This document shows, one piece after another, positions 1-64,000 of a DNA stretch of 64,000 nt (position 1 is its first letter; every line of letters begins with the position of its first letter). A program made the position numbers and the translations under genes. A model generated the notes under the pieces. The model worked only from the letters and a program-made list of their open reading frames with translations. It did no database searches and was not told where the DNA came from. The stretch lies in the NCBI RefSeq assembly GCF_964355755.1, contig NC_092672.1, positions 10,230,001 through 10,294,000 of the forward strand. Reading direction: 5' to 3'. Source of the DNA: Antedon mediterranea. Lineage: Eukaryota; Animalia; Echinodermata.

Positions 1-2933
1 TATAATTAAACTATCAATCTCGAATTGTAGTATTTAATAAATGTTGATTAATTCATCTCACTCTGAGTTTATAATTTGGAAACCCTATAATTGTTGACAT
101 AAATAAAGTGCAACATTTCTAGACCAAGTTGTAATACATTTGTATCGATATTATTTTATACACATTTTTACAAAACAATAAGTGCATTGAGTTAGTTAGG
201 TTAGGTGACTCAACTCAGAGGTGTCACGACAGAGCGGAATGGAGACAATACAATTTTAATTAAAACAATAAACGCACGTACATTAATAAACGCACTGTTT
301 CTACAAAGAAATTTTGCAAGAACATCATCTGAAATTTGGAAAACAGCTGTCCTAAAAAACCCTGTATATATGCCTACCCTTTTTGTTCTGTGTGCAGTTG
401 TTTAAATTTCAACAAATTACAAGTTTCTTGTGTAACGTCTGATAGTACCATATTGTATAATTATTTTGCTTTATCTTTGAAAAGTGTTTACTATTAAAAC
501 TTTATTTTAGTAGTTTAGTAGCTACCTAATAATCAACAGACATATGTGATTACTACATGTAATGCTGTAAATAGTAAATGAGCCTAAAGCCGTGACAAAA
601 AATAAGTATGAACCTTGGCCCCTGCGTCGATTCGGGTTTATCATTATTATATTTGTCTGGTAATCATTATTTGCTTATCATTGTTTGCTGGTCCTTGTTT
701 GCTCTTCATTGTTTATTATTATATCGCGAATTATTTGATTGCCTACAATAAAATTGATATGTTATATCATAGAGATATTATAATATCTCTATGGTTATAT
801 GAATGATGCTTCTAATTTGAGGATACGTTTTGAGAATTATGATTATATTTGACCATTTTCAAGAATTTTTTTATCTGAAATCATTCAGTGGATCTTCTGA
901 TATTAATACATTTTATATTGTATATTTGTTCTTCCTTTCTTTTAGAGTTTATTTCACTGATATTAATAAAATACACACCTATACGAAGAAATAAATCGAT
1001 ATACACTACGCTTTTAAAATTATATATAATTCACCTGTTTTTGTACTCGGATGAGTTGTTACTAAATGCACTGACATAGAAATGCAGACCATTGGTTAGT
1101 TCTACTGTTAAATGGCGTCCACTTGTTGATGTTAAGGTTCGTGGGGGTCTAATGGAAGCTGATTGATGAATCCCCATAATGGAATTTTAAGCTTTTGATA
1201 ATTTTCAATCTAGAGCGTTATTGCTGATCTGCACTCTGAACTGAAGTCGTAGGGTTGTTTATAATACAAGGAAAATATTATGTTATTATGGTGATTTACA
1301 GTATAAGCTTTGTTTTTAAAATTAACGAATAAATGAATGAACTATAAATATACTTTCCCATTACCGAGCTGAACACCGGCGAGTCTTCCAAATATGAAAT
1401 CATTATAGATAATTATATAAACTATGTTACGTTTTTAAATACTAAAAGCTTACGTACGAGAATATGGATATTTTGAATAATGGTACCCCATGGTGCACCG
1501 TTATATCCAGTAAATTTAACATCATTACACCAATAGGTTAAAATAAAAAGTAAAACTCACCAAATAGTAACAACGATGTACTGTACTTACAGAGGATAAA
1601 CACATTCAAACTATTTTGCGTGCCGAACGTGTTTTAAAAATTCATTAAAACGGTTTGTACACGGTATTTAGTCAACCTTGAAGTATATTTTATTGAATTG
1701 TGTAGAAAATAAATAAACTTAAACCATTGTTTAAATTAGTGTTCGAAATAATTAATTGACATAAACTCTTTTGTGTGCTGTAATGTATACTCATTCTTTT
1801 GTAAATGAGCACAAATATTATTGATCTTATAACCATTTTCAATTTATGAACGCTAATAGACTAGAGTAGTTCATTCACGATATGTTTCAATTATGCATTC
1901 ACAAGTATGTATATATTATATACAAAAGAACACAATTTAGTAATTCATTAATTAATCGATATGCTGTAGGGAAAGGAATTGAATTCACGGTTATGTTGGA
2001 CAGCAAGTATGTTCAAAATGGAAGCAACGCAAGGTTCAGTAGAAGCATTAATAGCAAACTAAACTATTCATTTCAAAACCCTATTATTTAATTCAATTTA
2101 TTTAATTTCAACTACATCCAGCAGCGAAAAATGGCAAATTATAGGATGCCTTAAAAATGTTTAGATATAAATATAATACATAAAAACACAGAAAATAGCT
2201 TTAAAAACTGTCCAAAAAAAAGTTTGGTTCCCGCCCCATTTGGTATCCTGAATACACATATAACGTTATACCTTGTCTGTGTATATAAACCTACTGACAG
2301 AGATATCTAGATGACTTGCGATAGTCGCTAGAGTTGAATCCAGTTTAACTCTAGCGATTTCGAAACGTTAAAAGGCAAGAACTGACCAATAATATTTGCG
2401 ATACAGTACATGACGTCGCATCGCGGCATGGTCAAAGCTAGAAAAGACTATAACATAACATGATGATTCAGGAAAGTAAGCCTGGTGTTTGGTAGGGCTA
2501 AGTCTTCAACCTAGTCCAATATTCTATTTGGACTAAGCTAGGCCTACGAAGAATAAAGAACCATCAGTATAATAAAGAGATGGTAGATTAGCCCTAGGCT
2601 ACGTCTCCTACAATTCTGTGAGCCTACTAGGAAGGGATTTCAACATCATATAAACAAAGGCTATGCTGCAAGATATATTTTACATTTTACCATTTTGTTT
2701 GTTAAATGTTTTTTGTTTATTTAAAATGTTGGCCTATAATTGGTAGAAGACCTCTCTAAAATAGTTTTTTTAACAAGTTTCAATAGGTATTTTTATCTGA
2801 GATCCAACAAAAGAAGTTATTTTTTCTCTTTCATCTGTTCGCATTACGACGACGTCGAGGAAGGAGACAGGCGAATTTCAACTTTAATGTTCAACACTAG
2901 AAATCAAATGTTTGTGCTATCGTTATTCGTATC

Positions 2934-4888
2934 CGGATATTCACCCCCTGGACATTTACCACCCGGAAAACTACCCCCCGGACAACCACCACCTGGACCA
3001 CTACCCCCTTAGGACAACTACCCCTTTAGGACAACTACCCCCCGGACAAATACCCCCCGGACAACTACCCCCTTAGGACAACAACCCCCTTAGGACAACT
3101 ACCCCCCGGACAACTACCCCCCGGACAATTACCCCCTAGGAACAATTACCCCCCGGACAATTACCTCCCGGACAATTACCCCCCGGACAATTACCCCCGG
3201 ACAACTACCTCTGACACAATACTCCCCGTAGGACAACTACTTCCTGGACAATACTCCGAGGGCAAATAATCTTTTAGGACAACTACCTCCGTAGGACAAC
3301 TAACCCCTGGACAACTAACCCCCGGACAATTACCCCCTAGGAACAATTACCCCCGGACAATTACCCCCTAGGAACAATTACCCCCTGACAACCCCCCCCC
3401 CCCCCCCGGGTAATTACCCCGCGGACAACTACCTCTGACACAATACTCCCCGTAGGACAACTACCTCCTGGACCTGGACAATACTCCGAGGGCAAATAAT
3501 ATTTTAGGACAACTACCTCCGTAGGACAACTAACCCCTGGACAACTACCACCCAGAAAACTATCCCTTTAGAACAACTACCCCCCCGGACGGACAACTAC
3601 CACCCAGACCATTCAACAACCTGACTCTGCAACAGTGCATAATAGGAATTAATAACTATATTTTAATTCGTTACTTTGACGAATTACTATTCATTATTGT
3701 AAACAAAAGTAAAAGATTGAACATAAATATAGCCTGGTTTAAACTGAAGATTGTCACACATGATCATAGGATAGTCGAACGTATTATATAGTACTCCCTG
3801 TATTTACTGTAAAGACTGGGTTCGCTAATAATAATAATAATGTTTGCGTCAGGACAATGCTTCGATAACCACTGGTCTTAAAAGAATTAATTTTTGTCTC
3901 AAATTTGTCATATAGGCCTATGTATTTTTGTACACTTGAAGAATAATATCACTTTTGATATTTGACCTCAATGTTCACTCACCGAATAAACGGCGATCTT
4001 TAAATAAATTCCCCTCAAATAAACGGTGATCATGTCACTCCCATGAAACATCATATGGAATTAATAATCGGCGTCTATTTCCATTAGATTATACCCCCTC
4101 CCATTGAATAAACAACTTTCTTCCAATAAATGTCCACCTAAAAACCACCTAAACAATAAACAGCCCAGGCCGTTTTGTCAATAAATACGGTACTTTAAAT
4201 CTAGCACATCTAGGGTCTAGCGTGCTGTTAAACAGAATAATCGGTTAAAAACGGGTGTTTCGAAACTAGAGACCCGAGACCCAATACGAAAAGGGAGACC
4301 TAAATATACGAAAAGAGAGACCCACGTACGAAAAGGGAGACCCCACTATACGAAAAGAGAGACCCTAATATACGAAAAGGGAGACCTAAATATACGAAAA
4401 GGGAGACCCAAATATACGAAAAGGGAGACCCCACTATACGAAAAGAGAGACCACACTATACGAAAAGGGAGACCCTAATATACGAAAAGGGAGACCCAAA
4501 TATAGGTCTCCCTTTTCGTATTGGGTCTCGTGTCAGGTCTCTGGTCTCGGGTCTCTAGTTTCGAAACACCCGTTAAAAACAGATGATTTCATTTTTACAG
4601 AAACCGTTTGTCTACTTTTGGATTGGGGGGGGGGGGGGTAGTTGACCGGGGGTAGTTGACCGGGGGGTAGTTATCCGGGGGGTAGTTATCCTAAGGGGGT
4701 AGTTGTCCTAAGGGGGTAGTTGTCCGGGGGGTAGTTGTCCGGGGGGTTGTTGTCCTAAGGGGGTAGTTGTCCTAAGGGGGTAGTTGTCCGGGGGGTAGTT
4801 GTCCGGGGGGTAGTTGTCCTAAGGGGGTAGTTGTCCGGGTGGTAAATATCCGGGGGGTAACTGTCTAGGGGGTAGGTGTCCTAGAACC
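2934..4888. mobile_element. Foldback-like non-autonomous element with inverted arms of ~16-bp GGACAA(C/T)TACCCCCC minisatellite
   Basis: Left arm 2934-3610 is an array of GGACAACTACCCCC(C). Right arm 4625-4888 is the reverse-complement array GGGGGTAGTTGTCC. An AT-rich spacer lies between them. No clear TSD found. Confidence 0.75.
4253..4571. mobile_element. Mutator-like MITE nested in the foldback element
   Basis: TIRs GGGTGTTTCGAAACTAGAGACCCGAGACC and its reverse complement. Perfect 9-bp TSD GTTAAAAAC at 4244-4252 and 4572-4580. Interior is a tandem array of ~22-bp TATACGAAAAG(G/A)GAGACC units. Confidence 0.85.
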
Positions 4889-7506
4889 CAATTATTAACT
4901 TGATCATTTTCAAACGATCGTCGTTGAATTGTTAACGATCAATGACGATGCTGGACATTTTTAGAGATGGGTTATTCCATTTTCTTGTAATGGAATGTTC
5001 CTCTGCATTTCACATTTATGTTGATACAATACATGATTATGATTACGTTATTATTTTAAATCCAAATAAGGAGCAAATATGAAATTGGAGAAGTAACAAG
5101 TTTGCACTTTTAAAGAATATATTATATGCATATTAAAATATCTTAATTTTATATTTTCCAAAAAAAAGATATGTTGCTATTTGGATATGTTTCGGATTTA
5201 AAGATGTTCATTTTAGGACCCCATTGCGCATTTAAAAATAAAATGTAAAGCACAATACTTACCGGTCAAGTTCATATAGAATAATTGGAAAATTCTTCAA
5301 AAGCGAAAGTTCTATCGTCGTGACCACTTCAACAATAAATAAATATAAAAAATACGGTATTATTAAATTATAAATACAGTCATATTGTACATTTGATAAT
5401 ATTTGATAAATATCACAATAAGATAAATTTAATATAATAGAAATGCCTTGATTTGTAATCCTGTACCCGGGATGCATAAATACAGGCAAAAAATACCCGG
5501 GTAAGTATTATGCGGAATACATGTATAGCGTTAATATCGTACAGTATCCGAGAAGGACATGTCATCAGCTTCCATGACCTACCTTAGTATATGAGGGTTC
5601 CTGTGTTTATAATGATATCACTTGAATCAACAGGATAGATAGAAAATATAGATAAATATGACTACATCACGTGGTGCTGTGTTTATATTAAATTTAACTT
5701 TGGGAATTGAATGATAATACAACAATAATCAAGAATATATAATATAAAAAGTCATCAAACAATCAGTAAATATATCCAGGTGTGAATGTGCCATCTGAAT
5801 GATGTTGTAAAATTAAGCTGTACAATCATTTAAATTGGACATGTTTTATCGACAGTTGAAGTGAAATAGATCGATACACACTCTCTTCTAAACGGTCAGT
5901 CGATCATTTCAATGACTTTTATTCAACATACTCAGAGTGTCAACAACATTAACACGATATGTTTGTTCATATCCTATGGCGTACACTTCAAGATTTCTTT
6001 AAAAATGTGTTACGTTGTGACAGAGTTCTCGGTAAAGTCTGGTTAACATTTCTTTTGAAACGTATACGATTTATAGGTTAACGAATGTAATTGATTGATT
6101 TATTGGCCAAGATTTTTTTATTTGAACTTTCTGTAAAAAGAATTACCTTAGACACAGATATGGAATATATTTTTAAACATGGATATGTGGCCTAAATCTG
6201 AAATATATGTAGTATTGTATACGCAAAAAAATATATTGTTGTACACACGAACGATTTTTGTTACTGTTTCAGAAGTAAGATTACCAATATAGGCCTATTT
6301 GGTAAGAAGAATCAATGAATATGCTTAAATTTCCTAGTTATCTGTTCACGAAAAAAACGACAGATTCCAACTTTGGTATTACTCAAAGAGGGTTTAAAAG
6401 AATAATAGTAAAAGTAGAGTGTGTTAAAATAATAAGAAGAACCAGTGCATGTTCTAAGAGTTTAAACATCGCATCAACGTGTTTAACCCATCATAACTGC
6501 TATTGATAAGGGTCCATAGATCATTATATCAACGTTGACAGATGATGTTAAGTTATGTTTCTACCACTTCAATAAAGATAACATCAGCTACAAAAAAGCG
6601 TGTTTTGTTTGGGCCTATCTATTATCAATCTTATGTATTATTCAGCGGTAAGAGCGTGACGACAACGATACAGTTTAAGCGGGTGGACTATAATGAAATA
6701 CGACGACGAAGACACAATACTCACGCGCATTGGGATATTTGGCTGTATTATGCTAAGCCCGAGCCAGCATTGTAACTATATTTTCAGCTAATAGGACCAA
6801 ATGCTCTGCTAATGTCTATTCGACCTTGTAACTGTCTGAACTTATATGATTAAATTGATTATTCGGAAAATGTAAAGCCAAATTCCCTAAGATTCGCGTT
6901 GTTTATTCTGAATAACAGCTAAAACATTAGATATGTTTCATGATGTCATCTGATTGGTCAAAGTCGGTGCTGAGTCGCGGCAGTTGATTCTTCATGCTCT
7001 TTGCAAATCTCCGCCAAGCTTTAATATTTCAGCAGACTGCCCCCATCGTCAGAACGACTGTTAGGCTTACCTAACTATCTTTGCTACTATCAACAAAATA
7101 CATACTGCAATCACAAACAAGACAACAACGGAATGATTATACATATTAATTTTAAAATACTTGTTTATGTAAAACAATATACATTTTAAATCATGTCTGT
7201 TTGCAGATTTATTTGATGGTAGATTTTAAGGAAAGAAGAACACGTTTTAGGAGATAAAAGCTACAGTGTGTTTAAATAAACATTATTTATGATTAAACAA
7301 AGACCTCACGAATCAGAGTTTGTGAACCATCACTAACGGTAATACTTTAGACTGTACAATACGTTCGTAGATCAATTAAAATATTATCAAGAAATGTGTT
7401 TATAATAAACGTTCATTCTTATGGGACGCCGTTTGGTTATTGACATTATGATAGCAGATGGTTAAGTTGTATTATATAGAAAATCAACCAACAAAAAAAA
7501 CCCGGT

Positions 7507-7901
7507 TGTAACGCTCGTAGCGTCGTACGTTAAACGGTATACAACAAAAAAAAACTTCCAAGGTTTTGCACTTCACAATTGATTTATTGTGGTTCAAACT
7601 GAAAATGCAACAAAATAATACAATAAAGAACTACAATGTATCCAAGTTAAATTAGCAAAATGTAGAAATGGTATTAAGCCTAAACTAAACTAAAGAGAGT
7701 AATCAAAGGAAGCAAATAACGAACTTACATCACTGGCCTGTCTGGTGTAATACAAAGGATTACCGCTCACGAAATGAAAAAGAACGACAACGACAAGCGC
7801 AGCACAGTAAAAGGGAATAATAGAAACAAAAGAACGGGAAATTTACATATTATGTCAGGTGCAGATTAACATAGCAGAAATAAAGCGTTGCGTCATTAAC
7901 A
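7507..7901 (-). mobile_element. Solo LTR of an LTR retrotransposon
   Basis: Termini TGTAAC...TTAACA (TG...CA), flanked by a perfect 5-bp TSD CCGGT (7502-7506, 7902-7906); 395 bp. Orientation is tentative, based on a minus-strand AATAAA (TTTATT near 7583). Confidence 0.7.
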
Positions 7902-9588
7902 CCGGTTCTCTTTTTAAAGGGGGATTCTGGGTTTAAAATTGCTTTTAAATATCGTTTATTTATTAAATAAAAAATATTATAACAATATAGACATGTCAGA
8001 ATGAAGAAGTAATAACGAGAAATTTAAAAAATTAAATTTCATATACATTTTAGGGTAAATTCATGGAAAGTCTGTTTTTCAGCAGCTTAGGGAAGCTCAT
8101 TAATATTCATGAGATATTCACAAAATCACGTCATCAGTGGATTCCAAACTCGCGACGTCAAGCTTGTACGTTGTGTTCTCTCTCCCCTGTCAAACGACGA
8201 CCACCCGATCATTGTGAAATACATTTTTTGTAGATTTTCTAAGCTAGGCCTAAAGTGTAATAATAACAGTAGTAGCATATATTTATTTGACATTTAATGA
8301 AATACAAAATTTAGTACAGATTACGGAGTCATAAATTATACTATTTTTATACCTCGAATAGTACAGATCGTATATCGGCTTCACGTACTAGGCTAGGCCT
8401 AGCCTAAATCATTTTATTCATGGGTGAGAGCCATTTCTGACTAGGGATTCCATGCCACGATGGCTACGTTAAAACATTGGGGCCATCATTCATGGGCCTA
8501 GCTAGCTAGCCTATTACTAAACGATTGGCCCATAAATAACAAAACTCAGTGGATTCCAAACCCATCCTATCAACCAAACTCCTAAACAATCTAAACCTAA
8601 AACGTTCTACAAAAATCGGCTGTAAATATTGAGGCAAAACAAGGTCCGATCGCCGTCCGCACGTATGGTGTCCCGATCGTCTAATAAGTAGGCCTAAAAT
8701 AGGCCTAGTTTACTCTCCAAAAAAGCGGATACTACATCAAGCAAGTAGACCGGTAGTAGGAAGGAGACCTAGCCGATCCGGCCCAGTTAAAAATTGAGCT
8801 AGCTAGTGTAGTAGACCCTATGCGAATTGATACTACCAGGCCTTTTACTATAAGCTACACTAAAATTAGCAATACTTATGTTTACAAATATTCCAACTTT
8901 CTCTCATTCGAGCTATATTATCTATACCATTCCGGTAGGTCAAGTCGACCTTCAATCAAATACTGTACATCGTTCATGTTGTGATTATAGACGGGGTATA
9001 CTCGACCCGACCAGTTTGGTATTGTATACTGTATCTGCTTATCACGTGACGATGCCAGGCATGGGCAGAGAGAGCACGTGTATCGTCGTCTCGCTCTCCT
9101 CGCTCAGCAGGAATGTATACGTTACGCTTCATTGATTTTGAAGGCTTTCCCTAAGTCAGTGCGAAAATCGGCAAACGTAAAGTGCAAACTTATACTGTTT
9201 TGATGGATTTTCATAGAAAATTGACTTTATAAATGGGAAGACCGACTAAAATTACATCAGATAAGTATAATTTTACAAAAGTAATTGATATGGTTAATGA
9301 TAACGAGTCGTCGGAAGATTGACCATTTCACGAATTTCCTATTCTGTAACCACAGTGTGATTTTGCCGTAGCTGCACTTGTAATCTAGCCTCATTTCACA
9401 GCCTTCGTTCTGCTTCACTGGGCGCTTATATAAATTTAAACTTTTACCGTTCGAGAGACAAATATATTTTACATTTTTTACTATTCATTCCTTTAAAACG
9501 TGAATTAATCATTTTTCAAAGTTATGCGATAATATAGTTTATTTTGTATTTCTGTTTGTATTGTTTGAGGGTTCCTAATGATCAGCTT

Positions 9589-10892
9589 TAGCCTGGGTGC
9601 AGTACAAATTTTGCGGGAAAAAAGTATAGGAAAATTTTTTTCTTTTTTTTCTGATAGAGTATACCATATAGAATGTCAGAAAAAATCCCCATCTCAGGGT
9701 CTTGGGGAAAATTTTTTACGGCACTTTTAAATGTTTACACTTTTAAAACAAATGCCTATTAACACACACAAATACCTATATATAGGGGATAGGGAAAACC
9801 AATTCACGTTTTTTTTTACTTGGAGTTGTGTTATGATGATTAAAAGTTGCTGAGGCTTACTTTAATAACTACTTCTCATAGTAGTTGATAAATCGAGTCG
9901 ATAACAATGACATCATCATACCAGAATCCAATATGGCGTCCAATTTGGCGGAAAAAACAGGGTATTGCTAAACGCCGCAAACCCTTGCAAACCTACTAGT
10001 AAAAAAAACCTAGCAAACCCCACCGAACCAACACAAAAGTGATTGAATCATGTAGTGTACGACCCACTGGGTATATCCATGTAAAAAAAATTAAATTTCT
10101 ACTGTTAACTACTTATTTTTGGTGTAAAACATCATTTTTTGGTCAAAAATGATTGCTAAACCCTGCAAACCTCCAAAAAAACATAGCAAACCCCACCGAA
10201 CCAACATAATAAAAGTGATTGAATCATGTAGTGTACAGTCAAAAAAATTAAATTTCTACTACTGTTAACTACTTATTTTTGGGGTAAAACATCATTTTTT
10301 GGTAAAAAATGATTGCTAATTTTTAATCAAAAAATGATGTTTTATCCCAAAAATAAGTAGTTAACAGTAGAAATTTTAATTTTTTTTTACATTGACATAC
10401 CCAGTATAGTACACTACATGATTCAATCACTTTTATGTCGGTTCGGTGGGGTTTTCTATGGTTTTTTTTTAGGTTTCCAGGGGTTTGCAGGGGTTTAGCA
10501 ATACCCTGTTTTTCCCGCCAAATTGGACGTCATATTGGATTCTGGCATGATGATGTCATCGTATCGACTTGATTCATCAACTACTATGAGAAGTAGTTAT
10601 TAAAGTAAGTCTCTACTAATTTTAATCATTAAAACACAACTGCAAGTAACAAAAACTGTTAATTGATTTTCCCTATCCCCTATATATAGGTATTTGTGTA
10701 TGTTAATAGGAATTTGTGTGTGTTATATAGGCCAAACTTTAAAAGTGCCATGAAAAATTTTCCCCAAGACCCTGGGAAGGGGATTTTTTTTCTGACATTC
10801 CATATGGTATACTCTATTAGAAAAACCAAAAAAACATTTTCCTATTCTTTTTTCCCGCAAATGTGTATAATAATTGTTCTGCACCCAGGCTA
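9589..10892. mobile_element. Long palindromic non-autonomous DNA transposon (Academ-like termini)
   Basis: Ends TAGCCTGGGTGCAG...CTGCACCCAGGCTA with 3-bp TSD CTT. The inverted arms of ~550 bp cover nearly the whole element. Internal direct duplication around 10000-10320. Confidence 0.8.
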
Positions 10893-12650
10893 CTTATGCT
10901 GGATGAATCACCCTCATAAAATATTGTTCAAATAAATAAATAAATACATATAAGGTAGGATATTTTTCCTGATAGTTATTTTAGTATACATGAACACACA
11001 CCAAACCAAATAACTATTTAGGCCTACAATAGTTTACAATACAAAAGAAGGTTTAGATTATGTCTAAAGTATTACATTTTGTTCTCAAATGTAAAAATGG
11101 CCAAATTATCGATGCATTCGAAAATTTGAAAATTGGAAGAAAAACTTCCAAAATGTGGAATGTTAAGGCTAAAATTAAGAATTATGTATCTATAGAAATT
11201 CTGGTTAGATTTCACAGACCTCTAGGTCTTTCATGCTGCTCAAACAAACATATTCTATTAAATGCTGCTCTTTTGCTTTCATGATTACAGCCAACTAATA
11301 ATATTATAACCAATAGTATTTATCTATGTTGTTGCTACAAATGTTAAATGTAACTGTTTGTAAATTCCAATCGTATGCAATTCTGCTGCTTGGCTCGCTT
11401 CTTTCTGTAGCAACATCGGTAACAAATTATGCCACTGTACTTGCTTAACTACATACACTACAGTACCTTAGTACTCTTCCAGTTCAGCAGCAATAATAAA
11501 TATCATTTACTATATTTACTGCAGACCACTCTAGCAATTTGTCTAGTACTATCCCCTACTTACACTGCTAAAATGTAGCTACTATGTGGCCTACATTACT
11601 ACTGCTATGGCATACCTACATAACATATTTTGGTAGGCCTACTACATACGTACAAGTTTAATGATAAAATACTGATTTATAAGACTGATCAATATACATA
11701 CCAACATTCTCACAGCAAGAATACCAATTCCAAAGTTCAAAATTATTAGGGTCAATCAACACAAATGATAAGTTTATGACAATAATCTCTTTACGTTTTT
11801 AAGTTAAGTAGTTACTAAACAAATTAAGGCGAAACCACAAGATACCACTCTAGTATTGATGTCGCCCTAAATATATATATTACGCCATTACAGGTAAATA
11901 TATTGTTATATACCCAACTTTAGCTCTGTGTCATAGATATATTCCTTCTTTACCCAGTCAACATCAATTTACTGGGTTATGTTTCTTTATAATTATGTCT
12001 TCTTTACACAGTCGTCATCAGCTGACATGGTTCTGCTTCTCTACTGTTATTTCTTGAACTGGTTCCGTTGCAGTTGTTTCATTTCTTTCTTTCGTTCTTA
12101 AGTAAGATAATACCTAATGACTGCTGACTGGGTTCATGTTCTATACTGAAAGTGTTGCTAGTTATTCTCTTGAATGAATGTGTGGATCAAAATAAAAAGA
12201 TTTTCATTTCACTTACAATGTCAATTATTGGAGAATAATAACAATAATGTTTATGCATCGTTTCTTTATTTTTCAATAAGTAAACCTGTAGATGGCAGCA
12301 TATAAAAGATTGCGGTAAAGTTTCCAATATTTTGAGTGATCAGTTTCTGTCGAATTACAAATGATCCGAATTATAAAAAGCTTTATAATAACTTGGAACG
12401 TGTTTTAAAATGTTTTTACATATTTCTATTTTTCTAATGTACCAAAAAATGTACTTTAAAAAAAAAAAAAAATCTACTTTAATTAGTTTTAATAATAATT
12501 AGTTTGTTGTTTCCTTTTCTTTAAACTTAAATTTAGTTAAAATAGTGTTATCTTTACAAATGATTTTATTTACTCTATTTATTTATTTATTAACTCCTTT
12601 CAAAGAGGGCCACCATCATCCACTTATTTGTTTTCTATTTTGTTGTATTA

Positions 12651-12777
12651 AGGCCAACTCAGACAGCGTCGTACGACGAGGCCCGACGGTTCGTCTCGTC
12701 GGGATTTAACTCAGACAGCACCGACGAGTCAAAACGTTTCGTCGGGCCTCGTCGTACGATGCTGTCTGAGTTGGCCT
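12651..12777. mobile_element. PIF/Harbinger (Tourist-like) MITE
   Basis: TIR AGGCCAACTCAGACAGC(G/A)TCGTACGACGAGGCCCGACG and its reverse complement; TTA TSD on both sides. Confidence 0.85.
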
Positions 12778-13534
12778 TTAGGCCTACAGTATTGCAGTTT
12801 CACAAAACAAAATGGAATTATAGCTGCATCCGGGTTCAAACAGTACATAATATGTCTATCGTACTAATTACCTCCGAAATTTAAGCACACTTTTCCGTCA
12901 AAAATTTAAACATGTTATAGTTTTTTTTACTAAGGCAGGTGAAATCGTTGCCAACAGAAAGTTTGAAAATTGGTGAGAAAGCACAGTTATTCATAACAAA
13001 AGTTAAATATATGTTTCGATTATATAGGCCTACAATAAAATGAATACAATGAAAACAATATAATTTTGTTAAATTAGAAGTAGCAAGTACCTTTTGTATT
13101 AAAAGACAAAAAAAAACTTACCTGATTTTAAGTTATGGAAGATACTGTTTATCAGCTTTAATTCTTTTCAAACATTCATTTTGTCATTGTCAAAATTAAT
13201 TTTTTTAAATAGAGTTATTGTTTAAGAATGTTGCTTATGAGACAAATTTTACTGTAGTATGTAGGTGTAAACTTAGAAAAGGGAATGAAAAAAAAAGATA
13301 AGCAGACAATCAGAATATCTTTTACATGAAATGTTCACTTAAATAGTAAATAATGATTAGATGGAGGTCAATACTGTAGGTTATTCCACACCTTCAATCG
13401 AGAGAAAGAAACTAAACTAAGAATGATTGACAAACTACATTTGCATAGATCCGGCTTTGGGTTATAAGTGATTTCAACATTCACCATCAGTACAGTTCGT
13501 ATTATTGATCCAGGCACCGCAGTTCTTAATCAAG

Positions 13535-16500
13535 ATGTATTTGCTACTGCTTTTAGTAAGTGTCTTGTTCTACACTCCTTGTGCAATGAGTCAATCGAGT
13601 TCTTCTAGAGTATACTTCTCAGGTAAGTAATAATGTCCAAACTATGTTTCAACCATAATTTTGTAAGAGTTCTATTTATAATAACCGTACATATAGAATG
13701 CGTATCAGGCGTTTCATAGTATGTAATTGAACAGACAGCTTGCTCGTTTAAAGTTAAATAAATGATTATGTAAAAGTACAAGAAATAAAAGTGTATAAGG
13801 GCTGCAAAAAGAAGTTAAAAATTAGAATTTGTATATTGTCGGTATCTTTATTCAACAATTTTCATAAAAATATTTGTATACAAAATGTATATATTATCGG
13901 AAAATTACAAGGACGATAACAAAAATAACATAAACATATTATTAAGTCAGAAAAAATAAAATTCTACAAAATCATTATTTTAAAAATGAATTACCACATT
14001 TGTTTCATCAGATGGATTTTCCAGTTCTCATAAAGGGTATTTCAATTGTTTTACTTTTACGAAGTTTCATTTAATAATTTGAGTATTTTGGATTTTGTAA
14101 TCCACCAGTGAAAAAAATGTGTTAGTAGTTCAATATTGTAGTATTGGTTTTATGAAAAAATAATAAAAAATAATAAAACATGTATCATAGGCCTACATGT
14201 ATTTCTATGTTTAGATTCGTGTAGGGAAGACGAGTTATTGTGTAACTCCACTAGTGAATGTGTATCCTTAACATTGGTGTGTGATGGTAATGAAGATTGT
14301 TCTGATGGATCAGATGAGTTCAACTGTAGGCCCACAGAAGAACCAATTGTTACTGAAATTTCGAAATTTATTACTGAATGTAAGCAGTTATATGATTTTA
14401 TGTTCAAATATATAATAATATAACATGTTGATGAATGTTAATAAACGTAATAAAAAGGAGAGTTTCGACTAATAATTTAAAAGTGAATTAACTGGTTCCT
14501 ACGTTTTACCATATTTAAAGGGGTGCTCCGGGTTTAATTAATCAAATCTTGCCAGAAGCATGTGGTGCAGTCCGACACACATTAATGGTGGCGCTATACA
14601 GAAGCTTAGTTTCGGAGGTGCAATAACTCATTATCTATTTCCTATTACTACAGATGTTTCATGTGAGGAAAACGAGTTTAAGTGCAAGAACGTTTATGAA
14701 TGTGTACATTCATCATTGGTGTGTGATGGTAAAGAAGATTGTTCTGATGGATCAGACGAATTTGATTGTACTAAATCCACTGAATTACCGAGACAATCAA
14801 CATTTCCATGTAAGTTAGTTTTCGGAATTCACGATAATACATACAATAAGTATTTAAAAAGTATCAACATTTAAATGAAGTTGGTTTACGTCGATACTTT
14901 ATTATCTGAAATTTCAATGAAATACAATCTTTAGCCTAATCTTAATACTAGAATAACTGTGAATATTATTGTTGAAATGGGAAAAAAATATGCACGACAC
15001 TGGTTACATTTTCAAGCAACTGATACACTTCACAACGTTAATTTAGAGATTTCTTGAAATAAAATGTTACTCTAAATATTCTTATTAAATTTTAAGTTAC
15101 TATTATTAGCGTTTCTATTTTTAGATGTAACAACACCTACGTGTAAGGAAAATGAGTTTACGTGTTTAATCACTCGTGATTGTATAAATTTATCATTGGT
15201 GTGTGATGGTTATTATGATTGTACGTATCGTACAGATGAATTCAACTGTATTAGATCCACAGTTACTGAAGCGACCAAACAGTACACCCCATGTAAGTAT
15301 ATAGTTACAGTACAGTGTGTTTTTCTATGTTATATTGAATTCATAGATATTTTTTTTATTGTATTAAATCCACTGAATTACCGAGACAGTCAACCATTCA
15401 ATGTAAGTTAGTTTTCGAAATTCACGATAATACATGCAATAAGTATTTAAAAAGTATCAGCATTTAAATGTAGTTGGTTTACGTCGATACTTTATTATCT
15501 GAAATTTAAATTAAATACAATCTTTAGCCTAATCTTAATACTAAAATAACTGTAAATATTATTGTTGAAATGGGACAAAAATATGCACGGCACTGGTTAC
15601 ATTTTCAAGAAACTGATAGGCCTACACTTCACAATGTTAATTAATAGATGTCTTAAAATAAAATGTTACTCTAAGTGTTCTTATTAAATTCATAAGTTAC
15701 TATTATTAGCGTTTCTATTTTTTAGATGTGACACCTACGTGTAAGGAAAATGAGTTTACGTGTTTATTCACTCGTGATTGTATAAATTTATCATTGGTGT
15801 GTGATGGTTATTATGATTGCACGTTTGGTTCAGATGAACACAACTGCATTAGACCCTCAGTTACTGAAGCGACCAAACAGTACACCCCGTGTAAGTATAT
15901 AGTTACAGTACAGTGTGTTTTTCTATGTTATATTGAATTCATAGATATGTTTTATTGTATTAAATCCACTGAATGACCGAGACAGTCAACCATTTATAAT
16001 AAGTTAGTTTTCGAAATTCACGACAATACATGCAATAAGTATTTAAAAAGTATCAGCATTTAAATGTAGTTGGTTTACGTCGATACTTTATTATCTGAAA
16101 TTTAAATAAAATACAATCTTTAGCCTAACCTTAATACTAAAATAACTGAATATTATTGTTGAAATTGGAAAAAAAATATGCACGACACTGGTTACATTTT
16201 CAAGAAACTGATAGGCCTACACTTCACAATGTTAATTTATAGATGTCTTAAAATAAAATTTTACTCTAAGTGTTCTTATTAAATTCATAAGTTACTATTA
16301 TTAGCGTTTCTATTTTTAGATGCGACACCTACGTGTAAGGAAAATGAGTTTACGTGTTTATTCACTCGTGATTGTATAAATTTATCATTGGTGTGTGATG
16401 GTTATTATGATTGCACGTTTGGTTCAGATGAACACAACTGTATTAGACCCACAGTTACTGAAGCGACCAAACAGTACACCCCGTGTAAGTATATAGTTAC

Positions 16501-19500
16501 AGTACAGTATGTTTTCTATGTTATATTGAATTCATAGATATGTTGTTTTATTGTATTAAATCCACTGAATTACCGAGACAGTCAACCATTCAATGTAAGT
16601 TAGTTTTCGGAATTCACGACAACACATGCAATAAGTATTTAAAAAGTATTAACATTTAAATGAAGTTGGTTTACGTCGATACTTTATTATCTGAAATTTA
16701 AATTAAATACAATCTTTAGCCTAACCTTAATACTAAAATAACTGTAAATATTATTGTTGAAATTGGAAAAAATATGCACGAGACTGGTTATATTTTCAAG
16801 AAACTGATAGGCCTACACTTCACAAAGTTAATTTAGAGATATCTTAAAATAAAATGTTACTCTAAGTATTTTATTAAATTCTGAGTTACTATTACTAGAT
16901 GGTACGCTCGCGTACCATCTAGGTCGTGTCCAAAGATGGTTCTCGAATACACAGTAATTTCAGCGTAAAAAAAACTGGTGATTTCAAATGTACGTACTGC
17001 AGCACTATAAATACATTTTCGTTTTCAGAAACGAATAAATAGACACGATGATTATGTAGTCAACTAAAATTAGCACCCTTGGAATTAGGCCTACTTCCGA
17101 AGGAGAAACATGTCTTAAAAAATGAGTACAAATTGTTTATTTGAACTCATTTAAACAAACCCAATTTGTGTTTTGTATATAACATTACAGTTGAGGGATA
17201 GGGAAAAGGATGGGAAGAACAATTTTTAAATATATTCTTTATCCACTCAGTAACGAAATATTGTTTTAAACCTATCAATAATATACAGTAAAACATTTAC
17301 GATCTAATACTTTTTTAAAACTGTCCCTGTTATAGTCGATTAAAATAGTAAAGTACATGTAACGATACACTACTACGACGTTTATATTTTTTTTAATTCT
17401 TAATTAATACAAACGTTGAGAAGCAACTGTCAGTAATAAAGTTTTTATTTGTATATTATGTGTTTATATATCAAGCAGTAGAGCCTACCCACAGTCACAG
17501 TAATAACTGTTCTTTGTATGTGTTAATCTACAGTAACCACATTCACAGTAACAACATTTCAATTCAAATGGCGACCAAAAATTGATAATACGTACAGTAT
17601 TTACAATATTGTCAAAGTATTGCAATAATATATCTCAGTTTTAAGTTCATTCTCCACGGGCCCATAAATTTACCTACTTGTGTTAAACCAAGGGCTCATA
17701 AATTTACCTACAAACTGGCAGTCTGACAGATTGGAATGTTCCATTCATCGCAAATCAATACATTTGTATAAACGTATATTAAATCTATCAAAATAGTATT
17801 TTATTTTAAAGAAAATCGGCCTGTCTTCAACATTATGATACAGTACTCGAGCTGTTCAACCGGTTTTCAGGTATTAAAATCAATTATCGTAGGAGGAGAT
17901 AGGAAAATGCAAAGCATCTTCGTATTATTGTGTGCTGGTATTTTTCAAGAGGACATCCATTAGACAGTGTATACCACGATCGGAAAACACCCTATTTTGA
18001 GGCAAATCGTTGAACCTAAATTCGTTTTAATTGTCAATAACTAATTATCTAACTCAATTTAATTAGTAAACAGGGTTACATCAAGTGGTTAAAATCAGTA
18101 CCGAGATTCTTACCAACTTTATATACCATCGAGTAAAAATTATAGAAATAACGCGCGATTTACTGAATTTTGCCATTACGTAAATTTATATATAGATTGG
18201 CGTTTCTATTTTTAGATGTAACGGTTACTGAAGCGACCAAACAGTACACCCAAAGTAAGTATAGGCTTACAGTACGTTTTTCTATGTTATATTGAATTCA
18301 GAGAAATGTTTTATTATAAACGTTACATTACGTATGGTTATACGTTTAATTCTAATATCTATTATAAGATACAATGCCTACGTGTGGGTTTATTTGTTCA
18401 TTTACTGGTGATTGTATACCTGCATCATGGGTGTGTGACGGTTATGACGATTGTGCTTCTTGGTCAGATGAATTCAACTGTAGGATTACTGACTCTCCTC
18501 CGTATACACCACGTAAATAGTTCCCTCTGTTTTCATATTCTACGTGTTATCTGTCTGTTTTAACGTGTTCGTGATATCATCACAACGATTTGTGTTGCCC
18601 AATGTGATTTACGGTAATTAGTGAATAGTATACACTTACCTTGTAATTTCTTGAAAATGAATATACAATTATACAAATTGATAGGATTGTATATATTTCA
18701 TTTTCTTCCATTATTGGAGCTTTACTTCTAGTGTACAAATAAAAATAAACAAAATTTCCTAACATTTTGTATAATGTCCGTAATATAGATAACTGCGCAA
18801 ACGATCCGTTCCAATACGTATGTCCAGATGGAAAGTGCATCGACATTGAATCTGTATGTAATGGTGTCAGAGATTGCGACGATGGGTCTGATGAATTCAG
18901 TTGCCCAACACCCATCGGAGGCGATTATACTACTGGTCAGTATACATCTTCTTTTTTTTGTATGTAAAAGATTCGTAAAATATCATTACTTAGGCCTACT
19001 GATTTGTAATTTTGTTTAGGCCTAAATCTACTAAATACTTATTTCCAATTTGAATTTTTTACAATAAGTGCAACTAAAACAATATTATTTTATTGCATAT
19101 TATTATTATTATATTATAAGACTATAATAAATTAAAAATGCTTTTGATTTTAACTTTGACTTCATAAAGTTACTTATCAATATCATGGGTAACTAGAAAG
19201 CCACTCCGAGAGTGCATACCTCCGCCTACTGTAAAATTCTATTTCTCCGGTAAAAGAAAAATATATATATATATATATTTGTGTGTGTCTTAATGCTGTT
19301 TGTGATTTAGGGTAATTTCACTACAAGCATGTGTATGCGAGTTGGGTGTAATGGTTATGTAACAAGCCTTTCAATTAACAATAGCTTCAGTTGACTAACA
19401 ATAGAACAGCAACGCGAAAATCAAACGAGTGAATTTGAAAAGAAAATAGGTTTTTTAAACTACTGGCATCAAAATACGTGCACATTAAATCAAATTATGT

Positions 19501-22500
19501 TTTAAAATTACAAATCAAAAATTATAATTCTTGCCTCTTGTACAAAAATGAAGTTTTTTGGACTAGTAGTTCTCGAGAAAATGCAATTTCAGTATACTTG
19601 TTACTTTAAGACTGCTCGCCGGCTTTTGAAAAATTCTGTCCTATCTTTTAACACTAGCAGGTCTGAAAAGTATACTAAAAAGTGGTCCAGAATTGGGACA
19701 ATGGTCCCAAAATTTAATGGAATGGTCCTTGACCACATATCTATCTGTATATTCATTTTGGTAAAGATCTTGTAATTACTTTTTGAGTAATCCTACTAAC
19801 AAACAAACAAACAAACAAATGAAAGCACTCAGAAACTTAGTGAAGTACTTGGCAAAATATATCCACTGACTGGGAGCATGTTGAAAGATACTATTTTTGC
19901 TTTAGGTATTAGCTTTACATGGTTAAAATACTACTAAGGATAATAATTTGTTTAAATAATTTTTAACACAAACAATTCCGACATTGCAACAATGACCTTT
20001 CTAAAATCAAGATTGACCAGAATAATGGTCGAGGAGTGTCTTGAAGCTGTGCCGATTTGCGGCGCCTCTGCCTTAACCCATGTAGTAAGTTTAACCGCGT
20101 GACCAGTCGACTAATATTTTGGTCAATTCATTTTTGGAATGCGTGCTATTTAATATATCGTACGGAAGATAAGCTTTTGAGACATGACCAATATATCAGT
20201 TTTCCTGAAAATCAATAGGCATGTTCTGTAAGTATATACCTATGTACAGAATGAAATAAGGAAGGACACACGCCGGTACTAACAAAATTAATTATCAACT
20301 AACAATAGTTTATTTTGAATAACAATAGAACAGCAACGCCAAAACCAAACGGGTGAATTTGAAAAGAAACAGGTTTTTTAAAACTACTCCTATGAAAAAG
20401 CAGGTACATTAAACCAATTTTTGTTTTAAAATTACAAATCACAAATTATAACCCTTGCCTCTTGTCCAAAAATGAGGTTTTTTGGACTAGTAGTTCTCGA
20501 GAAAATGTAATTTCAGTTTACGTGTTACTTTAAGACTGCTCACCGGCTTTTGAAAATAGTCTCCTATCTTTTAACACTAGCCGGTCTGGAAAAACTAATT
20601 ATCAACTAACACTAAATTAATTTGAATAACAATAGAACAGCAACGCGAAAAACAAACGGGTGAATTTGGAAAGAAATATATTTTTTGAAACTACTCGCAT
20701 GAAAAAGTCGGTACAATGAATCAACTTTTGTTTTGAAATTACAAATCCCAAATTATAACCCTTTTGGACAAGTAGTTCTCGAGAAAATGTAATTTTAGTT
20801 TACGCGTTACTTTAAAACTGCTCCCGGCTTTTGAAAATTGTCTCCTATCTTTTAACACTAGCCGGTCTGAAAATAATATCATTTTTGTTATTTGTGAAGT
20901 TATTAATTAACCAATTTTGTTGATTTTCAATAGGCTTGGTCTGAAAGTACATACCTATCTACACCCAAAAATTCAGAACGATAACTTGAAAACTGTAGGC
21001 GCTATCGTGCTAACAAACAAACAAACATACATACAAACACACATACAAACATACACACATACATACAAACAAAGTGAATACTATACTTGGCAAAATTCTT
21101 TTTGCCAAGTAACAAACACACGCTACCGATTACATATACCTCCTTGGCGGGGGTAAATTATACATTTTGAAATATGAAATTGAGCAGTAAAGGGTCTTCT
21201 ACACCTGTTCCGGCACGGTTCCGTTCCAGCGAATCGAACATTAATGTTTTGCTTTCACGATGCTCCACCCGGCTATGCGCCAATCAATATGCGTGTAGCC
21301 GCGTGAAAACGAAACATTGACGTTCGATTGGATTTTCCGGCGCCGGACCGGAACCGTGCCGGAACAGGTGTGAAAGACCATTAACCCAAATTCATTGCAG
21401 TGTGATTTCACTCCGGACAGTTTCAAGGAAGCCGCTCTTTATACCAATTACTTAATAATAAATTTACCATATTCATTTATTAGTTGAACCAGGTCCGTGC
21501 AACCCAGACCCATGTGGACTTTGGGGAGTCTGCAGCTCTAACTTTCTTATCCAACTCTTCCATGAGGACGAGTTTAAATGTGATTGTTACGGTGGACATA
21601 AAGGAAAGTTTTGTGAAATTGGTATGTCATTATTTTCGAATTCATTAAAAATAAAAAATCATAGAAAATAAACTTGTATTTCTATCAGCAAAGATAGAAA
21701 CATAACCAATAACAACAATGAAACCTAATAAGTTTTAAAAAGGCAAAAACGAAAATGTAAAATTAAGTACAAAACCAAACTTTCATTAAAGAATCATTAA
21801 AAGAATGTCAATATTCCTTATCACTAATGAAAGGTATACACATTTTAGATATAACCATATCAATGTATTGTTACTCAACCGATATGAAATAAATAGGCAT
21901 ATATATAATAATTTCATTTACATTGCTTTTATTTGCATTTTGCATTAACTGTAGACTTTTGCCAGCTTGGTTGTCAAAATAATGGAGATTGCAAAGTGTC
22001 ATTTTGGTCAAATAAACCTTACTGCGACTGCGTAGAAGGGTATGGCGGTGACCATTGTGAAAAGGGTAAGACATAATAGAAACTTATATTATAATACTAG
22101 GTCGAATATATTGCAATGGACAATTTAATGTCAAGAACATTCAGCTTCATAATACTGTAAACAAAAAGTAATTCTTGTCATTAATAGATTCAAACAATTG
22201 ATTAAAATTATTTTCTATCATTACCAAACGCCTATTGGTAGTCGAGCGTAAACTGTTTCCCATATTGACCAATTCCACTGATAACTTCACAATCTTAGTG
22301 TCTAGACCCATGTTTCCATGGGTATTTTCCATCTGCCCTTCTCAATAAAGGTATACAGAACACAAACGCTTATTTCAGGAAATTATTCATTTTTCGCCAA
22401 AAGGAGGAATTTTATTTGGTTATTTAAATTGGTTTGTGGAGAAGTTCATTCCTCGTTCAAATAAATAAAAGAAGAAGTTCATTCATTCATATTCAAGATT

Positions 22501-24086
22501 TGATCACAAACAGCTTAGTACCTTCTATAAGTGTTCGCAATATTTGTGGCATTAACTAATGACTAAACACATTTTTGTTACATGACTAAGACCTATGTGA
22601 CCAGTTCTGTTTCAATAGTGGAGAATGTCTAATAAGTTCGTGGACACACAAGCCTTACTGCAATTGCCAGTCTGGGTATGACGGTGACCGTTGTGATGAG
22701 GGTAAGATAATAATAAAACGTAATACAATGTGAATAGGGTATGATTTACAGAGAAAAACAGTATATTACCCATGTCTCACATGTCACGCCATTCAAATTG
22801 GGCTAACATGGCATATGAATAAAATGAATTGAACGAACAAAGGTAAATTATATTTCGTAAAATTGTAATATTGTCCGACATCGTTTAATTATCTTAATTG
22901 AACATCGTTTAATTATATTGACTGAAAAAAGTTTATTTATACCGTCCGTGTATACTGACTGAAAACCGTTTAAATTGCCTGAACTAGAACTCCGTTTAAT
23001 TAAATTTAAAATCGTTTTCTACAACATAGATTTGTGTGATTGCAGTAACAATGGAGAATGTAAATTTGGATTATTTGGAGCTTCTTGCGATTGTGACACG
23101 GGTTATAGTGGTAAACACTGTGAAAATGGTAAGTGCAAATAGGGAAGAGTCCCTGGTTCAAGTCAAAGTAATACTGCCAATCATCTAATCTTGCATTGGT
23201 CATAAAAAATGTATCATTTTTGAAAAAAAATAATCGACGTATTCTTGGATGGGAGATGGGGAGAGGGATTTTGAGCAAATTTCTGGAACTCTTGAAGAAT
23301 TTAATATAGGTTAGGCCTATAAAATCTCAGAATACTATGAGTATCATTATTCGGTAATATTGTAATGACTATTGTAATGTCTTTTTCGGTTATTTAACAC
23401 CATCACACAGTGGCCTAGATCTTAATTATCCCAGATTGTCTGATATTTTGTTTTCAATTGAATAATTCACATTACCTACTGTTTTCACATGTTATATTTT
23501 GTTACGTTTTCATATTTAATTTATCTGACAGTTGGTCGAATTAACTTATAAATTTAAATATCACTTCTGATTTCACTTAATAGATCTGTGCGCTCATCTC
23601 AACTGCCAAAACAATGGAGAATGTAAATCGGGATTCTTGAACATATTGTACTGTGATTGCCCGAGAGGTTACTATGGAAAACGGTGCCAACATAGTAAGA
23701 ATCGATATGCTAGATAAATTGAAATTTTAAATAATATTAAAGTGTAGACCTGATGTACTGAATTGTAATCATCTAAAGGCCCACAATTGTGATAGTAGTA
23801 CTATTATTATACACTCGTACGCCTTTCTTCAGATTTAAAGAAGGTGTTCAACTGCACTGAACTGATTTTCAACATTTACCTATAGTTTTAAAATAATAGG
23901 AAACGCATTGAAATAACTATGTAACGTAGCCGCTCTTATAATACAACATATAGATTTAACTAACGACTAACTTATTTTTTTTCCTCACTGTTACCGTAGT
24001 GTTTTAAATGGGTTGAATCATCATTCCAAGTAAACAACAGATATTTTCCTTTTTTTTTCTTAGGACATATTGTCATCCACGGTTAA
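13535..24086 (+). CDS. Gene A: secreted protein with signal peptide, 7 LDLa, 5 EGF and a short tail (~609 aa, 15 exons)
   Basis: Exons: 13535-13622 ([19 protein letters not shown].. signal); LDLa 14215-14379, 14654-14809, 15125-15292, 15726-15890, 16320-16484; linker mini-exon 18216-18254; LDLa 18369-18512, 18789-18935; EGF 21484-21621, 21955-22065, 22591-22701, 23030-23128, 23584-23694; terminal 24064-24086 (RHIVIHG*). All introns are GT-AG phase 1 and the frame is open throughout. LDLa motif e.g. [16 protein letters not shown]; EGF motif e.g. [12 protein letters not shown]. Confidence 0.85.
14767..18320 (+). repeat. Tandem exon-intron duplication, ~595-bp unit, 4 copies
   Basis: Units start near 14767, 15360, 15956 and 16552 (TGTA[C/T]TAAATCCACTGAA..). 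Each of the first three carries a near-identical LDLa exon. The fourth is split by a Helitron and has lost the LDLa core. Confidence 0.9.
16895..18196 (-). mobile_element. Non-autonomous Helitron
   Basis: On the minus strand it starts A|TCTATATATAAA and ends with hairpin ATGGTACGCGAGCGTACCAT followed by CTAG|T. It sits in an AT dinucleotide without TSD. The empty site (CTATTA|TTAGCGTTTC) is visible in the three sister repeat units. Confidence 0.9.
19191..21157 (-). mobile_element. Helentron-associated (HINE/DINE-1-like) element containing a second nested HINE-like element (~19821-21111)
   Basis: Outer element: ACTAGAAAGCCACTCCGAGAGTGCATACCTCCGCC at one end, ACCTCCTTGGCGGGGGT hairpin at the other, and an (AAAC)n microsatellite. 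Inner element: ACTTGGCAAAA subterminal repeat, ACTTGGCAAAA..TTTTGCCAAGT hairpin and (ACAT/ACAA)n. A shared ~270-bp internal unit recurs near 19397, 20320 and 20627. Confidence 0.65.
21191..21381. mobile_element. PIF/Harbinger-like MITE
   Basis: TIR GGTCTT..ACACCTGTTCCGGCACGGTTCCG / CGGAACCGTGCCGGAACAGGTGT..AAGACC; TAA flanks on both sides. Confidence 0.8.
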
Positions 24087-25437
24087 ATACAGACTTACTA
24101 AAGAAAGGATTTGTTGTGCGAGCATGACGAATTCAGTGCTGGTTTAAAGCATTTATCACGCTCTATGGATAATTAATTGTTTTTTAATATTTAACACATT
24201 TGATTAGTGAATTTTCTTAAATTGTAGGCTATTGTTTTGCTTTTTATTCTAAGCATGGAATATGCGAAAGTTACCTGAGATAGTAAAATATTCTGGGTGG
24301 CACTTACAGGCTGTGTATATAGGCCTATAAACAAACCAATAAAAACTGTCACATTTAGTGTATCGCTAGATGTCTACATATATTGTATAGATTTCTAACG
24401 AAACATTTTCTTGTTTCTTAGTTTTTAAACTATGATGATAAGCTATAATATAATTAAGAAAGCTTTCCAATTGGTAAGCATTATTATTGTTGTTATTTTC
24501 CATATATGGACATGATGATGTCATATCACTACCATATTTAAGCATATCACTACCATATATAAGCACATCAAACTTTGTTGACAAATAAAGTTTAATAGTG
24601 TAGACAAGGCTTTAGATTTGTTATTACATTTTAGTCATATCGTCCTTTTGAAAATAAATAAATATTCTATCCAGTTCGGTGTTTTGATCGATATATTTTT
24701 TTAGTCATTGACTCAAAAGAAATTCTAAAGATATTCTAAAGAATTTCTAAAGATATTCTAAAGATATTTTTAAGAATTTCTAATGCTATTTCTAACGTTT
24801 TTTCTAAAGTTGTTTCTATACAAAATCTAATAGTAGAATATATAGAATTTGTATATAATTTCTATAGATTTTTTTTCTTACGGAAGTGAACAAGTATATA
24901 ATGCCCTTTGTGCAATCTGAATGATATACTTATATGATAATACTAATGCAGGTTAATACCGCATTACTCATTGAATGACTACACTAGCTAGATAAGTCAT
25001 TAAAATAAAATTCAACTGGAACACAATGCAATTTTAATTCTCTAATTGTTTAAAAAGTCGTTGTTTTACATGACAAAATATTGAAATAATAATATAGCTG
25101 AGCACAAGGCCATAAGCATAATAAATATATTAATATTATTTTTGGTACAAAACAAACAGTTTCGAGATTCAATTAAAATAACAATAATAAATAACTCGAT
25201 TGAAATGTCTGTGGAGTTCAAAGCAGTAAAATCTCGCAATAATAATTAATAATATTAAATTAGTTAACAATAGCCAGTGGCCTTTTAACACTGACTTGTT
25301 CTGCTTCACCGTTTATAAAAAAAAGCGAAATCGCGACGGGTATATCCTATTTTAACGGACCCACCCTTTAATATTGATCATTCAACGGTATTTCTTACCA
25401 ACAATCAATTCAGTGTCATCTATATATTATTATCAAT

Positions 25438-26225
25438 ATGTATTCAATGTTGTTTTTGGCGAGCGTTTTTGTTCTCATTCATCATTCAAGCTCTATTACT
25501 ATTAGCCCTCCTTTTGGTAAGTATTGTTTGTTATTAATTTACATATTACGAATATTTAAATTGGGTGTATTTGCAAAAGGACAAAATAACATATATAAAT
25601 ACACATTTTGAATCCACAATCTTCAGATCTAGATCTAGAATAGAATCAAATAAAATGTGTGCAAAACTCAAATTCAAACACACAACCAATCCGTATTAAT
25701 TAACCCTTATCATAGTGGCCGCTTTTTAAGCGCAGTACATGAAATCGGACGTTTTCAATTCAACTTCTTTTTCAGACAATTGTCCATATGGTATAATACA
25801 TTACACACAAAAAAGATGAAGGAGAGACTTGAGGGACAAAATTGTCATCTATTAGATGACAACGAAAATAGTAATATAATATAAGTAATATAATAGTAAT
25901 ATAATAGTAAGTAATATAATAGTAATATAATAGTGTTACTGACAAAACAAAAGAATGTTATTAACAAATTAATTACAGAAAATATTGACATTTGTATACG
26001 CGGATGCGACAAATGTGTAATTATTGCTAAAAATCCTTGAAGTTAGCTTTGACTTTTCTATTTATAGGAGTTCCGTGTGAAGATCCTGATAATGTGTTCT
26101 GTTTGTCGATTATGGCATGTATACCATCTTCAGATACGTGCAATTTTATTCAACGTAGCAGTGGTGGGCATTTAAATCAAGATGAGAACGACAGCTCTCC
26201 TGGTGATGCGAATGTTTCTCCTTAA
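25438..26225 (+). CDS. Gene B: 78-aa secreted peptide with a 4-Cys LDLa-derived domain
   Basis: Exon 1 25438-25516 (MYSMLFLASVFVLIHHSSSITISPPF, donor GTAAGT). Exon 2 26068-26225 (GVPCEDPDNVFCLSIMACIPSSDTCNFIQRSSGGHLNQDENDSSPGDANVSP*). GTAAGT donor at 26248; probable 3' UTR exon from ~26562. Confidence 0.65.
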
Positions 26226-27260
26226 TACTGAATCATGTATTACATTTGTAAGTTACTATATGCTCTATGTATACACTGATAATGGTGGGCCATGACATTA
26301 CAGTAAAACAACATGTTCAAATAAAGTTAATAATTTTGTGAATGTGTATGTGGTGAATCGAATGGTGCACCAAGCTAGCAGAAAGGAGCCTTGAACTGTG
26401 CCGATTTTATTGCTATCGTTATCATTATAAAACTAAATTGAAGAAATATGCATATACATCTACATATCTATAATTGCATCATGTTTATATTTATTGTTTG
26501 AAAAGAATTGGATTATCACCTTAAAAATTCAAATAAACAACAAATGTTGTTTTCTTTTTAGAAAACATTCGGCTGGCAAGCTGTGGAATGAATACTAAGT
26601 GTGTTTGGATGTTATCTGATCAACAACATACCTGATCAACAAGCATGATGTGGTGTAGTGTTTCTTAAATACATGTATATAGGCCTATAATACGAGGCGA
26701 CAGTCAATTATTATTTTTAAAAACCTAACTAGAAATATTCCAGCGTCTTAATTGTGATTAAGAATTGTGTTGTAAAGTTAAACTAAAATAAATTATTATC
26801 TGAATATTTGTTTATTTTCTGTTTGAATGTATTCGTTCATTATTTATATTTGTTTGCAAACTTTCAGCGGAGATTGCTTTCAGATAAATAGTTATTCTTT
26901 TTTACACAAATGTTGGTAATAGAATAGAAAGGCCTTAATAAAATGAACAAGGCCATATATATATATATATTTAGTACCAAAGAAAGTTGTTTAGTTTCAT
27001 CTACTATTAGTGATAAAAAAACACATTATTTATGTTCCGAGTCCAATAACAAAATAAGTCCTGAAGAAAATGTTTCAGTTTCGTCAAATAGAAGTGATAA
27101 AGAAAATAACTATTTATGTTCTGATTCTGATTCAAGAAATGATGTTATATTGGAAGACCATAATAGTTTCAATGATACTACAAGTTGATCGAGTGATGAT
27201 ACAGAATATATCTTACGAGCCAATAAAAAGGACCTCAATAGTAAAAAGAAACTATATTGT

Positions 27261-27798
27261 GTGTATACAAATATAGATGGTCTAATCAACAAAAAAGCAG
27301 AACAAGAGAGCTACTTAAGCAGCAAAACTGATGCACCGGATATTCTAGCAATTACAGAAGTATTTCCTAAGCGACGAAGTAGTGATATCTATACAACAGT
27401 CCTTCAGCTAAATGGGTATGACATGTTTATAACAGACCAGCAGGGCAGAGGAGTTTGTATATATACAAATAAGGCGCTAAAAGCAACAAGTGTAAACTTC
27501 GACACACAAGTAAACAACTTTAATGAAAGTGTCTGGTGCGAGATCAGACTTGAAAATGAAGAAAATATATTAGTGGGATGCATATATAGAAGTCCAAACT
27601 CTTCAAAAGAGAATAATGATGCATTGTTAGATTTGATATCAACAGATAGACTGGACATCGTAGATTTCGAGAGCTAGTGAGAATCATGGTAGCAGCAAGC
27701 TTGTTGATTGTCTTCAGGACAACTTCCTTTACCAAGTATCTAACCGAAATACAAGATATAGAGATGGTAATAGACCAAGTCTGTTAGATTTAATCATT
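27261..27798 (+). pseudogene. LINE endonuclease domain, disrupted
   Basis: ORF 27261-27677 encodes the APE N-terminal part. Near 27645 the GDFN motif region is missing and the frame shifts. The RT frame resumes as IDWTS*ISRAS..LQDNFLYQ..TR..LLDLI, with an in-frame TAG. Confidence 0.8.
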
Positions 27799-30036
27799 GT
27801 GAACGATGAACTACTAATTGATGAAGTATCTGAATACAGCCCACTTGGAAAAAGTGATCATGTAATTCTTGAATTTTATTTAAACTGTTATTGTAAGATT
27901 GATGATTATCAACCAAGTAGATTTAAATTTTGTAATGGAAACTATCACAATTTAAGAAATGATTTAAAGGAAGTCAACTGGACTGAAATGAATGATAAAG
28001 ATGTAAACACAGCATGGAGTTTTTTTATAGATGCAATACATGAGGCAACTTCAGCAAATATTCCCAAAACTAAACCGAAAGATGGAATCAAAAACAAAAG
28101 AAAATCAGCAGTATGGATGAACACGGAAGCTCTAGCTAAAATAAAGAAAAAGTACCATGCATGGAAGCGTTATACTGCCACAAAGCACTACAAAGATTAT
28201 GAGAAATATACAAAATTAAGAAATGCAGCTTCAAAGGAGTCAAAGAAAGCTAAACGGATCTTTGAGAAAAAATTTGCAAAAGAAGTTAAGACTAACCCAA
28301 AATGCTTTTGGAACTATGTAAGGTCTAAAACAAGGATAAAGTGTGGAATTAGCCACCTGACTAAACCTGATGGGTCTAAAACAAAAAATGATGAAGAAAA
28401 AGCTTTTATCTTGAATAATTTCTTTTGTAGCACGTTTACATGTGAAGACATATCCGATGTACCAGAACTTACAAATATATATAATGGTGTACCATTGAGC
28501 ACATTAGCATTTTCAAGAGAGCAAGTCCTAAAGAAGCTGATGAGTCTAAACCCTTCAAAATCTCCGGGCCCAGACAGCATACATCCACGTGTACTAAACG
28601 AAGCAGCAGAACTAATCGCTGATCCACTAACAAACATATTTAATAAATCCATAAAGGAAGGTATCATTCCTGACGACTGGAAGGTAGCTCATGTTTCCGC
28701 TATATTTAAGAAGGGCAACCCTACTAATCCAGGCAACTATAGGCCCATCAGTTTGACATCAGTGATATGTAAAGTAATGGAATCCTTAATCAGAGATGAT
28801 CTAATGATGTTTCTGGAAGGCAACGATCTTATAAGTAACCATCAATATGGATTTAGAGCAGGCAGATCATGTGTAACACAACTGATAATGGTACTTGATA
28901 AATGGACAGCTATGATTGATGAAGAAGGTGGTGTAGACGTAGCATACCTGGATTTTAGCAAGGCCTTCGATACTGTCCCACACCAACGACTACTGAAAAA
29001 AATACAAGCATATGGAATTAATGGTAATCTTTTAAAATGGATAGAATGTTTCTTACTTGAAAGGAAGCAGCGTGTTGCAATTAAAGAAACCTTATCGTCT
29101 TGGTCCCATGTTAGAAGCGGGATACCCCAAGGAAGTGTCCTCGGACCTATACTATTCTTGATCTACATAAACGATCTACCCGATATATTAGAAACCCACA
29201 CAGAGATGTTTGCTGATGATACCAAACTGTTCAATCACATTAATAGTCGGGCTGACTGTGAAGCCCTCCAACGTGATATTGATGCTGCTAACGATTGGGC
29301 AAAAACTTGGCAGTTGAAGTTTAACGTCAATAAGTGCTGCATTATGCATCTTGGCAGGAACCTTGAATTGTACAATTATACGATGTCAGCGGAGGCTTTG
29401 CAGGCAAAAGAGGAAGAAAAAGACTTGGGCGTTATATTTGACCAGACCCTCAAGTTCAGCAAACACGTTGGAATCGTCAGTAATAGAGCCAATAGAGTTG
29501 TTGGTCTGATCAGACATACATTTAACTACCTTGATGAGGAAATGTTTGTTTCACTTTTTAAATCATTAGTGAGACCTCACCTTGAATATGCTAACTGTGT
29601 ATGGTCTCCGTTTCTTCGTAAAGATATAACATGCATTGAAAAAGTTCAAAGGAGGGCAACAAAAGCAATTCCATCATTAAAAGACCTGGATTATACAGAA
29701 CGCCTAAAACGACTAAATCTACCAACATTGGCCTTTAGAAGATTACGAGGAGATATGACTCAAGTTTTTAAAATGGTGACAGGCCTAAGTGGTAGTGGAA
29801 TGCGTAACTTCTTCCCTATGAAAACATACGAGAGAAACCTAAGAAGACATAGATACACCATATATAAGCGACGACCTAAACTGGATATCCGCAAGTACAA
29901 TTTTTCTTACAGAATTGTTAACCTATGGAATAGTCTACCAGAGGAAGCCGTTAACACCACCACAGTAAACGCCTTTAAAAATAAACTTGATAAATTCATT
30001 GAAAGAAAATACAACAAATTTACTTTTATGGGATAA
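27799..30036 (+). CDS. Reverse transcriptase of CR1-type LINE (ORF2 C-terminal 745 aa)
   Basis: Uninterrupted 745-aa ORF with non-LTR RT motifs and a CR1-like C-terminus (LVRPHLEYA..VWSP, IEKVQRRATK, RRLRGDM, FSYRIVNLWNSLP). Confidence 0.9.
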   Translation: MNDELLIDEVSEYSPLGKSDHVILEFYLNCYCKIDDYQPSRFKFCNGNYHNLRNDLKEVNWTEMNDKDVNTAWSFFIDAIHEATSANIPKTKPKDGIKNKRKSAVWMNTEALAKIKKKYHAWKRYTATKHYKDYEKYTKLRNAASKESKKAKRIFEKKFAKEVKTNPKCFWNYVRSKTRIKCGISHLTKPDGSKTKNDEEKAFILNNFFCSTFTCEDISDVPELTNIYNGVPLSTLAFSREQVLKKLMSLNPSKSPGPDSIHPRVLNEAAELIADPLTNIFNKSIKEGIIPDDWKVAHVSAIFKKGNPTNPGNYRPISLTSVICKVMESLIRDDLMMFLEGNDLISNHQYGFRAGRSCVTQLIMVLDKWTAMIDEEGGVDVAYLDFSKAFDTVPHQRLLKKIQAYGINGNLLKWIECFLLERKQRVAIKETLSSWSHVRSGIPQGSVLGPILFLIYINDLPDILETHTEMFADDTKLFNHINSRADCEALQRDIDAANDWAKTWQLKFNVNKCCIMHLGRNLELYNYTMSAEALQAKEEEKDLGVIFDQTLKFSKHVGIVSNRANRVVGLIRHTFNYLDEEMFVSLFKSLVRPHLEYANCVWSPFLRKDITCIEKVQRRATKAIPSLKDLDYTERLKRLNLPTLAFRRLRGDMTQVFKMVTGLSGSGMRNFFPMKTYERNLRRHRYTIYKRRPKLDIRKYNFSYRIVNLWNSLPEEAVNTTTVNAFKNKLDKFIERKYNKFTFMG

Positions 30037-30834
30037 AGTGTATTGCAGAAGAATTTAAATCAAGGAAACGAATGAAAAAAACAAAAACAAAAAAAAAACC
30101 ATGCAGTGATGACTTGATGAAATTGGGAGGGCATGACATGTACCATACATAAATGTATGGTCTACTTACGAGCCCGACAAGACAGGTGATTACAGGTGAT
30201 TATAGGATGGCTGCAGTCGCGTGCTAAAGTTAGTGTTTACCGACCGACCGTCAAACCGACCGACTAAACGACCAACATAGTGAGCTGTAGAGTCGCGTTC
30301 AACGCGACTAATAAACGGTGTGGCAATGATTTCTATGAGATGAATAAAGTAGATATAGGGAAAATTGTACATGTTTTGGTGGTATTTTTATTCAACTTGA
30401 AAAAATGTTATCGACCATATACCAACTACCTAGACTTGCCTCAAGTCTATATTATTGTCTTTTTTTGTTATGTTAGTCCACCAGTCGGCGTTTCGATTTT
30501 TGTCTAAAATACTTTTTACTAACATTTAGTCAAAACTCCGTCTGGAACCCAGAACAACCAACCACTCTATAGCAACCATCGTTTTTAAAAGTTTTCTATT
30601 TTCCATGTTGATGTTCCACCAGCTAATTATGGTAAAATCAGGTTTTTCGTCATAGTGTCTGTCTTTACACTAGATAAAGAGATAACAAGGATTACTCCAT
30701 TAGAAGAACACAAACAGAGATAGGCAAAACATAATAACTCTTGTAAAAGCAGAAATATACTGGTTCCAATTTCAACATTTTATTTTCTTACCAACAATAC
30801 TCCAGTGTCATCTAATCTAATAGAATGACTCTTA

Positions 30835-31401
30835 AGGCCAATTTACATAGACGAACGGTGACGATAAGTGGTAATGGTAAGCGGAAAACAAACATATAGA
30901 ATCTATGTTATTTCTATAACCATTCACATGGTTAACGAGGAGAACGAACGAAAAATCCGCTCATGGTAGAAATATTCTATTTTGTCAACATTTTCGATTC
31001 TGGCCAATCAACGACTGATGTGACGTCATATATATCAACAACTTTTTTTTGTGCGTTCGTCGAGTCCAAGAGGATAATAAATACAAGTTCCGTAATTAGC
31101 CTAGTTTCGGAATTTTTATTATCTAGAAAAAAAATACTATGACGTGACTGATTGTATTGAAGTAAGGATAATGTAAAGAAAAGAAACATTTGGGATTTTA
31201 TTAGGCAACAAGTGTTGATGACTAGTATACTGACCCGCTAAAACCAGGTATATGCCTGGTGTAGACTTCTGTACTAGTCTGGAGACATTCAAATGAAACA
31301 CCTAATTTCCGCGTGCTGTGTAAATTGGACAAGCCAGTCGGTTTCCGCTTATGATTACCGCATACCCACCACCGTTACTGCTCGTCTGTGTAAATTGGCC
31401 C
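30835..31401. mobile_element. PIF/Harbinger-like MITE (~570 bp)
   Basis: TIRs GGCCAATTTACA(T/C)AGACGA..; TTA on the left flank, degenerate on the right. Confidence 0.7.
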
Positions 31402-32047
31402 TTTGCAACTCTCGTTGATGACATTAACTAATTATACACATTATAAAATGATATTTTTAAAACGTTTACTAGATTTCTATACCATTACTTTTTTTTTGTG
31501 AACAAGTGAATACACTTTGTATAATACTGAAAGATATAATTATAAATACAAAGGCAGGTTAAAAAGCCTACCTAATGACTACACTAGCTAGAAAGGTTAT
31601 TACAATAAAATTCAACTGGAACACAATGCCTTTTTAATTTATAATTGGTGTTTTACATGACAAATATATTAAAACAATAGGCCTAATGCCCGTTTTTCTG
31701 AGCTCAATGCTACAGTATACAAGCCATAATAGGCCCACATAAATTATTAATATTTTGAAATACAAAACAAACAGTTTCGTGATTCAATTAAAATAATAAG
31801 TAACTGTGGAGTTCAAAACAGTGAAATCTTGCATATATCTACACAATTATAATTAGCCAGTTTTATTTTACGCTGACTCAAATCATATGGCAACAGTTTG
31901 AAAAGCGACACAGTTCAGGACGCTCGCTCTGCTTCAGAATAACCGATATCGCAACAAGTTCATGCTATTTTATAATAATAGAAGGTATTTTATAAACGGA
32001 CCAGAGTATTTCTTACAATTCAGTGTCATCTATATATTATTATCAAT

Positions 32048-32521
32048 ATGTATTCAATGTTGTTCTTGGTGAGCGTTTTGGTTGTCATTCATCCATCAAA
32101 TTCTTTTAGGATAACACCTTGGCCTAGTAAGTATTGTTTGTTACTATTTTACAAATAATATAAATATAGGTTTGTGTAAAATTACAAATTAAAATCTGGA
32201 ATAAAATCATCTCAATGGGGGAAAAACTCGCACATTCAAACACACAACCAATCTGGCATACCGTATTTTATTAATAGTGTAAAAAATAATAAGGTTATTA
32301 ATTGACTCATAACAGCAAATACTGAATTATTCCTACACAATCTAGAAGCTTTGACTTTTGTTTTTATAGAAGTTCCATGTAAATATCCTGATCATGTTTT
32401 CTGTGAAATGCTTTACTCATGCGTACCATCTTCAATACAGTGCTTTGTAGACATGGAGATTGTGCCTTTAACTTATGTTGACAACGACAGATCTCATAGT
32501 GATACCAATGTTGATCCTTAA
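32048..32521 (+). CDS. Gene C: 76-aa secreted peptide with a 4-Cys LDLa-derived domain (paralog of B)
   Basis: Exon 1 32048-32126 (MYSMLFLVSVLVVIHPSNSFRITPWP). Exon 2 32370-32521 (KVPCKYPDHVFCEMLYSCVPSSIQCFVDMEIVPLTYVDNDRSHSDTNVDP*). GTAAGT donor at 32559. Flanks 31495-34050 align by eye to 24885-26900. Confidence 0.65.
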
Positions 32522-34413
32522 TTAACTGCATCATGTGTATTGAACAAATGTTTAACTTGTAAGTTACTATTGTGCTCTATGTATACTCTGATTATGTTGG
32601 GTCATGACATTAATCCCATATTTAAAATAAGGTTAGTTATAATATTTGCGCATGTGTATGCGGTAAATCGAATGGTGCACCAAGCGCTGTTCAATATGTT
32701 CGCAATTTATACAGAACTAGTCCTCCAATTTTAGGAAATATTTATTGTTACCTAAACATAACTAGCAAAAAAGAATCTTGAAACAGTGCCGATGTTATGG
32801 CTATTGGTTATTAATATAAGTGTTTAGGCCTACTAACTAGTTCATATTGTTTGAAAAGAATTGGATTATCATCTTAAAATTTCAAATAAACAACGGATTC
32901 TGTTTTCTTTTTTAGTCTAGGACCTGGGTCAGATTTGTATGCAATTAATTTAGGAGAGATTATCTCAACTGTTATAGGATAATTTGACCCCAAGGAACGA
33001 CATGGGATATGTGCCAAATTTGCTATCCGAGGCGAACATGCCCAAAACCGGGGTCAAAGGTTAAAAATGTGTGGTTCTTATATCTCGACAACCACTTGTC
33101 GTACAGATTTGGTTTTGGTGTCAAATTGTTCAAAATATAAATATTTATATTCGGTCTAACACAGCTTTTAGCGAGAAAATGACCGGAAATGCTTTTACTG
33201 ACCTTTGACCCAAAAATGACCAAAAAACACATTTTCAGGTTAAATTATTCTTTAAAATGCCAATGGACAAACTGTATGATATCAAATGAAAGCATACATA
33301 ATGTATTACCCACTGCTACCCAACTTGTATTGAAAATATTTAATTATGAAGCTAATTGTATGGAAAATGTGCATATTTTGATTACTTTTATAGAACAAAT
33401 AAAAAAAATAATATTAAAATGGATGTTATCTGATCAACGATATAATGTTATCAACAAGCATGATGTGGTGTAGTGTTTCTTAAATCAATGTATATAGGCC
33501 TATAATAATGTGATTGTATTTTGTATTATTATTATAGATGTTTACTAATTAGTTTATATTGAACAATGTCTATAAAAGTACTTTGACAAGAATTGCATTA
33601 TCTTACATTCAATTCAATTCAAATAAACAACGGAGTTTTTGTTTTCTTTTTAGGAAACATTCTTTGGACAACTTTGGAATAAAGATTAAATTTGTTTGGA
33701 TGTTATCTGATCAACAACACACATGTACGTTATCAAAAATCATGATGTGGTGTAGTCTTTCTTAAATGTATTTTTTGTTATCCTATCTTATTAAGTTTCT
33801 TATTTATGTAGGCCTATAATAATGTGTATTTTGCTTGTATTATTTAAAAACCTAATCTAAAATATTAATTTTCCAACGTCTTAATCGTGATTAAGAATTA
33901 TTGATGTATTGATCTGTGGAAGATGAAATGAATACTTGGTGATTAACGCCATAAAAGAGAAAACAAAATAATTAGCTTATAATAAATTATTATTGTTTAT
34001 TTTGTGTTTGAATGTTTATTATATTATTTATATAATATTTATTTGAGAAACTTAACAAGCCATATCGTGGTATGGTCAAAAACTATTAAGTTGATAAAAT
34101 GTCATCATAAATATCGTTTAGCATAATACTAATTAATTATTGTACGGTGTATTTCCCCCTCAAAACATCAAAATTAATCAGAATTCGAATTGTTATTCCA
34201 TAGAAAACCCGAATAAAACTAACTTTTTCGGGAATTTTTTTTTTCCATTACATTTTTGGTCAAAGATAATAAATATTTGGAAATCAGTGTCATTGTTTTC
34301 GACAGTATACACATTATTTATACATGTATTGTCTTTTATCCGATATGAACAAAATATATTAATTTCGCTTGCATTATGCACTAACTGCATACTTTTGAAA
34401 TAATAATATTATT

Positions 34414-34480
34414 ATTTTGGTCAAAAAACCCTTACCTGCGATTGCGTAGATGGGTATTGACCTTAGTGAAAAGAGTAGAC
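34414..34480 (+). pseudogene. Decayed EGF exon relic
   Basis: ATTTTGGTCAAAAAACCCTTACCTGCGATTGCGTAGATGGGTATTGACCTTAGTGAAAAG matches gene A EGF2 (TTT TGG TCA AAT AAA CCT TAC TGC GAC TGC GTA GAA GGG TAT..GAA AAG) with indels and no intact splice sites. Confidence 0.75.
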
Positions 34481-34622
34481 AAAATCTACATTGTAAAATA
34501 TTAGGCCTGAATACTTTTTAAAATACAATAAACAATTTAAATTTTAAAATTGTTGTTTTACATGACAGTTATTAAAATAATTTATTGCCTACTTGTTGTT
34601 GCTTTGAACTATAAATTGTAAA

Positions 34623-35947
34623 TCTATATATAAATTATGGTTAATTCTGACATAGGCGAGCACAATGCAAAAACTTCGGTACAAATCTCCGCCTTGGATA
34701 CCTACCTTATCTATCCGAGATGTACCGCGAAACGTAGATTTGATAACATTAGTGTGCACGCCGACGCTATTGTTCCATATTTATATCTTAGGAAGATATT
34801 ATAAAGAGTTTTTTAACAACATTTATGATTTCAACATTAGATTTTCCTCTCAATTTCAATTCTTCCCGGTCAAAGTAATTTCCGGGTTTAAGATAAGTTC
34901 ACCTTGAAACGACCTGGTTTCAAATATTTTCTCTCTTTTAAACAAAAGGGAGCAGTTAAAATAATAGATTTGACCCTAAAGGTGACTGGAAACAGGCACT
35001 TTCCATCAATCAATACAGTGTCCCTTTGGAAGACGAAAAAAAATCAGATAGTAGGAGTCATAGCCATTTCAGTTTTTTGTTTATTTTAAAACACCACGCG
35101 TGTGTGAAGGTACAGTAGTTAAATTATACTGCAAATTAATAAAGATCAAATTAAATATACGTCATAAAGAATCAGAATATATTGTGGGGAATAGTATTAT
35201 AAAATTACATAGGGAGATTTGATGATAAGACATTTTTCGAGTGAAATCCCGATAGCTGAGTTTTATTGAGAAGCTTGCAGGAATAACTGTAGGCTATCTT
35301 CCTGTGTCCCGTTAGGACCGAGATGTCTGCCCATGTTGCAAGCTGTAATGTCTTCTTTCTTGGGCCCACTCTGTTACGGCAGTTTCAAAAGATGATTAAA
35401 TTAAATAATGTATTAATAATTATTAGGATGGTATTCATTTGAATAAACGCCTCTCCAATAAAACATCACTTTGAATAATTACCCCCCCCCCCCAACCCAA
35501 CTATCCAATAAACGTCCATCCACATATTTATAATAACACAATTATACTATTTGTAGTAGAATTCACCGCACTGTTATCTACAAAATTTACCAAGCATTTG
35601 TTATTCTTTTTTACCACTTTTCATATCTACTGTATTAGAGGATTTCATTTGATTATAAATGTTACCATATTATTAAAACTAAAAAATTTAACATATATCC
35701 CTCGAATAAGCACCTCCCTCAAATGACCTCCGCCTCTCCAAAGGGCCCTACCAAACAATAAAAACTATACTTTAAAATGTTATTAATCATCTAAAACACT
35801 GTGAAACAAAGTAGTTTAGTTTTACGAATGTCAAGCATTTTCAATAATGGTAACCGACAGAAAATGTATAAGGAGAACATTATCATTCCGAGAACCATCG
35901 TCTACACTTCCTAGAGGGGGAGCGAGCGAAGCGAGCTCACCCTCTAG
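34623..35947 (+). mobile_element. Non-autonomous Helitron (related to the 16895-18196 copy)
   Basis: A|TCTATATATAAATT start; 3' GC-rich hairpin (CTAGAGGG GGAGCGAGCGAAGCGAGCTCA CCCTCTAG) ending CTAG|T. Shares the subterminal CGAGAACCATC..ACAC..CCTAG with the first Helitron. Confidence 0.8.
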
Positions 35948-36409
35948 TAATATAAATAATAGAAAACATGCATACTAATTTTGAATAGGCCTTTAATCGT
36001 ATAATCGCAACGTAAAATACAATTTTACATATGCCGTTTTTCTCTTTTTCATTCGATTCTGCAGCTGTCACACACTAAATAGATTCTAACTGACTTCTAA
36101 AAATAATCTAGAAATGAGTCTAGCTGTATTAAATAATATCCGTTGCCGTTTTTTTTTAGTGTTGCATCAAATATATTTAATCATACTCCCATAATCGGTA
36201 TATAGTTTCCCCTTTTTCATATTTTTTTTATCATCTTTATATTTATTTATTATTTCATTTTTCACTTTCTTATCAGTGGGAGATTCTTTCCATTTTTTCC
36301 AAACCCTATGTCAATTAAAATGTTTTTAACACAAATATTAATGTTTTACGCAAAAAAAATACCTTGTTTAAACGTTGAGTTGTTACACTACATGATTCCA
36401 TCGCTTTTA

Positions 36410-36588
36410 AGCGTGGTTCCCACTAGCGACGCAACACAAGGACGTAACGCAACGAAAGTGAATTGACCAATCACAAGCGATGGCTTATTCGCTTGTGATT
36501 GCTAACTGTCTATAACTTCGCTTGTCATTGGTTAAAATGCTTGCGTTGCGTTTACGTCCTTGCGTTACGTTCTAGTGGGAACCAAGCT
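36410..36588. mobile_element. PIF/Harbinger MITE, AGC(G/T)TGGTTCCCACTAG family
   Basis: TIRs AGCGTGGTTCCCACTAG / CTAGTGGGAACCAAGCT with TTA TSD. Other copies at 57362-57559 and 60052-60249; partial copies near 46000-46155 and 60285-60355. Confidence 0.85.
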
Positions 36589-37112
36589 TTACGGTGATTC
36601 AAGTTGTTATTATGGCGTTGTTATTGCGTTTTATTTATAATTGACGGAATTAACAAGACTTTTAACTCGTCCTGACGTGATGACATGACATCTCTTACCA
36701 CTAGGACGTTGCGCAACCCAAGCGAGTTGACCAATGACAAGCGACAGATTATCCATTGATGGAAAGTGCATTGATCAAATCACTTGAATTCTGTTCCTAG
36801 GAATCTAGCAAATCCCTTAATTATTTATGTAAATATTATGCATTAAACAAAACAACATAAACAGCTGGAAAGAACGATAAAATTCGCAGTGTTAGCGTTT
36901 GTATTGCATATTTCTACGAAATAAACTATTGCAGTGCCTCTTAAACATGTAGCAGCAGTTTGAATAAGACATAGTTCACACTACGATCGTTGTTCTGCTT
37001 CACTGTTTTTAAAAATAACCGATATCGCAACAGGGTATGTTCTATTTTTATATTGAAAATCCAACAGCTTGTCTTCTCACCAACACTTCAGTGGCATCCA
37101 CTAAATACCAAT

Positions 37113-37604
37113 ATGTATTCAATTTTGTTCCTGACGAGAATTGTAGTTCTCGTTCATCATTTAAGCTCTAGTGTAACTGGTAAGTTTTTTTGTGTGTTTT
37201 GTTTACAAATAATATGAAAATGTTATGGCAGCCCCTGCATCTGTACGTATTGGCCAAAGTGTGCACTGGACGAGACAATGTAATATAGGACCAATTGACA
37301 TTTTCGTTCGCGACAATCGTCGGCCAGAAATAGCCATTACTCAAATTTTTTTTTTATTTATTTTTTTTTAAATTGATATCTGTATACTCTGATGCCATAC
37401 AGAAGCTATTACATTTTCCTACAGACTCTAGAAGCTTACTTTGACGTTTCTATTTTAGCACTTCCATGTGAAGCTGACCAATTTAGCTGTAAAACAAGTG
37501 GTGAATGTATACCGTCTACGCGTGTTTGTGATTGGATCCAAGACTGCCGCGATAATTCAGATGAGATCAAGTGTTCCCCCGGTAGTGCAAATTTCCTTGG
37601 GTAA
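37113..37604 (+). CDS. Gene D: 70-aa secreted single-LDLa peptide
   Basis: Exon 1 37113-37179 (MYSILFLTRIVVLVHHLSSSVT). Exon 2 37459-37604 (ALPCEADQFSCKTSGECIPSTRVCDWIQDCRDNSDEIKCSPGSANFLG*), a canonical six-Cys LDLa. GTAAGT donor at 37633; UTR exon near 38176 is homologous to those of B and C. Confidence 0.75.
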
Positions 37605-38714
37605 TACTTTGAATCACCAGTAATATAACATTGTAAGTTCTGTAGTGCGGCTCTATTTTTGCTATTCTAAATGGAGATGAATAATTTGGTCTAACAGTCC
37701 GCTGGACTGAATTGCGCACGAATGTAGACGCATAATTATATCAATCTGCTCGTGTACAATAGCTACCAAGCGGCAATTAATGAACGGCAGGGCTGGACAA
37801 TTATTGTCCTACTAGGTCTATTCTTTATATTTTTTTGTTGCTAAAGATAGTTACTGTAGCGTACTGTATGTATATAATCTTATTATGTACAAATAATGGA
37901 TATTTATGAGCGTGATGGTACAAATATTGCAAGAGGTGAAAGATGAAAGATTATATGACCTTTCATCTTTCATCTGTTTTACCGACAACTGATGGTATTT
38001 CACGGAGCATGCGCAAGATTGATAAGGCATTTGTGTTTTATAGTGGGACACACAATGGTCCAACCAAATGACATGAATGTTTTTACTGTAGGCATAGGCC
38101 TATACTTTATTGTATCAACAAAATTGATTAATTATCTTAAGAATCCAAATAAATAATTCTTTTCTTCCATATTAGAAAATATTCGCCAAGTCATCAAGTC
38201 AAGTTTGGCGCCATCGATAAGCTTCATTTTGTGCATTGTTTCTTAATTCTATATGTAGGCAAATAATGTGTTTGTATATGCTTGTGTTAATCTTTTAACA
38301 TATTTTAAAGTAATAATTTTCCAAAATCAATGTCTCAATATTTATTTAAAATCATTTAATAACTTAAAGTCAGTAACATACCGTGTTTTGGTCATTATAG
38401 CATCTAAATAAATAAACAAAAACACTCTTAAATGAATAAAATGCAATCATAAGTAAAAGACTGTGATCTATTGTTTAACATAATTTAATTATTTAAAATA
38501 TCAAGAAAAAACTCAACTTTGGAATGTGTATTATTTGCATAAGCCACTGTCACCAGTATTTTTATTCACGAAGCGGGATCTTCGGATAGATACTTTTATA
38601 TATATAAACAAAACAGGCATGAAAATTATTTCTAAACCGCCCGGTGATATACTGAAATGTAATTAATTGATTTGAAACGATAAGATGAGGAAATCTGTGA
38701 GAATGAGAAAAAGT

Positions 38715-38786
38715 TTCTCCAACCGAGATTCAAACCCGGACCTTCTGCTTAATATGCAGATGTCCTAACTATTCGACCACTGGAAT
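38715..38786 (-). other. tRNA-like sequence (pseudo-tRNA or SINE head)
   Basis: Minus strand ATTCCAG TG GTCG AATAGTTA GGAC A TCTGC ATATTAA GCAGA AGGT CCGGG TTTGAAT CTCGG TTGGAGA A folds as a cloverleaf and is followed by a T5 run. The T-loop (TTTGA) and anticodon loop are non-canonical. Confidence 0.65.
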
Positions 38787-39010
38787 AAGCGCGCATTCAT
38801 GAATAGTTTTCATCAATGGATTGCCTGCGAATCTTTCATCATGTTTAAGTCACGGTTGCCTACGGCTACTACTAATATAACTTGAATTATACTAAAGAAT
38901 ATTCGATTTCACTTGCTGAAAACAAAAAGAATGTAATGAAAATGTATTACCTTGAGCGTTGCTTAGATTAAAAGATAATATATAATATACTATAATAATA
39001 TAATATTATT

Positions 39011-39053
39011 AGAACGATTAAAGACGGGAAGGACACACAAAGGGATAGGCAAA
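39011..39053 (+). promoter_or_regulatory. Conserved upstream block shared by genes E, F and G
   Basis: AACGATTA..GA.GGGAAGGA(C/T)ACA..AGGGAT(A/T)GGC at 39011-39053, 43535-43575 and 48930-48973. Each lies 95-190 bp before the ATG, with TTACCTTGA upstream and a TCAGT initiator-like motif downstream. Confidence 0.6.
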
Positions 39054-39196
39054 TAAATAATCTCGAAGTTACCGGTATTACTATGACCGGTTCGTAATAT
39101 ACAGGCGTGTATATAGATGACAGAATTTTAACACTTGCGGTATTGAATTCTTATTTGTACACAATTCAGTTCTTCCATAATAGCGTATTCATCAAT

Positions 39197-42100
39197 ATGT
39201 ATACATTGTTATTTTTGAGTGTGTTTGTTCTCCTTCCTTCAAGTTCAAGCTCTGCATCTGGTGGTAAGTTTTTAACAAACATTAGGAATTTGATTTTGCA
39301 CATTCCTAATGTATAAATACCCGTATATAATAATAATAGTAATAACACCACCACTAATAATAACAATAATAATCAGTAGGGCAATCATAACCTAGGTGAA
39401 CAGAATAGGGTGGGTTCTTGAATTTAATTTTCTTTTTTTACAAACGTTTTATAACTCAAACTTCTTGGTGTACATTGTATATAACATTCATAAAATATAT
39501 TATATAACACCTATATAAATTCCTGTCATTTGATTGGACGAATGTGGGTCACATGGCGTGCAATAGTACGCACTATTCAACGATCGTTAAATAGTACTTT
39601 TTGAAACATTTTTGTTTGTTATTTAGATGTTATATAAAACAAATAATGAATGTTTTGTATTCGTGTAATGGTACAAATAATGGCACTTGGTGAATGATGA
39701 AAGGTTATATCAACTCGGCTTTGCCTCGTTGATATAACCGTTCATCATTCACCTCGTGCCATTATTTGTACCATTGCACTCATAAACATTCATTATTTGT
39801 ATACTATTATATTAGAAATTTGATTTCTGTTGATATTTAAAAGGTGAATTCAAATAAACGTGATGCTAAATTGATTACATCTATAGTAATGTATGGAATA
39901 ACAATCTGTGATCTGATATATTTAATTTCAATGTGGCTAGATTTATTTAATTTAATGTAATAAATTGTTCATAACCATTCTTTATTTTGAACTTGACAAA
40001 AGAAATGTTTGGCATTTTATAAGTGGATGTTATCTATTTTTGTTTTTTTTGTTTTGCCAATAAGTGATGCATACGATATTACTCACAAGTCTGGGTAAAA
40101 CACAATCTTTTTTTAAATAAAAAATCATATTTATTAATTTTTATTTCAAATAATACTGGCTTTTCTATTTTAGATGGTCTATGTGGGGAAAATGAGTTTA
40201 CGTGTTTAACTAGTCGTGACTGTATAGACTCGTTATTCGTGTGTGATAAGGACGAAGATTGCGCTGATGGGTCAGATGAATACAACTGCATGACTACTGC
40301 ACGTACGTGTAAATGTGTGTGATGTGCCCAAATATGGTATTGATATGCCCAAGTATGGTCCATATATGGACACATCGCAATTTTTTTGGTCACATAATGT
40401 TTGATAGCGTAGACCACCACGTAAGGCCACAACCGCTTTTCCACTCCACTTCCCTCATTCACTCTCTCTCGCCTATAAGTTCAATAGTAGCCCCTTTCTG
40501 CCTTCCCGAATGATATTAAAGCTCAGATACAGGCATGAATTTTAAATATAAACTCTGGTTAATTGTACATAATCAAATATTTGTAACAGAAATCTAGACG
40601 AAAAAACATGAATTTCCCTTAATATGGTCAAATATAAAATTTGGCAAAATTCTGCCATAAAAACCAGGAAGACTTTTTTCAATATTTGGTTAAACCTAAT
40701 GTAATAACATGTCTGGTGACTCCCTAAAAGGTGAAAAAAGATGGTGGATATACAGTGGATAATTTTTGCTATAGCATGAAAATAAAAATCTGAAATTGAA
40801 TAAAATTACCAGAAATGTAAAATTCAAGTTTTATTACTTATATTTAGTCATCTAATAACATTTTTTACTACACCGTTTATTTTTCATAGCTTTTTAAAAT
40901 GCCTCTCTATTTACAAAATATGTGTACAAAAGAATAGAGATTTTATTGTGTAATTTGAACTATCCCCCCACTGATAAGAAAGTGCTTATTTTTAACAAGC
41001 TCGTGTAACACAAATAAAATTCCTAAAATTATGAAACATAGGGGAAACTATAGATCGATAATTATTGGAATGTATGATCAATAGAAATGTTTTGCCTGTA
41101 CCTGGCCTTTAAAACTACACTCAATTGTAAATGATTGTATTTCTTCTTCATATTATAGTCATATTGTATTTTCTGTTTATGTGGATATTTGCATTTGAAT
41201 TTAATTTAATTAAAAACAGTTATATCACAATAGATTTCGGTCAGCAGGTTGGAGACTTTTTCTTTACGACACCGCCCGCCGGAGGAGATTACTCTACAAC
41301 TGGTTAGTACACGATCTTATTGTTTAAATGTAACACTCGTTTTAAAAAGGTAGGCCTACTATTTAGCTAGAGTATTTATGTAGGCCTATGATTAACCGCT
41401 AGAAAATATAACGTTTTTAACTTCACAAACGTTGTTGATAGCCATATCATTCATTGGCGCTATTAAGACTTACAATATTAACATTATGTTCATTTATTAA
41501 TTGAACCAGATCCGTGCAACCCAAACCCTTGTGGACCGTTTGGAGAATGTAACACTAACTTTCTTATTCGTCTGTTACACGGGGAGTTCAAATGCGACTG
41601 TTTTAAAGGACATAAAGGACAGTTTTGTGATATCGGTATGTCACTTTTTTTCTAATTCATTATTATATTAATGAAAGTATACACATTTGCGACAATATAA
41701 CCGTTCATTCCATATACGTAACAAAATACAAATATGCAGAAAAATTATGTAAATTAAAACTATAAATTTTCTATCTATTATTTTAATATACAAACGTGCA
41801 ATATTGAACGATAATAATTTATCTACAATATAGATCTTTGTGACTGTGGTAAAAATGGAGAATGTAAATTTGGATTCTTTAGAACTTATTGCGAATGTGA
41901 AGATGGTTATAGTGGTAAAAACTGTGAAAACGGTAGGTAAAAGTTTTTTAATGTAATTTTGCTACCATACACTCAACAAACCTAACAAATTCGCCTGAAA
42001 ATACTACTGTGATTACATGATATGGTAAACGTTGTGAAAATTAGGGAAAGGTTGAAATATGAAAAATCACAAAAATAGTGTACTTGTAGGCCTACTTCTG

Positions 42101-42672
42101 CTACTAATTTGAACTGACAGTGTTGAAAATTAATTATTAACTGCGCATGATCCGGAATTATTTAACCGAGCATCAGATCAGACACACCTCGTCATTACTC
42201 GTCTTCAATCACTCACATGTACAATCTTATTTATCCAGAGTAGAAGGGCATCATGGATAATACAGGCTACTGTAGAAATGGTACCACATGTTTGAGAAAT
42301 TGCGTCGATGATAACTAGATAAATGTGTATTTGTTTACATTATATGCCTTTGATGGAAATAATGTTTCCACACGTCTCATGCTTAGTAAGCGCAATAATA
42401 GATACAAACGATTTTATTGTCCTTATTGATCATGACGCCATTTAACTAAATTTAATTGCAACGATTGCTGGAAAGTTTTAATTTTGTGAAAATATGTCCA
42501 AATAATTTCCACCTCTCATCCATAATTCCGGTATAAAGTGGTCGATCAAAATTATTTATTTTGAATATTGAAACATTTATTTTTATTTACTGTAGCATAC
42601 TGTTTTAACGGGATTTAATCACTATCTCATTTGTTGTTTTTTTTAGGAAACGACCATCCAGACACACGATAG
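39197..42672 (+). CDS. Gene E: secreted protein with signal peptide, 1 LDLa, linker and 2 EGF (~171 aa)
   Basis: Exons 39197-39263 ([22 protein letters not shown]), 40174-40302 (LDLa), 41234-41302 (linker ..[22 protein letters not shown]), 41510-41635 (EGF), 41834-41932 (EGF), 42647-42672 (GNDHPDTR*). All introns are phase 1. Confidence 0.8.
39639..39800. repeat. Long imperfect hairpin (~80-bp arms), probably part of a non-autonomous element starting near 39495
   Basis: ACAAATAATGAATGTTT..TGGTACAAATAATGGCAC..GGTGAATGATGAA.GGTTATATCAAC, a short loop, then the reverse complement ending AAACATTCATTATTTGT. Lies in intron 1 of gene E. Confidence 0.75.
41998..42045 (+). pseudogene. Relic 3' half of an EGF exon in the last intron of gene E
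   Basis: AAATACTACTGTGATTACATGATATGGTAAACGTTGTGAAAA matches gene F EGF5 (AAA TAC TAC TGT GAT TGC..TAT GGT AAA CGT TGT GAA AAG). Confidence 0.75.
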
Positions 42673-43670
42673 AATCAAAGTTGAAAATGAAAGTTAGTTG
42701 GTTGGGAAAACGGCCGATGAAAAATGACTTTTTCGTGCTGAAATACTTTTTCAATATAGTTATCATCAGCTTTATTTTGTTGTTTAAAGATGTATTGAAA
42801 CATTAGTAAATCATACTGCGAATATGCAACTTTGTAATTTTAATAAAGTCATTAATTTCCAAAGAAAACACAGACAGTTATTTTCACTTAAAAAAGGAAA
42901 AAAAAACCTATTTGAAAAAAAACAAACTATATGTTTTGCTTGCAGTTAAGGTTTTACAGGGAAATAATTGTACGTTTACCTGTAATATGTTCCAATAAAG
43001 CAATAGTTATCTCTGCATTATTTGTGTTTTGTATATTTTATTTGAAATCTAATCAAATTACATTGCATGCGGTCGTAAAGATTTAACAATAATGTTACAT
43101 CAGCAGCAAGTAAAAAGAGGTTTGTCAGCTGGTTTACTTGGCAAGCTAACATAATGTTTAAGTTTGAGCCAGTCTGCAAACTAAAGTTTGCTAGTGAAAA
43201 TTAAGTAGCAAAATAGCATTAATGAATAGTTTCATCAATGAAAGCTCATATCAGTACGATTATTCAATTTTATTTTTAGATCATTATGTAATAACAATAC
43301 ATTAGAGTTTTAAAGTAGAATACATTTAAATAAGCCCAGAGAAATTTAAGGCTAGTTTCACCAGTAAATGAAATGACTATACATTTTGAAGTAGTGTATC
43401 ACTGCCGCCAGTACTACTTCGAATATCACTCTTCAATTATAAACATTCTATTTGCTCAAACTAAAAGAAAGTGCATTACCTTGAACCTTCCCTGGATTAA
43501 GAGATTACAATTATGCTGTTTTTAATTTCATCAAAACGATTTAAGAAGGGAAGGATACAAAAAGGGATAGGCCAAGTAATGATAAAAAGGTATCAATGAT
43601 ACCGTTTCATTTATTTAAACATTTTCGGTCAACTAATTCAGTTCTGTAGGCCACAAATACATTCATCAAT

Positions 43671-46600
43671 ATGTATTCATTGATGTTCTTGACCAGTGTT
43701 TTTGTTCTCATTTCTCCTGTGAGAACGTCGACAAGTTCAAGCTCTTGGTATTCAGGTGGTAAGTTTGTTTAACAATGAGGAATGTAATTTTGGTACAAAC
43801 TAAGGTATAAATACACTGTATATAATCACATTTACGCTTCAATCGACAGAGAATCATCTCTCGACCACGCGGGTACTCACAGACCCGATCTATAGGTAAA
43901 ACGATGTTTCAAAAATGTTATATTATATTATTTATTGCTATTCTGGCTTTTCTATTTGAGATGGTCCTTGTGGAGAAAATGAGTTTACGTGTTTAACTAG
44001 TCGTGACTGTATAGACTCGTTATTCGTGTGTGATAAGGACGAAGATTGCGCTGATGGGTCAGATGAACGCAACTGTACAGAACGTACGTATGACTTTGTT
44101 TATAATATATTATTGTGATGTTCTATTGATTATAAGCTGTCAATATCTCGATTATACTGTAGGAAAACATATCTGAGTTGTGGTATTCTCTTTTACGTCA
44201 CTGATGATTGATATAAATTGAAATGTATGTAGGCCTACCTATGATGAAGAAAGAAAATTATTCTGATATTACTGCTAATGTTATGATTCCCATTTGCTAT
44301 GTCACTCATTGCTAACAGGTACAAACAATACCAATTATATTATGATAGATTATGGCACGCAGGTTGGAGAATTTTACTCTACGACACCTGAAGTGACAGT
44401 AGATGATGCGCCGGTCAGAATAATTTACTCTACGACTAGTAAGTACTATAGTTAGTGGGCCTACATGTGTCATAAATGTGACAAAATGTGTTTGTATACT
44501 AAAGTATACTCATACTATATTTCCACATTTTATTTTGTTGCTTAACACATTAATGAATCATATTTATGTATTAGTTGCACCAGGTCCGTGCCACCCAGAT
44601 CCTTGTGGAAGGTTTGGAGTCTGCAACACTAACTTTTTTATCCAATTGGTGTACGAGGAGCAGTTTAAATGCGATTGTTACAACGGACACAAAGGAAAAT
44701 TGTGTGACATCGGTATGTCATCAATTTATAATTAAGCAATTATTATTATTATTTATTTGTATTGCATGTCTTTAGGCACATGTGGCCAATGATTACCAAT
44801 AGTAAATTAATCACTATCCCCTCAGTATTTATTGAACAAGTTCACCGGGTAATTCCCAGCTACTCGTATTGAATGATAAATTACAAGATTCTTCAAAGTG
44901 CACACCGATTGTAACTGTGCTTATTTATTATCAATAATACCGTATCATACAATTTATGAAGTATGAAATTATTTTTTTTTTGTATACTGCCTTATTTATT
45001 TACTTATTTGTGTATTTACTGCTTTTATGTTTATTGTAATTATTATTATTGTCTAAGGTTGCTTATTAGCTTAAAGATCATGCTCTGCACAGATCTTAAA
45101 ATATGCATCCTCCATGTACTGGGTTGTAGTAGTTGTAATAATTGAATTGAAATTATAATTGAAAATTACACTGGAACAAGGCCATATACATATACAGTCG
45201 CATGCGCACATTTGAGTTAGTCTATATACTGACCGACCGACTAAAACGTAAAGTTAAAAAAAAAAGCATGTATGCTATAATAAGTGTTCATTAATTTCAG
45301 AATTTTGTAAGCTTAAATGTCAAAATTATGGAGATTGTAGACTTTCGTTATGGTCAAATGAGCAATATTGCGACTGCGAAGATGGGTATGACGGTGACCT
45401 TTGTGAAAATGGTAAGATAAATTATTAATTAAATATCAATTTAGCATGTTACTGAACATTACATTCGTTTTAAAGGCAGCTTTGGTGTAAATAAAACACT
45501 TTCTTTCTATTTTTTACATTCGGAAAAATCCATTACGCCATGTAACATTGTAACAAAGCAGTCATGTCGATTAATACGATATTGTGTTTTATTTTGAGTG
45601 ACAAAGCTACAATCTATATTCATTAGGACTTCAAGAAATAGTTGGTTACTTCTTTTGTGTGACAGAAAGTCGTGATTTTTAAAACATTTTTTTATTTTTA
45701 ACCAACACTTTATAACGTCTATAAAACAATTCATTTCAATTTAGACCTGTGCTATCGGTTCTGTAACAATAGTGGAGAATGTCTAATCAACTCTTGGACA
45801 AAAAAGCCTTACTGCCGATGCGCACCTGGGTATGCCGGGCCCCGCTGTGATGATGGTAAGATCAAGTCAATCTAACAAAAGGATATTGAGCTCGCCTTGC
45901 CCAGATTGGAACTCGTAGCAGTCCTTTGATTGTATGTCTGGCTTGGACAAATACCTGCTGTAACAGTACAGTGCTATATACAACTCCGCGACGCGTGGTG
46001 TCTGTTAAGCGCAATGGAATGACGTAAGCGCAACGTAAGTAACTTGATAAGCGATGACTTATCCGAACTATCGCTTGTCATTGGTCAACTCGTTTGCGAT
46101 TACGTTGCGCTGCGCTTACGTCCCATGAGTTGCGTCCTAGTGGGAACCAAGCTTTAAGGACCGTGTCGCAGCCACATAATAATTATTTTGATCTCCGGAG
46201 CTCAGCATCCTGTTATTAGATTGCCTTGGTAAGATCCATGAATGGATATTACTGTAACTGTATTTGTACATTTCATAGATTGCATGAATTATTGTAACAT
46301 AAATTTGGTAATTAAAAACCTTCACCAGAATAGGCCAGGATTTAACATACTCAACCTGTTTCTGTAATTTTACAATCTATATATTCATTTTAAATCTTCA
46401 AACTTGACTTTCATTGTATTAGAAGTAATTATTGTTATTATGGACTTAATTAAATTAACAATCAAAGCGAACTCACTACTCTTTAGTTATATAAACTTTA
46501 TCAATTTCAACGAATGTTCAACATTTTTGCTCGATGGTTTATTTAATTATATCAACTTATCATTTATCTACTGTACGACGGATAGATCTGTGCGACTGTG

Positions 46601-47428
46601 GTAACAATGGACGCTGTGAATATGGAGTATTTATAGGATTTCATTGTGAATGCGAAACGGGTTATGGTGGCAAAAACTGTGAAAAGGGTAGGATTACATT
46701 GAAGTTACTTTTTTTTCTTTCTTTTTTATATACTGTAATTAAACGAACCTATAACTAGGTCACCTGAAAATGGTTTTATTAATTTTAAAACGGCTGTAAA
46801 ATGTCCACATGGTTATATTAATTATAAAATAGCTGTAAACATTTCAACAGATTTCTTTTTCAGTCAAAATTTCTTTATATTTTAAGAAAAGAAAGAAATA
46901 TAATTTCTAGCCAATCAGAAGATATGTGTTGTTGGTTACAATTTTAGAACTGTGTCTATCCTTCTTTCAGTTATACATACCAGATATAGTTATCGATGAT
47001 TTCCAGATTATTTTTTTCTTCAATCCATCGTTTATCCAATCATTTCCAACTAATCTTACAATTTGTGTTTCCATGTTTTATTTAATCTCAACACGTTTTA
47101 TGATATTTAGTCATAAGGGAATCATACCTTTGGTGGGTGTAAATTACAGTATAGATATGAATATACGTTTGATACTAGATCTTTGTGATGATCTCGACTG
47201 CCAGAACAATGGAGAATGTAAATTGCGATACGGAAACAAATACTACTGTGATTGCCCGGATGGTTACTATGGTAAACGTTGTGAAAAGGGTAAGGTTAAA
47301 CATGTGTAAAACAATAACAAATATTGTACAATAACGTACTGTATGTACTATACAGTTTTAACAGGCTAATTTATAATCCCAATTTTTTTTTCATTTTTTT
47401 AGGAAACGGTCATCCAAACACAAAATAG
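43671..47428 (+). CDS. Gene F: secreted protein with signal peptide, 1 LDLa, linker and 5 EGF (~299 aa)
   Basis: Exons 43671-43758 ([20 protein letters not shown]..), 43961-44083 (LDLa), 44349-44438 (Thr-rich linker); EGF 44575-44712, 45301-45411, 45745-45855, 46586-46687, 47179-47289; terminal 47403-47428 (GNGHPNTK*). The five EGF exons are collinear one-to-one with those of gene A. Confidence 0.85.
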
Positions 47429-49079
47429 TAGCATGAGAAGAACAATTTGTTAGGTAGCACAACTACTAATGTCACTGTATGCCGAAACATTACAAAGTTT
47501 CTTCAATTTATACAAATTTAGTAATAGGCATAATAATTGAATTTGCAATCATTAAACGATAGTTTTTAATACATTTATGAACAATTTAACTTTTCAAGTC
47601 ATAATTCTTTCAAGTGCTAATAAAGTGAACGTAATCTGCATAATTTTGTGTTCTGTATTTTGTATTCGAATTTCTATATTCATATTTGTGGAGAGATCGG
47701 ACATTCACTAATGCTTAAAGAGGTTCTAAAACAATCCAAGTCTTTACACATTAGAATGCTGGCATCATTGGACAGTTTGAAGTCGCTTCTAAAAACTCCA
47801 TTTTTGGCATTTGAAACGATTGATTGATTAATTGATTTATTTAGCTACATGTTAGTGCGGTCATAAACCAATACGAAAAGAAAAGAAGTAAATTAATGTA
47901 GTTTTTCTTTGCATTGTTAATTGTTTGGATATGGAATGCTGTACTATTTATTTTATAGGGGCCTAAATGTAGAGTGACTGCTGATAGTTTCTCCCTTGTA
48001 AATATAATGACCAATTTTTTTTTTTGTGATAGAATAGGCCTATCTGCCTAAGAATTAAATTGAATTATTGTGAAAACAAATACGACGAAAAGTACAAAAT
48101 AGTAGCAAAGAATAATGGTAACATACAAAATCATTATTTTGTTATATAAAGATGAAGATAAAATACTGAAAGGTCACTGAAACTATTAAAAAAACTCAAC
48201 AGACTACCCTTCATACTTTCGTTCAGTTACTTTCACTATTTTATTAGTAATAACAGGCAGTACAGTACCACAAATTATTTGAATGGAGTTGAATGAATAT
48301 ATCAATTAATTAATTACAACAAAAGTTATAATTTTGTTTGGCGGGTATCCAACCGCATGCCAGGGGAATACGAACCACGAGCCACAGTACTACGCATTAT
48401 GAACTATGTTCATTGTTTTCGATAATGTTGTCATAGTTTTGCAAACAGTAATTCACAGATATAACTGTAGGTGTGTTGTATGCTTTGATACCGTTATATA
48501 GTTCACTCATTATTTTATTTCAGATAAAATATTCATTATAATTATAAAGAAAGAACTGTTGCAAATACCTATCCATCTGAACGATATCAGAAAAAAGGGT
48601 TTATCCCAATGAATTCCTACTTTACTATATTAAAAAAAACATCAGGCTAATACAGCATAAATTCGTTTCATAAAGTTATGCATCGTATCGTATCGACTAA
48701 TAAACACTCATAAAAGTTACAAAGCGTATATTATTGAAAATACCTTAATTGAAGTTACTCCAGACTTACTACATAGAACACAGCAAGACCTAATAAAAGA
48801 ACTTTATACATTATTAACTTTTCTTTTTTTCACAGATGTTCTACTCTTAAATCATATTGAAGAAGAAGAATATTTAATACAAATATTACCTTGAACCTAA
48901 AAGATGGATCAAGTGGTTGTTTAATTATTAGAACGATTACAGATAGGAAGGACACAACGAGGGATTGGCAAAAAATAATAAATCCAGTTAATCCATTATT
49001 TTAGAGGATACCAGTTTTTATTTCAACATTTACAGTATCATTTAGTAGTCAGTGGCATCCACCAAATACTATTATCAGA

Positions 49080-52000
49080 ATGTATTCAATTTTGTTCTTG
49101 GTGGGTGTTTTTGGTCACATTAATTATGTTACCTGTGTAGGTTCGTCTTCAAGTTCTAGTGTGTATTTTTCTGGTAAGTTGTATTATTATTTTTCACATT
49201 TAAAGTAAGTTTGATGATTCTTACGGTATTCAAATACACTACGCAGAGTAACAGTGTATTATGAGAATACATTAATAGCAAAGTTAATTTCATGTGGTGG
49301 TTTTTGAAATCTTAAACTTTAGATCACTAGCCTATATCATAACAATCTCTCGTTTGAGTTTTAGAAAAAACTTTAGTGGCATAGTCTACTGTATGAGAAA
49401 TGCTACAAAAAAAATTAGTCTCGCCCTTAAACTTCAAATCACGAACCTATAAACCACTTCTCATTGTGAGTGTTAGAATTTGCATAGTGTATGAGAGTAT
49501 TTATAACAGAAAATGTTAATCTCACAAGATGATTTTGGAACCCTTTAACTTGAGATCACTAGCGTAGCCATCTCTCCTTTTGAGTTTTAGAAAAACATCA
49601 TTGTCATAGTGTATACTAGAATAAAACATATAACTGAAAAATTAATTTCACAAGGTGATTTTGGAAACCTTTAACTTCAGATCACGAGCGTGTAATTTCC
49701 AAATTTATGGATGAATAAAGCGATGTCTATATCTATACTAATCTCTCCTTTTAGGTTTTTGGATCGAAACATTAAACTTACGTTTACTGCCTATAACCAT
49801 CTCATTGAGTTTAAAACAAATTTGTATACCTGATCCGGAAAACACAACTATACAAAATATTACCATATTAATTTTATATAAGCCTAGTTATAAAACAATA
49901 TTTAAGCATATGCTATAACATAAAACCTTTCTTTTGGCTTAAGTACAACCCTGTATAGACCTAAACTGTTGAAACTTGGTTATATTTTCTAGAACTTTCA
50001 TGTGATGCAGATGAATATACATGTAGGTACAGTGGAGAATGCATACCGTCTTTATGGGTTTGCGATAGAGATGCTGATTGCTACGATAGTTCAGATGAGA
50101 CCGAATGTCCTTTAGATACGAGTGAAACGACCACTGAATTACCTATGTATTACTTCACGGAAGAAATATGTAAGTATATACACTATACTATTATATACTA
50201 ACAGTTTTATAAAGCAAATAATGACTACGGTATTCTTAAAACATTACAAGTGCAGACAACTCTCTTCACATTAATTACCAAATCAGAATCTAGATAAAAT
50301 TCCTTTTAATGGTGGTAAATAATAGAAAGGAACAATTAACCAAAGTACTGGAATGCATTATAGAATTGAGGAAGACCAGGAAACATCCATGCAAAACTAA
50401 TTAATAACACTACTTTAATTCTATCTATCGAGGGGTGATACAGATTTTCATATGTGCATAGATATAGCCTATTAAATAGAAAAGAAAATAATTTTGTTTA
50501 AACAGAACATTATAAAAAATAATGTATGGACGGTTATTGTTTTTAATGTAAAGAAAAACAACATAGTACAGTATGAATGGTTTAAAAATGATTTGTTTGT
50601 GTTTGTAACAAATTTCTTTCTAATTTCTTTTGTTTTCTCTAATACTAACAATTTTTAAACTTTCTGTGTTATTTTTTTATACACCTCATTTTTTTTTAAA
50701 TATTATGTGAATTTTGAAAATAGGTAAACGATATTTCACATACTTTATGTAAAATATAATTGTAGACAAAAATTGAACCTATAAGATAAGACCTATATTT
50801 CCGGATGAGATTACGTTTTTCGAAATATGAAGAAACACTCCCTAACCTTGGTGATTAAGTCTTTCAATCAAATTATTAGGCCCTAAGTAAAAGTTCATTG
50901 GGTGTGTAAAATAAAATTGTTATTTATCACTAATGCAAATTTCCATTTTTTTCACTAAATTGCCTTGAATCATCATTTTTTTTCATGTCATTAACGTTTT
51001 AAAGTTGTTATTTCATTTTTTTTAAATCTTTATATTAATCTATTGTTTGTTTTGTCAATGTGTATAGGGCGTTCTTGTGAACCTGGGGAATTTACGTGTG
51101 ATAGTGGACAGTGCATACTCTCTGGGCAGGCTTGTAACTATTGGGAAGACTGCGATGACGGGTCAGATGAACGTAACTGCTATAGAGGAGACATCACACC
51201 TAACCCAACAGGTCAGTATATAAGAAGTTGAAGCAAAATAAAATCGTGTAGGCCTAAATGAATGAATTACATGCTACCTGTTTGTTAAAATGTTTACCTC
51301 TTCGATTGACAATTAATAATAGTTCTAGAGCACAGAACAATTCTTAATAACTATTTTGTTTGAAGGTTTGCACGATGAAAATAAATAAGTTGATATAAAG
51401 TTTATTTTCTTTTCAATACTGAGGGACCTTTTCAGTAAAAGACTGTTCTCCAAGAGGGCACAGTATACAGAACAAGGCCATATACATGGCTGCAGTCGCG
51501 TGCTCAAATTTGAGTTAGTGTTTACCAACCGACCAACCAACCGACAAACCGACTGACATTATAGTTAGCTGTAGATTCGCGACTAAAAACAAACAGTTAC
51601 AAAGTTTGGGGTACATGATGATGATCTAAGCAAATTGATTGAAACGTCGAGAAACTCAACAGTGCTTTCAGAACTGGGTATCTTTATATCAATTCTAAAT
51701 AACAAGACCTAGATTTTTAAAAAATACCTTGTTGCTGAGTTCTTGAACTATACGATAAGAAACTGGCTGCTTGTAGTATTTTCCACATTGGCATGTCCGG
51801 CGTTTCTGGCATTTTAGTGGCTCTTTTGTCCAGGCTTCGAGTATCATCTTGTATTCCAAATAAAAACGTATATTCCTGGACGGTGGAGTTCTTGTGGTAT
51901 CTCGGAAGGTCCTTCGATTGTAAAAATAACAACGTCAATGTATAGACATGTTTTAAATAAAACATAACCTCATGGAAAATAGGTGTCAAAGGTTATTGCC

Positions 52001-55000
52001 CAACATTACTAATATTTCCAACATCAAAGCAAAGACAAAAATTAAATGAAATTATTTAAAATATACAAATTAAATGAAAAGGCCGTTTCGTAACAATTGC
52101 CAAGGTATTATTTTTAGACAATCCTTGCTTCTGTTTTTTTTTATAACAAACATTATGAATGTAAAGAATGCGGTACTGCACAAACTTTAAAGATGAATTG
52201 TTCCTTAAAACACAAAAAAATTGTGAAAATATTCTAAATTTAAATTGGCCATATCAAAGAAATATTACAGTTATTCACTTTAAGTCGAAAATTTGAACCA
52301 AAAACAACAAGTTTACGTAATTTACAGGTAAATTAATTTGATTACATTTTATCTGGAAAATCGTGAGCGAAAGTAAACAAAGATTTCAAACCACAAGTAT
52401 GCATTATGCATGATGCTAATTAGGATTGTTTACAACTCGTCACGGTTGAGAAGGTGTTTCACACAGATCGCGAGGAAGTTTTATGATTATTCATACAGGA
52501 GTCTTCCCAATAAAAAATATATTAAAAAAAGAAACATCATTGATAAAATAATTAATGTTTACGCCTCTGTTATTTGCCTCAATTATTCATGATTCAAGAG
52601 ATCGCGTATGTCATGAATAAGGTACTATCTCGCTATCAGTTGTATCTTATCATTCAACTGAACCGTCAAAATATGTATGTATGTTTTGAAATGTCATTCG
52701 TTGACAAATTATACATTATACCATTCCAACAGAGGCCTACCAGTGTGCAAACAATGAATACAAGTGTCAAAGTTGGCCTACACATTGTATCCCAAAACAC
52801 TGGATTTGTGATATTTACATCGACTGTTTAGATGGATCTGATGAAGTCGGATGTCCTTCCCAACCCCCTATACAGTATGGTACGCCGGTCGGAGGAGACT
52901 ATTTTACAACTAGTTAGTATACCATTGTCTTATTCATTGTCTTATCCATAGATCATTGTTAGAAAGATCATCAAGTCGTTATCATAGTGGTAACGACTTG
53001 GCTTCACAAACTAGTAATAATTAGCTTTAGATTTTGTGACAATCAGATATCAAAGCATCCGAGTCTTATAGTAAGACACTCGGGTTACTTTACGTGAATT
53101 CGATGCATTGTCGACGTGATTTTATCTCAAATGTTCCTTGCTCAATTGTAGGTACACTAAAAAACGAAAAGGTTTTTATTTATGCGAAGCAACAATATAC
53201 ACCAGTTATCAAAATAATTATATGGATCATTATTTATGAAAACTGTGACATTGTAATTCAAAATATTACAGTAGTTACAAGTTATTAATCAAACCGTAAT
53301 TATTTATTATTAGTCGAGCCAGGTCCTTGTTACCCAGACCCTTGTGGACAATGGGGAATCTGCAAAACCAATTATTTTATTTCTGCGTATGCCGATAGTG
53401 GATTTAAATGTGACTGTTTCAAAGGGCACACTGGACAGTTTTGTGAAATTGGTAGGTAATTCATTTTACTGTTTAAAAAACTGATTTGAGTCCAAAACGT
53501 TTTTAAAAGAGTGCAAGCAGTAGTAGGCGTCATTATCTCTTGCTTATTTCATGCAATAGTAAAAATTACTTAGTATTATTTTTTGTTATTATCTTAGACC
53601 TATGTGATCAACTTCGATGTCGTAACAATGGGTTATGTAAAATCTCCTGGTGGACCGGTGATGCCTACTGCGATTGTCTAGATAGGTATAGTGGCGAACG
53701 TTGTGAAGAAGGTAAGATCACATTGCACATTGAAGAAAACATGTTATAAGAAATGTTTTAAAAATAACCTAACTCAGGTTTAATCAAATTTATTTAGTAA
53801 ATGCATAAAACCATGAATGATATAATGTAATGTAATAAAAATGTAAATACAATCAAATAATGACGTCACCAGTCAATCAACTACCACATAATAAAACATC
53901 AAGATTAGGATTTCGCGTAACAAAATCAAGCGTGCAACTCTGAGATTCTCCCTAGCCTACTAGCTATCAATCATATAATAATACTAATAGAGAGGCCTAG
54001 ACCTAACCTATGCTAGACGGCTGGCATCAAACTTTAATTTTAACAAATTAACATAAATTATCGATCTTAATAAAAATAATATCTGACCTGGTACTACATT
54101 ACCAATATGTGTTATTATTAATTTATCAAGTGGACATTTGCAGAATGTTTGTGTGCAACAGAACATTTATTCAGCAGCAACAAAAGATACATTCAACAAT
54201 ACAAGCTTGTTTCATTAACAATAAACGTAACCAGGTAAACAAATGCACGTTTCCAATCTGTACACCATGCGCGCGGTTTCATTAACAATAAACGTAACCA
54301 GGTAAACAAATGCACGTTTCCAATCTGTACACCATGCGCGCGCTATCAACTATACTAATGCCGGTGGTTTCATCTAGACTAATTGTTTGCCTTGTTCATG
54401 GAAATAAATAAAGGAGGAATATTTTTACCTGCGACGTTTTAAATCTTGAACATAAAGGACTATAGATAGTCATTGGAAGTTATTCTATATAATTACTAAT
54501 CAAGGCTAGGCTAGCCCCTAGGCCTACTACTTTTGAATTAAATATCAAAGATATATATTTTTAGCCTAGGCCTAGGCCCTCTAGGCCTAGCTCTAGTGCG
54601 TGCCACATATATTAAAAACAGAGCGCCACACATAACAACGTGCAAGCAGTTATTTGTTTCTGTTTGACTAGCCTAGGCCTAGCCTAGGCCTCCAAAACCA
54701 GTTTCAATTTACAAAAAAAAGGTTTTGAGCGAACCAAGTTGATCGCGTAACGAATGAGCGCGACGGGGTTTTTGCTTGAGCGCAGCAGCAATGCTCTCGT
54801 CGCTCCCCACCACACACCACCCACCGCCGTCGTGCGCGCTGGGCCCCGTGGACCTCATCGAGGCTAGAATCACACTTTTCTTTTAACGACAAAATACCGT
54901 TAATTATCGAATATATAAATAGTAGTGTCTGATCTGGAAAACAAAAATTGTGACTTGTATTGTAACTTACCACGTGAACGTGGAATCTTCAGAATCTTTA

Positions 55001-58000
55001 GAATGCATAATTTTAGAGGGATATACAATAACGCCGTGGTTAGGATTCCGGCACCGGAACTCAACTGCCCACCGTTAGGGAATCCGACACGCTATTGCGC
55101 ATGCCCAGAGCTCTGGGAAGTGAATTATAGCTTGCACCAAAGTGCCACACCACGGCGTATTAATAAAGCTTGTTCATCAAATAAAACGACGAAAATAAAA
55201 TGTGAAGGAGGAGCATACGCCGCGCACACAGTAAACATACCGTAACCAAGTAACCACGTACAATCTTGCGCGCCTTTTCATCAGCACATGGATGCGCACA
55301 AGCTAACTTTTATAAAGCGCGATTACGTAACTTCAACTATGGGTACGCATGACAACCTGAACTTGTTGAAATGAAATAATTATTATTTGTTTAAAAAAAG
55401 TATTATACTCTATCTATCAATAAATAAAAAAAATGAAAATTACTTTTCGTTTTAAGATGAAATGACGTCATGTAAAAAAAATAAGACTATCATAGATATT
55501 TTTTTCCCCAAACCAATAGAAATTATCCTGGTTTAGGCCCGTTGCCACCTGGCCTTTTGCCACCCAGCCCTGACTTTTTATCAATTGATATAAATTAAAT
55601 TGTCATAAAAGGGCGTTATACAATTGTTGATGAAAAATGATGAGTAAATATCCATCATTTTAATAATTCTAGACCGATGTAATGACGTAAGTTGCCAAAA
55701 CAATGGACAATGTAAAGTGGCATGGATTACTAAAAGGCCTTACTGTGATTGTTCTCCGGGCTACAGTGGAACATACTGTGAAACGGGTAAGGTGTAAATA
55801 TTATGCAAATATTTTATTTATTTTAAACGATGACCTAGGGCCTATACACACCTTAACCCCGAGCACTATTGAGAAATAAATGTAGACAATGTGGATAATC
55901 ATGTACTGTCTTGTAGCGTAACTTGGTTGAATTGCGCACGGTGTTGTTAGTAGACGACGAATATGTTCGTATCGCTAAAGGACCACTTTGTGTCGAGCAG
56001 CCACCAAACGGCGCACATTCGTCTGCCCACAAACTGACAGGGTCTATAGAACCATTGAATTGTTGGGGTTTTTTTTCGGTTTTTTTTTCCAAATTTATCA
56101 ATTGTATTTAGCTTTAAGGTTAATTTGTTTCATGGTTTTTCACAAACGCCTTGAGCTCTTTAGTGGATATGTGCGCTGTATAAATCTTATTATTATTATT
56201 GAATTGCGCACCAGCCAGATTTGTACACTACACCTGCATCCAAGAAGATGTGTTCTTTCACCAGAAATGATCGGCGGAGAGAGCCTCGAACATGTGCCGA
56301 TTGTATGGCTATTACCGCTCAGCCACCCAAATCAACTAGTCTAACATTTGTTGTAGGAATACATTTTTTTAATAGGCCTATTCCTCAATGTAGTATACTG
56401 ATAATGTATATTTATTAAGAACATTTATTTCCGATAGACGCATGCGCTTCAGTTACCTGTCGCAATGGAGGAGAATGTAAAGTAGCATGGCCCTGGACAG
56501 ACGAACCCTACTGTGATTGCTCAGAAGGCTATGGGGGTAAAGAATGCGAGAAAGGTATTTTGCTACTCGGAGACTGCGGCAATTAACAAACTCATAATTA
56601 TTTTCATCTATTACTAAAAATAATGTTAATAATGTGTGTAACCCACCATTACGGCTGACTAAAATTGTATATTATTTGTTACAGAATTATGTACTAATTT
56701 GCAATGTCAGAACAATGGTAAATGTGAGATATCTTGGTGGAGTCGAAGACCGTATTGTGATTGTGAAGGCGGATACATTGGTAAACACTGTGAGATTGGT
56801 AAGCCTAAAAAATGTTAGCCTGCTAGTCTGCATTACAGTAGCAAACTTGACTGAACTGTTCAACTGTCACTACAACTAGAAAGGTTTGATCAAATTGACT
56901 AGTGGAGTCTACCAAAGTTTACCAAACATTGTCGAGTTTGCTACTTTTTATAGCTAAAACTACAGTCCATGTTCAAATGTTATGTTATCCACCTGTAGAA
57001 TCACATGACTGTCAAAGACTTAACTTGATTAGATGAGTTGACAAATATCAGCAAACGAACTTCTGCAAATTAGTTTTTTGCAGTTTTTTCTTTTCTTCAT
57101 CAGAGTTTACAAGCAGAAGAAAAAGCGTATGGTAATCAAATAATAAATACAATCTAAAAATTAAACTGTGTTTATCTTTTTCTCAACCTTAGATCTATGT
57201 AGCTCTATAAACTGTCAGAATAACGGATTATGTGAACTAACATGGTTGAGAAAAAAACCCTACTGCGACTGTACTGATGGATACAGCGGTGAATATTGTG
57301 AAATAGGTAAGAAGGAACAGTTCTGAGTTTTAGCATTGTGTCTCAACGATATTAGCCCTAAAGCTTGGTTCCAACTACTAGCGACGCAACGCAACGCAAC
57401 GTAAAAAAATGCCCTTTCAATAAATGTATTTTCCCCCGCACCCTGCGTGAAATCAAATCAAACGATTTTTGCAGCACCGTTGCATCGTCGATTCCCATTG
57501 TGATTACGCAATACCTTTGCGTCAATACGTCGCTGTGTTGCGACCGTGGGAACCACGCTCAAGCTCTGTGTGTGGAATAGGGTATCAAGCTAATTAGGAG
57601 ATTTGGTTTAGATCCATCTCATGAAAACAACTTGCTCTTTTTCCGTACGTATGTTACCGCTATTCGTTATGTTGATGTTGGTTTTATGGGAAAAAATCAC
57701 TCCGTACAACATCCAACTATAGAATGTTGTTATATGAGGTAAAAAAATCAACAATTTTTATTTTGATTTTTAACAGAAAACTCGTGTGGATCTTTGAACT
57801 GTCAGAATAATGGTGTGTGTGAAGTATCTTGGTTGAATAACGCATACTGCGATTGCACGAAAGGATACTCTGGTGAAAACTGCGAAAAGGGTAAACTAAA
57901 CTTGTTTCATAACATGAGCTATAAATGATATAAAGTGCAAGCATAAAAGCCTAGGTGAATATGTTTTAAACAGGGGTGGCGCCAGGATCTTCCCGACGCG

Positions 58001-60753
58001 GGGGCTACATTCCCCGACGAGGGGGCTATGCGAGCGAAGCGAGCATCACTAGGCTGGGGGCCAGGGGGCCGCCAAGGGCCCCCGGTGGGGGTCGAGGGGG
58101 CGAAGCCCCCGGAAGCAACGCGTTCTAGCGTCATTTGAGGACATTTGAATCAGATTTAGGGTAGCCATTTTTTCCAATTTTTATAATGCATAAATACAAT
58201 ACTGCGTGCAAAAAAACGATGCGCGATGACTGTTTTAATCCATATTTTTCAATTTAAAAAATAAAAGTTCAAAGAAAATTTAGAAAAATAGAGTTGGAGG
58301 TCCCGGAAATTGGACTTATTATACTTCAAAACATGAAACAAAATATATAAGTCCCTATCAAGGTTGTGACTGAGCTAAGAAATGTTTGAAAAATAGAGAT
58401 GTTACGTCCCGGAAAATGCACTTCTTGTACTTCGAAATATGACCAGCTTTATTGTTGGGGCTGAACTAAGAAACTGTTTAAAACTAGAGCTAGCTGCAGG
58501 TCTTCAAAAAATTGCATTTTATACTTCGGAAACATCAGGCCTAGAGGCTTAAAAAACGCAAGCGTAGACCTTTTTAAGTCGGGGAAATAAGTTTATTCCT
58601 CCCAAGTGTATGCGTGCGTACCATCTGGACTTCCGAGTGGTGAGAAATTCATGACATACAGGACATTGAAAATGTAATAACTTAGCTATAATAAGATGTT
58701 GGCTAAGCGAAAATGGCATGTTTTTTTGTTTAGTAATGGATGAAAAATTTATTTTAGGTGCCCCACGGTACAGAATGTTACTTGTAAATTAAAAAAATAG
58801 GTGAACATACGAACAATTAACATAATTCGTTTTTGCTGTAGTGTTACGTGTAGCGTACGTCGACGCAGTACACGACGTAACCGTCAGTAAACTTCGCCTG
58901 GAAAATAACTACAGTACACATTTTGGTCCCTGGATGGAACTTGATATCACGCGTCTCGACCCACCCAACGTTGAACGATTCGTACAAAGGGATACCGCCA
59001 GACAAGTGCGAACCTAGCTATTGTTTAGTAGTAAGTTAGATCGCTGGCAATAATGAATGCATATAAAGTGCATAATATCACTCTGACGTACTCTCACGGT
59101 CAATGAAACGTCGCGGTTTTCTAGGCGCTGAAGCTAGCTACGAAGTGAACGCGAACGCTTTTTACTGTATATTATATTCCCCGACAAAAAGTACCCGTGT
59201 TCCCTTCGGTAACCGTCGGTAAACTTCGCCTGGAAAATAACTACATTACACATTTTGGTCCCTGGATGGAACTTGATATCACGCGTGTCGACCCAACGTT
59301 GAACGATTCGTACAAAGGGATACCGCCAGACAAGTGCGAACCTAGCTAATGTTTAGTAGTAAGTTAGATCGCTGGCAATAAATGAATGCATAAAAGTGCA
59401 TAATAGCCCTCTGACGTACTCTCACGGTCAATGGAACGTCGTGGTTTTCTAGGCGCTGAAGCTATATGAAGTGAACGCGAACGTTTTTTACTGTATATTA
59501 TATTCCCCGACAAAAAGTACCCGTGTTCCCCGACGGGGGGGCTAGGCTCCCCGACGAGGGGGCTAGAGCCCCCGTAGCCCCCCCGCTGGCGCCACCACTG
59601 GTTTTAAATTATGCGACTTCAACTTTCCTCCTCTTGGCTGTGCATGCTAAACAGCTCAGATTGGTTTCGCATGACAAACATTGTTTCATTTTTAGATTTC
59701 ACAATACCACCATTTCTTTGATTATACTACTACAAGAAAAATTGTTTTTAAATTATTATGATTCATTTCGATTATCGATGATGTATCTTCATTCTATGTC
59801 AATTCATAATGATCGACATCAACATCGTCACTAACGTTTTTCAATCCTAACAAAATATTCATTTCGATCCTAACAAAATATTCTTTTCGATCCTAACACA
59901 ATATTCTTTTCGATCCATAGACTTATGTGGCGATCTACAATGTTACAACAATGGTACATGTGAATTACCATGGTTAAGAAACACACCTTATTGCGACTGT
60001 TCCGACGGATATACCGGTGATAACTGTGAACATGGTACGTATTTTCGCTAAAGCGTGGTTCCCACTAGAACGCAACGTAGCAACGTATGTCGACGCAAAG
60101 TGTTGTATTGCGTAAACACAAGTGGGAACCGACGACGCAATAGTGCTGTAAGCATGTTTGATTCCACGCAGGCAAATACAATTATTAGAAGGGCATTTGA
60201 TTACGTTGCGTAGATTGCGTTACATTGCGTCGCTAGTGGGAACCAAGCTTAATTGTAAATCTTCTCGGCTATGACAAAACCCAAGGACGTACCCGCAAAG
60301 CAAGCGAGTTGACCAATGACATGATCGTCCGTTGCGTCGCTAGTGGGAACCATGCATTTTAATTGGTTTAGAGCTCGTTTGTACGCAACTTATGGACGTA
60401 ATAGCAAGTCATTTAACCAACTCACTTATGAAAATCATACCTTTGCTTTTGCTATAGCCTACAAAAAAATAATAATTTGGGTTTTTAATAGAAACAGAAT
60501 GTGAATAAAGCTGGTGTTTCTTGGCAAAGATGCCTAACGATGTGTATTCCCGCGTGTCAATAAATCGGGTGGAGTGTATGACATTGTTGGGAACAGTGCA
60601 TTCGTATTATTTTACTGCATCTTTCATGTGAATTATTACAATATAAAACGAGGACTCAAAAAGCCAAAACTCCCGTCGGGTATACTGTATTCTATTTTTA
60701 TTCTTTCAGATTGCAGCACATCGTGGAAGCGTGGCTGTAAACTGTTGGGCTAA
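49080..60753 (+). CDS. Gene G: secreted protein with signal peptide, 3 LDLa and 8 EGF (~525 aa)
   Basis: Exons 49080-49173 (MYSILFLVGVFGHINYVTCVGSSSSSSVYFS); LDLa 49993-50169, 51068-51211, 52733-52912; EGF 53314-53451, 53598-53711, 55673-55786, 56438-56554, 56685-56798, 57193-57306, 57777-57890, 59921-60034. The terminal exon is probably 60710-60753 (DCSTSWKRGCKLLG*), alternatively 60492-60508 (ETECE*). Confidence 0.82.
49280..49815. repeat. Degenerate tandem repeat (~120-bp unit) in intron 1 of gene G
   Basis: Recurring TTAAT(T/C)TCACAAG.TGATTTTGGAA.CCTTTAACTT.AGATCAC(T/G)AGC..TCTC..TTGAGTTTTAGAA, about 4 copies. Confidence 0.6.
51471..51590. mobile_element. Short HINE-like interspersed repeat
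   Basis: AACAAGGCCATATACATGGCTGCAGTCGCGTG..(CCGA)n..GCGACTAAAAA. Other copies at 45175-45247 and a split copy at 26946-26959 + 30205-30314. Confidence 0.7.
54209..54342. repeat. Perfect 67-bp direct tandem duplication
   Basis: GTTTCATTAACAATAAACGTAACCAGG...ACCATGCGCGCG occurs at 54209-54275 and 54276-54342. Confidence 0.9.
57362..57559. mobile_element. PIF/Harbinger MITE (same family as 36410)
   Basis: AGCTTGGTTCC...GTGGGAACCACGCT termini; TAA/CAA flanks. Confidence 0.75.
57971..59600. mobile_element. Non-autonomous hAT transposon (1630 bp)
   Basis: TIR CAGGGGTGGCGCCAG / CTGGCGCCACCACTG with a perfect 8-bp TSD GTTTTAAA (57963-57970, 59601-59608). GC-rich subterminal CCCGACG repeats. Internal ~330-bp direct duplication (58877-59203 vs 59209-59530). 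Confidence 0.92.
60052..60249. mobile_element. PIF/Harbinger MITE (same family as 36410)
   Basis: AGCGTGGTTCCCACTAG...CTAGTGGGAACCAAGCT with TAA TSD, 17 bp downstream of a gene G exon. Confidence 0.85.
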
Positions 60754-61412
60754 AAACAGCCAACAACTAATCCTAGATTTCATCTCTCATACTCACATTA
60801 TTGCCATACAGATTATAAATGAAGACAAAAACAAAATATATGGTCTATTATAACATTAATATAGCGTGTAAATTTATAACGTGTTAAAAATCAATGGAAT
60901 GGTGAGATTATATTATACTTTTTAGCTATCGCATAGATTATAGGCCAAGCATCCGTTATATAGGCCTACATGGTTTTTCTTATCAAACTTTACTTTATTT
61001 TTCAAGGTACTTTCTCTTTGTTTGATATTATATTTACTTGTATACTTATAGAGAAATAACAAATAAATGAAATGTTGATTTAACGTATCAATTGTAATAA
61101 TATTTGTCAACTGATTTACATTTGTTCGGTAAGTAGGCCTACAGTACAATACGAGGCAATATCCTGTAGCCATTCAATAGAGTTCTGTATTTAACAAGTT
61201 ATTACCATGCATTTCGTAAACCACTACCGCCCTTCCTAGATCATACATTATAACAAAACCGTGCTGACAACATATTACCGATAGTTAATAATAGAAAAAT
61301 AAAAAGGAATAAGACAGAATTCAATAAATAATCCAGAATTCAATACATAATCGTAATTATAATAGGAAATTGTAGGAAAGATCAGAAATGTCTCTGGAAT
61401 TATAGAGATAAC

Positions 61413-61512
61413 AGGGAGGTTTCGCAACCTTACGAATACGAAAACAAAAACGAATACGTGTGCGTGACGTATCCGTTTTCGTTATCGTATTTGCAAGATT
61501 GAGAAACCTCTT
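61413..61512. mobile_element. Short MITE
   Basis: Imperfect inverted termini GAGGTTTCGCAACCTTACGAATACG / CGTATTTGCAAGATTGAGAAACCTC. Confidence 0.65.
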
Positions 61513-62070
61513 TACTCTTTAATTATTATCGGTTATGTGGGCATTCCCAAACACGGCGACCGAAAAGAAAATATGAGCCTATAGCCTTATAGTAACCGAC
61601 CATTGACCGATTCAAATTCCGGTTGTGTGTTTGTGAACATGATAAATAACATGGGAAGTCCCTTCCTAAATCATCAACAAACAAAAAAAAACATTGTGAC
61701 AACAACAATCTGTGTAATTAAAATATAAAAATTAACCGATGTTGAATTTAATTATTTTTTTAGATTTCACAATACAATCATTTCTTTGATTATAATACGA
61801 AACAAAAAATATAAAAACTGTTTTAATACATATATTTGATTTATTAAATTACTCAACATAAAAATAAAGATACATTACTTAACATACAACATAATAATAA
61901 TTGTCTGGCTATCATAATATTAAATAAATTTCATTTTTTTACACTTCAAATAGTATGATGATTAATGATTAATACAAAGATACAAATGTAAAGTTAACAT
62001 AGGGATTTGAAACATGTTTTTGAAGACAATAACATAAAACAAATATGAACTGCTTATTCGTATACTATTA

Positions 62071-63266
62071 GTGGTGGCAGCTCGTAGACAAATGATGGCT
62101 GCAGCTCATAGACAACTTGTTTATGCAGCTCATAGACAAATGATGGCTGCAGCTCATAGACAACTGTGGTTTATGCAGCTCATAGACAAATGGTTGCTGT
62201 ACCTTTTAACCATACAGGTGATTGCAGCTCATATATATTGGGTAGTTGCAGACTATACACATGTACATGGTGGTTGCAGCTTGAGAACAACTATGCGGTT
62301 GCAGCTTGTCCACCACTGTGTGATTGCAGCTTTTCCTCAACTGGGTGGTTAAATGCTTGTCCGCAACTGGGTGGTTAAATGCTTGTCCGCAACTGTGTGG
62401 TGACAGCTAGTTCACACTTGGGTGGTAACAGTTTGTACACTACTGTGTGGTTGCAGCTTGTCCACAACTGGGTGGTTAAATGCTTGTGCGCAACTGGGTG
62501 GTTAAATGCTTGTCCGCAACTGTGTGGTGGCAGCTAGTTCACACCTGGGTGGTAACAGCTTGTACACTACTGTGTGGTTGCAGCTTGTCCACAACTGTGG
62601 TTGCCGGTTGTCCACTACTGTGTGGTAATACAGCTTGTCCACAACTGTGTGGTTCCAGCTTGTCTACGCCTGGGTGGTTACAGCTTGTCCACGCCTGGGT
62701 GGTTACAGCTTGTCCACAACTGTGTGGTTCCAGCTTGTCCACAACTGTGTGGTTCTAGCTTGTTCAAAACTGTGTGGTTCCAACTTGTCCACCACTGTGT
62801 GGTTCCAGCTTGTCCACAACTGTGTGGTTCCAGATTGTCCACAACTGTGTGGTTCCAACTTGTCCACCACTGTGTGGTTCTAGCTTGTCCACAACTGTGT
62901 GGTTCCAGCTTGTCCACAACTGTGTGGTTCCAGCTTGTCCACGCCTGGGTGGTTACAGTTTGTTCAAAACTGAGTTATTGCAGCTTGTTCACAAATTGAT
63001 GGTTGCAGCTTGTCCATAACTGTGCGGATGAAGGTTGTTCACAACTGTGCAGTTGCAGCTTGTCTAATACTGTGTGGTTGCAGTTCGTCCACTACTGTGT
63101 GGTTGTAGCTAAACACACAGGTGGTTGCAGCTTGTTTAACTACTGGGTAGTTGCATCTTGTCAACAACTTTGGGTTGTAGCTTTTCACAACTGGGTGATT
63201 TCAGCTTGTAAACTACTGGGTGGTTGCAGCTTGTCCACAACTGCACAACTAGGTGGTTGCAGTTCA
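62071..63266. repeat. 25-bp minisatellite, ~45-48 copies
   Basis: Consensus TGTGTGGTT(C/G)CAGCTTGTCCACAAC. It is homogeneous in the centre and degenerate at the edges. Confidence 0.92.
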
Positions 63267-63455
63267 TAAAAGAAAGGGTTAAACATACAAAAGCCCATGT
63301 TATAATAGTATGGTAGACAATGATAATATGTAATGTATTAAATTATATCCTCCATCTTCAACAAAAAGAAAATTCAATCCCTTGGCATAGCATACAATCT
63401 CTTCTTAAAGCTTCAGTACCAATTCAATGATTTCATTGGTCAATTCTTTGATTCA

Positions 63456-64000
63456 TTACAAGTCTTTACTGGTAACCTCTCTTATACCATGAACTAAAAC
63501 CGTAGGTGGAAGTTGATCTGTTAGAATATCTAACAAGTGTAAATATTGTAAATGTTGTGCAGTATCAGCAGGGGGTAAGGGCAAATAACAGAACGTCATA
63601 GCTGTATTCTCAACTTCTTGTTTGATTAACTGATTGATTCCTTTAAGATAGTCTGTTGAAATGTCTGTGATATGTGTTACAGGTAACTCATCCTCATTTG
63701 ACTCGGTTTCCGAATGTGTATTTAAACTTAACACGTGATCCCATTGTCGTGCATGAATGGTTGCTTTTATACGCAAATCTTCCAAGAATGATTTCAACTT
63801 TTTTTCCATCCTAATTTGCATTTCGATGTTTTGAGAATCAACACAAATAAATACACGCAATTCTGTGTGTTTATTCCACACAGGTACCATGTGGAGAACG
63901 CACGAAAGTTGAAGAAGGAAAATACATGCTGTGTCCAAATATCCTGCTGTTTCCGGTTTAAAGAAATTAATTGGCCAAACATCTATTGTTTTCTTTTCGT
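63456..64000 (-). CDS. SLC12A9: Solute carrier family 12 member 9-like cation-chloride cotransporter, C-terminal coding exon (continues beyond window)
   Basis: The frame is open from the window edge: IDVWPINFFKP..YLDTACIFLLQLSCVLHMVPVW..LEDLRIKA..FCYLPLPP..LPPTVLVHGIREVTSKDL*. This matches the characteristic SLC12A9 C-terminus (IDVWP, LLQ..IL.MVP.W, YLP.PP, PT.LVHG..VT..DL). Confidence 0.88.
   Translation of the reverse strand, partial: EKKTIDVWPINFFKPETAGYLDTACIFLLQLSCVLHMVPVWNKHTELRVFICVDSQNIEMQIRMEKKLKSFLEDLRIKATIHARQWDHVLSLNTHSETESNEDELPVTHITDISTDYLKGINQLIKQEVENTAMTFCYLPLPPADTAQHLQYLHLLDILTDQLPPTVLVHGIREVTSKDL

What the first reader, a model, noticed from the sequence alone, without database searches (positions are those of the whole stretch)
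13535..60753. Tandem cluster of seven secreted modular LDLa/EGF proteins with variable domain counts
Seen in sequence: seven same-strand genes share a homologous MY.. signal-peptide exon. They are built from one-domain phase 1-1 exons and differ in module number (LDLa:EGF = 7:5, 1*:0, 1*:0, 1:0, 1:2, 1:5, 3:8; * = remodelled). Established: true LDLR/LRP receptors pair LDLa and EGF with YWTD propellers and a transmembrane helix, and neither appears here. LDLa-rich secreted proteins are known as sea urchin fertilization-envelope components (SFE1, SFE9, proteoliaisin), and tandem-EGF secreted proteins as adhesives (mussel foot protein 2). Inference: this is a lineage-specific, fast-remodelling secreted family (soluble decoy or binding proteins, egg coat, mucus/adhesive or immune effectors) that automated pipelines could mislabel as LRP/Notch fragments or fuse into one gene.
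Basis: partly seen in the sequence, partly recalled or inferred. Interest (0 to 1): 0.85.

Follow-up and report, generated by a model that had tools for sequence, protein, structure and literature searches.

The report
Feather-star secreted LDLa-EGF gene cluster
Seven neighbouring feather-star genes build predicted secreted proteins from different numbers of two standard binding modules (LDLa and EGF), likely acting as two-ended, calcium-dependent linkers in a secreted coat or matrix, and two of the genes have shrunk to tiny four-cysteine peptides of untested function.

Summary
Seven same-strand genes (G1-G7) have homologous first exons, 35 phase 1-1 internal exons, no internal stops, and genomic LDLa:EGF counts of 7:5, 1*:0, 1*:0, 1:0, 1:2, 1:5, 3:8. 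No YWTD propeller or transmembrane helix was found. RefSeq (crinoid Antedon mediterranea) already models G1, G5, G6 and G7 as separate 'uncharacterized' proteins, so the feared fusion or mislabelling did not happen; G2-G4 were not found in the protein collection. One RNA-like run holds a spliced contig that fits all 13 G7 exons, plus pieces of G1 and G4-G6. No orthologue appeared among 262 other hits. New here: all 20 EGFs carry an aromatic-rich loop, EGF1 has a predicted helix insert, and G2/G3 descend from a G4-like LDLa exon but lost two cysteines and the calcium site. Best reading (0.45): secreted multivalent linkers of an extracellular coat or matrix; partner and tissue are unknown. Rivals: defence effectors, ligand traps, lipid carriers. 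New variant of a known kind; interest 0.4.

The parts
13535..24086 (+). G1, 609 aa if all exons are used. Signal exon 13535-13622; LDLa exons 14215-14379, 14654-14809, 15125-15292, 15726-15890, 16320-16484, 18369-18512, 18789-18935; linker-only exon 18216-18254; EGF exons 21484-21621, 21955-22065, 22591-22701, 23030-23128, 23584-23694; last exon 24064-24086
   Evidence: RefSeq XP_071944168.1 (561 aa, 6:5) and XP_071944169.1 (451 aa, 4:5) equal this model with one or three LDLa exons skipped; 1266-nt contig of run X1 lies on the last exon and 3' UTR, with letter differences of the same depth in two EGF exons
14761..16898 (+). Recent tandem duplication of an intron-plus-LDLa-exon unit of about 594 bp inside G1 (LDLa 3-5)
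   Evidence: 93% identity over 1558 columns in self-blastn; exon pairs 93-98% identical
25438..26225 (+). G2, 78 aa: signal exon 25438-25516 and exon 26068-26225, an LDLa-derived peptide with four Cys and no calcium site
   Evidence: no Pfam hit; DNA homology to G4 exon 2, z 14.5; transcription not shown
32048..32521 (+). G3, 76 aa: signal exon 32048-32126 and exon 32370-32521, an LDLa-derived peptide with four Cys
   Evidence: DNA homology to G2 (z 27.8) and G4 (z 8.3); transcription not shown
37113..37604 (+). G4, 70 aa: signal exon 37113-37179 and single-LDLa exon 37459-37604 ending in Gly-stop (possible amidation signal, inferred)
   Evidence: Pfam LDLa 43 bits; X1 contigs at 36938-37179, ending at the donor site, and 37479-37727
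39197..42672 (+). G5, 171 aa: exons 39197-39263, 40174-40302 (LDLa), 41234-41302 (linker), 41510-41635 (EGF1), 41834-41932 (EGF), 42647-42672
   Evidence: identical to XP_071944170.1; 601-nt X1 contig on the last exon
43671..47428 (+). G6, 299 aa: exons 43671-43758, 43961-44083 (LDLa), 44349-44438 (linker), EGFs 44575-44712, 45301-45411, 45745-45855, 46586-46687, 47179-47289, last exon 47403-47428
   Evidence: identical to XP_071944171.1; X1 contigs carry letter differences at 44617 and 47449; AlphaFold2 model
49080..60753 (+). G7, 525 aa: exons 49080-49173; LDLa 49993-50169, 51068-51211, 52733-52912; EGFs 53314-53451, 53598-53711, 55673-55786, 56438-56554, 56685-56798, 57193-57306, 57777-57890, 59921-60034; last exon 60710-60753
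   Evidence: identical to XP_071945618.1; 2432-nt X1 contig from 48896 to at least 61400 whose four listed pieces fit the 13-exon model to the base
26248..38176 (+). Likely relic last introns in the 3' flanks of G2, G3 and G4: donor-like sites at 26248, 32559, 37633 (22-37 nt after the stop) and acceptor-like sites before 26562, 33654, 38176
   Evidence: seen in sequence; use is inferred, and an X1 contig reads through the G4 donor site unspliced

Best explanation
G1-G7 are seven separate paralogous genes of the feather star Antedon mediterranea that encode predicted secreted proteins with an N-terminal LDLa block, a Thr/Pro-rich spacer and a C-terminal EGF run, and they likely work as two-ended, multivalent linkers in a secreted coat or extracellular matrix. 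Shown: gene structure, module counts, no YWTD or transmembrane segment, one full spliced G7 transcript, purifying selection on the modules, and an aromatic-rich C3-C4 loop in every EGF. Inferred: after secretion each intact LDLa binds Ca2+ and clamps a lysine of a partner protein; the spacer (likely O-glycosylated) holds it away from a calcium-independent EGF rod; the exposed Trp/Phe/Tyr loops, and the helix inserted in EGF1, grip a hydrophobic surface on a second partner or membrane. Duplication and loss of phase 1-1 exons would tune length and valence. G4 would be a one-armed competitor. G2 and G3 are LDLa-derived 4-Cys peptides that likely lost calcium binding and took on another role. Which layer (mucus or cuticle, skeletal matrix, larval adhesive, egg coat) is not known.
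For: Architecture and RefSeq identity. Spliced G7 contig leaves no room for an extra exon. 13 of 15 LDLa modules keep six Cys and the terminal acidic motif; the first LDLa of G5, G6 and G7 has Asp at all three crown positions plus Phe or Trp. This fits the lysine-clamp mechanism described in PMC8239462 (passages); the exact positions are recalled. 0 of 20 EGFs carry the cbEGF motif. 20 of 20 EGF loops have two or more aromatic residues against 669 of 3012 pattern-defined loops in 146 other hits; Trp in 11 of 20 against 162 of 3012. Trp is kept in all 7 of G7 EGF2-8 although synonymous sites are saturated (pS 0.79). dN/dS 0.22-0.36 between paralogous modules; 6 of 8 listed exon differences in run X1 are silent and 2 conservative. 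AlphaFold2 gives pLDDT 82-96 over the EGF run with a helix at 121-126 in EGF1. The proteins are acidic (D+E 17-18%). LDLa and EGF proteins occur in echinoderm and mollusc secreted layers: sea urchin fertilization envelope (10.1101/369504, passages), scallop byssus (PMC9168380, passages), feather-star skeletal proteome with 3 LDL-receptor-like and 7 EGF proteins (PMC7351957, supplement rows).
Against: No partner, tissue or protein-level evidence. The 20 EGFs are paralogues, so the loop enrichment is not 20 independent observations, and the background loops come from a pattern match. Most G1 LDLa modules (6 of 7) lack the aromatic residue, and none has Asp at the middle crown position, so they may bind something other than lysine. 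Small members (G2-G5) are poor structural cross-linkers and look more like ligands or effectors. Tyr (3-7%) and Lys (4-6%) are modest, unlike mussel adhesives as recalled. Fold matches are generic (all Z<8). Lineage restriction fits defence proteins equally well.
Confidence: 0.45

Rival explanations
1. Defence or immune effectors: soluble LDLa decoys or opsonins whose LDLa end catches microbes, viruses or toxins and whose aromatic EGF loops bind membranes, with G2-G4 as small defensive peptides.
For: Tandem, lineage-restricted, secreted and Cys-rich. G2/G3 mature exon has dN/dS 1.5 (2.0 without Cys) and is less conserved than its 3' flank, 76% against 86% (p 0.036), a pattern recalled from toxin and antimicrobial peptide genes. 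Diversified LDLa proteins are major components of centipede venom, function unknown (PMC4379518, passages; PMC5577568, passages).
Against: dN versus dS for G2/G3 is not significant (Fisher p 0.28). The large members show purifying, not diversifying, selection, and listed allele differences are mostly silent. No venom organ is known in crinoids (recalled).
Confidence: 0.2
2. Soluble signalling modulators: ligand traps or receptor ligands in which non-calcium EGFs bind a receptor through a hydrophobic hairpin and the LDLa acts as in secreted single-LDLa ligands.
For: Structural neighbours include DLK1 bound to ACVR2B (Z 5.6, rmsd 5.0, 74 aligned) and WIF1 (Z 4.5). ErbB ligands appear among sequence hits to the EGF profile (TGF-alpha E 1.2e-5). 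The last EGF of G1 and G6 has Gly-x-Arg before C6. Jelly belly and HEN-1 are secreted single-LDLa ligands (recalled).
Against: These matches are at generic EGF level (Z<8). Each EGF lies in one exon and there is no transmembrane precursor, unlike ErbB ligands as recalled. Signalling ligands are usually conserved across echinoderms, and no orthologue was found.
Confidence: 0.17
3. Lipid or lipoprotein carriers: the LDLa end binds lipoproteins or yolk protein and the aromatic EGF loops bind lipid, for uptake in the gut or transport to gonads.
For: Canonical LDLa crowns in G5-G7 and hydrophobic loops; LDLa-lipoprotein binding is proposed for remipede venom proteins (PMC5577568, passages).
Against: No membrane anchor or endocytic tail to complete uptake; no lipid-binding fold in the model.
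Confidence: 0.08
4. G2 and G3 are decaying pseudogene copies of G4 and not new peptides (this rival concerns only those two genes).
For: dN/dS is not distinguishable from 1; Cys5, Cys6 and calcium ligands are lost; a CR1-type LINE lies between them.
Against: Both keep frame, splice sites, stop position and the same four Cys. In neutral simulation to the observed divergence, no stop plus four Cys kept occurred in 0.3-1.4% of 10,000 runs per setting (indels not simulated). Signal exon dN/dS is 0.54.
Confidence: 0.2

Closest known systems
LDLR/VLDLR/LRP receptors
   Same: LDLa modules with six Cys and calcium motif followed by EGF modules; commonest named hits of the family profile (solved LDLa structures)
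   Different: No YWTD propeller, cbEGF motif, transmembrane helix or tail; Thr/Pro linkers follow the LDLa modules; EGFs form an uninterrupted run
Sea urchin fertilization-envelope proteins SFE1, SFE9, proteoliaisin
   Same: Secreted echinoderm LDLa proteins that assemble into an extracellular layer (10.1101/369504 and PMC3528131, passages)
   Different: No record so named among listed hits; the passages read mention CUB and LDLa domains, not an EGF run; oocyte expression untested here
Mussel foot proteins mfp-2 / Pvfp-5beta and scallop byssal EGF proteins
   Same: Secreted tandem EGFs; Pvfp-5beta aligns to the G6 model (Z 5.3, rmsd 4.2, 82 residues; sequence E 5.3e-5)
   Different: No LDLa in mfp-2/5 and rich in Tyr/DOPA and Lys (recalled); these proteins are acidic with Trp/Phe loops. 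Scallop proteins carry Calx-beta inserts (PMC9168380, passages)
Notch/Delta/Jagged, DLK1, WIF1, NELL and Del-1 EGF runs
   Same: Best sequence and fold matches for the EGF rod; DLK1 and NELL EGFs are solved bound to receptors
   Different: About 25-38% identity, generic; no DSL, C2, WIF or transmembrane part; a Ser/Thr before C3 (O-fucose consensus, recalled) in only 1 of 20 EGFs
Centipede venom LDLA proteins; Drosophila Jelly belly and C. elegans HEN-1 (recalled)
   Same: Secreted proteins whose only recognisable domain is LDLa, as in G4; centipede LDLAs diversified and have no known function (PMC4379518, passages)
   Different: No homology outside the module was tested; no EGF-bearing paralogues or 4-Cys derivatives in the passages read
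Arthropod LDLa + EB-domain proteins (ESM Atlas clusters)
   Same: Nearest clusters by language-model features, score 0.84-0.85
   Different: Below the 0.9 mark, so a lead only; EB rather than EGF domains

Membership tests
LDLR/LRP receptors | LDLa modules with six Cys and calcium motif | tested here: met
   13 of 15 modules pass Pfam PF00057
LDLR/LRP receptors | YWTD beta-propeller flanked by EGF/cbEGF modules | tested here: not met
   no YWTD-like motif in the three + frames; no PF00058 on the four RefSeq proteins; cbEGF motif 0 of 20
LDLR/LRP receptors | Transmembrane helix and cytoplasmic tail | tested here: not met
   max 19-residue hydropathy past residue 30 is 1.4; G7 contig fits the 13-exon model with no extra exon
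Notch/fibrillin-type calcium-binding EGF arrays | cbEGF consensus | tested here: not met
   0 of 20 (consensus recalled)
ErbB/EGFR ligands | EGF motif split by an intron between C4 and C5, in a transmembrane precursor (recalled) | tested here: not met
   each of 20 EGFs lies in a single exon; no transmembrane segment
ErbB/EGFR ligands | Receptor binding | not testable with these tools
   needs an assay
SFE1/SFE9/proteoliaisin | Secreted LDLa arrays | tested here: met
   G1 has up to 7 and G7 has 3 LDLa modules
SFE1/SFE9/proteoliaisin | Orthology by sequence | tested here: inconclusive
   none so named among 120 of 424 listed hits; no direct comparison with these proteins was made
SFE1/SFE9/proteoliaisin | Oocyte cortical-granule expression | not testable with these tools
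   tissue of run X1 is not given
Mussel foot proteins mfp-2/mfp-5 | Secreted tandem non-calcium EGFs | tested here: met
Mussel foot proteins mfp-2/mfp-5 | Tyr(DOPA)- and Lys-rich, basic composition (recalled) | tested here: not met
   Tyr 3-7%, Lys 4-6%, Asp+Glu 17-18%
LDLa module (G2, G3) | Six Cys and Asp/Glu calcium cage | tested here: not met
   four Cys, crown residues replaced; no Pfam hit; descent from LDLa shown at DNA level, weak at protein level (hhalign E 0.004 and 0.02)
Secreted proteins | Cleavable signal peptide | tested here: inconclusive
   hydrophobic N-terminus by hydropathy for 6 of 7 and by homology for G4; SignalP not available

The most novel reading that the evidence does not exclude
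The cluster records the birth of a new peptide scaffold. A secreted LDLa-EGF linker gene was cut by a stop in its first linker (G4 type); two copies (G2, G3) then dropped Cys5, Cys6 and the calcium cage, re-paired the freed Cys2 and Cys4, and diverged under positive selection into calcium-free, two-disulfide defence peptides. These would be a gene-encoded defensive peptide family of crinoids, beside larger paralogues whose helix-bearing, Trp-tipped EGFs form an undescribed membrane- or receptor-binding EGF type.
Probability: 0.15. Interest if true: 0.7.

Novelty: new variant of a known kind. Interest (0 to 1): 0.4.

Why it matters
It is a compact, complete example of class 1-1 exon shuffling at work: one locus holds a size series from about 50 to 590 mature residues, with recent module duplication (G1), independent EGF expansion (G7), internal deletion (G5) and truncation followed by remodelling (G2-G4). 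It offers named, testable candidates for crinoid secreted layers, and an EGF subtype with aromatic loops and a predicted helix insert. Three small genes are probably missing from protein databases. The domains themselves are ordinary, four of the seven proteins are already in RefSeq, and lineage-specific secreted module families are common in invertebrates, which keeps the score moderate.

Tried and rejected
One receptor-like gene or a fused transcript: rejected. Each gene has its own first exon and stop, RefSeq models four separately, and the G7 contig begins 184 nt before its own ATG. Twenty-five hydrophobic windows in raw + frames were not taken as transmembrane exons: none lies past the first exon of a model, and the introns are AT-rich. 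No whole genome is held, so paralogues elsewhere and synteny were not searched directly; the protein search with the EGF1 profile returned only the four clusters of this locus among 36 candidates. No RNA holder was on record; X1 is treated as RNA because its contig is spliced while X2-X4 give unspliced pieces. No listed X1 piece covers G2 or G3 (bin depths 0.45 and 2.5, table cut): no evidence either way. Complex prediction of G6 LDLa + Ca against G6 EGF1-5 gave 'no answer', score 0.00, alignments not used: no evidence for or against self-assembly. The EGF1 profile found no solved structure at E<=0.01. The G2/G3/G4 profile found 2 candidates and no hit among proteins of 25-90 aa; the Atlas gave only 0.76 for G2. 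Metagenome scan: 2 weak loci of 95 pattern matches; L001 is a lone EGF-like stretch at 38% identity, L002 was not read. A Pfam scan of 12 whole proteins failed on a length limit and was not repeated. Ten paper searches listed no title or abstract on this family; subscription journals are mostly missing, and the original SFE and sea urchin EGF-peptide papers were not available. The full skeletal proteome table of PMC7351957 was not among the text seen and may bear on the matrix reading.
Full report
Observation. I rebuilt the models from the sequence. Seven genes lie on the + strand between 13535 and 60753. They have 49 coding exons and 42 GT-AG introns; all 35 internal exons are phase 1-1, and no model has an internal stop. 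Pfam confirms 13 of 15 LDLa-type exons; 15 of 20 EGF exons pass a curated cut-off and 19 of 20 have an EGF-family hit at E<=0.005. All 20 have the six-Cys EGF spacing. The first exons are homologous in 20 of 21 pairs against shuffles. The counts 7:5, 1*:0, 1*:0, 1:0, 1:2, 1:5 and 3:8 are right at genome level. Three internal exons encode only Thr/Pro-rich linker. No YWTD-like motif and no transmembrane segment occur.

Identity and annotation. A profile of the family's first EGF found four proteins among 36 candidates, all 'uncharacterized protein [Antedon mediterranea]' on a 38.96-Mb contig, a comatulid crinoid. G5, G6 and G7 equal XP_071944170.1, XP_071944171.1 and XP_071945618.1; G1 equals XP_071944168.1 and XP_071944169.1 with one or three LDLa exons skipped. 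RefSeq therefore did not fuse or mislabel these genes. A search with the second exons of G2-G4 among proteins of 25-90 aa found nothing, so these three are probably unannotated. This is indirect, as no exact look-up was made.

Expression. No run is on record as RNA, but run X1 holds a 2432-nt contig laid in four listed pieces on G7 (48896-49172, 49992-50169, 52726-52912, 60709-61400). Its record positions fit the 13-exon model to the base: exon 2 ends at 463, exon 4 at 787, and the last exon starts at 1727. This is one spliced G7 transcript with 3 LDLa and 8 EGF modules, its own 5' end and no extra exon. X1 also has contigs on G5 and G6, on the 3' half of G1 ending at 24526, and on both exons of G4. 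Runs X2-X4 give unspliced pieces and cover all 30 bins of 41401-61400; they are one sample and may be the source of the assembly. The tissue is unknown, and G2/G3 expression is neither shown nor excluded.

Relatives. An exhaustive search with G6 gave 4802 hits at E<=0.001; I examined the best 150. The family profile gave 424 hits, of which 120 were listed. Among the 262 other proteins fetched, the best score to the EGF1 profile was 19.4 bits (members 86-100, inflated because they built the profile), and the conserved pre-EGF linker motif occurred only in family members. Against uniqueness: 12 of those proteins also have LDLa plus pattern-defined EGF without YWTD or transmembrane segment. Eleven are LDLa arrays or fragments with 1-3 such matches scoring under 7 bits on the family EGF profile, and one is an 1824-aa protein with 26 EGFs; I did not study them further. 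No other crinoid appears among the named rows. The family looks restricted to this lineage within the limits of word-based and top-hit searches.

History of the locus. The EGF tree pairs G1 with G6 at modules 2 and 3 (starred support) and module 5 (94/84), and puts the first EGFs of G1, G5, G6 and G7 in one long-branched clade; 11 of 17 inner branches are unresolved. G5 has module 1 and a module-4-type EGF, which suggests internal deletion. G7's EGF2-8 have diverged to synonymous saturation. G1's LDLa 3-5 are a recent 594-bp tandem duplication. Paralogous modules are under purifying selection: dN/dS 0.36 for G1/G6 EGF1-5 (0.57 without Cys), 0.23 for G5/G6 EGFs, 0.27 for G5/G6 LDLa and 0.22 for G4/G7 LDLa. 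Of 8 exon differences listed for X1 (tables were cut), 6 are silent.

G2 and G3. Their second exons align with G4's from the acceptor through the coding part into the 3' flank (z 14.5 and 8.3; 0 of 500 shuffles reach the score), so descent from an LDLa exon is shown at DNA level. Protein-level signal is weak: 12.4 bits with 0 of 1000 shuffles for G2, 7.4 bits with 14 of 1000 for G3 (hhalign). Both keep Cys1-4 and lose Cys5, Cys6 and the calcium ligands. With the LDLa pairing 1-3, 2-5, 4-6 (recalled), Cys2 and Cys4 are freed and may pair (inference). Frame, stop and four Cys survive in 0.3-1.4% of neutral simulations. dN/dS is 1.5 but not significant (p 0.28); the exon is less conserved than its 3' flank (76% against 86%, p 0.036). 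G2-G4 each have a donor-like site 22-37 nt after the stop and a downstream acceptor-like site, as expected if a stop arose in the LDLa linker; an X1 contig reads through the G4 site unspliced, so its use is unproven.

Binding surfaces. In LDLR-family modules, acidic residues around Ca2+ and an aromatic residue hold a lysine of the ligand (PMC8239462, passages). The first LDLa of G5, G6 and G7 has Asp at all three crown positions with Phe or Trp; most G1 modules do not. No EGF has the calcium-binding motif. Every EGF has two or more aromatic residues in the C3-C4 loop (20 of 20 against 669 of 3012 background loops), and 11 of 20 have Trp (against 162 of 3012); the 20 are related, so the tiny p-value overstates the case. 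EGF1 has a 14-15-residue loop; AlphaFold2 on a 20-row alignment models the EGF run at pLDDT 82-96 with a helix at 121-126 in that loop, while the LDLa is about 62 and the linker under 50. The loop is moderately amphipathic (hydrophobic moment 0.35-0.59). Fold searches return generic EGF rods (Notch, Del-1, DLK1, fibrillin, mussel Pvfp-5beta; best Z 5.8).

Mechanism. The best-supported reading is a secreted two-ended linker: a calcium-dependent lysine clamp, a glycosylated spacer, and a rod of hydrophobic hairpins, with exon copy number setting length and valence (0.45). [quoted passage not shown] Rivals are defence effectors (0.2), signalling modulators (0.17) and lipid carriers (0.08); separately, G2/G3 may be pseudogenes (0.2). 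PMC10448888 (passages) added nothing. Partner, tissue and secretion itself are inferred.

Novelty and verdict. Ten paper searches listed nothing on this family, and the scan's earlier notes hold nothing on this cluster. It fails the defining tests for LDLR/LRP, cbEGF arrays, ErbB ligands and mussel foot proteins. It is a real, expressed, lineage-restricted secreted family built from common modules, four members of which are already in RefSeq without a name. The unusual parts are the aromatic and helix-bearing EGF loops and the LDLa-derived 4-Cys peptides. New variant of a known kind; interest 0.4.

Noticed in passing
window 27189-30036 (+): Near-complete CR1-type LINE (endonuclease and reverse transcriptase in ORFs of 162 and 790 aa, offset by one frame change) between G2 and G3; related copies are in run X1. 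The family label is recalled from the motifs.
   Followed up: partly
window 63456-63998 (-): Last exon of an SLC12-family gene (Pfam SLC12, 31.9 bits), tail-to-tail with G7; the assignment to SLC12A9 was not tested.
   Followed up: partly
window 62270-63243: Array of 39 copies of a 25-bp unit in the 3' flank of the SLC12 gene, preceded by a 24/48-bp array at 62077-62199; gives Cys-rich open frames that are probably spurious.
   Followed up: no
window 41496-41510: The ancestral acceptor of G5 EGF1 has changed from AG to AA; the next AG 12 nt downstream is used in frame, and RefSeq agrees.
   Followed up: yes
window 18216-18254 and 18369-18512: A linker-only remnant of the G1 LDLa repeat that RefSeq includes, and an intact LDLa exon, the only G1 module with the canonical Trp, that RefSeq skips; possible alternative splicing.
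   Followed up: partly
window 18900-18935, 41270-41302, 52880-52912: A conserved Pro-x-x-Gly-Asp-Tyr-type linker motif just before EGF1 in G1, G5 and G7, absent from 262 other proteins; possible tyrosine sulfation site (inference).
   Followed up: partly
window 24064-24086, 37459-37604, 60710-60753: G1, G4 and G7 end in Gly before the stop, a possible C-terminal amidation signal; G7's last exon adds two Cys that could form a small loop.
   Followed up: no
window 2933-4881 and 9589-10892: Two pairs of long inverted repeats, the first made of 15-bp units, like non-autonomous DNA transposons; shorter palindromic elements lie at 12650, 21187, 36409 and 39639.
   Followed up: no
window 58877-59530: A 329-bp direct duplication inside a high-copy element in G7 intron 11.
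   Followed up: no
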